Assembly (NCBI GenBank): GCA_003154115.1
Contig: PMCF01000212.1
Span: 1,277 to 65,276 of the forward strand
DNA length: 64,000 nt
Origin: Anaerolineae bacterium
GTDB lineage: Bacteria; Chloroflexota; Anaerolineae; Fen-1058
Direction of reading: 5' to 3'
The notes beneath the pieces were generated by a model, which made no database searches, was not told the DNA's origin, and saw only the letters and a program-made list of their open reading frames with translations. This document shows, one piece after another, positions 1-64,000 of the stretch (positions within the stretch are counted from its first letter, which is position 1; every line of letters starts with the position of its first letter). A program made the position numbers and the translations under genes.

Positions 1-1473
1 CGTGTGCGGTTTGGGAATGAACGTACTCGCGCCGATGTTGACCTGCGCCGCGTTGCCGTGCAGTTTGCGTCCTTCGCGCAGCACCGCCTTGGCCAGATCC
101 ACAATCGCCTGCACGTCTTCCAAGGTCTCACTGGGATGGCCGATCATGAAGTACAACTTGATCGTCCGCCAACCGCGCGAGAAGACTTCGCGCGTCGTCT
201 CGATTACTTGTGGTGTGGGAATGAACTTGTTGATCACGCGCCGCATGTGTTCAGTCGCCGCTTCGGGCGCAAAAGTGAAACCGCCGCGCCGATTGTCCTT
301 CAGCGCTTCCATGAGATCCGCCGAGGCCGACTCAATCCGCAGCGATGGCAGCGACACCGATAGATGTTGCCCGGCAAATTTTTCGCCGATGGCGCGCGAC
401 AATTCCTTCACCCGCGTGTAATCGCTGGACGACAATGACAACAGCGCAATCTCTTCAAAGCCGGTCTCGCGCATGATGTCTTCGACCGCCGCGAGCACTT
501 CATCCACCTTGCGTTCGCGCACGGGGCGCGTCACCATCCCCGCGTGACAGAAGCGGCAGCCGCGCGTGCACCCGCGCATAATCTCGATCGGCGCGCGGTT
601 GTGCGAAATATCGATGTAGGGCACGATGAACTTGGTGATGGGCGGCGGCAGCACCGGCACGATGCGCTTGCTCACCCGGGCGGGCAGTTCCGGCTCGATC
701 GGCTGTACACGCTCGATCGTGCCATCGAGATGATAGGCGACTTCGTACAGACTCGGCACATACACGCCGTCGATGCGGGCCAGGCGGCGCAAGAGGTCCG
801 ATCGAGCCTCCTTCGACTCCACGGCGAGCGCATGCTGAGCGGAATGCAATGAAGTCGAAGCACGCCCGCCGCTCCGCTCGGGATGCTCTCGTTTCCACTG
901 CTCGATGCAGCGTGCCACCTCGACGATGACTTCTTCGCCCTCCCCAATCGCAAAGGCGTCGATGAAGTCCGCCATCGGTTCGGGGTTGTAAGTCGCATGG
1001 CCGCCCGCCAAAACGATCGGGTGGTTTACATCCCGCTCGGCGGCTCGCACCGGCACGCCGCCCAGATCGAGCAGGTTCAGCACATTGCTGTACAACTGCT
1101 CGTAAGGCAGGCTGATGCCGATGAGGTCAAATTCGTGGAGCGGATGGTGCGTTTCGAGCGAATACAACGGCAAACCTTCGCGGCGCATGACCGCTTCCAT
1201 GTCGCTCCACGGGCAGTAAGTGCGCTCGCACAAAATTCCCGCACGCCGATTGAGGATGTCATACAGCGTGGCCAGTCCCAGATTGGACATGCCCAGTTCG
1301 TAGATGTCCGGGAAGGCCAACGCCACGCGAATGCTGGCCGCCTCCCAGTCGTTGACGACTTGATTGTGTTCGCCGCCCGTATAGCGACCCGGCTTCTCGA
1401 CGGTCAACAAGACCCGATCGAGCACGGCGTCGATCTCGCGCGGCGTCCAGCGTTGAGTGATTATCATTTCCAT
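1..1473 (-). CDS. B12-binding-domain radical SAM protein (TIGR03960-like); N-terminus complete, C-terminal part lies beyond the window
   Basis: Absent from the ORF track because there is no stop inside the window. Reverse translation from ATG 1473-1471 reads MEMIITQRWTPREIDAVLDRVLLTVEKPGRY. Positions 600-541 reverse-translate to NRAPIEIMRGCTRGCRFCHA, the CxxxCxxC radical SAM cluster motif. The frame stays open to position 1. Plus-strand ORFs 544..852 and 883..1488 are shadow frames. Confidence 0.8.
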   Translation of the reverse strand, partial: MEMIITQRWTPREIDAVLDRVLLTVEKPGRYTGGEHNQVVNDWEAASIRVALAFPDIYELGMSNLGLATLYDILNRRAGILCERTYCPWSDMEAVMRREGLPLYSLETHHPLHEFDLIGISLPYEQLYSNVLNLLDLGGVPVRAAERDVNHPIVLAGGHATYNPEPMADFIDAFAIGEGEEVIVEVARCIEQWKREHPERSGGRASTSLHSAQHALAVESKEARSDLLRRLARIDGVYVPSLYEVAYHLDGTIERVQPIEPELPARVSKRIVPVLPPPITKFIVPYIDISHNRAPIEIMRGCTRGCRFCHAGMVTRPVRERKVDEVLAAVEDIMRETGFEEIALLSLSSSDYTRVKELSRAIGEKFAGQHLSVSLPSLRIESASADLMEALKDNRRGGFTFAPEAATEHMRRVINKFIPTPQVIETTREVFSRGWRTIKLYFMIGHPSETLEDVQAIVDLAKAVLREGRKLHGNAAQVNIGASTFIPKPHT

Positions 1474-1639
1474 CGCAGCCCCCGCTAAACAGACTCCCGC
1501 AGGTCGACGGCCCCCCTGTTGGGGGACTTCCTGCGGGAGAGATGTGCTTTTATTTTACCACACGCGTCAGCAAAATCGATTGACTTTTAGGGCGCACATG
1601 GTAGAATCGCCGCACTTTCCTACAAACAAATGGACAGCA

Positions 1640-2071
1640 ATGAATCGTCTTTCTATTGTTATGGTTGCGCTGAGCGCATTGCTCGCCGCTTGTGGTGGTG
1701 GCGGCGGTGCGGGTGCCGTTGCCAATTCTGCGAAAGCCTATTATGAGGCGTATTCTCGGCTAGACTTTGCCAAAATGAAAGAGATGACATGCGAAGCTCA
1801 GAAGAGCGGCCTCGATCTAGCACTCGCTTCCATTACCGGAAGCGGTCAAACTGTAGATCAGATCAAGCAGGTGCTCAAAATCGATGTATCTGGACTCAAG
1901 TTTGAAGAGAAGTCGATAAGCGGTAATATTGGAACTGTAGTTGTTTCTGGCAAGATGAGGTTGGAAGCCCTGGGACAATCGCAAGATCAAGATGTCAACA
2001 ACGAAGAACTTCCTATGGTTAACGAAGGCGGTCAATGGAAGGTTTGTACCACTAAGTTGCCAGGTGGTTAA
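1640..2071 (+). CDS. small secreted lipoprotein, function unknown (paralogue of 2126..2569)
   Basis: ORF 1457..2071 trimmed to ATG 1640. MNRLSIVMVALSALLAAC gives a signal peptide plus lipobox. It shares SGLKFEE, SGKM-L-ALGQSQ and W-KVC blocks with the next gene. Confidence 0.7.
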   Translation: MNRLSIVMVALSALLAACGGGGGAGAVANSAKAYYEAYSRLDFAKMKEMTCEAQKSGLDLALASITGSGQTVDQIKQVLKIDVSGLKFEEKSISGNIGTVVVSGKMRLEALGQSQDQDVNNEELPMVNEGGQWKVCTTKLPGG

Positions 2072-2125
2072 AACTCAAGTGGGTCTTCTGCCCCACGAAT
2101 TGATGCTACAGGAATCTGATCGGCC

Positions 2126-2569
2126 ATGAAATACCGGTGGGCAGTTCGAGCGACGTTGCTGCTGCTGGCAAGTCTGCTGCTGTTGAGCGCGTGCAGCGCA
2201 GGGGGCGGCCCGGCCATTGCAGCCACCCGCGGCTGGCTGCAATCTCTGGCCGATTTGAACTTTAAGCAGGTGATGGATCAGACGTGCGCCAACCCGAAAG
2301 TGCGCACTGAAATCGAAGTGAGGCTTGATCCGTTTATTGATATTCAAGCCACCTTGCAAACTTTGAAAGGCCAGTTTGACTTCAGCGGCTTGAAGTTTGA
2401 AGAGCTCAGCAACGACGGTCGGACCGCGCAGATTCAGTTGAGCGGGAAAATGGTGTTGAAGGCGCTGGGCCAAAGCCAGGCGCTGGATGTCTACGAAGAC
2501 CTGACCGTCGTCAAAGAAAATGATGTCTGGAAGGTGTGCGCTAACGCCGCCAACTTGCTGAAGTTCTAG
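2126..2569 (+). CDS. small secreted lipoprotein, function unknown (paralogue of 1640..2071)
   Basis: MKYRWAVRATLLLLASLLLLSAC gives a signal peptide plus lipobox. Conserved blocks are shared with the upstream gene. Confidence 0.75.
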   Translation: MKYRWAVRATLLLLASLLLLSACSAGGGPAIAATRGWLQSLADLNFKQVMDQTCANPKVRTEIEVRLDPFIDIQATLQTLKGQFDFSGLKFEELSNDGRTAQIQLSGKMVLKALGQSQALDVYEDLTVVKENDVWKVCANAANLLKF

Positions 2570-2597
2570 TCAAGCGATCCAAAACCGTGTATAATCC

Positions 2598-2615
2598 GGG
2601 GCGCTGCGGCGCCCC
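2598..2615 (+). terminator. GC-rich hairpin after the lipoprotein gene (weak terminator candidate)
   Basis: GGGGCGC (2598-2604), loop TGCG, GCGCCCC (2609-2615). The trailing sequence TACTT is only weakly T-rich. Confidence 0.3.
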
Positions 2616-2620
2616 TACTT

Positions 2621-2694
2621 GGCCCATTCGTCTAGCGGACTAGGACGTCGCCCTCTCAAGGCGAAGATCGCGGGTTCGAACCCCGCATGGGCCA
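2621..2694 (+). tRNA. tRNA-Glu (anticodon CUC)
   Basis: Hand-folded 74-nt cloverleaf. Acceptor stem GGCCCAT/ATGGGCC with discriminator A. D arm GTCT-AGCGGACTA-GGAC. Anticodon stem TCGCC/GGCGA with loop CTCTCAA (anticodon CTC). T arm GCGGG-TTCGAAC-CCCGC. No CCA is encoded. Confidence 0.9.
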
Positions 2695-2700
2695 CAGGTC

Positions 2701-2738
2701 AAAAACTTCCCAAGCACGACGGGGAGTTTTTGTTGTTT
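2701..2738 (+). terminator. rho-independent terminator after tRNA-Glu
   Basis: AAAAACTTCCC (2701-2711) pairs with GGGGAGTTTTT (2721-2731) with one G-U pair and a 9-nt loop. It is followed by GTTGTTT. Confidence 0.6.
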
Positions 2739-2847
2739 CCACCATCATTCTCAATAACAACTTTTATCTGACATTAACATGCCTTTCATCTAAGAGTTGC
2801 ATAGTATTTCGTTAGGACGACCCAACTCCGGATCATATACGTTGTAC

Positions 2848-2884
2848 GCAAAATGACATCTTGACTGATCAGATGTCATTTTGC
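2848..2884. promoter_or_regulatory. perfect 14-bp inverted repeat in the leader of the ABC operon (operator or 5' UTR hairpin)
   Basis: GCAAAATGACATCT (2848-2861), 9-nt spacer TGACTGATC, AGATGTCATTTTGC (2871-2884). It ends 25 nt before the TTG start at 2910. Confidence 0.35.
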
Positions 2885-2909
2885 GTGAGTCACCAGTTGG
2901 AGGAACGAC

Positions 2910-3887
2910 TTGATCGATGCAACCCAGTTATCCAAAGCATATGGCGAAGTGCAGGCATTGGCTGAGGTAAGTTTCCAAGTAGCCGCCGGTGAAATCGTTG
3001 GCTTGCTAGGCCCGAATGGGGCGGGCAAGACGACGGCGATCAAAATCCTGACAGGCTACCTGCAGCCGGATGAGGGCAGCGTGACGATCGATGGCCTGGA
3101 TGTGCTCACGCACACACTGGAAGTTCAAAGCCGCATCGGCTACTTGCCCGAAAACGCCCCACTGTACCCCGAGCTCTCCGTGCAAAAATATCTGATGCTG
3201 ATGGCCGATCTGCGGCAGATGCCACCGGCCGATCGGCTGGCGCGCATTTCTGAAGCGGTTCAGGCGACTGCTCTCACCGATTATCTGACGCGCCCGATCG
3301 GCCAGCTCTCGAAAGGGCTTCGTCAACGTGTCGGCCTGGCGCAGGCCATCCTGCATAAACCGCGTTTGTTGATCCTCGACGAGCCGACGGTGGGGCTTGA
3401 TCCCACACAGATTGTCGAGATTCGCCGCCTGATTAAACGGCTGGCGAAGCACAGCACCATCCTCTTCTCCACCCACATCCTGCCTGAGGTCGAAGCGCTG
3501 TGCGATCGAGTCTTGATCTTGATGAACGGCCGGGTGCGAGCGGATGCACACCTGTCTGAACTGGAAGCCACATCTGACGCTATTCTGGTCTTGCAAGACA
3601 AAACGAAGAACGTGGATGCGATGCTGCGTCAGATCAAAGGCGTGCGCGGCGTCGAGCGAATGACGATGTCCGACGGGTTTCCAGCTTATCGCATTCAGGG
3701 CGCAGCCAAAGCCGATCTTACTCCGTCCGTATATGCCCTGGCGCGCGATAACGCCTGGCCGCTGCGCGAACTACGCCGTGATGTGCGCACGCTCGAAGCC
3801 GTCTTCAATCAACTGGCAACCACCGAGGTGGCAACCACTGAAGTGGCAACCACTGAAGTGGCAACGACGAAAGTCGAAGAAGCCTGA
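2910..3887 (+). CDS. ABC transporter ATP-binding protein (ABC-2 / gliding-type exporter family)
   Basis: Walker A GPNGAGKTT, ABC signature LSKGLRQRV, Walker B LLILDEPT. TTG start preceded by GGAGGA at 2899-2904. The C-terminal tail is a TTEVA repeat. Confidence 0.9.
   Translation: MIDATQLSKAYGEVQALAEVSFQVAAGEIVGLLGPNGAGKTTAIKILTGYLQPDEGSVTIDGLDVLTHTLEVQSRIGYLPENAPLYPELSVQKYLMLMADLRQMPPADRLARISEAVQATALTDYLTRPIGQLSKGLRQRVGLAQAILHKPRLLILDEPTVGLDPTQIVEIRRLIKRLAKHSTILFSTHILPEVEALCDRVLILMNGRVRADAHLSELEATSDAILVLQDKTKNVDAMLRQIKGVRGVERMTMSDGFPAYRIQGAAKADLTPSVYALARDNAWPLRELRRDVRTLEAVFNQLATTEVATTEVATTEVATTKVEEA
3816..3875 (+). repeat. in-frame 15-bp tandem repeat, about 4 copies, encoding (A/T)TTEV repeats
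   Basis: GCAACCACCGAGGTG / GCAACCACTGAAGTG / GCAACCACTGAAGTG / GCAACGACGAAAGTC at 3816, 3831, 3846 and 3861. Confidence 0.85.
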
Positions 3888-3911
3888 ACATCTGATCTGC
3901 AATCTCTTTGA

Positions 3912-6833
3912 ATGCCTATGAAACAAATACTTGCCCTCACCCGTAAAGAAGTCAACGCCTATTTTGGCTCGCCCATGGCGCTGATCTTTCTCGGCGCTTT
4001 TCTGGCCGTGACGCTGTTCGCCTTCTTCTGGGTGGAAACGTTTTTCGCGCGCGGCGTAGCCGACGTACGCCCCTTGTTCCGCTGGATGCCGCTGTTGTTG
4101 ATCTTCCTCGTCGCAGCGCTGACGATGCGCCAGTGGAGTGAGGAACAGCGCTCAGGTACGCTGGAAATGCTGCTGACCTTGCCGGTGCGCCCGCTCCAGC
4201 TCGTCATCGGCAAGTTTCTCGCCGTCATGACGATGGTCGTCGTCGCATTGGTGCTCACCCTGCCCTTAGCCATCACCGTGTCCAGTCTGGGCAACCTCGA
4301 TTGGGGACCCGTCATCGGCGGTTATCTGGCCGCGTTGTTGTTGGCAGCCGCCTATGCCGCGATCGGCCTCTTCGTCTCAGCGCGCACCGACAATCAAATC
4401 GTCGCGCTCATCATCACAGTCTTGATCGGCGCATTATTCTACCTTATCGGGACGGGTGGCGTGACGGATTTCGTCGGCGGCAACGTGGCCGATGTGCTGC
4501 GCGCCGTCGGCACTAGCAGCCGCTTTGAAAGCATCGAGCGTGGTGTGGTCGATCTGCGCGACCTGATCTATTACCTGTCGCTGACCGGTATCTTCCTGAC
4601 ACTCAACACGCTCTCGCTCGATCGCAAGCGCTGGAGCAGTGGCGAACAAACCATGACCTATCGACGCGCCAAGACCATCACGGCGTGGCTCGTCAGCGCC
4701 AACCTGATCCTGATCAACGTCTGGGTTTATCCGCTGGCCGGGGCGCGGCTCGATCTGACGGCCCAACAGGAGTTCAGTCTGTCGCAGACCACTCACGATC
4801 TGCTGGGAAATCTGCAAGAGCCGCTGGTCATGCGCGCGTATATCAGCGAGAAGACGCACCCGCTGCTCGCGCCGTTGATTCCGCAAATTCGCGACATGTT
4901 CAAAGAATACGAAATCGCCTCGAACGGCAAAGTCAAGGCCGACGTGGTCGATCCGGCGAATGATCCCGCCGTGGAAGCAGAAGCCACGCAGACGTATGGC
5001 ATTCAACCGACGCCGCTGCAAGTGGCCGGCCGGTTCGAAGCCTCGGTGATTAATGCCTACTTCGATATTCTGGTGCGCTATGGCGATCAGACGATGGTGC
5101 TCAACTTCCGTGACTTGATCGAAGCCACCCCGAATCGGGATGGCACGGTCGACGTGCAGCTGCGCAATCTGGAATACGATCTCACCCGCGCCGTCAAGAA
5201 AGTCGTCTACGGGTTCCAGAGTCTCGACAATGTTTTTGCGGCGATGCCAGGCCCGGTGAAGCTTCAATTAGTCACGACGCCCGCGACCTTGCCACAGTCC
5301 TTGCAAACAGTGCCCGACACGATCAAGAAAGTCGCCGGCGACATCGCCAAACAAGCGGGCGGCAAATTCGCGTTTGAGATCGTGAATCCCGACGGGCCGA
5401 ATCCGGCGATCGATCGGCGCACGTTGCAAGACACGTTCAAATTGCAGCCGATCCCGGCGTCACTCTTCTCGAATCAATCGTATTACCTCGATATGCTCCT
5501 GACCATCGGCGATAAGACACAGCCCATCTATCCCGCCCAGGATTTCAGCGAGGCGTCCGTGCGCACGGCAATCGAATCGGCCTTGAAGCGATCGTCGTCG
5601 GGTTTCGTCAAAGTAATCGGGTTGTGGACGCCACCCGCCACGCCGCAATCTGATCAGTTCGGCCAGCCGCAACAGCCGCTCTCCTCGTGGCAAACCGTAC
5701 AGCAACAGTTAAGCCAGGACTACAGTGTACGCTCGGTCGATTTGACCAACGGCCAGGTGCCACCCGATGTCGATGTACTGGTCGTCGTCGCGCCCCAGAA
5801 CATGACGGATAAGGAACGTTACGCGATCGATCAATACTTGATGCGCGGCGGTTCGGTCGTCGTCGCCGCCGGCAATTACGCGATCGACAATTCGCAGCTT
5901 GGCAACGGGTTGGGCTTGCGGCCGGTGCAGAACGGCTTGCAGGATATGCTGAACGCCTATGGCATTCAGGTCGAAAATTCTCTCGTAATGGATCAGCAAA
6001 ACGAGCCGTTCCCGGTGCAAGTGGCGCGCAACGTGGGCGGCGTCCAGGTGCAGGAGATTCAAGCGCTCAACTATCCCTTCTTCCCGGATGTGCGGCCCGC
6101 TGCCATGGATCGCAACAGCCCGATCGTAGCGCAGCTGCCCGCCGTAACGATGAACTTTGCCTCGCCGGTCACGCTCGATGAAGCCAAGAATGCCAATCGC
6201 CAAACGAATGTGCTGCTGAAGTCGAGCGCGAATTCGTGGCTGAGCACCAACGTGGACATTCAACCGAACTTCCAATTGTATCCGGCCACCGGCTTCGCGC
6301 CTGCCGCTGATCACAAGTCGTATCCTTTAGCGGTCGCGGTCCAGGGATCGTTTGATAGTTTTTTCAAGGGCAAACCGTCGCCATTCCAGCAGGCCGATCA
6401 ACCGAACGTGGCACAGCCAGCCGGCGCGCAGCCCACGCCGACACCTGCTCCGCAGACAGCGAGTCTCATTGAGTCATCACCCGCTACGGCCCGGCTCGTC
6501 GTCGTGGGCAGTTCCGAATTTCTGGACGACCTCATCTTGCAGTTGTCGTCGCGCTTGACGCAGAATCGTTACTTGGATAACTTGCAGTTTATGCAGAATG
6601 CCGTCGATTGGTCGGTGGAAGATACCGACCTGCTCACGATTCGATCGCGCGGCACGGCCACACACGTACTCAACCCGCTGGATCAGCGCGAGCAATCGAC
6701 GTGGGAGATCGTGAACTATGCCATCGCACTGGCGGCGCTGATCGGTATTGGCGTGCTGTGGTACACCCGCCGTCGCAACGAACAGCCGATCGAGTTGACG
6801 CCGGTTCCAACTGAGAAAGATCCGCAGGATTGA
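3912..6833 (+). CDS. ABC-2 permease fused to a GldG-like auxiliary domain (ABC_transp_aux)
   Basis: The N-terminal ~240 aa carry multiple hydrophobic helices typical of ABC-2 permeases. The remainder looks GldG-like (LVMRAYISEKTHPLLAPLIPQIRDMFKEYEIASNGKVKADVVDP) and ends in a C-terminal TM anchor (IVNYAIALAALIGIGVLWY). It sits directly after the ATPase. Confidence 0.8.
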   Translation: MPMKQILALTRKEVNAYFGSPMALIFLGAFLAVTLFAFFWVETFFARGVADVRPLFRWMPLLLIFLVAALTMRQWSEEQRSGTLEMLLTLPVRPLQLVIGKFLAVMTMVVVALVLTLPLAITVSSLGNLDWGPVIGGYLAALLLAAAYAAIGLFVSARTDNQIVALIITVLIGALFYLIGTGGVTDFVGGNVADVLRAVGTSSRFESIERGVVDLRDLIYYLSLTGIFLTLNTLSLDRKRWSSGEQTMTYRRAKTITAWLVSANLILINVWVYPLAGARLDLTAQQEFSLSQTTHDLLGNLQEPLVMRAYISEKTHPLLAPLIPQIRDMFKEYEIASNGKVKADVVDPANDPAVEAEATQTYGIQPTPLQVAGRFEASVINAYFDILVRYGDQTMVLNFRDLIEATPNRDGTVDVQLRNLEYDLTRAVKKVVYGFQSLDNVFAAMPGPVKLQLVTTPATLPQSLQTVPDTIKKVAGDIAKQAGGKFAFEIVNPDGPNPAIDRRTLQDTFKLQPIPASLFSNQSYYLDMLLTIGDKTQPIYPAQDFSEASVRTAIESALKRSSSGFVKVIGLWTPPATPQSDQFGQPQQPLSSWQTVQQQLSQDYSVRSVDLTNGQVPPDVDVLVVVAPQNMTDKERYAIDQYLMRGGSVVVAAGNYAIDNSQLGNGLGLRPVQNGLQDMLNAYGIQVENSLVMDQQNEPFPVQVARNVGGVQVQEIQALNYPFFPDVRPAAMDRNSPIVAQLPAVTMNFASPVTLDEAKNANRQTNVLLKSSANSWLSTNVDIQPNFQLYPATGFAPAADHKSYPLAVAVQGSFDSFFKGKPSPFQQADQPNVAQPAGAQPTPTPAPQTASLIESSPATARLVVVGSSEFLDDLILQLSSRLTQNRYLDNLQFMQNAVDWSVEDTDLLTIRSRGTATHVLNPLDQREQSTWEIVNYAIALAALIGIGVLWYTRRRNEQPIELTPVPTEKDPQD

Positions 6834-6847
6834 AGGAGACACGAGCG

Positions 6848-7954
6848 ATGAATCGAAGAAATCAAATTCTGGCAGCGCTGCTCGTGGCGCAATTGATCAT
6901 CGTGGCGATCGTCTGCGTGCCACGCGTGCTGCCCGCGCCGTCAGCAACCGCGCCGCTCTTGGGCGCAGTGAAAGCCGCGGACGTCACGGGCCTGGTCATT
7001 CAAGAGCAGAACGGTAACCAGGTCGAGCTAGCCAAGAAAGACACAGCGTGGATCGTGCCGAACAGCGACGACTACGCAGCGAGCAGCGCTAAGATCACGG
7101 CGTTCGTCACCAAGCTGATCGGGCTGCAATCCGATCCACTGGTGACGCGCACGGTCAGCAGCCACAAACGCCTGCAAGTAGCCGATGATACTTTTGTACG
7201 CAAGATCGATCTGAAGTTGGCGGATGGCAGCACGCGCACTCTATACCTCGGCAGCGGGTCGGGAGGGGGCACGACTTACGTGCGCCTCGGCAGTCAGGAT
7301 GATGTTTATCTAGCACGTGGCCTTAACAGTTTTGAAGCGGGCGCCGACGTTGCTGCGTGGATCGATCCCACTTACTTGAGTGTGCCGCAGGCCCAGCTGT
7401 TGTCGGCGACGATTGAAAATGCTCAGGGCAAGTGGCAGTTTGCGAAGAACGCGCAGAGTCAATGGACACAACCAGGCGCAGCAGACACGAGCAAGTTTGA
7501 TCCGAATAGCGTGACGACTTTGCTAGGGCGGTTGAGTTCACTCGCAATGGTCAAGCCGTTGGGCAAAACGGACAAACCTGAGTATGGTCTCGATAAGCCG
7601 ATGGCGACTGTGACGGTCATCGTGTCAGCTACGGCCAGCACCAAAGTCACCACCCTGCGTATCGGCACAAAGGATAAAGACGGCAACTATCCGGTGATCT
7701 CATCTGATTCGCAGTATGTCGTGGCAGTAGCCGGAGCCAACCTCGATCCATTCGTAAACGCGAGCCAGGACACATTCCTGATCAAGGCCACGCCTACGCC
7801 GAACGCGCTTTCGCTACCAACGCCTGAGGCCGTCTTGCCGACGTTGGAAGCCACGCCCGTGTTGATCCCAACCGTTGTCGTGACATCAACGCCAGTGTCA
7901 ACATCCACAATAACCATACCCGTCACTTCCACTGGCACGCCGCAACCCAAGTAG
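6848..7954 (+). CDS. DUF4340-like membrane-anchored protein (usual partner of GldG-type ABC systems)
   Basis: ORF 6830..7954 trimmed to ATG 6848, which is preceded by GAAGGAGA. N-terminal TM helix (ILAALLVAQLIIVAIV). Operon position matches the known ATPase/permease/GldG/DUF4340 order. The tail is rich in Thr, Pro and Val. Confidence 0.65.
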   Translation: MNRRNQILAALLVAQLIIVAIVCVPRVLPAPSATAPLLGAVKAADVTGLVIQEQNGNQVELAKKDTAWIVPNSDDYAASSAKITAFVTKLIGLQSDPLVTRTVSSHKRLQVADDTFVRKIDLKLADGSTRTLYLGSGSGGGTTYVRLGSQDDVYLARGLNSFEAGADVAAWIDPTYLSVPQAQLLSATIENAQGKWQFAKNAQSQWTQPGAADTSKFDPNSVTTLLGRLSSLAMVKPLGKTDKPEYGLDKPMATVTVIVSATASTKVTTLRIGTKDKDGNYPVISSDSQYVVAVAGANLDPFVNASQDTFLIKATPTPNALSLPTPEAVLPTLEATPVLIPTVVVTSTPVSTSTITIPVTSTGTPQPK

Positions 7955-7962
7955 AAAAAATT

Positions 7963-8008
7963 CGCCGCCGCGCCATCCCAATCAATCGATCGGGATGGCG
8001 CGGCGGCG
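7963..8008 (+). terminator. very strong 17-bp perfect hairpin ending the ABC operon
   Basis: CGCCGCCGCGCCATCCC (7963-7979), 12-nt loop, GGGATGGCGCGGCGGCG (7992-8008). There is an A-run before it and no clear T-run after it. Confidence 0.5.
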
Positions 8009-8117
8009 AGTAAGAGATCGAACAACTCAAGCCTCTTAGCTAGCACCACGCACCAGGGGCTCGACCCTTCTCAGGTATCATTAGTCGTTGTTATCTTTTA
8101 CTCTGAGGAGCGCTGCC

Positions 8118-8657
8118 ATGAAACCTCGCCACCTTGCCATCAGTTTGATATTGATCTCGTTCACGTTGTTGGCCTGCACGTTAGCCGGTTCAGCTGCGCC
8201 GTCCGAAGGCACCGCGCCTACTCCACCCGGCACATCCACTGAGGCCACACTACCGCCGTTAGCGCCGGGGACGTTGGTGCCCACGCGCATCCCACCCACA
8301 CCGACTCTAGCGGTCACCACCACGCCGAGCGCCACCCCGACTCTGACGGCGACCCTCACCCCTACCAATACACCCCGCCCTGTCTCAACCGGGCCGCTGG
8401 ATTTTACCATCAGCATCATCGGGTGTCGCCCCGATGCCGCCCGCGAAGGCGGCGTGATCCTGAAAATGCGCTTTGACGCCACGGGCGGCAACGGCGTCTA
8501 CACCTATTATCGCGAGAACCAACGCACCACGCGCACCTTTGAACGCCCCGCCACCAAGGGCACGGCCGTCATCGATTCATATCGGGTCGAATCGGGCGAT
8601 GGGCAAAGCGTCGACAAAAAAGAGCGTTTCACCGGCGCTCAATTCGGCTGTCCTTAA
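8118..8657 (+). CDS. hypothetical lipoprotein with a Pro/Thr-rich linker
   Basis: ORF 8088..8657 trimmed to ATG 8118 after GAGGAG (8105-8110). MKPRHLAISLILISFTLLAC gives a lipobox. A long PT-rich linker precedes a ~90-aa globular C-terminus. Confidence 0.6.
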   Translation: MKPRHLAISLILISFTLLACTLAGSAAPSEGTAPTPPGTSTEATLPPLAPGTLVPTRIPPTPTLAVTTTPSATPTLTATLTPTNTPRPVSTGPLDFTISIIGCRPDAAREGGVILKMRFDATGGNGVYTYYRENQRTTRTFERPATKGTAVIDSYRVESGDGQSVDKKERFTGAQFGCP

Positions 8658-8684
8658 CCCGATCGGTCTCAGCCAGTTCAGCGA

Positions 8685-8721
8685 CAAAAACAGCGCGCCC
8701 GATTTTCACCGAGCGCGCTGT
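8685..8721 (-). terminator. rho-independent terminator of the PA14 gene (minus strand)
   Basis: ACAGCGCGC (8690-8698) pairs with GCGCGCTGT (8713-8721). On the minus strand the stem is followed by TTTTT, the complement of 8685-8689. Confidence 0.55.
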
Positions 8722-8750
8722 CGTGTTAGAACGATTACGTCTCAACGCGG

Positions 8751-10982
8751 TTAAGGCGTCGGCAAAGGAGTAGGCGTAAGCGTGACCGGGCTGACGACCT
8801 GCACGATCTGAGTCGCATTGACGGGTCCGTAATCTGAGCCTGCGGTAATAATCAGCGAGTAGACTTTCTGCCCCGGCTCAGTAGGGCAATGCTGTGCCTG
8901 GCCTGAAGGCGGCAGATTTGTTTGCAGCGGCTGTCCATTCACCTCCAGCGCGATCGGCGATCGCGCCCCCGAGGTAACCCACGATAAAACCACGCATTGC
9001 AGTCCTAGCTGCACCGTGGTGGGTTGCGCGCTGAACGAATCGATCGTGGGCAGCGGCGGCACGGTCGGCGTCGTAGGAATCGGCGTGAAGGTGTTGGTCG
9101 GCACGATCACAGGCGTGTTAGTCGGCGTTGGAGTGAAAGTGGCTGTCGGCGGCGCCGGCGTGGGCGTCCCGAAAACGTTGAGCGGCGTCATACTGTAGGC
9201 GATCTGCGCCTGCCCGGTATATTCCACATATTCAATGCGGAATTCATGAGTGCCCTGCGCCAGCGTCATTTGCCCCGAGTATTTCGTCGGCGAAGTCTGC
9301 TTGACCTCGTTAATCAGCAAAACCCCGTCCACATAGAAGCGCACGCCGTCGTCGACGGTGAAGTCAAAGCGATAATCGCCCTGGGCCACCGTCATGACGC
9401 GTGACCAGCGCACCGAGAAGTTATCGACCGGCATCAAGGGGCCAGGTGAACCATCGCCCCAGTTAAAATTGATACTCGGATCGAAGCGTACCAGCGTGGG
9501 AATGCCGCTCCATTGATTGTTGGCAAAATAGTTGCCCGTCCAATCTGTTGAAGTGCCCGTCAAGGGTTGGTACGTGAACCAGATCGAAGCCGGACTTGCC
9601 GCGCTGAAGTAACGCAGCTCAAACGTGTGCGTGCCGGCGGTTAGCGCCTGATCCTGACTAAAGGTTGCATTGGCGTTCTGGATCCACTGATTGATGATCA
9701 AGTTGCCATCGATGAAGAGCGCCACGCCGCCAGTGACGCGCGTCGTAAACCGATAGGTCCCGGCGTCAAAGTTGACGGTCCGCGTCCAGCGCACCGAGAA
9801 GTTGCTCAGGGGGATACCCGGCGCGGGCGGATTCTGTCCCCAATCAACTGACACGGCGACATCATTGCGCGTGTAAGCCGGTACGCCGCCCAGGAACTGA
9901 TTGCTGAAGTATTCACCTTTCCAATCAGGATATGATGTGATCTTGTCGACGTTGAAGTTGATAAAGGAAACGCCCACGCCTTCGTAGTATTCCACGCGGA
10001 CCACGTGTGAACCCGCGGCCACATTCACATCTTTGCTATACGCGTTGGGGGTCGCCGTATGCCATTCGTCGATAATGAGCTGGCTGTCGAGCCACACGCG
10101 CACGCCATCATCGACTTGCGCCGAGAAACGATACATCCCGCCGTCAAAGGTCAACGACCGCGTCCACCGGGCTGAGAAGTAGTCGGCTGGAATGTTGGGA
10201 GCGGATGAACCAGTGCCCCAGCTGAAGTTGATCGACGGATCATTGCGCACCAGCGCCGGTGCGCCTTGCAAATTAGGATTGTTATAGTACTCGCCGCGCC
10301 ACATGTTTGGATCGGGGGTTTGTGTCGCCGTGGGGAAAGGCACTGGCGTGAAAGTCAGCGTCGGCTGAATCACCATCGGCGTCAGGCCGGGCGTAGGTGG
10401 TTCGCGTGTGGACACGATCACCGTGGGCGCGTTGGACCCCGGTACAACCGTCAAATTCACCGTCTGATAAGCGCCCGTCGCGGTCGACTGCACGATCACA
10501 CTCGCGTTGGAGATCGAAGTCCATCGCGGATCGTTCGGATACGTGAACGTCCACACAAACGATCCGGCGGCCGCGGTGTCGGCCGTGCCAATCTGCAAGA
10601 TCGGATCAGTCGGCTTGGCAGGATCACGCAGGTAAAAGACAATGCGATCATTCGGGCGATAATTCAAACCTTGCAATGTGGCGAGTATGCCGCCCGAAAC
10701 CACCTGGGGCGTAGCCGCCACAGTCGGTTGAGGCACACCAGAAGTCGCAGTCGGCGTCACCGGCGCGGCGCTACTGCCCTGCCCCAGCAAGATCACCAAC
10801 AAAACCAGCGCGATCAACAATGCCACGGCCAAGATACCCAGCCCAATCCATACCGCGACTGGCGTGCGCGCAAGTGGTCGCCTGTCGGCGTCATAGGGAG
10901 TGGGATAGGGTGCCGCTTCCTCGACCGGCGGTGGCGGAGGAGGCTCAGGCTGCGTGTCAAAGGGGTCGTTTTCGAGTGACAT
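8751..10982 (-). CDS. membrane-anchored surface protein with three tandem PA14 domains
   Basis: N-terminal Pro-rich segment plus TM helix ([23 protein letters not shown]). Three repeats begin [26 protein letters not shown] and [13 protein letters not shown]. Each carries the F-[SV]-[AV]-RW[TS]R motif typical of PA14. PT-rich linkers and Ig-like ends flank the repeats. Confidence 0.8.
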
Positions 10983-11017
10983 AGCGAGTTCCTTTATTCA
11001 ATTCGATCGTGCGCGAG

Positions 11018-12028
11018 TCACGTCAGGCGCAAGACGTTATAGACCTGCATCGCGTCGACAATACCGCGAAAGGCCAGCGGCGCGAGCGATTCCACTTCCA
11101 CCTGATCCTTGATCAATTCGTAAGTCTGCGGCGAGACCAAAATCTGATCAGAAGCCGCGTATTGTTCCAAACGCGCGGCGACGTTCACCGTATGGCCCAA
11201 CGCCGTGTATTCGCGCTTGCGCGCCGAACCGAACATGCCGACCACCACTTCACCCGTGTGGATGCCGATCCCGATCGGGAGTTGGTAGAGCGCATCGTGG
11301 CGCGCATTGATCTCATTCATCATCGCACGCATCGCCACCGCCGAGCGTACGGCGCGCAGCGCATCATCGGCCCCCGAAATAGGCGCGCCATAGATCGCCA
11401 TGATGCAATCGCCGATGTGCTTATCGAGCGTGCCGTCGTTCTGAAAAATGATTTCACCCAGCGGGCTAAAATAGTTATCGCTGAGAAACTGCGCCCATTC
11501 CTGCGGATCGTGTTTTTCGGTCAAACTGGTGAACCCGCGGATATCGGCAAATAACACCGTCGCCGCCTGTTTGCGCGGCGTCAAATGCGAAGGATCGTTT
11601 TGCAGCTGCTGCAGCACCTGCGCCGATACAAACTGCTTCAAGCGCTTACGCACGAAGTACTCACGCACTTTGGCGCGCAGCTCCACGTTATCAAACGGTT
11701 TCGTCAAAAAACCGTCGATGCCTTCATTGGTGGCGGCGATGGCGCCTTCCAGCGTGGCATAGCCGGTCAACATGATGCGCGTAATGTCGGGGTTGATACT
11801 GCCGATGGCGGCCAGCGTTTGCAAGCCGTCGAGGCCGGGCATCTTATAATCACTGATGACGATGGTGATCTCGCCCGGCTGTTGTTTGACCACCTCGATC
11901 GCCTCATGCCCCGTGGTGGCTTGAAAGATGCTGTAGTTTTCGCGGCCCAACGCTTTTTGCAGCGCGCGTCGCACGCCTTCTTCATCGTCCACAATGAGCA
12001 ACCCGTTCATATCAGCCTCCACGACCAT
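11018..12028 (-). CDS. response regulator receiver fused to a class III adenylate/guanylate cyclase domain
   Basis: Receiver motifs LLIVDDEEG, VISDYKMPG and KPF. Cyclase motifs ATVLFADIRGFTSL and MAIYGAP. An alternative start at ATG 12010 follows GGAGG. Confidence 0.85.
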   Translation of the reverse strand: MVVEADMNGLLIVDDEEGVRRALQKALGRENYSIFQATTGHEAIEVVKQQPGEITIVISDYKMPGLDGLQTLAAIGSINPDITRIMLTGYATLEGAIAATNEGIDGFLTKPFDNVELRAKVREYFVRKRLKQFVSAQVLQQLQNDPSHLTPRKQAATVLFADIRGFTSLTEKHDPQEWAQFLSDNYFSPLGEIIFQNDGTLDKHIGDCIMAIYGAPISGADDALRAVRSAVAMRAMMNEINARHDALYQLPIGIGIHTGEVVVGMFGSARKREYTALGHTVNVAARLEQYAASDQILVSPQTYELIKDQVEVESLAPLAFRGIVDAMQVYNVLRLT

Positions 12029-12059
12029 TATAAGCTATTCCTCACTTGAAAGAAAAATA

Positions 12060-12133
12060 GTTACTACTCAGCCAGAACGTCGGACTGTACAAGGTCATTC
12101 CCGCCTTCGCGGGAATGACGGCTGAGTAGTAAC
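12060..12133. mobile_element. 74-bp MITE-like element with 14-bp perfect terminal inverted repeats, flanked by an 8-bp direct repeat
   Basis: TIRs are GTTACTACTCAGCC (12060-12073) and GGCTGAGTAGTAAC (12120-12133). An internal 11-bp hairpin is GTCATTCCCGC-CTTC-GCGGGAATGAC (12094-12119). GAAAAATA lies immediately on both sides (12052-12059 and 12134-12141). No coding capacity. Confidence 0.5.
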
Positions 12134-12172
12134 GAAAAATAAAGGTTAGCCTGCCTTCTAAATCGAAGGCAG
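12134..12172 (-). terminator. hairpin plus T-tract at the stop codon of the GAF kinase gene (minus strand)
   Basis: CTGCCTTC (12151-12158) pairs with GAAGGCAG (12165-12172) and spans the stop codon. On the minus strand the stem is followed by GCTAACCTTTATTTTTC. Confidence 0.45.
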
Positions 12173-14491
12173 TTCCACCCGGAACAGCGTACCCTGCCCG
12201 TTCCCGGTTTCAACGATGATCTCGCCATTGTGTTTCTTCACAATTTCATATGAAATGTAGAGCCCCAAACCGGTGCCCACGCCCACCCCCTTGGTCGTGT
12301 AAAACGGATGGAAGATGTTGGACAACACGTGCGCCGGAATGCCAGGGCCGTTGTCTTTCACGTAGAGCCACACCACCCCGCGCGCGGCATCATGCCCCGT
12401 GCCCATTTCCAGCTTACCGGTACTCTTCTCCAACGCATCGCCGGCATTTTGAATCAGATTTAAGGCGACCTGCCCCAGGTTAGCAAAGTTGCCCCGCACC
12501 TTAGGCAGATCTTCCTCATAGTTCTCGACCACTTCAATCGACAAGTTCTTCAAGCGATTGTGCAAGATGCGCAGTGCATCCTGGCACACGACCGTCAGGC
12601 TCACTTCTTCCGTGTAGGACTGCGATTGACGCGATAGATCGAGCAGCGAACTGACGATCCCTTTGGCGCGACGCAGTTCCTTCAAGCTAAACACCAGGTC
12701 ATCCGCAATCTCGATCAGATCGGCGTCGGCCAGCGGCTTGATGCTGCCGGGCCGAATCACGGGCAAGGCCGCGGCCGAATCGCTGACTGGCGTATACGGC
12801 AACCCGATCGTCTCCAACGACGATTGGATCAAGCTGCTGACGCTGGCTAACGGGTTATTCAATTCGTGCGCGACACCCGCCACCAGCTGACCGACCGCGG
12901 CTAAGCTCTCGGAGCGGATCAGGGCCTGCTGTGTCCGTTCGCGTTCGGCTAAGGCATCCTGCAATTTCTGGTACGCCAGCGCATTGTCAATCGCGATGGA
13001 CGCTTGATTCGCCAGCAGATTCAACACCCGCAGTTCATCTTCACCAAAACGATGCGGCACCAGATAAGAGACCGTAAACACCCCCAGCACTTGTCCAGCA
13101 CGTTTTAAGGGAAACCCGGCGATGGATTTGAGGCCCGTCTTAAGCGCTTCCGGGGTCGCATACAATTCGTGGTGCGGGACATCGTCGATCACCATCGGCC
13201 GGCCGCTGCGCCGCACCTGATCGATCAGGCCGCTGTGCTGGGGTTGCGAGGTCGCCGGCGCGCGCAGACCCGATCGCCACAAAGCCACCGACTTGGCAAA
13301 CGCATCCTGCTCGGCGTCATAGAGATAGATGTGCGTGTCTTCGGCCGCGGTCAGGCTCATCACATTGGCGCAAATCGCATCCAACACCCGATCGAGATCC
13401 AGGGTGGACGTCATCTGCAAACTCACATCGCGCAGCGCCGAAAGTTCTGCCAGGCGGCGGCGGCTTTGCTCGATCAACCGCGCGTTGCTCATCGCCATCG
13501 CGACCTGATTGGCGAACAGCTCGGCCAGCCAGCGATCTTCCACGCTGAACTGCCGTAAAAAAGCGTTGGCGCAAATTTCCAACACCCCTAGCACCCCGGT
13601 TTCCCAACGGAGAGGCACCGCCAGAAGTGCCGTATAATGCGTATCGCCGCCGAAGGGCGCGGTCTTGCCTACCCAATGCTGATAATCATTAACCACCTGG
13701 GGCTGACTCGATTGAAACACGCGCCCCGCTAATCCCTCACCAATCTTCACGGCCACACCTTGATAAACCTCCATGAAGCCGTGCGTGATCGCTAAGCGCA
13801 GTGAAGTCCGATCGGGATCGGCCAGAAAGATACCGCCGGCTTCGGCCCGCAGCAGATCGACGGCGCGGCGCACCAGGGTTTGCAACAACCGATCGGGGTC
13901 CGCTGAATGTCCCAGCACGTCTAGTGAAGCTTCATACAACGCCATCATCGCGTGCAGCCGGTTCTGCGCCTGATCGAGCAAACGCACCTTATCAATCGCT
14001 TCGGCCGCCTGGCTGGCAAAGGCAAACACGATGATCCCGTCTCGTTCGGTGAACGCATGGGGCGTGATGCTATGGGCCGCTAACACGCCGATCGATTCAC
14101 CCTTCACGACCAAGGGCGCACCAATCCAGGCGCGAATCTCTTCCTGCTGCGTGCTGGCCGCGACCCATAATTCACTGTCGCGGGTGTCTGCAATAACGAT
14201 CGGCTTCTGCGACGTCATCAGCACCCGATTCAACGGATACCGTCCCAAGGGGGCCGGATCCAAAGTGCCTTGCAGCATACCGAGTTCACCACTTGCGCGC
14301 ACCGTAATGAGCAGCGTGTTTTCATCATCTTCAACGTCAGAGCCCTGCATATCGAGCACGGACGGCAGCAGCAGGATACGCACTTGATCGTAACGCACGA
14401 CCTGGCCCAGGTCGCGCAAAATCGTATCCAGCACGTCGGCCAATTCCGAGCGCGGATCGATCATGGGGGCGATCATGTCAGAGGCAGCCAT
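12158..14491 (-). CDS. multi-GAF sensor histidine kinase
   Basis: Three GAF-like segments are followed by the HisKA H-box VAHELNNPLASV and HATPase motifs (NLIQNAGDAL, DNGPGIP, GTGLGL). Confidence 0.85.
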   Translation of the reverse strand: MAASDMIAPMIDPRSELADVLDTILRDLGQVVRYDQVRILLLPSVLDMQGSDVEDDENTLLITVRASGELGMLQGTLDPAPLGRYPLNRVLMTSQKPIVIADTRDSELWVAASTQQEEIRAWIGAPLVVKGESIGVLAAHSITPHAFTERDGIIVFAFASQAAEAIDKVRLLDQAQNRLHAMMALYEASLDVLGHSADPDRLLQTLVRRAVDLLRAEAGGIFLADPDRTSLRLAITHGFMEVYQGVAVKIGEGLAGRVFQSSQPQVVNDYQHWVGKTAPFGGDTHYTALLAVPLRWETGVLGVLEICANAFLRQFSVEDRWLAELFANQVAMAMSNARLIEQSRRRLAELSALRDVSLQMTSTLDLDRVLDAICANVMSLTAAEDTHIYLYDAEQDAFAKSVALWRSGLRAPATSQPQHSGLIDQVRRSGRPMVIDDVPHHELYATPEALKTGLKSIAGFPLKRAGQVLGVFTVSYLVPHRFGEDELRVLNLLANQASIAIDNALAYQKLQDALAERERTQQALIRSESLAAVGQLVAGVAHELNNPLASVSSLIQSSLETIGLPYTPVSDSAAALPVIRPGSIKPLADADLIEIADDLVFSLKELRRAKGIVSSLLDLSRQSQSYTEEVSLTVVCQDALRILHNRLKNLSIEVVENYEEDLPKVRGNFANLGQVALNLIQNAGDALEKSTGKLEMGTGHDAARGVVWLYVKDNGPGIPAHVLSNIFHPFYTTKGVGVGTGLGLYISYEIVKKHNGEIIVETGNGQGTLFRVELPSI

Positions 14492-14581
14492 GCATGCGTT
14501 TCTCCCCTGGAGTTATCTGAGGCTATTCTATCATGCCGTCAAAGCAAGTCAATTGCGCCGCCGCTTGCTGGGCAAACTCGC

Positions 14582-14609
14582 TTGCCCATGCGTTCGGTGA
14601 TGATATAAT
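14582..14609 (+). promoter_or_regulatory. sigma-70-like promoter candidate with an extended -10
   Basis: TTGCCC (14582-14587), 16-nt spacer, TGATATAAT (14601-14609). It lies in the 140-bp divergent region between the two kinase genes. GAGG at 14621-14624 precedes ATG 14632. Confidence 0.35.
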
Positions 14610-14631
14610 GAAATTCAGTCGAGGCCCGCTT

Positions 14632-17685
<3,054 letters not shown>

Positions 17686-17824
17686 GGATCAGAGACGCAG
17701 CTGTTACCTCAAGCGACCTGACTGGGTCCAAGGGAAACAGGCGCAGCGTGGGCTGCACCGGCGGGGCCTAACACTCCCACCAAAAGATGGGGATTATTTC
17801 AAGAGCGGAGAGAAAGAGTTACCT

Positions 17825-18628
17825 ATGTTGCAAAATGCGCGGCTATTGATTGTCGATGATGAACGCACGACCCGCTTGTCGTTGTCCGAGATCTTTACAC
17901 TGCGCGGGGCGACCACCGCGACCGCCGCCGACGGCTCTGAGGCTGTGGAGTTGCTTCAGCACAGCGATTTTGATCTCATCGTTCTCGATATCAAAATGCC
18001 AGGGATCAGCGGCCTGCAAGTCTTGGAGTACGTGCAAGAACACTCGCCGGGCACGGTCTGCGTGCTGCTCACCGCGCATGCCACCATCGATTCGGCCATT
18101 CATGCGTTGCGCCGCGGCGCCTTCGATTACATCCTCAAACCGGCTCAACCCAAAACCATCATTGAGGTGGTAGAACGCGGCCTAGCTAAGCGCCAGGAAT
18201 TTATGCGGCGGCAAAATCTGGTCGATTTGATGGAGCAGACGGTGGAAGCGTTCAAGGCCGGTGGCCCGACTCCTACCGCCACGACGGCCCCTGCGCCCCT
18301 TGGCAGCGCCACGTCACAGACGGGCAATCTGTCTGTCGATTTACAGCGCCGTGAGGCCAGAATGAATGATCAAGAATTGGAACTCACACCCACCGAATTC
18401 GACACGCTGGCGCATTTGATTAAAAATGCAGAACGCGTGGTGAGTTGTCGCGATTTAGTCAAAGCCGTACATGGCTATGACACAACCGAAAACACTGCAC
18501 GGCCCATCATGCGGGTACACATTCATCGGCTGCGCCAGAAGATTGAAAGAGATGCCGCCGATCCCCAACGGCTCCTCACCATCCGCTCAGCTGGTTATAT
18601 GCTCACCAGCCAGCCTAGACCCAAGTAA
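17825..18628 (+). CDS. OmpR-family response regulator (receiver plus winged-helix DNA-binding domain)
   Basis: ORF 17600..18628 trimmed to ATG 17825; the upstream part overlaps the kinase gene. Receiver motifs LLIVDDERT, LIVLDIKMPG and KPA. C-terminal LELTPTEFDTLAHLI...RLRQKIE...IRSAGYML is typical of Trans_reg_C. The linker is rich in Pro, Thr and Ala. Confidence 0.85.
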   Translation: MLQNARLLIVDDERTTRLSLSEIFTLRGATTATAADGSEAVELLQHSDFDLIVLDIKMPGISGLQVLEYVQEHSPGTVCVLLTAHATIDSAIHALRRGAFDYILKPAQPKTIIEVVERGLAKRQEFMRRQNLVDLMEQTVEAFKAGGPTPTATTAPAPLGSATSQTGNLSVDLQRREARMNDQELELTPTEFDTLAHLIKNAERVVSCRDLVKAVHGYDTTENTARPIMRVHIHRLRQKIERDAADPQRLLTIRSAGYMLTSQPRPK

Positions 18629-18769
18629 CATCACAGGCAAGGGTTTCGCAATACATTTGCAACGAAACAGAAAGTCTTTCTTTGAGACTTTATGGTACTC
18701 TACCAGTGTTGTTCTCAGGTCACTTGGCTCCCGTGTGCCAACCCCGCCTGAAGCTAGAGGAGTACAGTT

Positions 18770-19555
18770 ATGAGCGCCGCCCGAATTCTTGTCGTTGACG
18801 ATGACCCGCATACTCGCACTTTTATCTGTGATGGCCTGAGTGCCTTAGGCATTGTTGATGATGCCCTGGGAGTTGCGACAGCCGATGAGGCCCTGGTTGA
18901 AATCTCGCGCCAAGTACCCGAATTAGTGATTACCGATGTGCGCATGCCAGGACTGAATGGTCTGGATTTGGCTCGTTACTTGCGCCAAACTTACCCTGAC
19001 ACCAAAGTTATCGTCGTCACCGGTTACAGCACCCGCGATATCGAGAAGACGGCGCAGGCCCTCTCCGTCACGGCCTTGTTGAAGAAGCCGTTCGGGTTGG
19101 ATATGTTGGGCGAAATGGTGCGCAAAGCGCTCAACCATGACGGCCCAACCCAGCCTCTCGGCAAGAGTGTGCCGTTATCCGTAGAGCCGCTGGAACGACA
19201 AATCAGTATTCTCAAGCGCGACACGGGGGCGTTATGGGTGGGCCTGTTCAATGCTGAAGGTCAGCTGCTCACCCACACCGGGTTGGACGAACATCTCGAC
19301 CGTACGCTCGACGAGATCGTGTGCCGAACGTGGCCCAGTCAGATCGCCCAGATTGCCGAGCACGGCGGGCCGTGTTTTTTGTTTATCGATCGAGCACCGC
19401 ACGATATCTATCTTAGCAGCGTCGACAGCGATCACTGTATTGCACTGGTTTATGATCGGCGCTGGCAAACCAACCGCATGGGCGCAGTATGGCTGACCAC
19501 GCGCCAGGCAGCTCAGGAGCTGGCACGCTTGCTGGCGCAACCGTCACGCAGTTAG
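18770..19555 (+). CDS. receiver domain fused to an uncharacterised ~130-aa C-terminal domain (possibly Roadblock/LC7-like)
   Basis: Receiver motifs ILVVDDDPH, LVITDVRMPG and KKPF. The C-terminal half (ALWVGLFNAEGQLLTHTG...CFLFIDRAPHDIYLSSVDSDHCIALVYD) has no motif that I can assign with confidence. Confidence 0.7.
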   Translation: MSAARILVVDDDPHTRTFICDGLSALGIVDDALGVATADEALVEISRQVPELVITDVRMPGLNGLDLARYLRQTYPDTKVIVVTGYSTRDIEKTAQALSVTALLKKPFGLDMLGEMVRKALNHDGPTQPLGKSVPLSVEPLERQISILKRDTGALWVGLFNAEGQLLTHTGLDEHLDRTLDEIVCRTWPSQIAQIAEHGGPCFLFIDRAPHDIYLSSVDSDHCIALVYDRRWQTNRMGAVWLTTRQAAQELARLLAQPSRS

Positions 19556-19683
19556 CCCCACCCCGCCACACGTCGTGTCCCCGCTAAAGCGGGGCGGCGC
19601 GCCAGGCGGGCGGGGAAATGGGCACAGATGGGGATTATTCCATAACTTGATCGGGGTTGGGGTCCCGGCAGAAAAGAGGTGCT

Positions 19684-20055
19684 ATGAGTAAACGTATTCT
19701 CTACATCGAAGACAATCCTGAAAATCGCATGTTGATGCGCCGCGTGTTGATGGCCGAAGGCTACATCATGGAAGAAGCCGTTGACGGCCAGACCGGCCTG
19801 CAAAAGGCCGCCGAAAGTCCGCCCGATTTGATCTTGATGGACATCAATCTGCCGGAAATCGACGGCTATGAAGTGACGGCGCGCCTAAAGCAGCTGCCTA
19901 ACATGCTGGGCGTGCCGATTATTGCCGTGACCGCCAACGTGATGAAAGGCGATCGGGAAAAGACCCTGGCCGCCGGCTGCGACGGCTACATCCAGAAACC
20001 GATCGATATTGACCTGCTGCCCAGCCAGATTGAAAGCTTCTTGAAAAAGGAATAA
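19684..20055 (+). CDS. single-domain CheY-like response regulator
   Basis: ORF 19657..20055 trimmed to ATG 19684 after AAAGAGG. Motifs ILYIEDNPEN, LILMDINLPEIDG, IIAVTANV and YIQKPID. Confidence 0.85.
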   Translation: MSKRILYIEDNPENRMLMRRVLMAEGYIMEEAVDGQTGLQKAAESPPDLILMDINLPEIDGYEVTARLKQLPNMLGVPIIAVTANVMKGDREKTLAAGCDGYIQKPIDIDLLPSQIESFLKKE

Positions 20056-20058
20056 GTC

Positions 20059-20514
20059 ATGACGGACAATGCTACTCCTGCCACCGCTGCCGCCCGCAAC
20101 CATACCCCCATCGATCCGGCCAATGCCTATGTGTTGGTCGTAGAAGACAACATTCAGAACTTCGTGCTGATTGCCCGATTGATGGCTTTCCTCGGCGTTA
20201 AGCAATGTCAATGGAAAGCCTCGGGCTGGCAAGTGTTGGAATTTGCCGACAGCATGCCGCGCGTCGATTTGATTTTGATGGACATTCACTTGCCCTATGA
20301 AGACGGATTTGAAGCTCTGGCGCGCTTGCGCAACGAGCCCCGTTTTAAGGACACGATGATTGTAGCCGTCACCGCCGATGCCAACGAAGGCACGTTCAAG
20401 CGCGCCAAGCAATCGGGGTTTGATGGCTTCATCGGCAAGCCGATCGATCCCGATCGCTTCCCCGATCAAGTCAAGTCCATCCTGCGCGGCGAGGCCGTGT
20501 GGCATATGCGCTAG
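20059..20514 (+). CDS. single-domain response regulator with a short N-terminal extension
   Basis: Starts 3 nt after the previous stop codon. Motifs VLVVEDN, LILMDIHLPYEDG, IVAVTADA and FIGKPID. Confidence 0.8.
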   Translation: MTDNATPATAAARNHTPIDPANAYVLVVEDNIQNFVLIARLMAFLGVKQCQWKASGWQVLEFADSMPRVDLILMDIHLPYEDGFEALARLRNEPRFKDTMIVAVTADANEGTFKRAKQSGFDGFIGKPIDPDRFPDQVKSILRGEAVWHMR

Positions 20515-21383
20515 GCGTATCAGTCGCCGGATGGGGCGAAGGGAATTTCAGCGTGAGCGAGTTACCAGCCGTAAGTGTTACGCCTTTCAAGATTGCCATC
20601 GGCAGCCAGAAGGGCGGCGTGTCGAAGACGACGACGACGCTGTCGTTGGGCGCGTGCCTGGCCGAAAGCAACGGCACGCCAGCGCGCCACGTCTTGCTGA
20701 TCGATCTTGATCCGCAGGCCAATCTCACCCTGGCGCTGGGCGTGAATCCTGGCACGCTGCGCCGCATGATCGGCGACGCGTTGTTGGAGCAAACCTCGCT
20801 GCTCGCCATCAGCCGGGAAAGCGCGATTCCCAACCTTGATCTGGTTCCGGCGAATCAGGGCCTGTTGGTGTTGGACAAAGTCCTGTTTGGCCGTCCGGGG
20901 TTTGAATATCGGCTCAAGCAGCAGCTCGGCGGTCCGATCGCGCAGCACTATGACATCGCCCTATTCGACTGTCCGCCCGCCTTCGGCACGTTGACGATGA
21001 ATGCCCTGACGGCCGCTGACTTGTTGGTGATTCCCGTGCCCTGCGATTATTTTTCGGCCCGCTCATTGCCACAGTTCCTGGAGCTGGTGACCCTGGTCCA
21101 GCACAATACCAACCCGGCGCTGCGCTATCGCATTTTGATCACCATGTACGACAAGCGCAATCGCATCAGCCATATTATCCAGGATCAGCTGCGCCGCAAA
21201 TACGGCCACGCCATGCTGAACACCATCATCTCGATCGATACCAAACTGCGAGAAAGCCCGGTGGTCGGCCAGCCGATTACGCAGTATGCGCCAAACTCAC
21301 GGAGTGCGCAGGAATATCAGGCACTCGCCACGGAGTTGATGCAAGATGAGCAAACGCGAACGACATCTCAAGCAGCGGCTTGA
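20499..21383 (+). CDS. orphan ParA/MinD-family P-loop ATPase
   Basis: Deviant Walker A GSQKGGVSKTTTT, then LLIDLDPQANLT and Walker B YDIALFDCPP. The GTG start at 20499 overlaps the upstream gene by 16 nt, and GTG 20553 is also possible. The 3' end overlaps the next gene by 38 nt. No ParB-like gene is present. Confidence 0.8.
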   Translation: MAYALGVSVAGWGEGNFSVSELPAVSVTPFKIAIGSQKGGVSKTTTTLSLGACLAESNGTPARHVLLIDLDPQANLTLALGVNPGTLRRMIGDALLEQTSLLAISRESAIPNLDLVPANQGLLVLDKVLFGRPGFEYRLKQQLGGPIAQHYDIALFDCPPAFGTLTMNALTAADLLVIPVPCDYFSARSLPQFLELVTLVQHNTNPALRYRILITMYDKRNRISHIIQDQLRRKYGHAMLNTIISIDTKLRESPVVGQPITQYAPNSRSAQEYQALATELMQDEQTRTTSQAAA

Positions 21384-24300
21384 CGAACTCTTTTCGACGG
21401 CCGAGGAATCTGAAGCGGTGGCGGCTGGCGCATCAGCCGCGTCAGCCGTTCAGTCGCCCACCCCGATCGAGCCGGCAACCCGTCCCCCGCAGGGTGATCT
21501 GGTACGCCTGCTCACGGTTATTGAGCAGCTGCCCCTGCCCGCCTACCTCAAAGATCACGAGCACACCTGGGTTGCCGTCAACGCGGCTTACGGCGAGCTG
21601 ATCGGTCATGCACCGGCCAAGCTCATCGGCCACACCGACAAAGAACAAGCCGACGAAGCCTGGCAGCTGGACGATCGGGTGTTAGACACCGGCCAGCCCG
21701 AAGAGACCCAGGAGACCACCACCCTATCCGATGGATCGATCCGCACCCGACGCATCAAGCGCACTGCGCTATTCAACGATCAGCACGAGGTGCAATATGT
21801 GCTGGGGTTGGTGCAAGAGCAAGATGTGGCGCCGCACCAACGCGTCGAAGAAGATTTGTCGAAATTCAAATTGGGCATTGATCGGACCAACGCCGCGGTG
21901 ACGATTACCGATGCACGGGGCACCATTGTGTATGTTAATCCGGCCCATGAAAAAATCTACGGCTACTCACGTGAAGAAGTTATCGGGCAAAATCCGCGCC
22001 TCTTGAAGTCAGGACGTGTTTCGCCCGAACAGTATCAGCGTTTTTGGGCACGGCTGCTCGCCGGCGAGCCAGTGACGGGCGAGATTATCAATAAGGCCAA
22101 AGATGGGCGGCTGGTTCCGGTTGAAACGAACAACACGCCCATTCTGGACGCGAATGGAAAAATCACCGGCTTCCTCTCGATTCAATATGACATCAGCGAG
22201 CGCAAGCAGGCTGAAGCCGATTTGCGCAAATTCAAGTTGGGGCTGGATCGGTCATCCGCGGCAATCTTCATCACTACGCGCGAGGGCGAGATTACTTACG
22301 TGAATCCCGCCTTTGAGAAGACCTATGGTTATCTGCCAGAAGAGGCGATTGGCCGGACGCCGCGCATCTTGAAATCGGGCGTGATTCCGCAGGAGCAATA
22401 CACGCACTTCTGGCAAACGCTGCTGGCGGGCCAGACGGTGGCGGGCGAGATCATTAACAGAACCAAAGACGGGCGGCTGATCCCGATTGAAGGCAGTAAC
22501 AGCCCCATTCTGGACGACGACGGCAACATCATCGGCTTTCTGTCCATACACACCGACATCACGGAACGCAAGCAGGCCGAGGCCGAGCGCGAACAACTCC
22601 TGAAGAGTGAAGCGAAACGCGCTGTGCAACTGCAAACCGCCGCCGAGATCTCCAGCGCGGCCAGTACCGTGCTCGACGTGGATGAGCTGCTGCCCTTTGT
22701 GGTGAATCTCATTCAACAACGGTTTAGCCTGTACTACGTAGGCTTGTTTTTCGTCAACGCGACTTACCAGTCGGCGGTGCTGCGCGCCGCCACAGGTGAA
22801 GCCGGGCGCAACATGCTGGAACACGGTCATCAGTTACCCATTGACGACCGGTCAATGATTGGCTGGTGCATCGGCCATGAGACGGCCCGCATTGCTTCGG
22901 ATGTGGGTGAGGATGCCGTCCGCTTTAGCAACCCCGATCTACCCGAAACCCATTCAGAGCTGGCCCTGCCGCTCATCTCGCGTGGTCAAGTCCTCGGAGC
23001 GATGAGTGTACAAAGCGCTGAGGTCGCCGCCTTCAGCCCGCAAGATATTTCCGTGCTGCAGACCATGGCCAACCAGGTCGCCACCGCCATTGCCAATGCG
23101 CAATTATTGGAACAGTCCCGCGCGGCAAGTCGGCAGGCCGAAGCCCGCCTGCGCGAGACACAATTCTTGCAGCGTGTGGGCCAGGCTTCTTCAGCTTACC
23201 TGGATCCGGAGCGCGTCTATGATGTGGCGTTTGACGCGCTGGAAAACGAAATGAACTTCACCCACATCGCTTTGAATATTTTCAACGAGAAAGAAGACCG
23301 CGCGGTGGTCATTCGGGCTTCAGGCACGGCCAAGGAGCAGCAGGGACTTGATCGGCGTATGTCGGCCCTGCAAAACGACATCATTATGATCGTAGCGCGC
23401 CACGGCAAGATCGAAGTCATCGACGGGTGGGACGACCGTTTCGATCGGGACATCTATGAGGCGTATGGCCATGCGACTTTGGTGCGCGCCTTTGTGCCGC
23501 TGCGGCTGCGCGGCCAAAGCATCGGCCTGCTGGAAGCGGGTTATCAGCACGCCGAGCGCCCTCTGCTCACCGCCAACGAAGTGCGTTTGCTGGGCAGCCT
23601 GGCCGACTTGATTGCCGTCGCCGTCAGCAATGCCCGGCTCTTTGAAGAGACGCAGCGCCGCATCACCGAACTGGCCGTCGTCAACGAAATCAGCCGCACC
23701 CTGACCTCAACCCAAGACGTCAATCAGCTCTTCGTGACGATCCATCAACAAGTCGGGCGACTCTTTGAAGCATCCAACTTCTATATTGCCACCTATGACG
23801 GCGGCGATGAATGGTCGCTTGATTATCAATTTGAGCGTGATCAACTCTTGCCGCCGGCTAAACACAAGCTGGGGCGCGGTTTTACCAGCTACATCTTGCA
23901 GACCAGGCAACCGCTCTTGATCCGCTCTGCCCAAGAGAACACTGCCTTCCACGAGAAGCATGATCTGCCCAAGATTGGTGAAACCGCAAAATCCTGGATG
24001 GGGGTGCCCCTGATTGTAACGGGCAACATCACCGGCGTGATGGGGATTCAGAGCTACGAGCGTGAAGGACTCTACGACGAGCACAATGTCGCCCTGTTTT
24101 CGACAATCGGCACCCAGGCGGCCACGGCCATTCAAAACACGCGGCTGCTACAAGAGGCGCGCCTTCGGGCCAATGAGTTAGCCGCCTTGAACGAGTTGAG
24201 CCGGACACTCGCTTCGCAATTAAGTGTTAATCAAGTCTTGGAAGAAGTGTGGCAGGGCGTGTCACACCTGCTGGATACGACTAACTTTTATATCGCGCTC

Positions 24301-24900
24301 TACGATCCCGAGCGCCAAGAAATCTCGTTCCCCGTCAATGCTTCTGAATCCGTGCTGGACAAAGAGATCACCGTCATGCCAGCCAGTCAAGGCTTGACAG
24401 GCTATATTATCCGCACCGGGCAGCCTTTGCTCATCAAAGAAGATGTCCAAAGCACGGTCGACCGGCTGGGACTAGAAAATGTCGGCGCGAGATCACAATC
24501 TTATCTAGGTGTGCCGATTGCGGTTGGAGATCAGATCCTTGGCGCGGTCGCCCTTCAAAGCTATACCAAGGCCCGCGTGTATAACGAACACGATCAAGAT
24601 CTACTCATGGCGATTGCGGGTCAAACGGCGATTGCTCTGCAAAACGCGCGCCTGTTCGAGCAGATTCAGCGCACTGCCAAGCGCGAACAAACCCTGCGCG
24701 AACTGGCCGCACAAGTCCGCAGCTCAAGCGATCCCGACACGATCGTGCGCACGGCGGTGCGGGAATTGGGCATGGCTTTGGGTCGGCAGACTTTCATTCG
24801 TTTGGGGGATGCCGCGCAGCTGATCAAACCACCTGCGCCACCCAAGGCGGTCCCGGTGTCCGACAACGGGTCTGGCCCTGGATCGGAAGGAGGCCAGTAA
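21346..24900 (+). CDS. array member A: 3xPAS + 4xGAF protein, no recognisable output domain
   Basis: 1184 aa. Two tandem FKLG[IL]DR-type PAS domains, one signature GAF (LRAATGEAG, RFSNPDLPETHSELALPL), a DGWDDRFDR GAF and two further GAFs. It ends with the conserved C-terminal cap (ARLFEQIQRTAKREQTLRELAAQVRSSSDPDTIVRTAVRELG). Confidence 0.85.
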   Translation: MSKRERHLKQRLDELFSTAEESEAVAAGASAASAVQSPTPIEPATRPPQGDLVRLLTVIEQLPLPAYLKDHEHTWVAVNAAYGELIGHAPAKLIGHTDKEQADEAWQLDDRVLDTGQPEETQETTTLSDGSIRTRRIKRTALFNDQHEVQYVLGLVQEQDVAPHQRVEEDLSKFKLGIDRTNAAVTITDARGTIVYVNPAHEKIYGYSREEVIGQNPRLLKSGRVSPEQYQRFWARLLAGEPVTGEIINKAKDGRLVPVETNNTPILDANGKITGFLSIQYDISERKQAEADLRKFKLGLDRSSAAIFITTREGEITYVNPAFEKTYGYLPEEAIGRTPRILKSGVIPQEQYTHFWQTLLAGQTVAGEIINRTKDGRLIPIEGSNSPILDDDGNIIGFLSIHTDITERKQAEAEREQLLKSEAKRAVQLQTAAEISSAASTVLDVDELLPFVVNLIQQRFSLYYVGLFFVNATYQSAVLRAATGEAGRNMLEHGHQLPIDDRSMIGWCIGHETARIASDVGEDAVRFSNPDLPETHSELALPLISRGQVLGAMSVQSAEVAAFSPQDISVLQTMANQVATAIANAQLLEQSRAASRQAEARLRETQFLQRVGQASSAYLDPERVYDVAFDALENEMNFTHIALNIFNEKEDRAVVIRASGTAKEQQGLDRRMSALQNDIIMIVARHGKIEVIDGWDDRFDRDIYEAYGHATLVRAFVPLRLRGQSIGLLEAGYQHAERPLLTANEVRLLGSLADLIAVAVSNARLFEETQRRITELAVVNEISRTLTSTQDVNQLFVTIHQQVGRLFEASNFYIATYDGGDEWSLDYQFERDQLLPPAKHKLGRGFTSYILQTRQPLLIRSAQENTAFHEKHDLPKIGETAKSWMGVPLIVTGNITGVMGIQSYEREGLYDEHNVALFSTIGTQAATAIQNTRLLQEARLRANELAALNELSRTLASQLSVNQVLEEVWQGVSHLLDTTNFYIALYDPERQEISFPVNASESVLDKEITVMPASQGLTGYIIRTGQPLLIKEDVQSTVDRLGLENVGARSQSYLGVPIAVGDQILGAVALQSYTKARVYNEHDQDLLMAIAGQTAIALQNARLFEQIQRTAKREQTLRELAAQVRSSSDPDTIVRTAVRELGMALGRQTFIRLGDAAQLIKPPAPPKAVPVSDNGSGPGSEGGQ

Positions 24901-24901
24901 G

Positions 24902-27900
24902 ATGTATCCACAACTCGCCGCACAAATCCGAAAGCAACTTCCTGCGTTCGTCGATCAATATGATGCGCAGCTGCGCCATGTCCCCGGCTACGCCGGCGTA
25001 CCAGAGCCTGCGCGCCGTGACCTGGAACAGCAGGTACTCCAGATTATGGCCGACTGCCTTGAGGGCGGCGACGATAGCGCGTTGATTCAATACATTCACG
25101 AACGTGCCGAGCAGGTACTGGCCCGCGGCTTTCAACCCGAATGGTTTCAACAAGCCGTGACTCTGGCCGAAGAGATCATCACGCCGCTGATCAAGAAAGT
25201 GGATGAAGGCAACTTCGTATGGCGCGCCATGAATCACGCGCAGACTACCGCCTGGCAAATCGTCGCCCGCGAACGCACGCAAGTGGAAGAAGCGTTACGC
25301 CACAGCACCGAACAGCAACAGCACACCGCCCGGCAATTACGCGCTGCCCTCGAAGCGACCAACGAACTCATCCAGGTGCAAGACCTCGACACACTCTATC
25401 GCCGCACGGTGGAATTGGTCCGTGAGAAATTTGGCATAGAGCGGTGCGGGCTGTACTTGACTGATGAGTCCCATCAATACCTGCTGGGCACCTATGGAAC
25501 CGATGATCACCGGCATACGACGGACGAGCGCGGCGCCCAGCGCACTACCGCCGAATTTGAAGTCATTCTGACCACCAGCCCAGAGCAGCTATGGGTGGTG
25601 CGTGAAACGCCCCACGTTTTCTTCGAAAACGGTGTCGAGCATACCCTGGGGGCGGGCTGGGTGGTTGGCACCGTTCTGCGCGGCGCGGCCGGGCCGATCG
25701 GCATTCTGTTCAACGACAACGCCCTCAGCGGCCAACCGGTCGACGAAGCGCAACAAGAAGCGCTGGCGGTTTATTGTTCTGCGGTCGGTTCGATCATTGA
25801 GCGCAAGCGGACAGAGCAAGAACTGAAAAGCAATTTTCAGATGCAGCAGTTACTGAGTACACTGCTCACGATCTCACTGGAGAACCTTCCTCTGCTGGAG
25901 CAACTCGAACGTGCTTTGGACACCATCACGACATCGCCCTTCCTGCCGATCAAGCCCCAGAGTGGAATCTTTTTGGTCGAGCAGAACAATGTGTTGACGC
26001 TCAAAGTGAGCCATAACCTGGCCCCGCAACTGCTATCCTTGTGTGCCCTGGTGCCGTTCGGCCGCTGCTTGTGCGGCCGGGCCGCCGCAACGGGGCAGAT
26101 CCAATTCGCAGATTGCGTGGATGAGCGCCACGAAAATCAATTTGAAGGGATGCGTCCGCATGGGCACTATAACGTTCCCATCCTATCCCAAGGCAAACTG
26201 CTGGGCGTGATGGTACTCTATGTGCAAGAGGGCCATCGCCCGGAGAAACGCGAAGAAGAATATCTGCGTGCAGTCGCCAATACCCTGGCCGGCATAATCG
26301 AGCGCAAGCAGTTGGAGCAGCGCATTCGAGAATCGCTGGAGCGGCGTAGTCGTCAGGTACAGACCTCCACCGAGGTCGCGCAAGAGATCGCTTCTGCCAC
26401 CGATCTGAAGGAACTATTCCAGCGCGTGGTAACGCTGATCAAAGAACGCTTCGACTACTACCACGCGCAGCTCTTCCGCTACGAACCCGCCCAGGGCGCC
26501 GTAGTCTTGATCACGGGCTACGGCGAGATCGGCCAGAAGATGCTGGCGTCCGGGCACAAGTTACCCATGGGCCGAGGCGTGGCGGGCACCGCCGCAGCCA
26601 CGGGCGAATCGATTTTGGTCGCCGATGTCCACCAAGATAAAGATTGGCAGCCCAATCCCAACCTGCCCGAGACGCGTGGCGAGCTCGCCGTCCCGATCAA
26701 GCTGCGCGATCAAGTGCTGGGCATTCTCGACGTGCAAAGCGATCGAGCCGGGGCTTTGACTGATGACGATCGTTTACTACTGGAGGGCCTCTGCGGTCAA
26801 ATCGCCGTGGCGCTGGAAAGCACGCGCCTGCTGGAAGAATTGCGTCGCGGTGAAGCCCAGTTGTCTGAGGCGTTGAAGATCGCCAAACTCGCTTACTGGG
26901 AATACGACGTTGAAAAAGACTTGTTCCTCTTCAACGATCAATTCTACGCCCTCTTTCACACGACGGCGGAGCAGGAAGGCGGCTATCAGCTCTCGTCGGC
27001 GCAGTATGCCGGGAAGTTCGTCTATCCTGACGATCTGCCCGTCGTGGGCGTCGAGATCGAACGTGCGCTCAATTCCACCGATCGGCATTACAGCCGCGAT
27101 CTCGTCCATCGCATTCAGTACGCCGACGGCGGCGTCGGTTACATCTCCGTCAGCATCAATATCGACCGCGACGAGCAGGGTCGCATCCTGCGCTACTACG
27201 GCGCCAATCAGGACATCACCGAAAGCAGGTTAGCCGAACAGACGATCAAAGAAGAACAGCAGCGCACGCAGACCATCCTGGAGACGGTCACGGTGCCCAT
27301 GATCATCTCGCGCCTATCCGATAGCAAGATTTTATATGCGAACCAGGCGTTGGCCCAGTTCCGCCACCTGGCCGTGGAGGAGATGATTGGCAGCCGCACG
27401 GCGGACTATTTCGTCAATCCCGACGACCGGCGCAAGATCGTCGAGGCGCTCCAACAGCAAGGCTATGTCATCGATTTTGAAACCCAACTCTTGGGCAGTG
27501 ACGGGGCGCCATCCTGGGTGTTGCTCTCGGCCCGAATCGTCAAGTATCAGAACGACACCTCCGTCCTAACGACCTACATCGATATCACCGATCGCAAGCT
27601 GGCCGAAGAGGTGTTGCGCCGCAGTGAAGCCCAATTGTCCGAGGCGTTGAAGATCGCCAAACTCGCCTACTGGGAATACGACGTCGAAAAGGATCTGTTC
27701 CTCTTCAACGAGCAGTTCTACTCGATCTTCCATACCACCGTCGAACAAGAAGGTGGCTATCAGCTCTCGTCGGCGCAGTATGCCGGGAAGTTCGTCTATC
27801 CTGACGATCTGCCCGTGGTCGGCAGTGAAATCGAGCGGGCGCTCAACTCCACCGATCAGCACTACAGCCGCGATCTCGTCCATCGCATTCAGTACGCCGA

Positions 27901-29884
27901 CGGCGGCGTCGGTTACATCTCCGTCAGCATCAACATCGACCGCGATGAGCAGGGCCGCATCCTGCGCTACTACGGCGCCAATCAGGACATCACTCAAAAC
28001 AAGCAGGCCGAAATCGAATTAGCCAAGTTCAAGCTGGGACTCGATCGCTCAACAGCGGCAATCTTTATAACCGATCCTGAAGGGATCATCACCTACATCA
28101 ATCCCGCCTTCGAGAAGATTTACGGGTTCACCCGTGTAGAGGCCCTCGGTCATACGCCGCGCATCTTGAAATCCGGATTGATTCCACAGGAACAATATCA
28201 GCAATTCTGGCAAGCGTTGCTGGCCGGCCAGACCGTAGCCGGGGAGATCGTCAACAAGGCCAAAGATGGGCGGTTGGTTCCCGTCGAAGGCAGTAACAGT
28301 TCGATTCTGGATGAAAAGGGCAACCTGATCGGTTTTCTGGCGCTGCACACCGACATTACCCGGCGCAAAGAAGTGGAACAAGAGCTAGCCCACTCGGCGC
28401 AGCTGCTAAACACGATCGCCAACACCAGTCGTGACTTGATCTACGTCAAGAACACGAAAGGCGAGTTCCAGATCGCCAGTCAAGCGGTAGCCCGGTTGGT
28501 CGGGGCCAAGACCGGCGATGAATTGATCGGTAAGTCCGATTTCGATTTCTTTCCCTACGAATTGGCCAACAAATATTATACCGACGAGCAAAATATTATC
28601 CAGGCCGGGGAGCCGCTGATTGACATCGAAGAAGCCAGCGTGTATCCCGATGGGACCCCGGTGTGGTTGCTCACGACGAAGATTCCCTATCGCGCAGCCG
28701 ATGGCACTTTGCTGGGCCTCGTGGGTATTGGCCGTGATATCACCGAACGCAAACGGGCCGAACAACAAATGGAAGAAACTCTGCGCGAGACGGAGCGCCT
28801 GTATGCCGCCGTGAGCGCCGAGGGGTGGAAAACCTTCCGTCAGTCTGGCCGTTTGCCGGAAGGCTATCTCTACGATCGCGCCCTGCTTCAGCCGGCGGAA
28901 CAACTCTGGGAACCGGAGATCGAACAAGCGGTGACACAAGACAAGACCGTTGCCACCCAAAGCAAAGAACGGGCCGTAGCCGTTACACCCTTAGCGGTGC
29001 GCGGCGAAATCATCGGCGCGCTGGGAATCTATGGCAGCCCGGACAAACCGCTGAGTCCCGACGATCTGTCATTGGTGGAAGCGGCTTCCGAGCAAGTGGC
29101 GCTGGCTTTGGAAAGCGCCCGCTTGTTCGGGCAAATGCAGGCCGCTCGCCAGCAAGCCGAATCGCATCTGCGCGAGGTGCAAATTTTGCAACACCTCACG
29201 CAGGAAATCTCCGGAACGCTCGACCTGGAGCGTGTTTTGGATGCGCTAGTCAGCACGCTGGTGAATCAAATGCACTTTGGCTTCGTCGCGTTCATCCTGA
29301 TTGACGAGCCAGCCAACGAAATGCGGACCGTGCGTGTCGCCGGCCTGGCACAAAGCATGAACGGTCTCGTCCAGCCGCTAGACAAGATGCAAAACGACAT
29401 CGATATGGATGTAGCGCGCAAAGGCAAAATTGAGGTCATTGATGGGTGGGATGACCGGTTCGACCGCGAGATATTTGAACGTGAAGGGCACGCTGCTCTG
29501 GTGCGCGCCTTTGTGCCGCTGCGCTTGCGCGAGCAAACGGTCGGTGTTCTGGAAGCCGGCTATCGGCGCGGGGAACGTTCTGCCATCACACCCGAAGAAA
29601 TCCGCTTGCTGGGCAGTCTGGCCGACCAGGTCGCCGTGGTCATTCAAAACACGCGCCTGTTCGAACAGACCCAGACCCGCGCCCGCCACGAGAAAACCCT
29701 GCGTGAAGTTACCGCTCGTGTACGTAGTTCCACCGATCCGGATACGGTGATGCGCACCTTAGCCCGCGAATTAGGCGCCGTGCTGGACCGATCAACCTTT
29801 GTCCGGTTGACAACTGAACAACCGGTGCTTACCTCGGCCAATGGCGGTAACGGCAATCAGCCGACGACCGAAGGAGGCAGGTAA
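24902..29884 (+). CDS. array member B: RsbRD_N-like N-domain + GAF/PAS array (1660 aa), no recognisable output domain
   Basis: ATG lies 1 nt after the stop of A and is preceded by GGAAGGAGG. Order: helical N-domain, GAF, a GAF with the GRCLCGRAA motif, cassette-1 GAF (YYHAQLFRY), five PAS modules including a duplicated one, a half-GAF, a DGWDDRFDR GAF, then the C-terminal cap. Confidence 0.85.
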   Translation: MYPQLAAQIRKQLPAFVDQYDAQLRHVPGYAGVPEPARRDLEQQVLQIMADCLEGGDDSALIQYIHERAEQVLARGFQPEWFQQAVTLAEEIITPLIKKVDEGNFVWRAMNHAQTTAWQIVARERTQVEEALRHSTEQQQHTARQLRAALEATNELIQVQDLDTLYRRTVELVREKFGIERCGLYLTDESHQYLLGTYGTDDHRHTTDERGAQRTTAEFEVILTTSPEQLWVVRETPHVFFENGVEHTLGAGWVVGTVLRGAAGPIGILFNDNALSGQPVDEAQQEALAVYCSAVGSIIERKRTEQELKSNFQMQQLLSTLLTISLENLPLLEQLERALDTITTSPFLPIKPQSGIFLVEQNNVLTLKVSHNLAPQLLSLCALVPFGRCLCGRAAATGQIQFADCVDERHENQFEGMRPHGHYNVPILSQGKLLGVMVLYVQEGHRPEKREEEYLRAVANTLAGIIERKQLEQRIRESLERRSRQVQTSTEVAQEIASATDLKELFQRVVTLIKERFDYYHAQLFRYEPAQGAVVLITGYGEIGQKMLASGHKLPMGRGVAGTAAATGESILVADVHQDKDWQPNPNLPETRGELAVPIKLRDQVLGILDVQSDRAGALTDDDRLLLEGLCGQIAVALESTRLLEELRRGEAQLSEALKIAKLAYWEYDVEKDLFLFNDQFYALFHTTAEQEGGYQLSSAQYAGKFVYPDDLPVVGVEIERALNSTDRHYSRDLVHRIQYADGGVGYISVSINIDRDEQGRILRYYGANQDITESRLAEQTIKEEQQRTQTILETVTVPMIISRLSDSKILYANQALAQFRHLAVEEMIGSRTADYFVNPDDRRKIVEALQQQGYVIDFETQLLGSDGAPSWVLLSARIVKYQNDTSVLTTYIDITDRKLAEEVLRRSEAQLSEALKIAKLAYWEYDVEKDLFLFNEQFYSIFHTTVEQEGGYQLSSAQYAGKFVYPDDLPVVGSEIERALNSTDQHYSRDLVHRIQYADGGVGYISVSINIDRDEQGRILRYYGANQDITQNKQAEIELAKFKLGLDRSTAAIFITDPEGIITYINPAFEKIYGFTRVEALGHTPRILKSGLIPQEQYQQFWQALLAGQTVAGEIVNKAKDGRLVPVEGSNSSILDEKGNLIGFLALHTDITRRKEVEQELAHSAQLLNTIANTSRDLIYVKNTKGEFQIASQAVARLVGAKTGDELIGKSDFDFFPYELANKYYTDEQNIIQAGEPLIDIEEASVYPDGTPVWLLTTKIPYRAADGTLLGLVGIGRDITERKRAEQQMEETLRETERLYAAVSAEGWKTFRQSGRLPEGYLYDRALLQPAEQLWEPEIEQAVTQDKTVATQSKERAVAVTPLAVRGEIIGALGIYGSPDKPLSPDDLSLVEAASEQVALALESARLFGQMQAARQQAESHLREVQILQHLTQEISGTLDLERVLDALVSTLVNQMHFGFVAFILIDEPANEMRTVRVAGLAQSMNGLVQPLDKMQNDIDMDVARKGKIEVIDGWDDRFDREIFEREGHAALVRAFVPLRLREQTVGVLEAGYRRGERSAITPEEIRLLGSLADQVAVVIQNTRLFEQTQTRARHEKTLREVTARVRSSTDPDTVMRTLARELGAVLDRSTFVRLTTEQPVLTSANGGNGNQPTTEGGR
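26850..27219 (+). repeat. copy 1 of a 370-bp intragenic direct repeat (PAS module)
   Basis: Aligns without gaps to 27624..27993 at an offset of 774 bp. I counted about 36 mismatches in 370 bp, with two perfectly identical tracts of roughly 60-70 bp. Confidence 0.9.
27624..27993 (+). repeat. copy 2 of the 370-bp intragenic direct repeat (PAS module)
   Basis: See copy 1. It encodes EAQLSEALKIAKLAYWEYDVEKDLFLFN...ILRYYGANQDIT, as copy 1 does. Confidence 0.9.
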
Positions 29885-29885
29885 C

Positions 29886-32800
29886 GTGAGTACAGTGGCA
29901 GCCACGATCCAGGATCAATTTGACGTCCTGCTGGACGAATACGACCGCCGACTGCAGAAGCACCCCGCTTATGCGGCGATGCCGGCGCTGTTCAGGCGAG
30001 AGGCGGCCCGGCGCACTTTGGGGTTTACGGCAGACTGGTTGCACTCTGGCAATGACGCGCAACTGATTCAGTTCATCCAATCTACCGCGCAACAACGAGC
30101 CACACAAGGTCTTGACATCAAAATCATGCAGCACGCGGTTAATGAGCTCGAAAGCATTCTCGAACCATTGATCACAGATGTCGAAACGGCTAAGCTCATC
30201 TGGCACACGCTTTCCAAAGCGCAGGACGCGATCACGCAGCAGGCTACCGAGAGGCTCATCGCCGAGGGAAACCGGCTGCGTCAAATGGTGGATCGTTCGC
30301 CCGTGGGAATCTATCACACCACACCCGAGGGCCGCGTGATAGACGCCAATGAGGCGTTCCTCAAAATTGTCGGCTACGCTTCACTTGACGCCATCAACCA
30401 GGTTGGCGTGCCCGCGTTATACGAAAATCCCGCCGACCGCCAGCGGCTGATCGCAATGCTCCAGCAAGGCCCGGTCACTAATTTTGAGACCCGCTTCCGC
30501 CGCGCCGACGGACAGATCGTCAACATCTCGATCAGCGTGCGCCTGGTGCAAGAAGCAGGGGTAGTGTCATACCTGGAAGGCATTCTGGAAGACATCACCG
30601 AGCGTAAGCGTATCGAACAGAGACTGAATGAGAGCGAAGAAAGATACCGTCGCTTATCTGATGCCACCGTGGAAGGAATTGTGATCCACGATAAAGGCAT
30701 CCTGTTAGATGCGAATGAAGTCTTTGCCAAAATGTTTGGGTATAAGCTGTCGGAAGTGATCGGAATGGCAGCGACTGAATTCCTCACTCCGGAAACACGC
30801 GAGATTACCGCGCAAAATATCCGTTCGGGATATGAAAAGCCCTACGAGGTGATGGGATTAAGAAAAGACGGATCGACGTTTCTAGTTGAAATTACCGGCA
30901 ATGCCATTCCCTACGAAGGCCGAACCGTTCGCGTCACCGCATTGCGTGACATCACCGAACGTCAACGCAGCAGGGAGCAGATTGAGCGGATCTTACAAGA
31001 AACCCGTGTGCGCTTCGAGGTCAGCCAGGCTTTGGCCGGCCAGAAGACGGAGGATGAGGTCCTAGCGTCACTGATCCAACAGGCCCGCATCTATCCCCAG
31101 GCGCTCGTGACCACCGCCACATTTGACAAGACAGGAGACGACATCGTGGCCGTCGCGCGCTATGCCGAATCCTTTGAAAGCGGCCTGACCCTCAACCTGC
31201 CCATGGGAACGCGCTTTCCGTTTTCGCAGTTCCCTTTGTTCAGGCTGCTGTCGGCGGACCGGCCATTTGTTTCCCAGGATACCTTTGCCGATGACCGCAT
31301 GGATGCGGCAAGTATCGAGATTACGCGCGAGACAGGAGCGGCGGGATTTGCTGTCTTTCCACTTACCGCCGACAACGAGTGGTTAGGCTTTATGATGGTC
31401 TTTGCCAGGTCCATCGGCTTCTTTGACGAGGGGAAGGAACACCTCTATCAGACGCTGGTGGAACAGGGCGCGAAGGCGCTGCAAACCGCCCGACTGCGCG
31501 ACCAAATTCAAACCTCGCTTGAACGACGTGGACGCCAGGTACAGCTCAGCACTGAGGTGGCGCAGGAAATCGCCGCCGCGCCCAAACTGGAAGAACTATT
31601 CCAGCGCGTGGTCACACTCATCAAGGAACGCTTCGGCTACTATCATGCCCAAATCTTTCGCTACGACCCGGCCCAGGACGCCGTCGTGCTCGTCACGGGC
31701 TATGGTGAAGCCGGGCAAAAGATGTTGGCGGCTGGGCATAAATTGGCGATGGGGCGAGGCGTTGTCGGCACGGCGGCGGCGGCGAGCAGATCCATTTTGG
31801 CAAGCGATGTTGCGCAAGACAAAAACTGGCTGCCTAACCGCAACCTGCCGGATACGAAAGGCGAGTTGGCCGCGCCCATCAAACTGCGTGATCAGGTCCT
31901 GGGTATCCTGGATGTTCAAAGCAGTCAGACCGGGGCGTTGACCGCCGACGACCAACTCTTGCTCGAAGGCTTGTGCGGCCAGATCGCCATCGCGATTGAA
32001 CATAGGCGAGCCGAAGACAGGTTAGCCGAAGAACGCAACCTGATGCGCACCCTGATGGATGCCTTGCCGGATTACATCTATGCTAAAGACCTTGCGGGCC
32101 GGTTCATCTTAACCAATGCCGCTCTGGCACGACTGATGGGCGCCGCCGCTCCCGAAGATCTCATTGGCAAAAGCGACTGGGACTTTTACCCGCGCGAACT
32201 GGCAGAACAGTACTTTGCCTCCGAGCAGACTATCTTCCACGAGGGTCAAGTCCTACTCAACCACGAAGAGCCTAACGTGGACGCGCTGGGCCATCAAAAG
32301 TGGAATACAACGACCAAAGTGCCGCTGCGCAATAGCCAGGGGCAGATCATTGGTCTGGTCGGCGCGACCCGCGACATCACCGAGCGCAAGCAAGCGGAAA
32401 CCAAGATGCAGGAAACCCTGCATGAGCTGGAACGGCTCTATCGCGCCACCGCCCGCGAAGGCTGGCAGGCTTACCGTGAAGCGGCTCAGACGACGCCGGG
32501 GTATCTGTTTGACCGCTTTAGCTTAACGCCGCAAGCTAGCTGGAGAGCACCAATCGAGCAGGGCATTCAGCAAAACACACTCGTGCTTTCGACCGGCGAG
32601 CAGGCCGTGACGGTTACACCGCTCGCGGTACGCGGCGAGGTGATCGGCGCTGTCGGCGTGTATGATGATCCCAATCGCCCGCTCTCGCCAGACGAGCTGG
32701 CCTTGCTGCAAGAAATCGCCGAGCAGGGCGCGCTGGCCCTGGAAAGTGCGCGCTTGTTCGAGCAGACGCAGCGCGATGCCGAGCGCGAAAGCAAGATCAA

Positions 32801-32978
32801 CCGCATCACCAGTCGCATCCGCAACGCCCGCTCGGTCGACGAAGTGCTGACGGTCGCCACGCAAGAACTGCGGTTGGCGACACAGGCGTCACGCAGCATC
32901 GCGGAAATCGCGCCCATGTCCACTCGCACATTGGCCTCCAATGAGCAGCCGCACAGCGGCAATGGTCACACCCCGTAA
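29886..32978 (+). CDS. array member C: RsbRD_N-like N-domain + 2xPAS + GAF + cassette-1 GAF + PAS + half-GAF, no recognisable output domain
   Basis: ORF 29841..32978 trimmed to GTG 29886, which lies 1 nt after the stop of B and is preceded by GAAGGAGG. The N-terminus aligns with those of B and I. It ends with the C-terminal cap (ARLFEQTQRDAERESKINRITSRIRNARSVDEVLTVATQEL). Confidence 0.85.
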   Translation: MSTVAATIQDQFDVLLDEYDRRLQKHPAYAAMPALFRREAARRTLGFTADWLHSGNDAQLIQFIQSTAQQRATQGLDIKIMQHAVNELESILEPLITDVETAKLIWHTLSKAQDAITQQATERLIAEGNRLRQMVDRSPVGIYHTTPEGRVIDANEAFLKIVGYASLDAINQVGVPALYENPADRQRLIAMLQQGPVTNFETRFRRADGQIVNISISVRLVQEAGVVSYLEGILEDITERKRIEQRLNESEERYRRLSDATVEGIVIHDKGILLDANEVFAKMFGYKLSEVIGMAATEFLTPETREITAQNIRSGYEKPYEVMGLRKDGSTFLVEITGNAIPYEGRTVRVTALRDITERQRSREQIERILQETRVRFEVSQALAGQKTEDEVLASLIQQARIYPQALVTTATFDKTGDDIVAVARYAESFESGLTLNLPMGTRFPFSQFPLFRLLSADRPFVSQDTFADDRMDAASIEITRETGAAGFAVFPLTADNEWLGFMMVFARSIGFFDEGKEHLYQTLVEQGAKALQTARLRDQIQTSLERRGRQVQLSTEVAQEIAAAPKLEELFQRVVTLIKERFGYYHAQIFRYDPAQDAVVLVTGYGEAGQKMLAAGHKLAMGRGVVGTAAAASRSILASDVAQDKNWLPNRNLPDTKGELAAPIKLRDQVLGILDVQSSQTGALTADDQLLLEGLCGQIAIAIEHRRAEDRLAEERNLMRTLMDALPDYIYAKDLAGRFILTNAALARLMGAAAPEDLIGKSDWDFYPRELAEQYFASEQTIFHEGQVLLNHEEPNVDALGHQKWNTTTKVPLRNSQGQIIGLVGATRDITERKQAETKMQETLHELERLYRATAREGWQAYREAAQTTPGYLFDRFSLTPQASWRAPIEQGIQQNTLVLSTGEQAVTVTPLAVRGEVIGAVGVYDDPNRPLSPDELALLQEIAEQGALALESARLFEQTQRDAERESKINRITSRIRNARSVDEVLTVATQELRLATQASRSIAEIAPMSTRTLASNEQPHSGNGHTP

Positions 32979-32994
32979 GGAGGGAAGGATAACT

Positions 32995-35727
32995 ATGGGT
33001 TTTCTTCCGAAAGCGGCGCTCATAAGACTTCGCTATCCGCAGAAGTTTGTTTTGATCGGCTTGCTGTTTGCCTTACCGCTGGCAATCGTGTTGTTCCTAC
33101 TAGCGAGTGAAACGAGCGCACGCATCGATAACTACGGCTATCAAGAAAAGTACGGCGTCGAATACTTACGAGCGACACGGCGGTTGATGCAAGATATTCA
33201 GCAGCATCAGCAGCTAACCGACAGCGATCTGCGCACCGGCGCGTCCGGCTTAGCTACTCAGATTTCTCAACAACGCACGACCATCACCCAGGACTTTGCC
33301 GCGCTTGAGCAAGTCAACAACCAGTACGGTCCCGCGTTCAAGTCGAACGAGGCCATACACACCCTGGAACAAGATTGGCAGGCCCTAATGAGCAGCGCGC
33401 AGCCGCTGAGCCTCACTGTGAGCGACGAGCAACATGCCGGCGTCCTGGCCGACCTCCGATCGCTCATTTCGCTCGTGGGGAATACCTCGTACCTCATCCT
33501 TGATCCGGACCTGGATACTTATTATATGATGGACACCGTGCTCCTGAAGCTGCCGGAAACTCAGGACTTGCTGGCGCAGACATTAGCGATCGGCCAGAAT
33601 GCTGGCAAGCAGCCCTTGACTTTAGATGAAAGATCTCAAGTGCTGATTCATATCGGCTTGTTGCGATCGAATCTTGACGCACTGAAGACGAACGTGCAAG
33701 TAGCCTTCGATAACAATCCGGCCCAGACCCTGAGGCCGCTCGTTGCGGAGCCGCTCCAGGCCCATATCGACGCCCTGGAGCAATTCCTGACGGTCGCAGT
33801 GCAAAGCGCGACCGGCGCATCGGGGCAGGTGATCGACCCGTCAGAGTTTGTCGCTGCGGGACAGCGTGCGCTTAATCAGAGTTACCAATTCTATGATGCG
33901 GCTTCACCCGCGCTGGAAATAGCGCTCCAGGCCCGCATCGATCGTCTGTTGAGCCGCCAGATCGCGACTGTGCTGATTTCGCTGATCGGCCTGTTGCTCG
34001 GGTTTGGGATTGGCTTATCCGTGATGCGCAACATTAGCCGCCCGTTGGGTCTGTTGACCGCTGCCACCCAACGTCTGGCGAGTGGCGATTTAGCAACGCG
34101 CGTGGAGGTAGCAGGCGGAGTCGAAGTTGCGGCGGTTGGTGCTGCGTTCAATGAGATGGCGCAGCGACTGCAAGTGACACTCAAATCGCTGGAAGATCGC
34201 ACAGCGCAATTACGCACCAGTGCTGATGTAGGCCGCGCGGCTGCCTCCATCCTTGATCCAGGCCAGCTCTTGCGTGACGTGGTCGACTTGATCACCGATC
34301 GCTTCGGGTTTTACTATGCGGCCGTGTTCACACCGGATGATACCGGGAAATGGCTGGTGCTGCGTGAAGCGACCGGCGAAGCGGGCCGCATCCTCAAAGA
34401 ACGCGGCCACAAACTGGAAATAAATGAGCATTCCATGGTCGGGTACGCGGCCGTCCAGCGCAAACCACGCATCGCGCTTGACGTGGGTCAAGAGGCCGTG
34501 CGATTTGCCAATCCGCTGCTGCCCGACACTCGATCGGAAATTGCGCTGCCGCTGATCACGGGTGGTCGCGTGCTCGGCGCGCTCGACGTGCAATCGACGC
34601 AGGCCAGCGCGTTCGATCAGACCAGCGCCATCGCGCTGCAGTCCATGGCCGATCAAATCGCCATCGCGCTCAGCAATACCCTGCAATTCCAGCAGACCCA
34701 GGCGGGCTTGCAGCGCACGCAGCAGTTGTATGAAGCAAGCACGGCTATCTCCAATGCGGAAGATGCGCCCAGTATTCTACGGGAGTTGACGACGAAGGGC
34801 GTACCCGCTGCCGATGCCGCTCAGATTCTGACCTATGGGCCGCGTGATGAAACAGGTCACCCTGTCTACTTTGAAGTGGCGGCCTCCTGGGCACCTGCCA
34901 ACGACGAACTATTTCTGCCGGTAGGCACGCGCGTCAGACCAGATCAAGTACCGCCGGTGCCTGCTTTGGCGAGCGAACCCTATCTGATCCGCGATTCCGC
35001 CGATCCAGCGACCTCGCCTGAACAACAACAAATCATGCAGGCCATGCGCATGCGCGCCATGCTGGGTTACGCCTTGGTGGCTGGTTCCCAACCGGTGGGC
35101 GTGTTGCTGATCGTTTATCGTGAACCGCGCCCGTTTACGACGGCTGAGACCCAGCCTTTGCAGGCCCTGATCGGACAAGTGGCCGTGACGTTGCGCAACC
35201 AGCAATTGGTGCGTGACGAAGCCGCCGCGGTGCAGCAGCTGGATGAAATCAATCGCCGCTTAACCGGTCAAGCGTGGGATGAATATGCCCGCACCATTGG
35301 CGCGGTGACCTATAAAGAAGACGTAGGGCCAACCGCTAACGCGAGTTCTGAAACAGCGCCGGCGGTACTCGCTGCGCCGATTACGATTCACGGCGAAGAA
35401 GTGGGCGTTTTGCGCCTGGAAGATACCACTCCCGATCGGAAGTGGACACCTGGCGAGTTAACCTTAGCTCGCGTCGTAGCAGGTGAAGTGGCGATTGCCC
35501 TTGAAAATGCCCGCTTGCTCGAAGAAACCGAACGGCGCGCCCAGCACGAACGCCTGGTGGCCGAGATTAGCAGTCGCATGTTCGCGTCAAACGATATGGA
35601 AACGATCATTCAGATTGCGGGTCAAGAGCTGGGGCGCGTGCTGCGAGTTGATCGAACTGAGGTCAGGATTAGCAACACTTTCAGCGAACCTGCTGCAGAT
35701 GCAATCACATCACCCCAACCCAATTAA
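32995..35727 (+). CDS. array member D: TM + helical periplasmic sensor + TM + HAMP + signature GAF + GAF + half-GAF, no recognisable output domain
   Basis: ORF 32941..35727 trimmed to ATG 32995 after AAGGAGGGAAGGA. The sensor domain contains LILDPDLDTYYMMD. HAMP segment (RPLGLLTAATQRLASGDLATRV). Signature GAF (LREATGEAG, RFANPLLPDTRSEIALPL). C-terminal cap present. Confidence 0.85.
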   Translation: MGFLPKAALIRLRYPQKFVLIGLLFALPLAIVLFLLASETSARIDNYGYQEKYGVEYLRATRRLMQDIQQHQQLTDSDLRTGASGLATQISQQRTTITQDFAALEQVNNQYGPAFKSNEAIHTLEQDWQALMSSAQPLSLTVSDEQHAGVLADLRSLISLVGNTSYLILDPDLDTYYMMDTVLLKLPETQDLLAQTLAIGQNAGKQPLTLDERSQVLIHIGLLRSNLDALKTNVQVAFDNNPAQTLRPLVAEPLQAHIDALEQFLTVAVQSATGASGQVIDPSEFVAAGQRALNQSYQFYDAASPALEIALQARIDRLLSRQIATVLISLIGLLLGFGIGLSVMRNISRPLGLLTAATQRLASGDLATRVEVAGGVEVAAVGAAFNEMAQRLQVTLKSLEDRTAQLRTSADVGRAAASILDPGQLLRDVVDLITDRFGFYYAAVFTPDDTGKWLVLREATGEAGRILKERGHKLEINEHSMVGYAAVQRKPRIALDVGQEAVRFANPLLPDTRSEIALPLITGGRVLGALDVQSTQASAFDQTSAIALQSMADQIAIALSNTLQFQQTQAGLQRTQQLYEASTAISNAEDAPSILRELTTKGVPAADAAQILTYGPRDETGHPVYFEVAASWAPANDELFLPVGTRVRPDQVPPVPALASEPYLIRDSADPATSPEQQQIMQAMRMRAMLGYALVAGSQPVGVLLIVYREPRPFTTAETQPLQALIGQVAVTLRNQQLVRDEAAAVQQLDEINRRLTGQAWDEYARTIGAVTYKEDVGPTANASSETAPAVLAAPITIHGEEVGVLRLEDTTPDRKWTPGELTLARVVAGEVAIALENARLLEETERRAQHERLVAEISSRMFASNDMETIIQIAGQELGRVLRVDRTEVRISNTFSEPAADAITSPQPN

Positions 35728-35737
35728 GGAGTAAAAC

Positions 35738-36231
35738 ATGCCAGGCAATCCTCATTCTCACAACCGGACGCACCGCATCTGGGCCTTGCTGGCAGGGAGC
35801 ATCATCGCGGTCTGGCTGTTGAGCGGCTGCGCACAACCGCCCAAAGTGTATCGCGTCGGCTTGCAAGCGTTTCCCCAATCGGCTGATAACAGAATCGATG
35901 CGATCTTCCTGATCGTCGAGCCGTTGGCGGTAACGTCCGATCCCTTTATCGTGATGGGGAAGTTTGCGGCAGAACACAAGATCCCCATCGGCGGTGCTTT
36001 GATGTCGGCAGGCGGCTATGACTCCATTTTTGGGGTGAATGTGGAGAACATTGCCGTTGGTAAGCAGGCGGCCCCGCTGCTCGACAAGATCTTCAAAGGC
36101 ATCCCGGCCGGCACCATTCCCGTCGTGTCTGCCGAGAATTACATCCAGATCAATTACAAGGCGGCTCAAGCCCCAGGGGCATTACCGTGCCCGAGGGCAG
36201 GTTGAATCAGGCGAATAAAGTTATCCGTTAG
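35738..36231 (+). pseudogene. remnant of an ABC_sub_bind (PF04392-type) periplasmic binding lipoprotein with an internal deletion and a 1-nt frameshift
   Basis: Lipobox LLSGC and KVYRVG-LQ run directly into the C-terminal third of the family (DAIFLI...KIPIGG...GVNVENIAVGKQAAPLLDKIFKG...IPVVSAENYIQINYKAAQA). After the G-run at 36176-36179 the expected ending GITVPEGRLNQANKVIR* is read in another frame (36178..36231). Confidence 0.7.
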
Positions 36232-36343
36232 GGTGATCGATGTGTTGCTGTTCCAGGACCAACCGCCAGCAGGTGGAGAGAAATCGGGACAGGGACAAAC
36301 TGAGCTCTCTGTGCACAGCCTCGGGATGAGGTAAGAGGAACGT

Positions 36344-39001
36344 ATGAAGACCAGAACGAAGAAACCGCGGACTGCGCGAAGCTTGACCACTACGCTGGCT
36401 ATTGCGTTTTTGGTCTTGAGTGCGACTAGCCTCATGATTTCTGGCGTACTGCAGACGCTTTCAAACCTTGCCACCCAGCAAGAGGCCGTCGCCGGCAAAC
36501 TGGAACTCATTGCACAAAACGCCAGCCAGCCGGTCAACAGTTTCATCCAGGCCAAGTTCAGCATCCTAGAAACCGCCGCTCGGCTGACCAATCTTATGAA
36601 AATAACGCCCGACGAGCAGCAGCAGGTACTGGACAATCTGCTGGGCCGCGATGCGGCCTTTCGCCAAGTGGTAGTGCTGAACGTCCAAGATCAGGAAACC
36701 GCCCAAGCCGCGCGTTTATCGCAACAGGCCGCCGGCTCGCTGGCCGGTCAACTGCAGGGAGAAATGCTCTCCCAAGTGCACCAGGGCCAGCATACGATGA
36801 GTGCCGTGCGCGTGGACCTCAATACCAGTGAGCCGTTGGTGCTGTTGGCTTTGCCCGTGACAAACGCTTTGGGCGATTTCCAGGGCACCCTGGCAGCCGA
36901 GGTCAACTTGAAGTTCATGTGGGACCTGGTCGATCAACTCCAGGTGGGCGAGACCGGTGTGGCTTATGTGGTGGATAAGCAGGGCAATCTGCTGGCGTTC
37001 AGCGATACCGCTCGCGTGCTGCGCGGCGACAATGTGGCAAATTTACCCAAGGTCCGCGAGTTCATCACCGGCGTCAAGGAGGTCCCGTTCCTGGACTTGA
37101 CGATCGGGATTCAGGGTATCTCGACTGTCGGAGGGTATGCGCCCTTAGGCACGCCCGATTGGGCCGTCATCACCGAAATGCCTTGGGATGAAGCCTATCG
37201 TAACGCCATTCAGAATGTCATCGCGTCGGTCGTGATCTTAGTGGTCTTGGCCGCCCTGGCTGGCTTACTGGGGCTCTATCTAGCTCGTCGCCTGGCTGTG
37301 CCGCTGATCAGTCTGACTGACACCGCGTCCCGGATTAGCGCTGGCGAGATGGAGCTGCAGGCCACAACTACCGGGACCCGCGAAGTCGGTGCTTTGGCAC
37401 AAGCTTTCAATAGTATGACCACGCGCCTGCGCGATTTGATTGATTCGCTTGAAACACGCGTGGAAATGCGCACCGCACAAGTCCAGGCCAGTGCCGATGT
37501 TGGCCGTGTGGTGACTTCGATCCTCGATCCCGATCAGCTGCTGAAGCGCGTCGTGGAGCTCATCACCGAGCGCTTTGGTCTTTATTACGTGGCTGCCTTC
37601 ACGTTGGACCCAACCGGTCAATGGGCCGTGCTGCGGGAAGCCTCGGGACCGCGCGACGCGGCCTGGCTGCTCAAGCAAGCGGGGCACCGCCTGGAAATAA
37701 CTAGCAACTCGATGGTCGCCGCCAGCATCCGCGAGCGCCAGGCTCGCATCGCTTTGGATGTGGGTAACGAAGCCGTACACTTCTCCAATCCACTGCTCCC
37801 GGAAACCCGATCGGAAGTGGCCCTCCCGCTCATCGTCGGCGATCAAGTTTTGGGGGCGCTGGATGTGCAATCGGTGCAGGCGGTCGCCTTCGACGAAACC
37901 AGTACCGCCGTGCTGCAGAACATGGCCGACCAGATCGCCGTCGCCCTCAACAATGCCGCGCAATATCAACTGGAACAACACCACGCCCAGCAGACGACGC
38001 AGCTGTTGGAGGCCAGCGTTGAGTTGAGTTCACAGACCGAGGCGACCCGCTTATACAATCGCACCGTCGAGGTCGCGGCCAATCTGCTTCATGCCGATAG
38101 TGCCGCCCTATGGCAGCCGGTAGAAGAGAGCGAGCTCGAGCTCTTGTATGCCGTCGGTCCTCTCAAGGCTCTGATCGGCCAACGCGCCCCGATCGGTGAA
38201 GGCATTGCCGGACGTGTGTATGCCACCAGCCTGGCCTTGCGCCTAAATGAGACCCGCAGCTGGCGTGATGCCGCCGTCGATTTTGGCGAGGTTCCCGTAC
38301 GAGCCGTCGTCGCGGTCCCCATGGTCTGGCAGGGCGAACCGGTCGGTGTGTTAGTCATTGCCCATACCTATCCCGATAGTATCTTTACCGCGGATGATGC
38401 CAATGTCGCACAGTTGTATGCAGCCCAAACAGCTTCCACGTTGGCTAATATGCGTCTGCTGGAACAGCTCCAGAATACCCTGGATAATCTGAGCGCAGCC
38501 AACCGGCGCTTGACGGGGGAAGCCTGGCAGGCTCGTCTGCGCGGCAGCGAGATTTCTTACGAATATCGCCGCACCACAGCCGCTAGCCCGACACGCTCCG
38601 CGCAACCTGCGTTGTCGCTGGCCTGGCCGATCGAGCTGCGCGGCCAACCGATTGGCCAGATCATCCTGGACTTACGCGATCGGCCGCAACGTGAACTCAC
38701 CAAAGACGAGCGCAGCATCGTGCAGGAAGTCGCACAGCGGATGTCGCTGGCACTGGAAAGCGCACGGTTATTTGAGCAGACTCAAGCGGCGCTAAGCGAA
38801 GCGCACCGCCTGGCCCACCGCGAGCAGATGATCAATCGCATCACCAGCCAGCTGCGCGCGGCCACTACGGTGGACGAAGTGCTGCACATCGCTACTGACG
38901 AAATGCGCCGCGCCGTACAGGCCAGCTGGGCCGCCGCCGAATTGGTACCGCCTGCTCACACCAGAGATGGACGAGGTGATGACCATGACAGCCAAAAATA
39001 A
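36344..39001 (+). CDS. array member E: TM + Cache-type extracytoplasmic sensor + TM + HAMP + signature GAF + GAF + half-GAF, no recognisable output domain
   Basis: 885 aa. Cache-like GVAYVVDKQGNLLAFSD. HAMP segment (RRLAVPLISLTDTASRISAGEM). Signature GAF (LREASGPRDA variant, HFSNPLLPETRSEVALPL). RRLTGEAW segment. C-terminal cap present. Confidence 0.85.
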   Translation: MKTRTKKPRTARSLTTTLAIAFLVLSATSLMISGVLQTLSNLATQQEAVAGKLELIAQNASQPVNSFIQAKFSILETAARLTNLMKITPDEQQQVLDNLLGRDAAFRQVVVLNVQDQETAQAARLSQQAAGSLAGQLQGEMLSQVHQGQHTMSAVRVDLNTSEPLVLLALPVTNALGDFQGTLAAEVNLKFMWDLVDQLQVGETGVAYVVDKQGNLLAFSDTARVLRGDNVANLPKVREFITGVKEVPFLDLTIGIQGISTVGGYAPLGTPDWAVITEMPWDEAYRNAIQNVIASVVILVVLAALAGLLGLYLARRLAVPLISLTDTASRISAGEMELQATTTGTREVGALAQAFNSMTTRLRDLIDSLETRVEMRTAQVQASADVGRVVTSILDPDQLLKRVVELITERFGLYYVAAFTLDPTGQWAVLREASGPRDAAWLLKQAGHRLEITSNSMVAASIRERQARIALDVGNEAVHFSNPLLPETRSEVALPLIVGDQVLGALDVQSVQAVAFDETSTAVLQNMADQIAVALNNAAQYQLEQHHAQQTTQLLEASVELSSQTEATRLYNRTVEVAANLLHADSAALWQPVEESELELLYAVGPLKALIGQRAPIGEGIAGRVYATSLALRLNETRSWRDAAVDFGEVPVRAVVAVPMVWQGEPVGVLVIAHTYPDSIFTADDANVAQLYAAQTASTLANMRLLEQLQNTLDNLSAANRRLTGEAWQARLRGSEISYEYRRTTAASPTRSAQPALSLAWPIELRGQPIGQIILDLRDRPQRELTKDERSIVQEVAQRMSLALESARLFEQTQAALSEAHRLAHREQMINRITSQLRAATTVDEVLHIATDEMRRAVQASWAAAELVPPAHTRDGRGDDHDSQK

Positions 39002-41177
39002 AGCGGTCCAGCCCAGTTGGCGACAGCGCGTAGCGGGACCGCCGACACTAAGCGCTGAAGACCGGGCACAAACGGCCAGGTATCTCAACATCCTGCTGCC
39101 GGTCGCCATGGTGCTGCTCGGTGTACGTGTGGCATTTGCCTTCGTGGAGCAGGGCTTCAGTTTGAGTACCGGCGATTTTCTGCTCCTGGTGCTGATAGCG
39201 CTCCTGGGCGGTTTATGGGCGCTGACACGGCGCGGGTATGTGTTGGCCGCGGCCAGTGCGTTGTTGTTTATTACATTTTTCGGCATGGTCTATCTTGCCT
39301 CCCAAGCCAACGGCCTCTTCGACGGCGCCTTTGCCGCGTTAGCCATCGTGATTCTGATGGCCGGCCTGCTCATTGACTGGAAAGCCGTGATCGTCATGGG
39401 TGGACTGAGCATCGCTGCCGCCTGGTGGCTGGCCAGCCGTAATGCCGGAACCCCGATTATGCTGGAGGCAAATGCGGCGTTTGAATATGCACGCGATGTC
39501 ACGATCGTATTCTTGTTGCTGACGGTGGTGACCTATCTGCTCATCAGCAGCTTGCGGCGCACGTTGGATCAGTCGCACCTGAGTGAACAAGCTCTGCGCG
39601 AGCAAAACGTCGAGCTAAATCAGACGCGCGGTTTGCTGGAAACCCGCGTCGAGATGCGCACCGCCCAACTGCAAGCCAGCGCCGAGGTAGGCCAGGCGGC
39701 GGCCTTGGTACTTGACCCCGATCAGCTGCTGCATGAAGTCGTCAACTTGATCGCTAATCGGTTTGATTTCTATTACGCCGCCATCTTCACGCTCGATCGC
39801 ACCGGAGCCTATTTGCTGCTGCGCGAGGCTACCGGCGAGGCCGGCCGCACCTTGAAAGAACGCGGCCACCGCTTGCGCGTCAGCCTGGACTCCATGGTGG
39901 GTTACGCGGCCTTGCGGCACGAACCCCGCGTCGCCATGAACGTCAGCGAAGATACCGTGCGTTTTGCTAACCCGCTGCTGCCCGACGCGCAATCGGAAGT
40001 CGCGCTGCCGTTGATCGTAGGACAGGAAGTCATCGGCGTCCTGGACGTACAGTCGACGCACCTCAACGCTTTCGATGAGAGCATGCTCACGGCCCTGCAG
40101 GCCATGGCTTCACAAGTCGCTGTCGCATTGCAAAATGCACAATCGTTTCAGAGTCTGCAAAAGACGCTGGAGTACACCACTCGGCAATATGAACTAAGCC
40201 GCAACATCTTCCTGGCGCAGACCCCCAACGAAGCGTATCTCACCCTGGGGCAAGCTTTCGCCATGTTTGCCGAGGTCGATCGCATTCAGCTGCTGCGCAT
40301 CGTAGAGCGAGATGCCAACGACCAGCCCGCGGTTTACGAACTGGCCATCGAGTGGGACATTCTGGGCGGAGCGCAAATGGATACCGGCACGAGTTACACC
40401 GCCGCAGAGACGCCGCTCGCCGCATTAGTGGCTGAAGACGAACCCGTCGTCATTCGTGACGCTAGCGATGCGCGGTTGCCCGCGACGACCCGCGAGCAAT
40501 TGGCACAAGTAAACGCCCAGGCGATTATCTTAGCGCCGCTCCTGATCGGCGCGAAGTACAGTGGCTTTGTGGCGGCCATTTCGGAACAGCCGCGCGAGTT
40601 CACTGATAGCGAAGTACGTCTGTTGAAATCAACCGCGGAACAATTGGGCGTGGTGTTGGCTAATCTGCAATTGACCGCTGAAATGCGTACTACTGTCGAG
40701 CGAGTGGCGTTGCTCAATCGCCGGTTGAGCGGCGAGGCCTGGGACAGGTATCGGGCAGGGCGCGCCCAGCTGCGTGTCGAAAGCGGCCATGTTGAATTTC
40801 CCGCAGGGACGCCAGAGCATCAACTGCAAGTGCCCATCGTCGTGCGCGGTGAAACGATCGGAGCCTTCAACGTTGCCGACAATAATCTCGAACGCAGCTG
40901 GAATGAAGATGAGCTGAGCATGCTGCAGACCATCGCCGGAGAAGTGGCGCTGGCCATTGACAATGCGCGTCTCATCGAACAGACCCAGCGCACCGCCCAG
41001 CGTGAGAAGGACATCGCCGATGCGGCCGATCAGATCCACCATTCGATGAATCTGGAGACCATTCTCAACACGGCGCTAGGCGAGATCGTGCGTATCACCG
41101 GGGTTGAAGATGTGGCTATTCAATTCGGCTCACTGACCAGCCTGCCCGGCAATGGCCAGCACGCTGCGCAGCTATGA
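38985..41177 (+). CDS. array member F: polytopic membrane N-domain (~6 TM) + signature GAF + GAF + half-GAF, no recognisable output domain
   Basis: ORF 38967..41177; ATG 38985 follows GAGGTG and overlaps the end of E by 17 nt. No HAMP. Signature GAF (LREATGEAG, RFANPLLPDAQSEVALPL). RRLSGEAW segment. C-terminal cap present. Confidence 0.8.
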   Translation: MTAKNKAVQPSWRQRVAGPPTLSAEDRAQTARYLNILLPVAMVLLGVRVAFAFVEQGFSLSTGDFLLLVLIALLGGLWALTRRGYVLAAASALLFITFFGMVYLASQANGLFDGAFAALAIVILMAGLLIDWKAVIVMGGLSIAAAWWLASRNAGTPIMLEANAAFEYARDVTIVFLLLTVVTYLLISSLRRTLDQSHLSEQALREQNVELNQTRGLLETRVEMRTAQLQASAEVGQAAALVLDPDQLLHEVVNLIANRFDFYYAAIFTLDRTGAYLLLREATGEAGRTLKERGHRLRVSLDSMVGYAALRHEPRVAMNVSEDTVRFANPLLPDAQSEVALPLIVGQEVIGVLDVQSTHLNAFDESMLTALQAMASQVAVALQNAQSFQSLQKTLEYTTRQYELSRNIFLAQTPNEAYLTLGQAFAMFAEVDRIQLLRIVERDANDQPAVYELAIEWDILGGAQMDTGTSYTAAETPLAALVAEDEPVVIRDASDARLPATTREQLAQVNAQAIILAPLLIGAKYSGFVAAISEQPREFTDSEVRLLKSTAEQLGVVLANLQLTAEMRTTVERVALLNRRLSGEAWDRYRAGRAQLRVESGHVEFPAGTPEHQLQVPIVVRGETIGAFNVADNNLERSWNEDELSMLQTIAGEVALAIDNARLIEQTQRTAQREKDIADAADQIHHSMNLETILNTALGEIVRITGVEDVAIQFGSLTSLPGNGQHAAQL

Positions 41178-41285
41178 AGGGCGGCATTCGTGGTGAGGTC
41201 GGCCCTAGTGGCGATTTAGGCCCAGGGTTTCTTAACTGTGGTGAGTTTGAAGACGAAAAAGCCGCACTAGTAGGTGGAGGCAGTT

Positions 41286-44200
41286 ATGCCCGAAGAGACT
41301 AGAGTAACGATGCAGCCCTCAGCGCCGTCCAGCGTGGATGCTCAGCGCTTGCGGGCGCTTGACCGCGCCCTGCTCGCTAGTTTGATTATTATCGTGCTCA
41401 CCAGCATGTTTTATTTCTTCCTATACCTTCAGATGCAAGCCTGGCAAATCCTCGCCGTGGCGGCGGGCGTGGCGTTGGGTGCCGTGGGTCTATTACTCGC
41501 GCGGCGATGTCTTCAGAGAAGCGATCTGGATGGCACCGGCTACTGGTCACTCGCCGCGATTGTAGTGGCTTTTGGCGTTAGCGAAGTGTTTTGGATCAAC
41601 AACACACTTTTCGCTACGGCGGGTGCTCTGCTGCTGTTTCTGATAGTGGGCAGCCTCCTGCGGCCACGCCGCCGGGGCATCTGGGCAGCCGTCGCCGTCG
41701 GATATGGTGGCTTCATCATCGCGGTCAATCAAATCCAGCCGCTGCCCCGTTACGATATTGCGCAGGTTCAGTTGCTGAACGTATTCGTTCCGATCGCCAT
41801 TGGCGTGTTAGTCGTGGCCGCGTTGTGGCTGATTACGCGATCGTACCTCAATTACTCCTTGCGCACTAAGCTGATCGTCGCCTTCCTCGCCGTCAGTCTT
41901 GGCTCGGTCGGCGTGATCACCTTGTACGCCGATCGCACCATTCGCCTCGCTCTGCAAGAGCGAGCCTCAGCTGAGTTGACGAATGTCGCACAATTACGGA
42001 GCACCGCCATCGGCGATTTTCTGGCTGAAGAAGTCAAATTACTGCAAACGCTGGCCCTCAGTGAAAGGATTCGATCGGAGGCGGAGACTTCCAATGCCAG
42101 TTATCAAGGCAGTGAAGCGGATACGCAAGCGGCGTTGTTAAAGCTGGATCAAGCATGGCGTGTTGCGGTTGACGCCAATGATGACAATGACCCCTTAGTT
42201 CAGGCGAAGTTGAACAACTCCATCGCCAGCTATCTGCGCGAGTATCGCACGCTCTATCCTGAAAACGTCGAGGTCGTCGTGACCGATCGTCATGGCGCTT
42301 TGCTTGGTGCGACCAACCGCACCTCTGGCTACTATCAGGCCAATGAAGATTGGTGGCAGGCCGCTGACAGCAAAGGCGTGGGCGTCATTTATTACTCGCA
42401 GCCGACCTATGATACAGATAGCGGCGCATTCCGTATCAACATCGCCCTGCCCGTATATGACAAAAGCGGGTCGAATATGCTGGGCATCCTACGAACGACG
42501 GTCGATTTGGCTGCCAAGACAGCGATCATGACCAACTTACAGCTCGGTAAAGAAAGTTTGCTACTTCCCGATAACTCGCTAGTGACTGGGCAAAGCCTAT
42601 GGCCCGTGTCAGGCGACTTGCTGGCGCAACTTCCGGTGGATATCGGCAGCGTCGCAGAAATTGAGTGGGAGGGTCAGCCCAGTTTCGTTGCGGTAGCGCC
42701 TGTTCGTTCCAGTGACCCCAAATTGGGGATTTCAGTCGGTCAACTCCGCTGGAAGGTTATTGCCCATCAACCTCGTGCAGAAGTTCTGGCCCCGGTCGAG
42801 GCACAGACGACGACCGTGTTGCTCGTTATCGCACTGGTGGCCGTCATTGCAGTTGGAGCTTCGGTGGGCCTGAGCCAGATCCTCGTTCGGCCCATCGCTC
42901 ACTTGACCGCTGTCGCCCGGAAGGTATCCCAAGGCGACCTGACGGCCCAGGTGCCGATCGAAACCAAAGATGAAATCGGTGATCTGGCCGTCGCGTTCAA
43001 CAGTATGACGGCCCAGCTGTATGGCGTCGTGAGCACTCTGGAGGAACGAATTCAAGCCCGCACGGAACAACTCCGCGCCAGCGCCGACGTGGGCCGCACG
43101 GCCGCCTCGGTGTTAGATCCCGACGATTTGCTGCGCAGCGTCGTGAATCTGATCACGGAACGCTTCGGATTCTATTATGCCGCCGTGTTTACCAGTGACA
43201 GTCAGGGCCAGTACGCGATCCTGCGCGAAGCCACGGGCGAGGCTGGCCGCGTGTTGAAAGCACAAGGTCACCAGCTGGAAATCGGCGGCCAATCGATGGT
43301 GGGCAATGCCATCGCGCGCCGCCACCTGCGCATCGCCCTGGATGTGGGTGTGGAAGCCGCGCGCTTCGCCAATCCGCTGCTCCCCAATACCCGATCGGAA
43401 ATCGCCCTGCCGCTCGTGGTTGGCGATCAAGTCTTGGGCGCGTTGGATGTGCAATCCACGGAAGAAGCCGCCTTCGACGAATCGAATGCGGCTGTGCTGC
43501 AATCCATGGCCGACCAGATCGCGATTGCCTTGAGCAACGCCCTCTCGTACACGGAAATGCAGGCGGTCGCACGCCGGTCGCGCGCCCTGTTTGCGGCCAG
43601 CCGTGAAGTGGGACGCGTGCAGGCCGATGTCGCCGATACCATTCGCACGATGATGCAAGCGGCCGCGGGCACGCTCGAATACGATCGCTGGTGTGTCCTG
43701 ACTTTCGATGAAATGCGCACGGCGTTAGTAACAATTGCGGCGCACGATTGGCCTAACAGCACAGACGCGCTGGATGTGCAGGAGCAAGCGAACCATCCGC
43801 TGGTGCACAGCGCCTTACACAATGAAGCCTTGCAGATCAACGATCCTCGCGATGCACGCTGGCAGGAGCTCGCGGCCGCTCACTTGCGCAATCTGCTGAG
43901 CGTGCCGATTATGGCGCGCGGCACTCTCATTGGAGTGGTGGGGGTGAGCCGCTCGAGCGGGGCTGCACTGACCGACGACGATTTGGAAGTGGGTCGTTCA
44001 CTGGCGACGCTGGCCGCCATCGCGATCGAAAATTATCACTTGCTGGAAAGCAGCCAGCGCACGCTGCGCGAGCTGGACGAGGTCAATCGCCAACTGACAG
44101 GTGAAGGTTGGGAAAAGTTTGTACGCCGACGCGGGCCGCGCGACTTCATCTGGGTCAGCCGTTCCGATCAATTGCAGCCGCAGCAGTTATTGGAAGTTAC

Positions 44201-44636
44201 CGAAGCACTCACACTCGGCCATGTCGCCACGCGCCTGTTAGACGATGGCCGCGACGACCAGTCATCCCGCCGCTCTGCGGACACGGGAGCGCAGCTCGGC
44301 GTAGCCGTGCCGATCAAACTGCGCGATGTGCCCATCGGCGCTTTGCGGATGATCGTTCCGCTGCGCGCCTGGACGGCCGAAATGGCCGCCTCGCTGGAAT
44401 CCATTGCCGGGCACGTGGCCCAGGCCGCGGAAAATGCGCGCCTCATCGCCGAGTCCGAAGAGCGACTGACGCGCGAGCGGGCCTTGACCGAAGCCACCGA
44501 GAAGGTCCGACAACGCAACGAAATCGACTCGATTCTGGAAACGGCGGCGCAGGAATTGGCTCACTACCTGCAAGCCTCGGCGGTGAAGGTGCGGCTGGGC
44601 ACAGATTCCGCAGCACCTAATGGTCATGGCAACTAG
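41286..44636 (+). CDS. array member G: polytopic N-domain + Cache-like sensor + TM + HAMP + signature GAF + GAF + half-GAF, no recognisable output domain
   Basis: ORF 41274..44636 trimmed to ATG 41286 after GGTGGAGG. HAMP segment (RPIAHLTAVARKVSQGDLTAQV). Signature GAF (LREATGEAG, RFANPLLPNTRSEIALPL). RQLTGEGW segment. C-terminal cap present. Confidence 0.85.
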   Translation: MPEETRVTMQPSAPSSVDAQRLRALDRALLASLIIIVLTSMFYFFLYLQMQAWQILAVAAGVALGAVGLLLARRCLQRSDLDGTGYWSLAAIVVAFGVSEVFWINNTLFATAGALLLFLIVGSLLRPRRRGIWAAVAVGYGGFIIAVNQIQPLPRYDIAQVQLLNVFVPIAIGVLVVAALWLITRSYLNYSLRTKLIVAFLAVSLGSVGVITLYADRTIRLALQERASAELTNVAQLRSTAIGDFLAEEVKLLQTLALSERIRSEAETSNASYQGSEADTQAALLKLDQAWRVAVDANDDNDPLVQAKLNNSIASYLREYRTLYPENVEVVVTDRHGALLGATNRTSGYYQANEDWWQAADSKGVGVIYYSQPTYDTDSGAFRINIALPVYDKSGSNMLGILRTTVDLAAKTAIMTNLQLGKESLLLPDNSLVTGQSLWPVSGDLLAQLPVDIGSVAEIEWEGQPSFVAVAPVRSSDPKLGISVGQLRWKVIAHQPRAEVLAPVEAQTTTVLLVIALVAVIAVGASVGLSQILVRPIAHLTAVARKVSQGDLTAQVPIETKDEIGDLAVAFNSMTAQLYGVVSTLEERIQARTEQLRASADVGRTAASVLDPDDLLRSVVNLITERFGFYYAAVFTSDSQGQYAILREATGEAGRVLKAQGHQLEIGGQSMVGNAIARRHLRIALDVGVEAARFANPLLPNTRSEIALPLVVGDQVLGALDVQSTEEAAFDESNAAVLQSMADQIAIALSNALSYTEMQAVARRSRALFAASREVGRVQADVADTIRTMMQAAAGTLEYDRWCVLTFDEMRTALVTIAAHDWPNSTDALDVQEQANHPLVHSALHNEALQINDPRDARWQELAAAHLRNLLSVPIMARGTLIGVVGVSRSSGAALTDDDLEVGRSLATLAAIAIENYHLLESSQRTLRELDEVNRQLTGEGWEKFVRRRGPRDFIWVSRSDQLQPQQLLEVTEALTLGHVATRLLDDGRDDQSSRRSADTGAQLGVAVPIKLRDVPIGALRMIVPLRAWTAEMAASLESIAGHVAQAAENARLIAESEERLTRERALTEATEKVRQRNEIDSILETAAQELAHYLQASAVKVRLGTDSAAPNGHGN

Positions 44637-47600
44637 CTGTAATGGAGGATTCGTGACAACTAATCCTATTTTACGCTCTCAAGGGCTTATCGCCCAACAA
44701 GTCCGCAGCGCACGCCGAGTGGCGATCCTGCTGCTCGTGGCGGTGGTGCCGTCGATCGGGTTGCTCGGCTTCCTGGCTTATCAGTCCCGCGCCTGGCAGC
44801 TCGTCGTCGAGACGGCGAACATGACGGCTTACGGTGTCGCGCTCCTCGTCAGTTTCAGATTGATCCGGCGCAATCGCGTTCTGTTAGGGATGCAGATCCT
44901 CCTGATCGGCATGGGATTGGGCTTGCTCGCGCTCAACCTCCTCATAGGGGGGCTGGGTATTTTGCTGGGCATTGCCGTCAGCTTGCTGATCACGGCCATC
45001 GCCACTCTGACGTTGCCGGAGCGGGTGGTTACTCCTGCGATTATCATCTCGTTTGGGCTGGGATTGTTTATCGTTTTGCTGGACACACTCCTGCCTGCGT
45101 ATCGCCTGCTCGTACCGGCCTTGAATGTTTATGTGCCGGGAGTTGTTGTTGTCCTAGCTGTCGTGTGTATTTACTTGATCGTGCGGCAATTTGGTTCTTT
45201 TTCAATGCGCGGCAAGCTAAGTTTGACGCTGCTGCTAGTGGCGATCGTGCCCGTCATTCTGCAAGCGGTTGCCTTTACGCTCCTGGCGCAGTCTCGTCTT
45301 ACCAGTATCAGTCAACAAGATTTGTTGTCATCCGCCAAACAAACCGCGGGCCGCATCAATCGCTTCATCGACGATGGCCTGCTTGATGTCCGGTCGAGCA
45401 CCCTATTACTGGATGTGATTGACCTACTCTCTGCACCGGCCGATAAACGCGATACCACTAAGGTGGCGGCCATCTTCGATGCGTTGAGCGGCCGGAGTCG
45501 ATATATTCAATCCTATGCCGTGTTTGATACGACCGGGATCGATGTATTCGACACGAGCCGGTCGAACATCGGCACTAACCAGCTGAATCGGCCTTATATT
45601 CAGAATCCGCTGCAGACGAGCAAGCCCTATGTCTCAGACGTACTGTTTGATCAAGTGACTGGCGAGGGGTTACTCCACTTTAGCGCGCCCGTGCGCGCGG
45701 CCAACGGTGACTTAATCGGGATTGCAGAGGTGGCTTATAGCGTCACGGCCTTGCAGGACCTGGTCGCGCAATCTTCAGATCTAAAAAATACCGGGCAATT
45801 CGGCCTGCTATTTGACGAGAATCACTTCCGCCTAGCTGATGGCTCAAATACCACCGACCAGCTACCTTTCAAGCTAACTATGCCGTTAACCCCGGAGCAG
45901 CTGACTACCTTACGCGCAGCTCAGCGCCTGCCAGCGGGTGACATCACCAAACTCACAGCGAATTTGCCCGATCTCGACAAGGGGCTTCAGCAGGCCACCC
46001 AACAGTCGTTCTTTGTCGCCGAAGCAGGTGAAACCGTCAACCAAGGCGAAAGCAGTGAAGCACCCGATCAAATGGCGGTGTTCAAGCTCGGCTCGCGCCC
46101 CTGGTTGGTCGTCTTCGGCGAAACGCAAAGCGCTCTGCTGTCTCCCGTAACTGATCTGGCGCGCAGCTCACTGTTCCTCGTCTTGGCGATCAGCGCGGTT
46201 ACCATCTTCATCGCCGCTCGCGTCTCGCGCGCGCTGGCTCGCCCTATTTTGAGTCTGAATGAGGCTGCTGGTAAAGTGGCTCAGGGCGATCTGTCGGTGC
46301 GGGCGATCGTTAACACGGCCGACGAGACCGGCCTGCTGGCCGCGACCTTCAACAGTATGACCGAACAGCTCGGCAGTATGGTAACCACCCTGGAAGATCG
46401 GGTGCAAGCCCGCACCGAGCAGCTGCGGGCCAGCGCCGAAGTAGGCCATGCCGCCACTTCGATCTTGAATCCCGATCAGCTGCTGAAGCAAGTCGTCGAT
46501 CTGATCACCGCGCGTTTCGGATTTTACTATACCGCCGTCTTTGTGGTGGACGAAGAGAACCAGCAGGCAGTTTTGCGCGCCGCCACGGGCGAAGCCGGCC
46601 ATGTCCTGTTGGAGCGCGGCCATCGCCTGCCACTGAATGGGGAATCGATGGTGGGTACCGTGATAGCCACGAGCCTCCCCAAAATTGCGCTGGATATGGG
46701 TGAAGACGCCGTGCGCTTTGTCAATCCGTTGCTGCCCAAGACCCGATCGGAAATTGCCCTGCCCTTGCGGGTGGGCGATCGCAACCTGGGCGCGCTGGAC
46801 GTCCAGTCCGAACAGGCGGACGCGTTCGATGAATCTAATGCGGAAGCGTTGCAAGCCATGGCCGATCAGATTGCGGTGGCTTTATTCAACGCCGAAACCT
46901 TCAATCGTTCAGAACAGCAAGCGCGCTCGCTAGCCAAACTCAATCAACTCAGCCGCGAATTGGCGCAAGCCGCCACCCGCGAGAGCGTGGCCTTCGCCGT
47001 CGCCCAGGCCGTCGTTGAGCTGATGGGGCCTAACCGCCTGGCGTTGGTCGAAACGACCCCTAACCCGCAGCTGCTATCGGCGCGCACTCTCTGGCCCGAC
47101 GCCAACCGCCCACTGGGCGAACCCCAGCCCATCCCGGCCAGCAGCTCGCTCAGTGGTGAATGCCTGAAACTCGGTGAGCGCATCTATATTCCCGACTCAA
47201 ACACCGTGCTGGACAAGTATGAAGATGTGGCCCTAACCCACGCGCTCGGGGTGCGATCCAATGTTGCAATCCCTCTGCGCATTGGCGAGCGTGTCATCGG
47301 CACGTTCAACGTAGCAAGTGATCGTCTGAATGCCTATACGCCTGAGCAGCTCAGCCAGCTGGAACAAGTCGCCGCGCAAGTGGCGGTCACTCTGGATAGT
47401 TTGAATCTGACTAAACAAACCCAACAGGCCCTAACAGAACTGGACGCCGCCAATCGCCGCCTGATGGGACAAGTCTGGTCGACCTATACCCAGTCGGACA
47501 GATTGGTCGCTGCCGAATGGCGGAATGGAGAATGGATCACAACGCACAGACAAGGACTCTCTGCAAAAGCCGCGCAGAGCCAAGCGCTGGTGTCCGCAGC

Positions 47601-48024
47601 TAGTGCAGCCTTTTCGCCCCAAGCCATTAAGCTACCGATCAAAGTGCGCGGTGCCACTATCGGCGAATTTAGTGTTGCGCCGGATCAGGGGCAGGCCGAC
47701 TGGAACTCGGAAGAGGTGGCTTTTGCACAGGCCTTGATCGATCAGGTCGGACAAGTGCTTGAGAATGCTCGCCTGTTGGAAGACACTGAACGATCGGCTC
47801 AGCGCGAGAAAGCTGTGGCTGGTGCGGCCGACAAGATTCACCGCGCGACTGATATTGAAACGGTGTTGCAGTCTGCCATCACCGAGTTGAACCGGATTAC
47901 GGGCCGAAGTGGCATCAGCATTCAGCTGGGATTCGGCCACGCTGACGTGCAGCGCAACCTGTCAGCTGGCAGCGGTCAGCGCACGGGCCAACCACGCCAC
48001 GAGGGACCGGAAGGAGATCGGTAA
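44620..48024 (+). CDS. array member H: polytopic N-domain + Cache-like sensor + TM + HAMP + signature GAF + GAF + half-GAF, no recognisable output domain
   Basis: The start is ambiguous: ATG 44620 overlaps G by 17 nt, and GTG 44653 follows GGAGGA. HAMP segment (RPILSLNEAAGKVAQGDLSVRA). Signature GAF (LRAATGEAG, RFVNPLLPKTRSEIALPL). RRLMGQVW segment. C-terminal cap present. Confidence 0.8.
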   Translation: MVMATSCNGGFVTTNPILRSQGLIAQQVRSARRVAILLLVAVVPSIGLLGFLAYQSRAWQLVVETANMTAYGVALLVSFRLIRRNRVLLGMQILLIGMGLGLLALNLLIGGLGILLGIAVSLLITAIATLTLPERVVTPAIIISFGLGLFIVLLDTLLPAYRLLVPALNVYVPGVVVVLAVVCIYLIVRQFGSFSMRGKLSLTLLLVAIVPVILQAVAFTLLAQSRLTSISQQDLLSSAKQTAGRINRFIDDGLLDVRSSTLLLDVIDLLSAPADKRDTTKVAAIFDALSGRSRYIQSYAVFDTTGIDVFDTSRSNIGTNQLNRPYIQNPLQTSKPYVSDVLFDQVTGEGLLHFSAPVRAANGDLIGIAEVAYSVTALQDLVAQSSDLKNTGQFGLLFDENHFRLADGSNTTDQLPFKLTMPLTPEQLTTLRAAQRLPAGDITKLTANLPDLDKGLQQATQQSFFVAEAGETVNQGESSEAPDQMAVFKLGSRPWLVVFGETQSALLSPVTDLARSSLFLVLAISAVTIFIAARVSRALARPILSLNEAAGKVAQGDLSVRAIVNTADETGLLAATFNSMTEQLGSMVTTLEDRVQARTEQLRASAEVGHAATSILNPDQLLKQVVDLITARFGFYYTAVFVVDEENQQAVLRAATGEAGHVLLERGHRLPLNGESMVGTVIATSLPKIALDMGEDAVRFVNPLLPKTRSEIALPLRVGDRNLGALDVQSEQADAFDESNAEALQAMADQIAVALFNAETFNRSEQQARSLAKLNQLSRELAQAATRESVAFAVAQAVVELMGPNRLALVETTPNPQLLSARTLWPDANRPLGEPQPIPASSSLSGECLKLGERIYIPDSNTVLDKYEDVALTHALGVRSNVAIPLRIGERVIGTFNVASDRLNAYTPEQLSQLEQVAAQVAVTLDSLNLTKQTQQALTELDAANRRLMGQVWSTYTQSDRLVAAEWRNGEWITTHRQGLSAKAAQSQALVSAASAAFSPQAIKLPIKVRGATIGEFSVAPDQGQADWNSEEVAFAQALIDQVGQVLENARLLEDTERSAQREKAVAGAADKIHRATDIETVLQSAITELNRITGRSGISIQLGFGHADVQRNLSAGSGQRTGQPRHEGPEGDR

Positions 48025-48025
48025 T

Positions 48026-51000
48026 ATGCAGCACCTAGCGACGATCATTCGAGAACAGATTGATACGCTGGTCGATCAGTATGATGCGCGGCTGCACAGC
48101 CTGCCCGGCTACAGCAGCTTACCGGAAGCAATGCGGCGTGACTTGGAACGCCACTTTCTCAATCTGATCGCCGAGTCTTTGGAAGCCGGTGATTACAACC
48201 TGCTGGTGCAATACGCCCAACAGCGCGCCAGGCAATGGGCTGCACAGGGGTTGAATCTGGTGTGGTTTCAACAAGTGCTCACCGTGCCCGAAGAACTCTT
48301 GGTGCCGTTAGTCCAATCGGTTGAGACCAGCAACTTCGTGTGGCAGGCGCTCAATCGCAGCCAGAGTGTGGTCTGGCAAATGCTGGCCGAGCGTACGCAC
48401 CAGACCGAAGAGCGCTTCCGCTCGATCGTGGAAACCGCTCACAGCGGCATCATGATTGTCGATGACCAGTTCCACCTCATCTACGCCAACGAACAGCTCA
48501 CTCACATCTCCGGCTACAGTCAGGCCGAATTGATCGGCGCCGACTTCCGCCAATTGCTCGACGAAGACAGCCGCCGGCTTGTCGCCGATCACTACGTGCG
48601 CGGCCAACAGGGCGAAGAGGTATCGGCAGATTACGAGATTGCCTTCATCCACAAAGACGGCCAAAAACGCTACGTGGAAATGAGCGCCGTGCTGCTCCGG
48701 GAGGCGAGCGGTAGGCAACAAACGGTTGCCCAGGTGCTGGATGTGAGCGATCACAAACAGTCCGAACAAGCGCTGCGCGACAGTCAACAACTCCTGCAGT
48801 CGGTCATGGACAATATTCCACAAGCAGTCTTTTGGAAGGATCGCCAGCTCAGATACCTGGGCTGCAACCAGGCCTTTGCCGAGGACACCGGGCTGAACTT
48901 GCCACAGATCATCGTCGGCAAGACCGATTACGATATGCCCTGGCGAACGCAGGCCGAGCTCTATCGCGCCGACGATCAACACGTCATGGACTCGGGTGCA
49001 GCCAAGGTCAATTACGAAGAACAGCAGACCACACCGTCCGGCGAGACAACCTGGCGGCGCACCAGCAAGATTCCGATGCATGACGCCGACAGCAACGTGA
49101 TCGCTGTCCTGGGCATGTATGAAGACATCACCGAACACAAGCGTGTGGAAACGGCGCTGCGCGAAAACGAGTCGAGGCTGCGGGCCATCTACGAAGGCTC
49201 AAACGATGCGATTATGCTGCTCAATGCGCGGGGCTTCTTTGACTGTAACTCCTACACACTCAAGCTCTTTGGAGTGGCGAGTAAAGAAGAGTTTATCCGC
49301 TTCCATCCTGCCGATCTATCGCCGGCCCAGCAACCGGACGGACAAGATTCGCAGACTGCATCGCAACAAAAAATTCAAATCGCCTATCAACAAGGGCACA
49401 TTCGTTTTGAATGGGTTCATCGACGCGTGACTGGCGAAAATTTCCCGGCTGAAGTATTGCTCTCAGCCTTCGAGTATGGCGGCGAGCAAGTGCTGCAAGC
49501 CACCGTGCACGACATCACTGAACGCAAGCAGTTGGAGCAACGCATGCGAAAATCGCTTGAACTGCGGGAACAGCAAGTTCGATCCAGCACGGAAGTATCG
49601 CAAGAAATTGCCGCTGCCCCGGATCTGAACGAACTCTTCAAGCGAGTCGTCACGCTCATCAAGGAACGCTTCAACTACTACCATGCGCAGATCTTCCGCT
49701 ACGATCCAGTGTGCGACGCCGTCGTGTTGGTAACCGGCTATGGGGAGGTCGGTCAACGCCTGCTCGCCGATAAGCACCAGCTGTCCATGGGCCGCGGGGT
49801 GGTTGGCACGGCGGCGGCGAATGGTCAATCGATTCTGGCCACCGATGTGACCCAAGCTGAAGACTGGCGCCCCAATCCCCATCTGCCTGACACCAAAGGC
49901 GAGTTGGCGGTGCCCATCAAACTGCGTGACGAGGTGTTGGGCATCCTCGACGTGCAAAGCGATCGGGCCGGGACACTCAGCGATGACGATCGGTTGCTGC
50001 TGGAAGGTCTGTGCGGCCAGATCGCCATCGCCATCAACAGCAAGGAGGCCGAAGAGGCATTGGCACGTGAGCAGTACCTCATGCACGCCCTGATGGATAG
50101 CGTTCCTGACTATATCTACTTCAAGGATCGGGAAAGCCGCTTCATCAGAATCAGTAAGGCGCACGCCCAAGCGTTCGGCCTGAACGACCCTGCCCAGACG
50201 GTGGGCAAGACAGACTTTGACTTTTTCACCGAGGAACACGCCCGGCCAGCGTACGAGGATGAGCAAGAGATTATTCGTACCGGCCAATCGATCTCCAAAG
50301 AGGAAAAGGAGACACGACCTGATCAGCCCGATAGATGGGTGTTGACGACCAAGCTACCGTTGCGGGATGAGGCCGACAACATTGTCGGCACGTTTGGCAT
50401 GTCCAGAGACATCACCGACCGCAAGCAATCCGAACTAAGACTCCAAGAGCTGCTGGAAAAGGTGCAGCAGTCTGAGCAGCTGATGCGCACCTTGATCGAT
50501 GCCATGCCGGACGAAATTTATGCCAAAGATACTCAGGGCCGGCTTATTCTGGCCAATACGGCAGAAGCGCACCAGCGCGGTGTGGCCTCACCTGAGATGC
50601 TCATCAGTCAAAGCGACTTTGACTTTTACCCCCGCGAGCTGGCCGAGCAATATTTCGCCGCCGAACAGCCCATCTATCAGGAAGGCCAGTCACTGCTAAA
50701 CTTCGAAGAGCAAAGCCTGAATGCAGAAGGCCGCTTAACCTGGCATGCCTCTACCAAAGTTCCACTGCGCGACAATCAGGGACAGATCATCGGATTGGTG
50801 GGCAGGACCACCGACATCACCGAACGTAAACTGGCCGAAGCAGCGTTGGCTGAGGAGCGCAACCGGCTGCGCACCCTCATCGACAACTTGCCCGTCTCGG
50901 TGTTCATCAAAGATCGGGACAGCCGGTTCATGGTCAACAACGCCGTGCACTTGCGCATTCTAGGCGCAGCAGCGCAAGAAGAAGTAAGTGGCAAATGGGA

Positions 51001-54000
51001 CTTTGATTACTTCCCGCAGGAATTGGCGGCGCAATACTATGCGGACGAACAGGAACTCATGCGCATCGGTCAGCCGCTGTTCAACCGAGAGGAGTTCGTC
51101 GTCGACCAATCCACGGGCAAGCGACAATGGGCACTTAGCACTAAGGTTCCGTTACGAGACAGTCACAGCCAGGTCACCGGATTCCTGGGCTTCACACAAG
51201 ACATCACAGAACGCAAACTGGCCGAACAGGCCCTGCAGCGCAATGAAGCGGAGCTGTCAGAAGCGCTGCGCATCGCCCACCTTGCCGACTGGTCCTACGA
51301 CGTCCCGACCGACACGTTCACCTTCAACGATCAGTTCTATGCGTTGATGCGCACCACCGCCGAACGTGAAGGCGGGTATACCATGTCGTCGGCGCAGTAC
51401 GCCCAACGGTTTGTCCATCCCGAAGATGCACCGATCGTTGGCGCTGAAATCGTCAAGGCGCTGGAAACCACTAATCCCGACTATCGCGCCCAGGTCGATC
51501 ATCGCGTCTACTTCGGCGACGGCGAACTGGGTTACGTCACCATCCGCTTCTCCATCGAGAAGGATGAACAAGGCCGTACCGTGCGGACGCACGGCGCGAA
51601 CCAGGACATCACCGACCGCAAGACCGCCGAAGCAGAATTGCAGCGCTCTGAGCAGCTGATGCGCACTTTGATCGATGCCCTACCGGATCACATCTATGCT
51701 AAAGATCCAGAGGGACGACTGACCTTGGTCAACTTGGCCGAGGCGCGATTGCACGGCGTCGATACACCCGAAATGCTTGTCGGAAAAAGCGATTTCGATT
51801 TCTACCCGCGCGAACTGGCCGAACAGTATCGCGCTTCCGAATTGCCCATTCTGCGTGACGGCGTGCCGTTGGTGAATCATGAAGAACCCAACATGGATGC
51901 AACAGGTCAAGCGCGCTGGAATTCCACGACCAAGGTGCCACTGCGCGACAATGGGGGACAAATCATCGGGTTGGTGGGGATTACGCGCGACGTCACCGAA
52001 CGTAAACTGGCCGAAGCCGAACGCGAACAAATATTGACCGATCAGCAAAGGCGCGCTGTGCAACTTCAGACGGCGGCCGAGGTTGGCCGGGTCGCCACCT
52101 CGATCCTGAATCCCGAACAATTGCTGGATGAGATCGTCACACTCGTCGCCGCGCGCTTTGGCTTCTACCATGTGGCGGCTTTCACCGTGGATGAATCCGG
52201 CCGTTGGGCCCAGCTCCGTGCCGCCACCGGCGAAGTGGGACAGCAGCTGCTAGACCGCGGCCAGGCGCTGGGAATTCGTGGAAAATCGCTCGTGGGCAAC
52301 GCGATTCGACAACGCCAACCGCGGATTGCGCTCGATGTCGGCCCTGAAGCGGTGCACTTTGATGATCCGCTGTTGCCCGTCACTCGTTCGGAGATCGCCT
52401 TGCCGCTGATCGCCGGCGATCAGGTACTGGGTGCCCTCGACCTGCACTCCACCTTGCCGGCGGCCTTCGATGAGAACTCCGCCATCTTGTTGCAGAGCAT
52501 GGCCGATCAAATCGCGGTCGCACTCAACACGGCCGAGCAATATCAGCGCGAGCAAGCTCATGTCGAGCAAACCAATCGACTCATGCAGATTGTGATTGAC
52601 TTGTCCGAGCGAACCGATCGGGCCGGGCTGCAAAATCGGCTGGTTCGGTCCGCTCTCTCGCTGCTCGACACGGATCGTGCTCAATTCTGGCTGAAGGGCG
52701 CCAGCGGCCTCGAACTGAAAGCCGCCCAGAGTGTCCGGCCCGGGGCGGACCAGAGCTTGGCGATCAGCCAGGAACTCGCCGATCGGGTCTACCGCACCGG
52801 CCTCCCCCTGCGCCTGGACAGTCCCCCGGTTCAAACCGGTTATGCGAGCCGCATCACCGATGTGCCGTTCAACGCCGCGCTCATGGCGCCCATCAGTTGG
52901 CAGGGCCATACCACCGGCGTGTTGAGCGTCATGCGCTCGCAGCCGGGCCGCCCATTCACCCAGGACGACGAGAACTCCGTTCAACTGTTAGCTGCGCAGG
53001 CGGCCGCTGCGCTTGAGAACATTACGCTGGCCGAGCAACAGCAGCACCGCGCCGTGCAATTGCAGACCGCCGCCGAAGTCTCGCAGGTCGCCTCGTCAAT
53101 CCTGAATCTTGACGCCCTGTTGCCGCAAGCCGCCGAACTGGTTCGCTCCCGTTTTGACCTCTACTACGTCGGCATCTTCCTCATCGACGAAGCAGAGCGG
53201 TGGGCAGTACTCCGGGCCGGCACGGGCGACGCCGGACAACAGATGCTGGCCAACGGGCACAAATTGAAGATCGGCGAAGCTTCGATGATCAGCCAGTGCA
53301 TTGTCAAACAACAGGCGCGGATCGCGCTCGACGTCGGCGCAGAAGCCATTCGCTTCGATAACCCGCGGCTGCCGTTAACCCGCTCAGAGTTGGCGCTGCC
53401 GCTCGTCAGTCGCCGGCGTGTCATTGGCGCGGTGACCATCCAATCCGATCAGCCGGCCGCCTTCACGTCGGATGATATTACCGGGTTGCAAACCATGGCC
53501 GATCAAATCGGCAACGCCGTGGAGAATGCCCGGCTGTACGAGCAATCCAATGCGGCCCTCCAAGAAGTGGATGCGCTCAATCGCCGCCTAACCGGCGAGG
53601 CCTGGGAATCGTATTTGCACCGCCAGAGCGGGCAACAAGTCATCAGCGTTACCGATAACAGCCAGACAGCGCCGGACCTGCTGCCCCAGCTCGACGGCCT
53701 GCTAGCTGCAGGCGAGATCGTTGTCGAACCCGCCGAAGATGATCAATCGGAAGCGACGGTCACCGCGCCCATCCTGCTGCGCGGCCAACCGATCGGCGCG
53801 CTGCGCATGCGGACACCGCTCGACACCTGGGACAAGGACACCGAAGCCGTCTTGACCGGCATTGCGGGCCACATCGCACAGGCCGTAGAAAACGCCCGAT
53901 TGATCGAGCAGACCCAACGCACGGCCTCACGCGAACGCGCCATCAACGAGATCAATGCCCGGGTGCGCCAGACTATCGACCTGGATGCCATCCTGCGCAC

Positions 54001-54151
54001 CGCCGTCAACGAACTGGGGCAGTCGCTCAAAGCCGCGCGGGTGACAGCGCATATCAACGTGGCCGACAGCGACCAGTCGTCCCGCCGCTACGCGGATATG
54101 GGAAGCCAGCCTGACGCAGCCGGCAGCCCACGAGGGAACGATCATGACTAG
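48026..54151 (+). CDS. array member I: RsbRD_N-like N-domain + 8 PAS + 4 GAF modules + half-GAF (2041 aa), no recognisable output domain
   Basis: ORF 47909..54151 trimmed to ATG 48026, which lies 1 nt after the stop of H and is preceded by GGAAGGAGA. It carries cassette-1 GAF (YYHAQIFRY), two signature GAFs (LRAATGEVG, LRAGTGDAG), the RRLTGEAW segment and the C-terminal cap. Confidence 0.85.
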   Translation: MQHLATIIREQIDTLVDQYDARLHSLPGYSSLPEAMRRDLERHFLNLIAESLEAGDYNLLVQYAQQRARQWAAQGLNLVWFQQVLTVPEELLVPLVQSVETSNFVWQALNRSQSVVWQMLAERTHQTEERFRSIVETAHSGIMIVDDQFHLIYANEQLTHISGYSQAELIGADFRQLLDEDSRRLVADHYVRGQQGEEVSADYEIAFIHKDGQKRYVEMSAVLLREASGRQQTVAQVLDVSDHKQSEQALRDSQQLLQSVMDNIPQAVFWKDRQLRYLGCNQAFAEDTGLNLPQIIVGKTDYDMPWRTQAELYRADDQHVMDSGAAKVNYEEQQTTPSGETTWRRTSKIPMHDADSNVIAVLGMYEDITEHKRVETALRENESRLRAIYEGSNDAIMLLNARGFFDCNSYTLKLFGVASKEEFIRFHPADLSPAQQPDGQDSQTASQQKIQIAYQQGHIRFEWVHRRVTGENFPAEVLLSAFEYGGEQVLQATVHDITERKQLEQRMRKSLELREQQVRSSTEVSQEIAAAPDLNELFKRVVTLIKERFNYYHAQIFRYDPVCDAVVLVTGYGEVGQRLLADKHQLSMGRGVVGTAAANGQSILATDVTQAEDWRPNPHLPDTKGELAVPIKLRDEVLGILDVQSDRAGTLSDDDRLLLEGLCGQIAIAINSKEAEEALAREQYLMHALMDSVPDYIYFKDRESRFIRISKAHAQAFGLNDPAQTVGKTDFDFFTEEHARPAYEDEQEIIRTGQSISKEEKETRPDQPDRWVLTTKLPLRDEADNIVGTFGMSRDITDRKQSELRLQELLEKVQQSEQLMRTLIDAMPDEIYAKDTQGRLILANTAEAHQRGVASPEMLISQSDFDFYPRELAEQYFAAEQPIYQEGQSLLNFEEQSLNAEGRLTWHASTKVPLRDNQGQIIGLVGRTTDITERKLAEAALAEERNRLRTLIDNLPVSVFIKDRDSRFMVNNAVHLRILGAAAQEEVSGKWDFDYFPQELAAQYYADEQELMRIGQPLFNREEFVVDQSTGKRQWALSTKVPLRDSHSQVTGFLGFTQDITERKLAEQALQRNEAELSEALRIAHLADWSYDVPTDTFTFNDQFYALMRTTAEREGGYTMSSAQYAQRFVHPEDAPIVGAEIVKALETTNPDYRAQVDHRVYFGDGELGYVTIRFSIEKDEQGRTVRTHGANQDITDRKTAEAELQRSEQLMRTLIDALPDHIYAKDPEGRLTLVNLAEARLHGVDTPEMLVGKSDFDFYPRELAEQYRASELPILRDGVPLVNHEEPNMDATGQARWNSTTKVPLRDNGGQIIGLVGITRDVTERKLAEAEREQILTDQQRRAVQLQTAAEVGRVATSILNPEQLLDEIVTLVAARFGFYHVAAFTVDESGRWAQLRAATGEVGQQLLDRGQALGIRGKSLVGNAIRQRQPRIALDVGPEAVHFDDPLLPVTRSEIALPLIAGDQVLGALDLHSTLPAAFDENSAILLQSMADQIAVALNTAEQYQREQAHVEQTNRLMQIVIDLSERTDRAGLQNRLVRSALSLLDTDRAQFWLKGASGLELKAAQSVRPGADQSLAISQELADRVYRTGLPLRLDSPPVQTGYASRITDVPFNAALMAPISWQGHTTGVLSVMRSQPGRPFTQDDENSVQLLAAQAAAALENITLAEQQQHRAVQLQTAAEVSQVASSILNLDALLPQAAELVRSRFDLYYVGIFLIDEAERWAVLRAGTGDAGQQMLANGHKLKIGEASMISQCIVKQQARIALDVGAEAIRFDNPRLPLTRSELALPLVSRRRVIGAVTIQSDQPAAFTSDDITGLQTMADQIGNAVENARLYEQSNAALQEVDALNRRLTGEAWESYLHRQSGQQVISVTDNSQTAPDLLPQLDGLLAAGEIVVEPAEDDQSEATVTAPILLRGQPIGALRMRTPLDTWDKDTEAVLTGIAGHIAQAVENARLIEQTQRTASRERAINEINARVRQTIDLDAILRTAVNELGQSLKAARVTAHINVADSDQSSRRYADMGSQPDAAGSPRGNDHD

Positions 54152-56963
54152 CTCAATCGATCAGAAACCCAATTGGTTCAGACGTTTTATCATGCCACCG
54201 GTTTACGCGGATGCCGACCAGGCGCGCGCCGCTCGCCTGCTGCACACCGTCTTGCTTGTGATGTGGGCCATCTTGATCCTGACTTTGGCGGCCACACCCC
54301 TCATTGGCGAAGCTTTAACGGTGATCTTACCCGTGCTGGGAGGCGTGGCGATCTTTCAAGTCGTCATCACGTACTTGAACCGCCATGGACAAGTACGATT
54401 GGCGAGCGGAATCTACATCGTTTTTCTATGGCTGCCTACCGCCGCCGCAACAGCATTTTTAGGCGGGTTGTCCAATCCCACGGCCAACCTTATGCTGTTG
54501 CCAATCATTATTGGCAGTCTGTTACTAGGGGTGAGGGGCATTGCCTTCACCAGTGTTATCACCTTAATCTCGACGACTCTGATACTCATCGCCAGCCAGG
54601 CAGGCATTCTGCCCCCTTCACCGCTCGAGCCGACACCCATTCAATACTGGATCGATATCGTCATAGGCGTCATGCTGGCGAGCGGGCTGCTGGTCCTGGC
54701 TGCCAACAACATCCAGGATGCCCTGAACGTAGCCCGCCGCAATGCTGCCGCGCAGGCGCAAAGCAACCGCGAGCTCACCGCGATTCGCGCTTCCTTGGAG
54801 GAGCGTATCACCGAACGCACCGATCAGTTGAGTGTCAGCGCCGAAGTGGCCCGCGCCATTTCATCAATTCTTGATCCGGACGAACTGCTCCGGCGCGTCA
54901 CGCTGCTGATCGTCGAGCGCTTCAATCTCTACTATGCCGCCGCCTTCCTGGTGGACGACGACGCAGAATTCGCCGTGATGCAAGAAGCGACGGGCGAAGC
55001 CGGGCGGGTGCTCAAAGAACGGGGGCATAAGCTCGAGATCACCGGGCCATCGATGGTCGGCCTGGCCATCGCCACGCGCCGGCCCCGCATCGTGCAAGAC
55101 GTCGACAAAGAAACCATGCGCTTTGCCAATCCGTTGTTAACCGAAACCCAATCGGAAGTAGCGCTGCCTTTGATTATTGGCGACCAAGCGATTGGCGCCT
55201 TGGACGTTCAATCCACCCGCGCGGCCGCCTTCGACGAGAGTACCGTCCTCTTACTGCAGGGCTTAGCCGACCAGATCGCCATTTCCATCAACAATGCGCG
55301 ACAGTATCAACAAGCGCAGTTAGACGCACGACAAGCCGGTTTGTTGTTTGAGGCGAGCCAGGCCGCCGGCTTCATGGGGCAAGGGTTGGACTTCACAGTC
55401 AATCGGCTATTCGGCGTGGTGGCACAGCGCTCCGACTTTGACAACTGGATGATAGCGACCTATAACCACGACAGTCAAGCCTACACCGTAGTTCAAGCAT
55501 TTGACGCTAACGAACCAGCGCCACCCGAAGAGGTCGGCCAGGTGATCTCGCTGGACCGGGAGCAAGACACACCCACGGCCTTAGTGATTCGCTCCAACCG
55601 GATGATCGTGATCAATGATCCGCTTGGCGATCCGTTGCTGGCGCACATGTCCGAGAAAATGCGAGAAACGATCGGCAAACTGATCGCGGCGCCGATCCTA
55701 CTGGGCGACCACCTGCTGGGCGTGATCACGCTGGGCCGCACGGTGGACAAGCCCAACATCGGGCCACGCGACATTCAGTTGACGCAGGCGCTGGCCAGCC
55801 AGATGGCGGTCGCCATCGAGAACGGCCGCTTGCTGGAACAGTCGCAGAAGTCGATGGAAGAAATGAACCGGCTGATGCGGCTGTATATGCACGAAGGCTG
55901 GTCGAATTTCAGCCAGAGCCGCGGCACCGATCGGCTGCGACAAGAATACACGCGGCCTGACACCCCGGCGCTTAACCCGGAGGTGCTGGCCCAGATCGAC
56001 GAGGCCGTTAACCAGGCGACGACGACCGGCGAAGTGAAGCCAATTAGCTTCGATGGGCAATCGGTGGTCAGTGTGCCGATCGAGCTGCGCGGCGAGGTCT
56101 TCGGCGCGCTCACCATACAAGACGCCACCGATCGACAGTGGACGGAAGATGAGTTGGCGACGCTGCAAGCCGTGGCCGCGCAGGTGGCCCAGTCGTTGGA
56201 ATCCGCCCGCTTGTTGCAAGAAAGCGAAGTCAGCCTGCAAGAGACCATGGGCCTGTATCAAGCCAGCCGCAGCATCGCCGCCGCGCAAACACCGGCCGAA
56301 GTGCTGCAGTCGATCAACGATAGCATCATCACCCCGGGGATTGATCGGATCGTTCTGGCGCTGATCATCCCCGATAGTCCTAAAGACAATCTAACGACCG
56401 AAGTAGCGGCGGCCTGGGAACGTGGCGTGGAAACACCCACCGTCATTGGCAATCGCTGGACCGCAGCACAGATTCCGTTAATCGGGCCGCAGCTGGTCGA
56501 ACCGCTCGTCGCCAACGATGTGGCCACGGCGTCCAACCTTGACCCAGTCTCGCGTCACATCTTTGCCAATGTCATCAAAGTCAAGTCGATGGCTATCTTG
56601 CCGATGCAGGCCGGCAGTGAACTGTTAGGCTGGCTGATGGTCGAGACGTTGCACCGGCCGTACAACTTTGGCGAAACAGAAATCCGGCGCTACCGCACGC
56701 TGGCCGGACAAGCAGCTGTGGCTCTGGAAAACCATCGCCTCTTCCAAGAAACACAACAGCGTGCTCAACGTGAGCAGCTGACCCGCGAGATTGGTACGAC
56801 GATCGGCAAATCCCTTGACCTGGACACGGTGCTCAAGACCACGGCACGTGAGATCAGCCACGCCCTGGGCGCAACTCATGTTGTGATTCGTGCAGGTACC
56901 CTGAGAACTCAGGATACCTCGGCGAGTGAAGCGTCGAGTGCCAATCGTCCAGTCACTTCGTAA
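54144..56963 (+). CDS. array member J: polytopic membrane N-domain + signature GAF + GAF + half-GAF + GAF, no recognisable output domain
   Basis: The ATG overlaps the stop of I (ATGACTAG). It has ~6 TM helices and no HAMP. Signature GAF (MQEATGEAG, RFANPLLTETQSEVALPL). C-terminal cap (HRLFQETQQRAQREQLTREIGTTIGKSLDLDTVLKTTAREI). Confidence 0.85.
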   Translation: MTSSIDQKPNWFRRFIMPPVYADADQARAARLLHTVLLVMWAILILTLAATPLIGEALTVILPVLGGVAIFQVVITYLNRHGQVRLASGIYIVFLWLPTAAATAFLGGLSNPTANLMLLPIIIGSLLLGVRGIAFTSVITLISTTLILIASQAGILPPSPLEPTPIQYWIDIVIGVMLASGLLVLAANNIQDALNVARRNAAAQAQSNRELTAIRASLEERITERTDQLSVSAEVARAISSILDPDELLRRVTLLIVERFNLYYAAAFLVDDDAEFAVMQEATGEAGRVLKERGHKLEITGPSMVGLAIATRRPRIVQDVDKETMRFANPLLTETQSEVALPLIIGDQAIGALDVQSTRAAAFDESTVLLLQGLADQIAISINNARQYQQAQLDARQAGLLFEASQAAGFMGQGLDFTVNRLFGVVAQRSDFDNWMIATYNHDSQAYTVVQAFDANEPAPPEEVGQVISLDREQDTPTALVIRSNRMIVINDPLGDPLLAHMSEKMRETIGKLIAAPILLGDHLLGVITLGRTVDKPNIGPRDIQLTQALASQMAVAIENGRLLEQSQKSMEEMNRLMRLYMHEGWSNFSQSRGTDRLRQEYTRPDTPALNPEVLAQIDEAVNQATTTGEVKPISFDGQSVVSVPIELRGEVFGALTIQDATDRQWTEDELATLQAVAAQVAQSLESARLLQESEVSLQETMGLYQASRSIAAAQTPAEVLQSINDSIITPGIDRIVLALIIPDSPKDNLTTEVAAAWERGVETPTVIGNRWTAAQIPLIGPQLVEPLVANDVATASNLDPVSRHIFANVIKVKSMAILPMQAGSELLGWLMVETLHRPYNFGETEIRRYRTLAGQAAVALENHRLFQETQQRAQREQLTREIGTTIGKSLDLDTVLKTTAREISHALGATHVVIRAGTLRTQDTSASEASSANRPVTS

Positions 56964-56990
56964 CAGTAAACATCATGGAAAGGAACCCAC

Positions 56991-57794
56991 ATGTCACAAG
57001 AAAACATTGCGAACAGCGCCAAACCCAACCCGGGACGAATGTATGACTATCTGTTAGGTGGCCATCACAATTTCGAAGTTGATCGTGTGGCGGCTGAACA
57101 ATTAAAGGCCCTGGCGCCTTTTGCCGCGAAGGCGCCCAAACTGCAACGCTGGTGTCTGCAAGACCTGGCAGTGGAATTAACGGAGAAGCGCGGTTACGAC
57201 ATCATCATCGACTTCGCTTCGGGTTTACCGACACAAGATCATATTCACGAAGCCGTGCCGGATGGCACAACCGTCATCTACTCGGATTATGATCCGGTAA
57301 CGGTCGAGTATGCGTGCGAAATCTTGCAAGGGACACCCAACGTCTATTTCTTCCAGGGCGATGCACGCCACCCTGAGGCATTGCTCAATCGGCCTGAAGT
57401 GCAAGACATCCTTAAGGATCGCCGCGACGTGGCTTTGGTCTACTGGGGAGTCACTGCGTTTTTCACCGACGCCGAGCTCGTCTCGGTTGCTCAGTATTTG
57501 CACCAGTGGGCCGATCCGAAGAGTTGTTGGGCCTTTAACGCGCAATTGGCCGATGTCGGCTTGACAGACCCGGGCGTCGTGCGCGCGACCAAATTGTATG
57601 AGCAAATGGGTTCACCGCTGCGGCTGCGCACCCTGGAAGAATATCAAACGCTGACGCAGCCGTGGCGGCCGGACGAGAAAGGGTTTATTCCCTTTATGGA
57701 CTGGCACGGGATCGATCGCAGTGAAATGGGCGAAGAAGACCTACGCGCCTTTGGGGTAGCCGGCGGCGGATACGGCGCTTACCTGACCAAATAG
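56991..57794 (+). CDS. SAM-dependent methyltransferase of the PF04672 (DUF574 / Methyltransf_19) type
   Basis: N-terminal GRMYDYLLGGHHNFEVDRVAAEQL and IIDFASGLPTQDHIHE...VIYSDYDPV match my memory of this family's signature. No search was run. Confidence 0.7.
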   Translation: MSQENIANSAKPNPGRMYDYLLGGHHNFEVDRVAAEQLKALAPFAAKAPKLQRWCLQDLAVELTEKRGYDIIIDFASGLPTQDHIHEAVPDGTTVIYSDYDPVTVEYACEILQGTPNVYFFQGDARHPEALLNRPEVQDILKDRRDVALVYWGVTAFFTDAELVSVAQYLHQWADPKSCWAFNAQLADVGLTDPGVVRATKLYEQMGSPLRLRTLEEYQTLTQPWRPDEKGFIPFMDWHGIDRSEMGEEDLRAFGVAGGGYGAYLTK

Positions 57795-57833
57795 CAAACG
57801 GCCAAGCACGACAGCAGCAGGAGGAGTATCGCG

Positions 57834-60800
57834 GTGAACACGATTGATCTCCAATCATCCCAACCAACTAACGCGCAGCTGGCCACCGCCTTTAATCAGG
57901 CTGACTTACAGCAGCGCTTTGCCGGCGTCTTGCGCCAGCATCTTTTTACCAATCGTACCGAGGTCCGGCCTGCTACGGTCAAGCGCCTGGCTGCCCAGGA
58001 AGCCGACACGATCATTAAATTCATCCAGGATCCCGATCGCGGCCGGGCGCAGCAACACGGCGTGCAATTGTGCGACGCCGGCCTCAGCGAACAATCGGTG
58101 CTCAGCCTGGGACAAGCCGCTCGGCAGTATTGCGCCATCACCCTGCCCGATGAGCTGCGCGTGCCAGCTTTAGAGATCCTTGAATCTTTCTACAACGCAT
58201 CCATGCAAGGGTTCTTTGAAGCGCATACGGCGCTGATGCTCAAAGAGCAAGAGCGCATGCGGACGGCCTTAGAGAAATCGCTGAACCGCTATACCATGGA
58301 AATGGGCCTGGCCGCGGAAGTGGCCAAAGTCGCCGCCTCCACGCTCAACCTGGATGAGCTCCTGCGCATCACGGTCGATACGATCTTGACCCGGTACAGC
58401 TTCTACTATGTCGGCATCTTCCTGGCGGACGAGCATCATGAATGGGCCATCTTGCGCGCTGGAACAGGCCCGGCCGGAGAAGAGATGCTGCGCCGCGGTC
58501 ATAAATTCCAAATCAACGATCACTCTTCGATGGTTGGCTGGTGTATGTTTGTGCGCCAGCCGCGGATCGCTCAGGACATTGGTCAGGACACCGTGCGCTT
58601 TGTCAATCCCTTCCTGCCCGACACCCGTTCTGAAATGGCTTTACCCCTTATCACGCAAGGGAACGCCATCGGCGCGCTGACCATTCAAAGTCGAAAAATG
58701 GCGGCCTTCTCCGAGCAGGATATTATGGTTCTGCAGATCGTGGCCGATCAAGTGGCCACGGCGATTGAGAATGCCAAGCTCTTCGCCCGTGCGCAAGCCA
58801 GTCTCACGGAGGCTGAATCGGCACAGCGCGGCTATGTTCAAAAAGCTTGGGCAGAAAACACCGAGACTGAAGGGTTCGCTTACCTGTACGAACAGAGTTC
58901 AGACTCGGCCACCGCTCTTCGCATTTCACAACCAATCCAGGACTTAGCTAATCAGCCACCGTTGTCCATTCCGATTGTTTTACGCGGTGAAACGATCGGT
59001 GTGATCGAGATTTACGATCATTCCGTGCCCCGCACGTGGACACCAGACGAAATCGCGCTGGCTCAAACCATTGCCGGGCAGTCAGCTTTGTCGCTGGAAA
59101 ACGCCCGTCTTTACCAGGAGACTCAGCATCGCATCAACGAGCTGGTGGTGCTAACCCGCATCGTCCGCCGCTTAGCCTCGACCCTGGACTTGGACGAAAT
59201 CCTGTCCTCCGTGATCGAAGAATCGTTCAATGCCACCAAGGCCACGCAGGGTGGAATTTTCCTGTACAACGAGCGCGAAAACGCCCTGGAAATGCGGGTC
59301 ATGCGCGGCTTTGGGGCAGAGATGGAAGGCCGCTATGCCGGCTACATCATTCGGACGGGCGAGGGCTTGATTGGCCGCGTGTTGAACACCGGCGAATCAC
59401 TGCTCATTAATGATGTCACGCGCGAATCCGACTATCAAATGATCGATGCCCGCACGCGCGCCGAATTGATCATGCCGATCCGGCAAGGCAATTTGCTATT
59501 GGGCGTCCTCAACCTGGAAAGCTCGCAGTTGAATGCGTTCAGCGAATCGGACCAGCGCTTGCTGGAAGCCATGGCCGACCAGGCCGCCGTCGCCATCACC
59601 AATGCCCACGCCTACGAAGCCGAACGACAAGCCGTGGAGCGCATGCGTGAAGTCGATCGCTTGAAGACGCAATTCCTGGCAAACATGAGCCATGAGCTGC
59701 GCACGCCGCTCAACTCGATCATCGGCTTCAGCCGCGTGATGCTGCGCGGCATTGACGGCCCGCTGAGCGAGATGCAATCCACCGACCTCACGTCGATTTA
59801 CAACTCCGGTCAGCACTTGCTGGGCCTGATCAACAACATACTCGATCTATCCAAGATCGAAGCCGGCAAGATGGAACTCTCGATCGAGTCGGTGAACCTG
59901 AACGATGTCGCCAAGACCGTCATGTCTACGGCCATCGCGCTGGTGAAAGACAAGGCGGTCAAATTGGAGCAGGATGTGCCGCCCGATCTGCCCACCGTCA
60001 TGGCCGATCAAACCCGCGTGCGGCAGATTATTCTCAACCTGGTGTCCAACGCCGCCAAGTTCACCGAGAAAGGCTTCGTTCGCCTGCGGATGGTCTCCAC
60101 GCCGAAAGAAGTGTTGATCTCGGTTACGGACAGCGGCATCGGCATCCCGTCCGATAAGTTGGAGCACGTCTTCGAGGAATTCACGCAGGTCGATGCCAGC
60201 ACCACGCGCAAGTACGGCGGCACGGGCCTGGGCCTGGCGATTTCACGCAAGTTCGTCGACATGCACAAGGGCCGCATCTGGGTCGAATCCGAAATGGGCG
60301 TCGGCTCCACGTTCACCTTCACGCTGCCGCGCGAACAGGCCGAGCCGGAACCTCCCGTGTCACGGCCCACCGATCTGGAAGCGCGCGGCGAAGGCAAGAA
60401 GCTGATCATGTGCATCGACGATGATCCCGGTGTGATTACGCTGTACAAGCGCTATCTGGAGAAACAGGACTATCGAGTGATCGGCGTCACGGATCCCACC
60501 AAGGCGGTGGAAGAAGCGCGACGCGTACTGCCCTACGCCATTACCCTGGACGTGATGATGCCGCGTAAGGACGGCTGGGACGTGCTGGCCGATCTCAAGA
60601 AGACGCCGGAGATCAGCAACACGCCCATCCTGGTGTGCAGCATCGTGCAGGATAAGACCCGCGGCTTCTCACTGGGCGCCGCCGATTATTTGGTCAAGCC
60701 CATCACGGAAGACGAGCTGCGCCGGGCGCTGGCGCGAATTAGCCGTGACAAGACCATCAACAAAATCCTGGTCGTGGACGATGAACCATCGGCTTTGCAG

Positions 60801-61187
60801 CTGCTCAAGCGCATCCTTGAATCCCAACCGCAGTACAAAGTGCTGGATGCGACCGGCGGCGCGCAGGCGTTGATGATCATACAGAACGAAAAACCCGATC
60901 TCGTCCTCTTGGATCTGATGATGCCCGAGGTGGACGGCTTCGCCGTGCTGGACAACATCAAGTCGAATTCCGACACGCACGACATCCCGGTGATTATCGT
61001 CACCGCCAAAGAGATCACCGCCGAGGATCGGGAGCGCTTGAATGGCAACATGACCGCTCTGTACAATAAGGGCATGTTCACCGCCGAACAACTGTTGGAC
61101 GACATCGGCCAGGCCCTGGCGACCATGAACACCGAAATGGCCCGCGAGGGTAAGAAGGTAGAAGTCTTCCACAAGACGCTGACCTAG
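57834..61187 (+). CDS. array member K: helical N-domain + signature GAF + half-GAF + GAF + HisKA + HATPase + 2 receivers (hybrid histidine kinase)
   Basis: GTG start after AGGAGGAG. Signature GAF variant (LRAGTGPAG, RFVNPFLPDTRSEMALPL). H-box FLANMSHELRTPLNSI. HATPase motifs (NLVSNAAKFT, DSGIGIP, GTGLGL). Receivers: LIMCIDDDP/ITLDVMMPRKDG and ILVVDDEPS/LVLLDLMMPEVDG. Confidence 0.9.
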   Translation: MNTIDLQSSQPTNAQLATAFNQADLQQRFAGVLRQHLFTNRTEVRPATVKRLAAQEADTIIKFIQDPDRGRAQQHGVQLCDAGLSEQSVLSLGQAARQYCAITLPDELRVPALEILESFYNASMQGFFEAHTALMLKEQERMRTALEKSLNRYTMEMGLAAEVAKVAASTLNLDELLRITVDTILTRYSFYYVGIFLADEHHEWAILRAGTGPAGEEMLRRGHKFQINDHSSMVGWCMFVRQPRIAQDIGQDTVRFVNPFLPDTRSEMALPLITQGNAIGALTIQSRKMAAFSEQDIMVLQIVADQVATAIENAKLFARAQASLTEAESAQRGYVQKAWAENTETEGFAYLYEQSSDSATALRISQPIQDLANQPPLSIPIVLRGETIGVIEIYDHSVPRTWTPDEIALAQTIAGQSALSLENARLYQETQHRINELVVLTRIVRRLASTLDLDEILSSVIEESFNATKATQGGIFLYNERENALEMRVMRGFGAEMEGRYAGYIIRTGEGLIGRVLNTGESLLINDVTRESDYQMIDARTRAELIMPIRQGNLLLGVLNLESSQLNAFSESDQRLLEAMADQAAVAITNAHAYEAERQAVERMREVDRLKTQFLANMSHELRTPLNSIIGFSRVMLRGIDGPLSEMQSTDLTSIYNSGQHLLGLINNILDLSKIEAGKMELSIESVNLNDVAKTVMSTAIALVKDKAVKLEQDVPPDLPTVMADQTRVRQIILNLVSNAAKFTEKGFVRLRMVSTPKEVLISVTDSGIGIPSDKLEHVFEEFTQVDASTTRKYGGTGLGLAISRKFVDMHKGRIWVESEMGVGSTFTFTLPREQAEPEPPVSRPTDLEARGEGKKLIMCIDDDPGVITLYKRYLEKQDYRVIGVTDPTKAVEEARRVLPYAITLDVMMPRKDGWDVLADLKKTPEISNTPILVCSIVQDKTRGFSLGAADYLVKPITEDELRRALARISRDKTINKILVVDDEPSALQLLKRILESQPQYKVLDATGGAQALMIIQNEKPDLVLLDLMMPEVDGFAVLDNIKSNSDTHDIPVIIVTAKEITAEDRERLNGNMTALYNKGMFTAEQLLDDIGQALATMNTEMAREGKKVEVFHKTLT

Positions 61188-61218
61188 TGAAACCAGCTCA
61201 ATCAACCGGATAAATACG

Positions 61219-62874
61219 ATGCATGAACCCTATCTGCTCTGTCTTAAATGCGGCGAACACATCTCATTCGCGCGCATGTTGAATAACTGCCCCACGTGCG
61301 GCCATGATATGCTCGATGTCCGCTACGATTACGCGGCCATCGCTCAAGAGCTGCTGGCGGAGTGGGCCCGGCGTCCTTTCAATATGTGGCGCTACCGCGA
61401 ATTGCTGCCGTTGCGCAACCCGGCCAACATCGTGTCGATGGGCGAAGGCGGCACACCCCTGGTGCCGTCGGTGAACATGGGCACCATGCTGGGCCACGAT
61501 CACATCTTCATCAAAGACGAACGGCAAGGCCCCACCGGCTCGTTCAAAGATCGGCAAGCGTCGTTGGCCATCAGCGCCATGAAAGAAGCGGGCGTCATGG
61601 AGGCCGTGGTCGCTTCCACGGGCAACGTGGCCATTTCCTATTCGGCTTACTGCGCGCGCGCCGGCATCAAGCTGTGGGGCTTCCTCACCAGCCTGGTGCC
61701 CGCCGACAAAATGCGCGAGGTCGCCTTGTACGGCACGGAAGTCGTCAAGATCACGGGCACCTACGATCAATGTAAGGAAGTCGCAGCTTCGTTCGCACAG
61801 CATCGCGGTCTGTTCCTGGACAAAGGTCTGCGCTCGATCGCCGCGCGGCAAAGCATGAAGACGCTGGCCTTTGAGGTGTGTGAGCAACTGGGGTTGCTGA
61901 AGGATGGCTACGGCAAGTGGCGTGCACCCGATTGGTACATTCAAGCCGTCAGCGGTGGCATGGGGCCGATCGGCACCTTTCGCGGCTTTGAAGAGCTGTA
62001 CGAGATGGGCCTGATCGATCGGATACCCAAGGTGGCCGTCATTCAGGTGGATGGCTGCGCGCCGATGGTTACCGCTTTCAAAGCGGGCAAAGAAACGCCC
62101 GATATCGTCAACGCGCCCAACACGCACATCGCCACCTTGGCCACCGGCAACCCCGGCATCGCTTACTCGCAGCTGCGCCAGATCATTCTGAAGCACGGCG
62201 GCAGCATGGAATCGGTCAGCGATCAAGAGTCGTTCCGCGCCATGCACGTCATGGCCAAGATGGACGGTATCTCCGTGGAGTCGGCCACAGGGGCCGCCTT
62301 CGCCGGGCTGTTCAAACTCGTCGGCCAGCAGGTGATCAAGCGCGATGAGATCGTCGTGGTCAACTGCTCCGGCCACACCTTCCCGGTGGAGCAAGAATTG
62401 CTGGGCGACGAATGGACGCATGATGTGGAAGTGCCCGAAGCAACGCTCACCGCCAGCGTGCCGCAGGAAGGTCTGCTCTCCGCGCTCGAGTTGTTGGACG
62501 ATCGGATGCGCGACATTCTGATCATGGACGACACGCCGGAGGCATCGCGCTTGTTGCGCCGCATCCTGCAGGCCTACGGCACCTTCATCGTGCGCGAAGC
62601 CGAGAATGGACGCATCGGGCTGGACATGGTGTACCAGCGCCCGCCCGATCTGATCCTGCTGGATTTGATGATGCCGGAGATGGACGGCTTTGCCGTGCTC
62701 GACACCTTAAAGACCGACAAGGAACTGAGCAAGATTCCCGTCATCGTCGTCACGGCCAAAGAACTGACCAACCTTGAAAAGCAGCGCCTGTCCGGCAAAG
62801 TGCAGTCGTTGATGCAAAAAGGCGCGTTTTCCGATCAAGACATCGTCGACAAGATGGTGGAGATGTTAAACTAA
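61219..62874 (+). CDS. threonine-synthase-like PLP enzyme with an N-terminal zinc ribbon, fused to a C-terminal receiver domain
   Basis: CLKCGEHISFARMLNNCPTCG gives a CxxC...CxxC ribbon. PLP-lysine motif GPTGSFKDRQASLAIS, then VVASTGNVAISYSAY and VSGGMGPIGTF. The C-terminal receiver has ILIMDDTPE, LILLDLMMPEMDG and VIVVTAKE. Confidence 0.8.
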   Translation: MHEPYLLCLKCGEHISFARMLNNCPTCGHDMLDVRYDYAAIAQELLAEWARRPFNMWRYRELLPLRNPANIVSMGEGGTPLVPSVNMGTMLGHDHIFIKDERQGPTGSFKDRQASLAISAMKEAGVMEAVVASTGNVAISYSAYCARAGIKLWGFLTSLVPADKMREVALYGTEVVKITGTYDQCKEVAASFAQHRGLFLDKGLRSIAARQSMKTLAFEVCEQLGLLKDGYGKWRAPDWYIQAVSGGMGPIGTFRGFEELYEMGLIDRIPKVAVIQVDGCAPMVTAFKAGKETPDIVNAPNTHIATLATGNPGIAYSQLRQIILKHGGSMESVSDQESFRAMHVMAKMDGISVESATGAAFAGLFKLVGQQVIKRDEIVVVNCSGHTFPVEQELLGDEWTHDVEVPEATLTASVPQEGLLSALELLDDRMRDILIMDDTPEASRLLRRILQAYGTFIVREAENGRIGLDMVYQRPPDLILLDLMMPEMDGFAVLDTLKTDKELSKIPVIVVTAKELTNLEKQRLSGKVQSLMQKGAFSDQDIVDKMVEMLN

Positions 62875-62890
62875 CTCACGAGGCGCTACG

Positions 62891-64000
62891 ATGCCCACCC
62901 AACCCCTTAGCCCGCTTAAGATTCTATACATCGAAGACGACTCCAACAGCCGCCGCCTGGTGCAGCGTATCCTGCAAGCGGAAGGTTACGAGGTACACGT
63001 CGCCGAAGACGGCCTGGCCGGTCTGGAACTGGCCCGGCAAATTCGCCCGGCGCTGGTGCTGACCGACGTCAATATGGGCGGCATGACGGGTCACGAAGTG
63101 GCCACGCGTTTGAAAGAAATGCCGGAAACCAAGCACACGCCCGTGATCGCCATGACGGCGAACATGCTGCAGACCGATCGCGAAATTGCGCTGGTCGCCG
63201 GCTGCGACGGGTACATTACCAAACCGATCGACATTGATGCGCTGCCCGGCCAGATCGAGCAATTCCTGGCGGGGGCGCGGGAACAGGTCGACGCCGGGGT
63301 GAAAGTTCAGCGGCTGGAAGAATATCGCAACACGCTCGGCGTACGGTTGGAAGCGACGGTGGCCGAGTTGCAGCACGCCAATAATGAGCTGCGCCGCATG
63401 GACAAGATGAAGAAGGACTTTGTGGTCATCACGTCGCATGAGCTGCGCACGCCCGCCACGCTGATCTACGGCTACATCAAGCTGCTCAAGATGGAGACCG
63501 ATCAGTTGAACATAGGCGAGCACTTCGATATGATCGTCGAGAAGATTCTCACCGCGACGCAGCGCATGAACGACGCCGTCGATGCCATCATCAACGTTTC
63601 ACTCATTGACTCCGAGCAGCTGGAACTCACCGCCAAGCCGGTCGATCTACAGGATGTCGTCCAGTCAATCGTGCAGCAGATGCAGCCCGTGGCCTTGCAG
63701 CGCAGCCAGAAATTATACATGAGCGATATGGCGGCGCTGCCGCCGGTACCGGGCGATGCCAACTATCTGCGCAAAGCCCTCTCCAACCTGGTGGATAACG
63801 CCGTCAAATATACGCCCGATGGCGGCAGCATCGGCATTGAGGCCGCAGTCGAATTTGACACCATGCACATCATCGTCAGCGATACGGGCATTGGCATCAA
63901 CCGCGCCGATCAGGAGCACATCTTCGAAAAATTCTACGTCCTGGAAGACAGCGCCTATCATTCCACCAACAAGAGCACCTTCATGGGCGGCGGCATGGGC
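62891..64000 (+). CDS. REC-HisKA-HATPase sensor kinase, 3' end beyond the window
   Basis: Not in the ORF track because there is no stop in the window. ATG 62891 gives MPTQPLSPLKILYIEDDSNSRRL. Receiver motifs LVLTDVNMGG and YITKPID. H-box FVVITSHELRTPATLI. The N-box region LSNLVDNAVKYT follows, and the frame stays open to 64000. Confidence 0.8.
   Translation, partial: MPTQPLSPLKILYIEDDSNSRRLVQRILQAEGYEVHVAEDGLAGLELARQIRPALVLTDVNMGGMTGHEVATRLKEMPETKHTPVIAMTANMLQTDREIALVAGCDGYITKPIDIDALPGQIEQFLAGAREQVDAGVKVQRLEEYRNTLGVRLEATVAELQHANNELRRMDKMKKDFVVITSHELRTPATLIYGYIKLLKMETDQLNIGEHFDMIVEKILTATQRMNDAVDAIINVSLIDSEQLELTAKPVDLQDVVQSIVQQMQPVALQRSQKLYMSDMAALPPVPGDANYLRKALSNLVDNAVKYTPDGGSIGIEAAVEFDTMHIIVSDTGIGINRADQEHIFEKFYVLEDSAYHSTNKSTFMGGGMG

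What the first reader, a model, noticed from the sequence alone, without database searches (positions are those of the whole stretch)
21346..61187. Ten consecutive giant sensor proteins without output domains, followed by one paralogous hybrid kinase
Genes A-J (21346..56963; 730-2041 aa each, about 11,600 aa in total) consist only of input modules and roughly thirty GAF or half-GAF modules by my reading. B, C and I have an RsbRD_N-like helical domain plus PAS arrays. D has a helical periplasmic sensor plus HAMP. E, G and H have Cache-type sensors plus HAMP. F, G, H and J have polytopic membrane domains. I found no HisKA/HATPase, GGDEF, EAL, HD-GYP, cyclase, STAS, phosphatase or HTH motif in any of the ten. 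They are clearly one family, sharing GAF cassettes, the RRLTGEAW segment and a C-terminal cap. The eleventh gene K (57834..61187) has the same cassettes but continues into HisKA-HATPase-REC-REC. The cluster also encodes a ParA-like ATPase, stand-alone CheY-like receivers and a methyltransferase. That parts list parallels chemosensory arrays (many receptors, one kinase, CheY, CheR, a ParA-like positioning factor), but it is built from GAF proteins rather than MCPs, CheA or CheW. My hypothesis is a hetero-oligomeric many-inputs-to-one-kinase integrator. I cannot judge from the sequence alone whether this has been described.
Basis: partly seen in the sequence, partly recalled or inferred. Interest (0 to 1): 0.9.

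Follow-up and report, generated by a model that had tools for sequence, protein, structure and literature searches.

The report
Kinase-less GAF receptor array, Anaerolineae
Ten neighbouring genes encode large sensor proteins that have no signalling output of their own and sit beside one related kinase, an arrangement that recurs in at least 40 of the related Chloroflexota species checked and that I could not find described in the literature searched.

Summary
Genes A-J (21346-56963) contain only TM, dCache, HAMP, PAS, GAF and globin-like modules. No output domain is detectable.

All ten end in the same 'cap'. It is the first ~45 residues (alpha1-alpha2-beta1) of a further GAF, followed by a short disordered tail. 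K (57834-61187) has the same cassettes and continues into HisKA-HATPase-REC-REC.

This is not a one-off:
- Cap-terminated, kinase-less giant GAF proteins form a large Chloroflexota family, annotated only as 'GAF domain-containing protein'.
- In 78 Anaerolineae/Thermoflexia species genomes, a K-type kinase lies directly upstream of a conserved ThrC-like PLP enzyme fused to a receiver (58 of 59 testable loci).
- Cap-terminated sensors lie upstream in 40 of 44 loci.
- A ParA-type ATPase is present in 26 of 44.
- The PF04672 methyltransferase is present in only 2 of 44.

In a close relative, J and K are one protein, joined exactly at the alpha5/cap junction. A second recombinant there carries an F body with I's cap.

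The most likely reading is that the sensors are kinase-less paralogues that modulate K in trans, with the ThrC-like-REC protein as output. That mechanism is inferred, not shown. The chemosensory-array analogy is only partly supported. I found no prior description.

The parts
18770..19555 (+). Receiver protein (REC plus a ~130-aa C-terminal domain with no family hit) at the head of the co-directional block.
   Evidence: Pfam Response_reg 9e-20. Sequence shown.
19657..20055 (+). Stand-alone CheY-like receiver 1.
   Evidence: ORF and sequence. It is 53% identical to the REC of the REC-HK gene. DNA repeat D19 links the two.
20059..20514 (+). Stand-alone CheY-like receiver 2.
   Evidence: ORF and sequence. 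REC comparison.
20499..21383 (+). ParA/MinD-type ATPase. Its stop overlaps the start of A.
   Evidence: Pfam AAA_31 1e-43 and CbiA. Deviant Walker A KGGVSKTT. Orthologues at 209-302 bits in 31 related loci.
21346..24900 (+). Sensor A. Cytoplasmic: PAS x3, GAF x4, cap (cap DNA 24640-24813).
24902..29884 (+). Sensor B. Globin-like N-domain, GAFs, PAS array, RRLTGEAW-type half-GAF, GAF, cap (cap DNA 29645-29818).
29841..32978 (+). Sensor C. Globin-like N-domain, PAS x2, GAF x2, PAS, half-GAF, cap (cap DNA 32742-32915).
32941..35727 (+). Sensor D. TM, ~290-aa periplasmic domain, TM, HAMP, GAF, half-GAFs, cap (cap DNA 35503-35676).
35738..36205 (+). Short ORF matching only the C-terminal third of an ABC-type substrate-binding protein. 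Probably a remnant.
   Evidence: Pfam ABC_sub_bind, profile positions 182-276 of 293. A full-length 343-aa copy sits in the same array in L008.
36344..39001 (+). Sensor E. TM, dCache, TM, HAMP, GAF x2, half-GAF, cap (cap DNA 38756-38950).
38967..41177 (+). Sensor F. Polytopic membrane domain (5 TM), GAF, half-GAFs, cap (cap DNA 40959-41132).
41274..44636 (+). Sensor G. Polytopic TM, dCache, TM, HAMP, GAF x2, half-GAF, cap (cap DNA 44430-44603).
44620..48024 (+). Sensor H. Polytopic TM, dCache, TM, HAMP, GAF x2, half-GAF, cap (cap DNA 47761-47934).
48023..54151 (+). Sensor I (2041 aa; the ORF is open from 47909). Globin-like N-domain, PAS x8, GAF x4, half-GAF, cap (cap DNA 53888-54061).
54144..56963 (+). 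Sensor J. Polytopic TM, GAF x4-5, cap (cap DNA 56727-56900). It is fused to the K core in relative L011.
56991..57794 (+). PF04672 SAM-dependent methyltransferase. An accessory gene, not conserved in the cluster.
   Evidence: Pfam Methyltransf_19 1.5e-36. Present in only 2 of 44 related loci.
57834..61187 (+). Hybrid kinase K. Globin-like N-domain, GAF, RRLTGEAW half-GAF, GAF, HisKA, HATPase, REC, REC.
   Evidence: The conserved core across genomes is residues ~377-1095.
61219..62874 (+). ThrC-like PLP enzyme (N-terminal Zn ribbon, SFKDR lysine) fused to a C-terminal receiver. Candidate output response regulator.
62891..64000 (+). REC-HisKA-HATPase kinase (423 aa), cut by the window end.
   Evidence: The same gene follows PALP-REC in many related loci.

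Best explanation
**What it is.** This is the local, expanded version of a signalling locus found in at least 40 of 44 sampled species of Anaerolineae and Thermoflexia.

**Parts shown here.**
- A variable array of mostly membrane-bound receptors. Each has an input module, a rod of GAF domains joined by long helices, and a conserved helical cap. None has a transmitter.
- A ParA/MinD-type ATPase and CheY-like receivers.
- A paralogous GAF hybrid histidine kinase (K).
- Directly after K, a threonine-synthase-like PLP enzyme fused to a receiver, followed by a REC-HK.

**How it probably works (inferred).** The cap-terminated proteins are kinase-less paralogues of K. Each senses a different cue and modulates K in trans. 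They would do this by associating with K through the shared GAF/coiled-coil/cap module, or by their GAFs contacting K's DHp/CA domains. K's autophosphorylation would then reflect many inputs. K passes phosphate to the ThrC-like-REC protein and possibly to the REC-HK. The primary output would therefore be an enzyme activity rather than transcription. The ParA-type ATPase would organise or position the assembly.

**How the array evolves (shown).** Unequal recombination at the conserved alpha5/cap junction adds sensors, deletes them, or fuses them to the kinase.
For: **Shown.**
- A-J have input and GAF modules only, and all end in the cap.
- K has the same cassettes plus a canonical transmitter.
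- The genes are tightly packed or overlapping on one strand.
- AF2 (pLDDT 90) models the tail as GAF, a 54-residue helix, a reduced GAF, then alpha5 running on into the cap helical hairpin.
- Of the 150 best-scoring representative proteins matching the tail profile, 50 lack a kinase core and end in a cap-like segment; a few of these are cut by contig ends. 8,523 representatives match at E<=1e-30, a count that also includes kinases with tandem GAFs.
- Synteny in 78 species genomes: kinase directly upstream of PALP-REC in 58 of 59, cap-terminated sensors in 40 of 44, ParA in 26 of 44. The same holds in contexts reached from the sensor side.
- Sensors elsewhere are mostly transmembrane receptors. 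Some form full-length orthologue groups across 4-5 species.
- In L011, one ORF equals J (52%) up to ALENRRLFQ and then K 379-1115 (79%).
- A second recombinant has an F body with I's cap at 80-85% identity.
- K REC2 and the ThrC-REC receiver are each other's closest REC in the window (45% over 118 aa).

**Precedent.** GAF-only accessory proteins regulate co-encoded kinases: CvnF8 with CvnA8 (PMC13343842) and NreA with NreBC (PMC8199190).
Against: - No interaction between any sensor and K has been tested. Synteny and one fusion do not prove contact in trans.
- K orthologues carry their own diverse inputs.
- Other GAF kinases (U1, U2) and a REC-HK lie nearby, so K need not be the sole or even the actual target.
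- The cap is only ~28% identical among A-J, less than the 'signature' GAF at 49%.
- AF2 leaves the cap's beta1 as coil at pLDDT 65-80.
- K has no HPt domain, so the route to ThrC-REC is unclear.
- Four of 44 loci have K and PALP-REC with no sensors within 10 kb.
- ParA was not seen within 10 kb in 18 of 44 loci.
Confidence: 0.45

Rival explanations
1. The sensors act through the ParA/MinD-type ATPase rather than through K. They would recruit it or regulate its ATPase cycle, and so control localisation of some cargo or of the receptors themselves. K would be a parallel sensor kinase.
For: ParA orthologues are embedded in the arrays in 26 of 44 loci. Their start or stop codons often overlap a neighbouring GAF gene, as with A in the window. 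ParA-family ATPases are known to position chemoreceptor arrays (own knowledge: ParC, PpfA).
Against: ParA most often abuts K itself (23 of 44), not a sensor. It was not seen within 10 kb in 18 of 44 loci. No cargo or partner protein is evident. The J-K fusion links a sensor to the kinase, not to ParA.
Confidence: 0.15
2. The kinase-less proteins are negative regulators or decoys. They would form dead heterodimers with GAF kinases, or buffer a shared small ligand bound by the conserved 'signature' GAF. They would damp signalling rather than transmit it.
For: They are truncated paralogues of kinases that stop just after the last dimerisation helix. Every member carries one highly conserved fRMsr-like GAF (mean 49%, up to 78% identity), which could bind a common ligand.
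Against: Each has a different elaborate input (dCache, HAMP, polytopic TM, PAS arrays, globin-like domain). That is unnecessary for a decoy or a buffer. Full-length orthologues are kept across species.
Confidence: 0.15
3. The clustering is only a by-product of tandem duplication and recombination. Each output-less protein signals to an unlinked partner elsewhere in the genome, or is a stand-alone ligand-binding protein, and has no functional tie to K.
For: The repeated cassettes recombine readily. Most sensor orthogroups are lineage-specific (48 groups among 63 proteins). Output-less PAS/GAF proteins are common in genomes (own knowledge).
Against: The sensors-ParA-K-ThrC-REC order persists across species whose PALP-REC proteins are only 55-60% identical, spanning several orders. 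Overlapping stop and start codons suggest co-translation. There is also the J-K fusion.
Confidence: 0.15
4. The array is a reservoir of silent sensor cassettes or decaying gene fragments that are recombined onto the kinase gene. They would not be working proteins in their own right.
For: Two junction recombinants separate close relatives. There is one truncated gene (s1) inside the array.
Against: All ten are complete ORFs of 736-2041 aa with their own starts and N-terminal membrane or sensor domains. They are identical in independent assemblies. Orthologues at 52-63% identity are uninterrupted in L011, apart from one frameshift in a long-read contig. Paralogues are only 60-89% identical at DNA level, so there is no recent gene conversion.
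Confidence: 0.05

Closest known systems
GAF-only accessory sensors of histidine kinases (CvnF8-CvnA8 in Streptomyces, PMC13343842; NreA-NreBC in Staphylococcus, PMC8199190)
   Same: A protein made of GAF with no output domain is encoded next to a kinase and regulates it by direct contact. CvnF8 binds CvnA8 and stimulates its autophosphorylation.
   Different: Those are single small soluble GAF proteins (~26 kDa for CvnF8), one per kinase, and are not paralogues of the kinase. Here there are up to ten giant, mostly transmembrane, multi-domain receptors. They are paralogous to the kinase's own sensor region, share a conserved cap, and come with a ParA ATPase and a ThrC-like-REC protein.
Chemosensory arrays (MCPs, CheW, CheA, CheY, CheR/CheB, ParC/PpfA positioning ATPase)
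   Same: Many transmembrane receptors with diverse inputs, HAMP domains, a long cytoplasmic rod and a conserved membrane-distal helical hairpin. One kinase, CheY-like receivers and a ParA-family ATPase sit in the same cluster.
   Different: There is no MCP signalling domain, CheA or CheW. The rod is built from GAF domains. The methyltransferase is PF04672, not CheR, and is present in only 2 of 44 loci. The kinase is a HisKA-type hybrid kinase with its own sensor modules.
Stressosome (RsbR paralogues, RsbS, RsbT)
   Same: Several paralogous sensors, some with an N-terminal non-haem globin-like domain, share a conserved C-terminal module and together control one kinase.
   Different: There is no STAS domain and no RsbT-type kinase. 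Only B, C, I and K have the globin-like domain, and its best structural matches are photoglobin, phycobiliprotein and sensor globins at weak E-values.
Multikinase networks with kinase-kinase heteromers (RetS/GacS/LadS type; own knowledge)
   Same: Several sensor proteins converge on one transmitter through direct protein-protein contact between paralogous two-component proteins.
   Different: Those partners keep DHp/CA or receiver domains. A-J have none and end in a partial GAF.
Tandem-GAF sensor kinases, phytochrome GAF-PHY modules and cNMP-binding tandem GAFs (CyaB2, PDE2A)
   Same: GAF domains are strung on long connecting helices. Foldseek matches of the tail model are to these structures.
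   Different: Those continue into a catalytic output. The proteins here stop after alpha1-alpha2-beta1 of the next GAF.

Membership tests
GAF-domain sensor proteins (Pfam CL0161) | Significant match to GAF, GAF_2 or GAF_3 profiles, and a GAF fold. | tested here: met
   All of A-K score 1e-28 to 1e-63. The AF2 model of I 1720-2055 matches solved GAF structures (TM to target 0.7-0.8).
Two-component histidine kinases (applied to A-J) | HisKA/DHp with a phospho-acceptor His, plus an HATPase_c catalytic domain. | tested here: not met
   No HisKA or HATPase hit at E<0.01 in A-J. No unassigned C-terminal sequence is left. My own kinase-core HMM is also negative on cap-terminated homologues.
Hybrid histidine kinase (applied to K) | H-box, N/G1/G2 boxes, and a receiver with the conserved Asp. 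| tested here: met
   SHELRTPLNSI, DSGIGI and GGTGLGLAI motifs. Two REC domains carry DD...D...K. Best NCBIfam matches are BarA, HrmK and TorS, all below equivalog cut-offs.
Chemosensory array | MCPsignal domain in the receptors, plus CheA (Hpt-P2-dimerisation-HATPase-CheW) and CheW. | tested here: not met
   None of these Pfam families hit any ORF of 150 aa or more in the window.
Chemosensory array | CheR-type methyltransferase conserved with the receptors. | tested here: not met
   The methyltransferase is PF04672, not CheR. It occurs in 2 of 44 related loci.
Chemosensory array | Receptors and kinase form one physical lattice. | not testable with these tools
   This needs co-purification or cryo-ET. 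Only monomer structure prediction was available.
Stressosome | STAS domain in the sensors and an RsbT-type kinase. | tested here: not met
   No STAS or HATPase_c_2-type stand-alone kinase hits.
   No Pfam hit at E<=10 and no PDB sequence hit. AF2 (pLDDT 88, only 4 sequences) gives a six-helix domain. Its best Foldseek hits are photocobilin 8j2x, DosC globin, allophycocyanins and HemAT (E 0.013-0.15, TM 0.5-0.6).
ParA/MinD ATPases | Deviant Walker A KGGxxK[ST] and a ParA-family profile match. | tested here: met
   KGGVSKTT. AAA_31 1e-43 and CbiA 3e-16. All NCBIfam equivalogs (ParA_partition, BcsQ, MinD) fall below cut-off, so the subfamily is unassigned.
Threonine synthase (ThrC) | PLP-lysine motif and a score above the equivalog threshold. 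| tested here: inconclusive
   The SFKDR lysine is invariant. It is homologous to solved ThrC structures (2zsj, 1.7e-43). The best NCBIfam model, PRK08197, scores 257 bits against a cut-off of 303. It is a ThrC-family paralogue whose reaction is unknown.
GAF-only kinase accessory proteins (CvnF / NreA type) | Direct binding to the co-encoded kinase and modulation of its activity. | not testable with these tools
   Only indirect support is available: conserved synteny and the J-K fusion.

The most novel reading that the evidence does not exclude
The cap-terminated GAF receptors, K, the ParA-type ATPase and the ThrC-like-REC protein form a previously unrecognised receptor-array signalling machine of Anaerolineae. 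It would be a third 'many receptors, one kinase' architecture alongside chemosensory arrays and the stressosome. It would be built from GAF rods whose helical cap is the docking tip, positioned by a ParA ATPase, with a phosphorylation-controlled PLP enzyme as output.
Probability: 0.25. Interest if true: 0.9.

Novelty: new variant of a known kind. Interest (0 to 1): 0.7.

Why it matters
Anaerolineae are abundant in sludge, sediments and peat, but their signalling is essentially unstudied.

- **A large unexplained family.** Many giant proteins annotated only as 'GAF domain-containing' would gain a context if this locus is a functional unit.
- **A new way to pool inputs.** It would show how bacteria can pool many membrane receptors onto one two-component transmitter without MCP/CheA chemistry.
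- **A new output class.** A receiver-controlled ThrC-like PLP enzyme would be added to the known response-regulator outputs.
- **A built-in evolutionary mechanism.** The conserved alpha5/cap junction shows how sensor repertoires are expanded, lost or fused to a kinase by recombination.
- **An experimental handle.** The cluster is present in a cultured strain, Ornatilinea apprima P3M-1 (L052), so the proposal is testable.

Tried and rejected
- **Locus search with the tail alignment.** The search for related loci with the tail alignment failed because no stretch was conserved enough. I used the ThrC-like-REC protein as the marker instead.
- **RsbRD_N assignment.** Pfam at E<=10 and a PDB profile search of the N-terminal domains of B, C, I and K gave nothing. 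The assignment is rejected at sequence level and kept only as a globin-like fold.
- **Circularly permuted GAF.** I considered that the half-GAF plus cap folds as one circularly permuted GAF, with the cap's beta1 completing the sheet. AF2 models the cap as a helical hairpin with beta1 as coil at pLDDT 65-80, so this is unresolved.
- **A C-terminal docking motif.** I looked for an NWETF-like motif after the cap. Only a modest enrichment of 'NG' appears (26% against 11% in shuffles), and it is not universal.
- **Recent gene conversion among paralogues.** DNA repeats are 60-89% identical, so this is rejected.
- **A as the split-off N-terminal half of ParA-adjacent K orthologues.** The alignments are not collinear, so I dropped the claim.
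- **The 206-aa minus-strand ORF at 19885-20505.** It is spurious, lying antisense to the two CheY genes.
- **Literature.** Nine searches found no description of the cluster, the cap, or a ThrC-REC response regulator.
- **PF27275.** It is listed for one homologue but is absent from the local Pfam copy.

Full report
**1. Observation**

The window has ~58% G+C. Between 18.7 kb and its end it carries one almost uninterrupted co-directional block of genes.

The ten ORFs named A-J are at the stated coordinates. They are separated by overlaps of 2-44 nt or by gaps of at most 138 nt. Pfam at E<0.01 finds only PAS-clan, GAF-clan, HAMP and dCache families in them.

I mapped every GAF, PAS, HAMP, tail and cap segment with HMMs built from the window itself, and added hydrophobic runs for TM segments. 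After that, no stretch of 70 aa or more remains unassigned at any C-terminus. The only gaps are periplasmic (D 55-343, G 413-514, H 402-516) or internal to B. So A-J have no recognisable output domain.

K (57834-61187) has a canonical H-box, G-boxes and two receivers. Identical copies of I (2041 aa), J, the methyltransferase, K and the next gene occur in several independent assemblies. These include Stordalen Mire metagenomes and GCA_003154575.1, so the reading frames are real.

**2. The shared C-terminal module**

Aligning the C-termini shows two things.

- In C-I, and internally in B and K, the tail runs as follows: a coiled-coil segment ending in N-R-R-L-T-G-E-A-W, a variable stretch, then the C-terminal half of a GAF (PIxxRGxxIG ... 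ENARLxEQTQ).
- In all ten, ~45 residues follow that are homologous to the N-terminus of a GAF (alpha1-alpha2-beta1). After them comes a short hydrophilic tail and the stop codon.

In K the same 45 residues simply continue into a complete GAF and then HisKA.

AlphaFold2 on I 1720-2055, with a 110-sequence alignment, gives pLDDT 90. The model is a GAF, a 54-residue helix, a reduced GAF (alpha4, beta4-6, alpha5), then alpha5 running on as a 46-residue helix into the cap, which folds back as a hairpin. The cap's beta1 is coil at pLDDT 65-80. Foldseek finds only GAF, tandem-GAF and phytochrome GAF-PHY structures.

Among A-J the best-conserved module is not the cap (28% mean identity). It is one 'signature' GAF per protein (49% mean, up to 78%), of the fRMsr-like GAF_2 type with the motif NPLLPxTRSExAxPL..G..xGxLDVQS.

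The N-terminal helical domain of B, C and I is also present in K. It has no sequence match in Pfam or the PDB. It does model confidently as a six-helix, globin-like domain. The closest hits are photocobilin, DosC and HemAT globins, and allophycocyanins, all at weak E-values.

**3. A large family**

A profile of the tail matches 8,523 representative proteins at E<=1e-30. This count also includes kinases with tandem GAFs. The best 150 are 1,000-3,950 aa multi-GAF proteins.

Of those 150, 87 contain a kinase core. Fifty have none and end in the cap followed by a short tail, although a few of the fifty are cut by contig ends. Wherever a source gives a name, it is 'GAF domain-containing protein' or 'PAS domain S-box protein' from Chloroflexota, Anaerolineae, Thermoflexales or Promineifilaceae.

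**4. Conserved neighbourhood**

Contexts reached from tail fragments in other organisms show the same kind of array. They contain many HAMP-, dCache- or MASE11-GAF genes in a row, a ParA-like gene, a GAF-HisKA-HATPase-REC kinase, and then a PALP gene and a REC.

The gene after K (61219-62874) is a ThrC-family PLP enzyme. It has an N-terminal CxxC...CxxC ribbon, the SFKDR lysine and a C-terminal receiver. Its orthologues in the 80 best loci retrieved are 53-88% identical to it. Its best NCBIfam model is threonine synthase PRK08197, below the cut-off.

Using it as a marker, 590 matches were found in the species-level genome collection. The 80 best loci are all Anaerolineae or Thermoflexia apart from one oddly labelled MAG. 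They include the cultured Ornatilinea apprima P3M-1 and two closed MAG chromosomes.

I annotated these loci with my HMMs:

| Test | Result |
|---|---|
| GAF kinase immediately upstream of PALP-REC (loci with at least 3 kb upstream) | 58 of 59 |
| At least one kinase-less, cap-terminated GAF gene (loci with at least 8 kb upstream) | 40 of 44, typically 2-3 before the locus ends |
| ParA orthologue present | 26 of 44 |
| ParA directly abutting the kinase | 23 of 44 |
| PF04672 methyltransferase present | 2 of 44 |

A ~420-aa REC-HK often follows PALP-REC, as it does here (62891 onward).

The cap-terminated proteins elsewhere are mostly transmembrane. Thirty of 63 are polytopic and 14 have two TM segments plus HAMP. 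Some form full-length orthologue groups across 4-5 species, but most are lineage-specific. K orthologues share only the core (K ~377-1095) and have very different N-terminal inputs.

**5. Fusion and recombination at the junction**

L011 is a 653-kb long-read contig whose PALP-REC is 88% identical to the window's. There, the gene before PALP-REC is a single 1,574-aa ORF. It is J-like (52% identity over J 10-932) and K-like (79% over K 379-1115).

A three-way alignment shows that it follows J through '...RYRTLAGQAAVALENRRLFQ' and then switches to K's 'RVNELIILTRIGRRLASTLDLDEIL...'. J's cap is therefore positionally the start of K's last GAF. A sensor of this family can be joined in frame to the transmitter.

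The same relative, and two further relatives, carry an F-like gene whose body is 65-68% identical to F. Its cap is 80-85% identical to I's cap, and G, H and I are absent. The conserved ENARLxEQTQRxAxRE junction is thus a recombination point at which sensors are gained, lost or fused.

Within the window the paralogues are only 60-89% identical at DNA level, so there has been no recent conversion.

**6. Interpretation**

*Shown:*
- The domain anatomy of A-K.
- The cap.
- The size of the family.
- The conserved order sensors-(ParA)-K-ThrC-REC-(REC-HK).
- The junction recombinants.

*Inferred:* The sensors are kinase-less paralogues that regulate K in trans, and K signals to the ThrC-like-REC protein. 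K REC2 and that receiver are each other's closest REC in the window (45% over 118 aa). CheY1 similarly pairs with the REC of the REC-HK (53%).

Trans-regulation of a kinase by a GAF-only protein has experimental precedent. CvnF8 binds CvnA8 and stimulates its autophosphorylation (PMC13343842). NreA regulates NreBC (PMC8199190).

I give this reading 0.45. The rivals are signalling through ParA, a decoy or buffer role, unrelated partners, and a cassette reservoir. None is excluded, but each fits the data less well. Their evidence is set out under the rival explanations.

**7. Comparison with known systems**

The parts list resembles chemosensory arrays: many transmembrane receptors with HAMP and a rod ending in a conserved hairpin, one kinase, CheY-like proteins and a ParA ATPase. 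It also resembles the stressosome, with paralogous sensors, some with globin-like heads, controlling one kinase.

Membership of either fails on every defining domain. MCPsignal, CheA, CheW, CheR, STAS and RsbT are all absent. The system belongs to the two-component world, with accessory GAF sensors as the nearest tested analogue. It differs in scale, in membrane anchoring, in paralogy to the kinase, in the cap, and in its ParA and ThrC-REC partners.

Nine full-text searches found no description of it.

**8. Verdict**

Co-occurrence and a fusion support coupling to K. The methyltransferase/CheR analogy and the 'single kinase' claim are not supported. The ThrC-like-REC partner was missed.
- Novelty: a new variant of two-component signalling with accessory sensors. 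I put about one chance in four on it being a distinct receptor-array machine.
- Interest: 0.7.

Noticed in passing
window 61219-62874; L011-L090: A threonine-synthase-like PLP enzyme (Zn ribbon, SFKDR lysine) is fused to a C-terminal receiver. It is 53-88% identical to its orthologues in the 80 best loci retrieved, out of 590 matches in species genomes, nearly all Anaerolineae or Thermoflexia. It scores below the NCBIfam ThrC cut-offs. I found no literature on a response regulator with this output.
   Followed up: partly
window 35738-36205: A 155-aa ORF inside the array matches only profile positions 182-276 of 293 of ABC_sub_bind. A full 343-aa copy occupies the equivalent place in L008 (1819-2850). 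It is probably a decayed gene.
   Followed up: partly
C-termini of A-J; 99 cap-terminated proteins in L011-L090: The short hydrophilic tails after the cap (median 16 aa) are enriched in the dipeptide NG, often as GNG. It occurs in 26% of tails against 11% in shuffles (0 of 1000 shuffles reach the observed value), and in 5 of 10 tails in the window. The meaning is unknown.
   Followed up: partly
window 18770-19555: A receiver protein has a ~130-aa C-terminal domain that matches no Pfam or NCBIfam family.
   Followed up: no
window 19914-20033 and 63139-63258: A 120-nt direct repeat (75% identity) reflects 53% protein identity between stand-alone CheY1 and the receiver of the REC-HK gene at the other end of the cluster. 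The two may share a phosphodonor.
   Followed up: partly
window 26840-27139 and 27614-27913: A 300-nt internal repeat within gene B at 89% identity. It is the most recent duplication in the region.
   Followed up: no
window 11018-17685: Just upstream lie a REC-adenylate/guanylate cyclase (minus strand, 11018-12028) and two GAF histidine kinases: U1 (12158-14491, minus strand) and U2 (14533-17685, REC-PAS-GAF-HK). Both kinases carry the same signature GAF as A-K. An OmpR-type regulator is at 17600-18628.
   Followed up: partly
window 2910-10982: An ABC ATPase, a fused ABC-2 permease/ABC_transp_aux protein (973 aa), a DUF4340 protein, and on the minus strand a protein with three PA14 domains. 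These appear unrelated to the finding.
   Followed up: no
window 47909-48023: Gene I's ORF is open from 47909, but gene callers start it at 48023 (2041 aa). That start overlaps H's stop and coincides with the beginning of the globin-like domain.
   Followed up: yes
window 19885-20505 (minus strand) and 62924-63523 (minus strand): These long minus-strand ORFs are spurious. They lie antisense to the two CheY genes and to the REC-HK gene.
   Followed up: yes
P0037: One homologue carries a precomputed Pfam family, PF27275, that is absent from the local Pfam copy. I could not tell what it covers.
   Followed up: partly

What the first reader, a model, noticed from the sequence alone, without database searches (positions are those of the whole stretch)
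24643..24900. All ten output-less proteins end at the same point, inside the start of an uncompleted GAF
The last 70-95 aa of A-J align to the pattern ARL[FIL]E[QE][TS][QE]R-A-RE--[IL]--[IV]---[IV]R---D-[DE][TAS][IV][LM]-[TI]A--E[LI]---[LT], then 5-8 residues resembling a first beta strand. A short low-complexity tail and the stop codon follow. Approximate coordinates for A-E are 24643-24900, 29648-29884, 32747-32978, 35507-35727 and 38761-39001. For F-J they are 40964-41177, 44435-44636, 47767-48024, 53894-54151 and 56731-56963. In kinase K the homologous stretch (59098-59270, ENARLYQETQHRINELVVLTRIVRRLASTLDLDEILSSVIEESF...GGIFLY) is the linker helix plus the beginning of a complete GAF that leads into HisKA. 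The ten proteins therefore carry a conserved orphan GAF N-terminal fragment. It might be a vestige of a kinase ancestor. It might instead be a functional docking or strand-swap element that pairs in trans with a partner, for example K or another member.
Basis: partly seen in the sequence, partly recalled or inferred. Interest (0 to 1): 0.65.

Follow-up and report, generated by a model that had tools for sequence, protein, structure and literature searches.

The report
Truncated GAF start caps output-less sensors
Ten neighbouring giant sensor proteins of an uncultured Anaerolineae (Chloroflexota) bacterium, and well over a hundred relatives, all end in the same conserved 50-residue piece, the first helix and strand of a phytochrome-type GAF domain. 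This piece is kept by selection as a swappable end module, but what it binds is still unknown.

Summary
All ten proteins A-J end in an alignable module: the junction ENARLxEQTQ, a conserved R-E, two amphipathic helices, a V-x-I-x-L-G strand pattern, and a 10-29 aa tail.

A 48-column profile of the module finds only 14 of 80,882 ORFs in this genome. With relatives and homologues it gives 172 hits of at least 30 bits, all 0-39 aa from the stop.

The module is a GAF N-terminal fragment. It sits exactly where kinase K, and the fused J+K kinases of sister genomes, begin a complete GAF. By sequence, however, it matches the N-termini of cyanobacteriochrome/phytochrome-type GAFs (PDB 6OAP, E 2.6e-13), not K's (4 bits).

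It is not a decaying vestige. dN/dS is 0.03-0.38, against 0.77 for the tail.

It behaves as a cassette. C and D combine the body of one sister-genome gene with the cap of the next.

AlphaFold models it as a helical hairpin continuing the last GAF helix, with the strand unpaired.

My best reading is a terminal dimer-closing or docking hairpin. This is inferred, not shown. Docking in trans onto the single associated kinase remains open.

The parts
24637..24900 (+). Cap of A: junction LQNARLFEQIQ, cap core to 24813, tail and stop
   Evidence: cap HMM 69.4 bits, match ends 29 aa from the stop
29642..29884 (+). Cap of B (core to 29818) plus tail; follows a full GAF
   Evidence: 64.1 bits
32739..32978 (+). 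Cap of C (core to 32915) plus tail. The cap is 78% identical to that of a different sister-genome gene than the body is
35500..35727 (+). Cap of D (core to 35676) plus tail; chimeric body/cap relative to sister genome G004
38753..39001 (+). Cap of E (core to 38950, with a 7-aa insertion in the linker helix) plus tail
40956..41177 (+). Cap of F (core to 41132) plus tail LTSLPGNGQHAAQL. Modelled by AlphaFold as a helix continuing alpha5, a turn and a second helix
44427..44636 (+). Cap of G (core to 44603) plus tail
47758..48024 (+). Cap of H (core to 47934) plus tail
53885..54151 (+). Cap of I (core to 54061) plus tail
56724..56963 (+). Cap of J (core to 56900) plus tail. It sits where the fused J+K-type kinase of sister genomes begins its last GAF
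59097..59621 (+). Kinase K: junction ENARLYQETQ and the complete GAF (aa 429-596) that occupies the cap's position and leads into HisKA
40683..40982 (+). Reduced 'W-mini-GAF' of F (NRRLSGEAW helix, VESG, beta hairpin, alpha5) just before the cap. Complete copies of this module occur in this genome only in cap proteins and in their two associated kinases

Best explanation
The cap is a selected, modular C-terminal domain made from the first ~45 residues of a cyanobacteriochrome/phytochrome-type GAF: the linker helix, helix alpha1 and strand beta1. The rest of that GAF was never present in these genes.

The last helix of the preceding GAF or mini-GAF runs on without a break through the junction ENARLxEQTQ into cap helix 1. 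The chain then turns at the D-x-D/E site, and helix 2 packs back to form a hairpin. The conserved R-E and E residues probably hold the two helices together. The V-x-I-x-L-G strand and a flexible tail follow.

I infer that this hairpin closes the helical spine of the sensor dimer, as a DHp hairpin does in a kinase but without histidine or ATPase. I also infer that its buried-type strand pairs across the dimer or with a partner.

Shown: its identity, its terminal position, its selection and its cassette behaviour. Inferred: its role in dimer closure or docking.
For: - Position and specificity: 172 of 172 hits of 30 bits or more are C-terminal. There are 14 in this genome and none at internal GAF starts.
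- Spread: 28 of 41 related genomes carry 1-20 copies, in tandem arrays of up to 16.
- Homology to GAF N-termini: PDB profile hits 6OAP (2.6e-13), 8W26, 6BHN, 2LB5 and 3W2Z, all covering the first ~45 residues of the chain's GAF. hhalign gives 96.5% and 69%. In the 1.84-billion-protein library the same profile matches the starts of complete cyanobacterial-type GAFs.
- Structure: AlphaFold of F 560-736 has mean pLDDT 79. It gives one continuous helix 88-133 (alpha5, linker and cap helix 1) and a helix 137-152, at pLDDT 82-95. The best Foldseek matches are phytochrome GAF-PHY junctions.
- Selection: G000 against G004 gives omega 0.20 for the body, 0.04 for the junction, 0.03-0.38 for the cap where it has not been swapped, and 0.77 for the tail.
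- Modularity: C and D have 71-78% body identity to one G004 gene but 78-80% cap identity to the next gene. F-type bodies carry I-type or H-type caps in metagenomic homologues.
- The cap follows either a mini-GAF (C-I) or a full GAF (A, B, J).
Against: - No dimer or complex could be modelled, so dimer closure is an inference from the hairpin shape and from what is known of parallel GAF/PHY dimers.
- The strand positions are 99-100% hydrophobic yet unpaired in the model. Part of the module's purpose is therefore unexplained and may lie in a partner.
- A purely structural terminator would not obviously need nine distinct, genus-conserved cap classes in one array.
- The alignment used for the model is shallow (39 sequences). 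The second model (P0176, single sequence) was of low confidence and uninformative.
Confidence: 0.45

Rival explanations
1. Trans docking. The exposed alpha1-beta1 of each output-less sensor plugs into, or lines up with, a partner. The partner would be the single associated kinase (K here) or other array members. This would join many sensors to one transmitter in a heteromeric complex.
For: - The strand is conserved as a buried-type strand but has no partner in the monomer model.
- Every array examined is linked to a kinase that lacks the cap, and a threonine-synthase-like gene usually lies next to it. Where tested, in this genome, that kinase carries the system-specific W-mini-GAF, as do the cap proteins.
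- In C-I the cap lies at the same register after the W-mini-GAF as the start of K's GAF.
- Genes are tightly coupled or overlapping.
- A ParA-like ATPase gene heads the array here and in the sister genomes, and one lies inside the array of a more distant genome.
Against: - There is no direct evidence of any interaction.
- In B and J the cap would line up with K's DHp rather than its GAF.
Confidence: 0.25
2. Cis completion. The cap strand and helix fold back to complete the preceding reduced W-mini-GAF, so that mini-GAF plus cap form one circularly permuted GAF-like domain.
For: - The local GAF HMM matches mini-GAFs only at positions ~104-170, and matches J's cap at positions 2-47.
- In other proteins an internal cap is followed by a hairpin plus alpha5 (P0176, P0145). 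The two pieces can therefore belong to one unit.
Against: - The AlphaFold model of mini-GAF plus cap does not pair the strand with the hairpin.
- A, B and J have the cap after a complete GAF, and A has no W-mini-GAF.
- Caps are exchanged between bodies without co-change.
Confidence: 0.08
3. Neutral vestige. The cap is what remains of kinases that lost everything after the first strand of their last GAF, and it has no function of its own.
For: - It is positionally equivalent to the GAF start of K and of the fused kinases.
- Recombination at the conserved junction can interconvert kinase-ended and cap-ended genes.
Against: - Omega is 0.03-0.38 against 0.77 for the tail.
- Conservation reaches class level, with near-invariant cap-specific residues.
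- K's GAF start scores only 4 bits on the cap-specific profile.
- J's cap is closer to other caps (45-52% identity) than to the orthologous kinase segment.
Confidence: 0.03
4. Address tag. The cap, or its tail with the enriched G-x-G motif, is a recognition element for the ParA-like ATPase (cluster positioning), a protease or a modifying enzyme.
For: - G-[NDRKSH]-G occurs in 76 of 168 tails, against 15 expected from shuffles; GNG occurs in 41 against 3.
- A ParA-like gene is present in several arrays.
- A PF04672 methyltransferase lies next to J.
Against: - The tail evolves almost neutrally (omega 0.77).
- No methyltransferase gene lies between the last cap gene and the kinase in the sister genomes.
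- Counts include orthologues, so they are not independent.
Confidence: 0.07

Closest known systems
N-terminal helix-strand (alpha1-beta1) of cyanobacteriochrome/phytochrome-lineage GAF domains (PDB 6OAP, 8W26/2LB5 SyB-Cph1, 6BHN NpR6012g4, 3W2Z AnPixJg2)
   Same: It shares the sequence signature R-E-[RK]-x-I-x-x-I-x-x-[KR]-I-R-x-S-x-D-L-[DE]-x-I-L-x-T-x-V-x-E-[VL]...V-x-I. Profile E-values run from 2.6e-13 to 3e-5, covering profile columns 2-44.
   Different: Those domains continue for another ~120 residues (sheet, pocket, bilin cysteine). The cap stops after beta1 and is followed only by a low-complexity tail.
Helical spine junction between tandem GAF/PHY domains of phytochromes (Foldseek: 8W26, 4BWI, 5NWN, 3LFV)
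   Same: The model of hairpin, alpha5, long linker helix and next alpha1 superposes on GAF-to-PHY and GAF-to-GAF junctions over ~92-99 columns.
   Different: E-values are weak (0.015 or higher). In those proteins the next domain is complete.
DHp (HisKA) helical hairpin of histidine kinases
   Same: It is a helical hairpin placed directly after the sensor spine. In K and the fused kinases the transmitter follows at the corresponding end of the protein.
   Different: There is no H-box: His at the corresponding column occurs in only 34% of caps. There is no Pfam HisKA match and no ATPase domain. Its homology is to GAF, not to DHp.
Multi-sensor assemblies feeding one kinase: stressosome RsbR paralogues, chemoreceptor arrays with ParA-like positioning ATPases
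   Same: At the system level only: many paralogous output-less sensors are encoded next to one kinase, with a ParA-like ATPase gene in the cluster.
   Different: There are no STAS, MCP signalling or CheW/CheA domains. Assembly is purely hypothetical here.

Membership tests
GAF domain (Pfam PF01590 / PF13185) | Sequence match to the family profile | tested here: inconclusive
   Only the first 25-31 profile positions match. The caps of I and J score 14-15 bits against PF01590 (E 0.03-0.07), below the 22.4-bit cut-off. hhalign to local GAF alignments gives 69% and 96.5% over the first ~56-59 columns.
GAF domain (Pfam PF01590 / PF13185) | Complete fold of ~130-170 residues: a 5-6-stranded antiparallel sheet flanked by helices, with a ligand pocket | tested here: not met
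   The proteins end 9-29 aa after the first strand. The model shows two helices and no sheet.
Cyanobacteriochrome/phytochrome-lineage GAF | N-terminal signature (RE..I..I..IR.SLDL..IL.T.V.E...L...RV.I) | tested here: met
   PDB profile search: 6OAP 52.9 bits, 8W26 51.1, 6BHN 41.2, 2LB5 39.8. Internal matches lie in complete cyanobacterial-type GAFs.
Cyanobacteriochrome/phytochrome-lineage GAF | Bilin pocket and chromophore-binding cysteine | tested here: not met
   The region that would carry them is absent, because the protein stops after beta1.
HisKA / DHp | Conserved phospho-acceptor histidine (H-box) in helix 1 | tested here: not met
   No HisKA hit even at E up to 10. The only recurrent His (column 28) is present in 34% of 168 caps.
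HisKA / DHp | Followed by an HATPase_c catalytic domain | tested here: not met
   Only a 10-29 aa tail follows. Pfam finds HATPase_c in K only.
HisKA / DHp | Hairpins of two chains form a four-helix bundle | not testable with these tools
   Only single-chain prediction was available.

The most novel reading that the evidence does not exclude
The cap is the connector of a previously undescribed heteromeric sensing machine. Up to 16 co-encoded, output-less PAS/GAF/HAMP/Cache sensors would each use their orphan alpha1-beta1 element to dock onto the one W-mini-GAF histidine kinase of the locus, or onto each other. One transmitter would then integrate many inputs, with a ParA-like ATPase organising the assembly. 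This would be a GAF-based counterpart of stressosomes or chemoreceptor arrays.
Probability: 0.2. Interest if true: 0.85.

Novelty: new variant of a known kind. Interest (0 to 1): 0.58.

Why it matters
Output-less multi-sensor proteins are common in genomes, and how they pass signals on is poorly understood. Here one conserved, selected and swappable end module defines a large Anaerolineae family of such proteins. These proteins lie in long arrays beside a single kinase. This gives a concrete handle for experiments: delete or swap roughly 50 residues and ask how output-less sensors dimerise or connect to a transmitter. It is also a clear natural case of a domain fragment kept as a functional unit, and of domain shuffling by recombination at a conserved linker.

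Tried and rejected
1. Pfam and NCBIfam scans of the caps and whole proteins found no family for the module. Only sub-threshold GAF hits to positions 1-31 and chance hits appeared.

2. Circular-permutation idea (mini-GAF plus cap as one domain). The AlphaFold model does not support it, and neither do A, B and J or the cap swaps.

3. Second AlphaFold job. I spent it on P0176, a protein with an internal cap, without an alignment. The result had mean pLDDT 58 and modelled the cap as all helix, so it was uninformative.

4. Reading the 1.84-billion-protein search as a count of caps is not valid. The ranking is dominated by multi-GAF proteins with many weak or moderate internal matches to GAF starts. 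The figure of 10,632 hits therefore counts GAF starts of this type as well as caps.

5. K as the source of the cap is rejected on the cap-specific profile (4.2 bits).

6. Two literature searches found nothing on this module.

8. Looking up the cap consensus among earlier findings of the scan found no look-alikes in other windows.

Full report
**Setting.** The window carries, on the + strand:
- a ParA-like ATPase gene (20499-21383);
- ten large genes A-J (21346-56963);
- a PF04672 methyltransferase gene (56991-57794);
- the hybrid kinase K (57834-61187);
- a gene for a threonine-synthase-like protein fused to a receiver (61219-62874);
- a receiver-kinase gene.

Pfam finds only PAS, GAF, HAMP and dCache domains in A-J. 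HisKA, HATPase_c and receivers are found only in K. Close relatives are metagenome-assembled genomes labelled Thermoflexales, Anaerolineae or Anaerolineales.

**Checking the observation.** The last 69-88 residues of all ten proteins align. The pattern is:
- the junction [IL]-E-N-A-R-L-x-E-Q-T-Q;
- R-x-A-x-R-E;
- an amphipathic helix;
- a D-x-[DE] turn;
- I-L-x-T-A-x-x-E-L;
- a hydrophobic-alternating V-x-I-x-L-G segment;
- a tail of 10-29 residues rich in G, A, P and S.

This is not chance. A 48-column HMM of the cap-specific part, without the junction, was run on all 80,882 six-frame ORFs of the 7.7-Mb genome. It finds the ten proteins (61-70 bits) and four tandem proteins on contig C162 (38-49 bits). 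In all of them the match ends 5-31 residues from the stop. The best internal GAF start scores 18 bits.

In 41 related genomes, 28 have 1-20 copies. In arrays fetched from nine of them, every hit of 30 bits or more is terminal, in runs of up to 16 consecutive genes. Together with homologues of F there are 172 hits, all 0-39 residues from the end.

**What it is.** Three lines of evidence show that it is the start of a GAF domain.

1. Profile comparison. The cap profile aligns to the first ~56-59 columns of local GAF alignments. This gives 69% probability and E 4.4e-5 against a mixed seed. Against the K-type last GAF it gives 96.5% and E 8e-10.

2. Solved structures. The cap-specific profile hits the N-terminal ~45 residues of cyanobacteriochrome and phytochrome GAF domains. 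Examples are 6OAP (E 2.6e-13), 8W26 and 2LB5 (SyB-Cph1), 6BHN, 6XHG, and 3W2Z/5ZOH (AnPixJ). In the 1.84-billion-protein library it matches the beginnings of complete cyanobacterial-type GAFs, such as ERERAVAAIIDKIRRSLDIDTIFQTTAQEVRQL...DRVAIYRF.

3. Position. J is the orthologue (52-74% identity over ~910 residues) of the N-terminal two thirds of a single 1577-1612-aa kinase in three same-genus genomes. K 399-1117 is 90% identical to the C-terminal part of the G004 kinase. J's cap lies exactly where that kinase begins its last complete GAF.

One correction is needed. Much of the similarity to K comes from the shared junction. On the cap-specific profile K scores 4.2 bits and the fused kinases 2-8 bits. 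J's cap is closer to other caps (45-52% identity) than to the orthologous kinase segment. The cap is an old module of the phytochrome/cyanobacteriochrome GAF type, not a recent stump of a K-like GAF. No complete GAF of that type was detected in this genome.

**Structure.** I modelled F 560-736 (mini-GAF plus cap) with a 39-sequence alignment. Mean pLDDT was 79. The model has:
- a long helix, 2-42;
- a beta hairpin, 60-78;
- one continuous 46-residue helix, 88-133, comprising alpha5, the junction and cap helix 1;
- a turn and a second helix, 137-152.

The blocks covering 61-150 have pLDDT 82-95. The 'strand' (about 153-160) is coil, with pLDDT falling from 74 to 51. The tail is below 50.

The best Foldseek matches are GAF-PHY and GAF-GAF junctions of phytochromes and PDE5. 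So the helices are not disordered. The strand's partner is missing in a monomer, yet its positions 55 and 57 are 100% and 99% hydrophobic across 168 caps.

**Selection and modularity.** I compared orthologues in this genome and sister genome G004 (Nei-Gojobori, pooled). Omega is 0.20 for the 170-190 codons before the cap, 0.04 for the junction, 0.30 for the cap and 0.77 for the tail.

The cap figure is inflated by C and D. For E, F, G, H and I it is 0.38, 0.12, 0.35, 0.04 and 0.03.

C and D are chimeras relative to G004:
- D's body is 78% identical to one G004 gene, whose cap is 20% identical to D's. D's cap is 80% identical to the cap of the next G004 gene, whose body is 41% identical.
- C shows the same pattern: 71% and 35% against 78% and 31%.

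Metagenomic F-orthologues likewise carry I-type or H-type caps. Within the genus the order of cap classes along the array is conserved: a-h-(s)-d-e-j-l-k-c.

The cap is thus a cassette exchanged at the conserved junction. It is not co-adapted to the domain before it, which can be a reduced mini-GAF (C-I) or a full GAF (A, B, J).

**System context.**
- A reduced 'W-mini-GAF' (NRRLTGEAW helix, VESG, hairpin, alpha5) occurs in complete form in this genome only in cap proteins, in K, and in the kinase next to the second array on C162.
- In the same-genus genomes the gene order is receivers, a ParA-like gene, the cap genes, one large kinase without a cap, the threonine-synthase-like gene and a receiver-kinase.
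- In two more distant genomes (G017, G039) the cap array is likewise followed by a large kinase and the threonine-synthase-like gene.
- On C162 the threonine-synthase-like gene and the kinase come before the cap genes.

**Mechanism.** What is shown is identity, strict terminal position, purifying selection and cassette behaviour.

What I infer is this. The hairpin ends the helical spine of a parallel sensor dimer, as a DHp does in a kinase. The strand pairs across the dimer or with a partner. I give this reading 0.45.

Docking in trans to the kinase or to other members gets 0.25. It would explain the unpaired but conserved strand and the constant linkage to one kinase. There is no interaction evidence, and the caps within one array are only 21-56% identical.

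Cis completion of the mini-GAF gets 0.08. It is disfavoured by the model, by A, B and J, and by the swaps.

A neutral vestige gets 0.03 and is essentially refuted.

An address-tag role gets 0.07. It rests only on the enriched G-x-G motif in the tail: 76 of 168 against 15 expected.

**Known or new.** No Pfam or NCBIfam model covers the module. Homologues are annotated only as 'GAF domain-containing protein'. Two literature searches found nothing. It is a new variant of a known kind: a GAF-derived fragment used as a terminal module.

**Limits.**
- No multimer prediction was available.
- No coordinates were available for contact analysis.
- One structure job was wasted on a single sequence.

Noticed in passing
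window 54144-61187 (J, methyltransferase, K); loci L013 and L016-L018/L026-L027 (G004, G002, G001): In three same-genus genomes J and the C-terminal 720 residues of K form one 1577-1612-aa kinase gene. Here they are separate, with J's cap, a PF04672 methyltransferase gene and a different 400-residue K N-terminus between them. Both breakpoints lie at or next to the conserved junction ENxRLxQxxQ. The direction of the event (split or fusion) is unresolved.
   Followed up: partly
window 29841-35727 (C, D) versus G004:C43 (L013-L015): C and D each combine the body of one G004 gene with the cap of the adjacent G004 gene. This fits unequal recombination or deletion between neighbouring paralogues.
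   Followed up: yes
tails of the caps, e.g. window 41133-41174, 44604-44633, 29819-29881: The low-complexity tails are enriched in a G-[NDRKSH]-G motif (GNGQ, GRGKTHD, RGNDHD). It occurs in 76 of 168 tails against about 15 in shuffles, although the tail evolves almost neutrally. The counts include orthologues.
   Followed up: partly
window 40683-40982 and equivalents in B-K; genome contig C162:33000-34916: A reduced GAF ('W-mini-GAF': NRRLTGEAW helix, invariant S-G, hairpin, alpha5) occurs in complete form only in cap proteins and their two kinases in this genome. No family model covers it either.
   Followed up: partly
genome contig C162:21599-36567 (minus strand): A second, smaller locus of the same kind. 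In order it has a threonine-synthase-like gene, a 639-aa W-mini-GAF kinase, four cap proteins and two lipoprotein genes that look like solute-binding proteins.
   Followed up: partly
window 29841-29886 and 47909-48026: The longest ORFs of C and I probably start too early. By alignment with B's N-terminus, the true starts would be about 29886 (GTG) and 48026 (ATG), one to two bases after the stop of the preceding gene. The real overlaps would then be small.
   Followed up: no
P0176, P0145, P0115, P0131 (library proteins): Outside this lineage some proteins have internal cap modules. These are followed by a linker and a hairpin plus alpha5, or by a W-mini-GAF, and the proteins end in a second, terminal cap. 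They are either repeat units or fused neighbouring genes.
   Followed up: partly
window 35728-36343: There is a 616-nt gap between D and E. At the corresponding place sister genomes have a 513-524-aa gene (MTTSDLPGKSDTP...). The gap here may hold its remnant.
   Followed up: no
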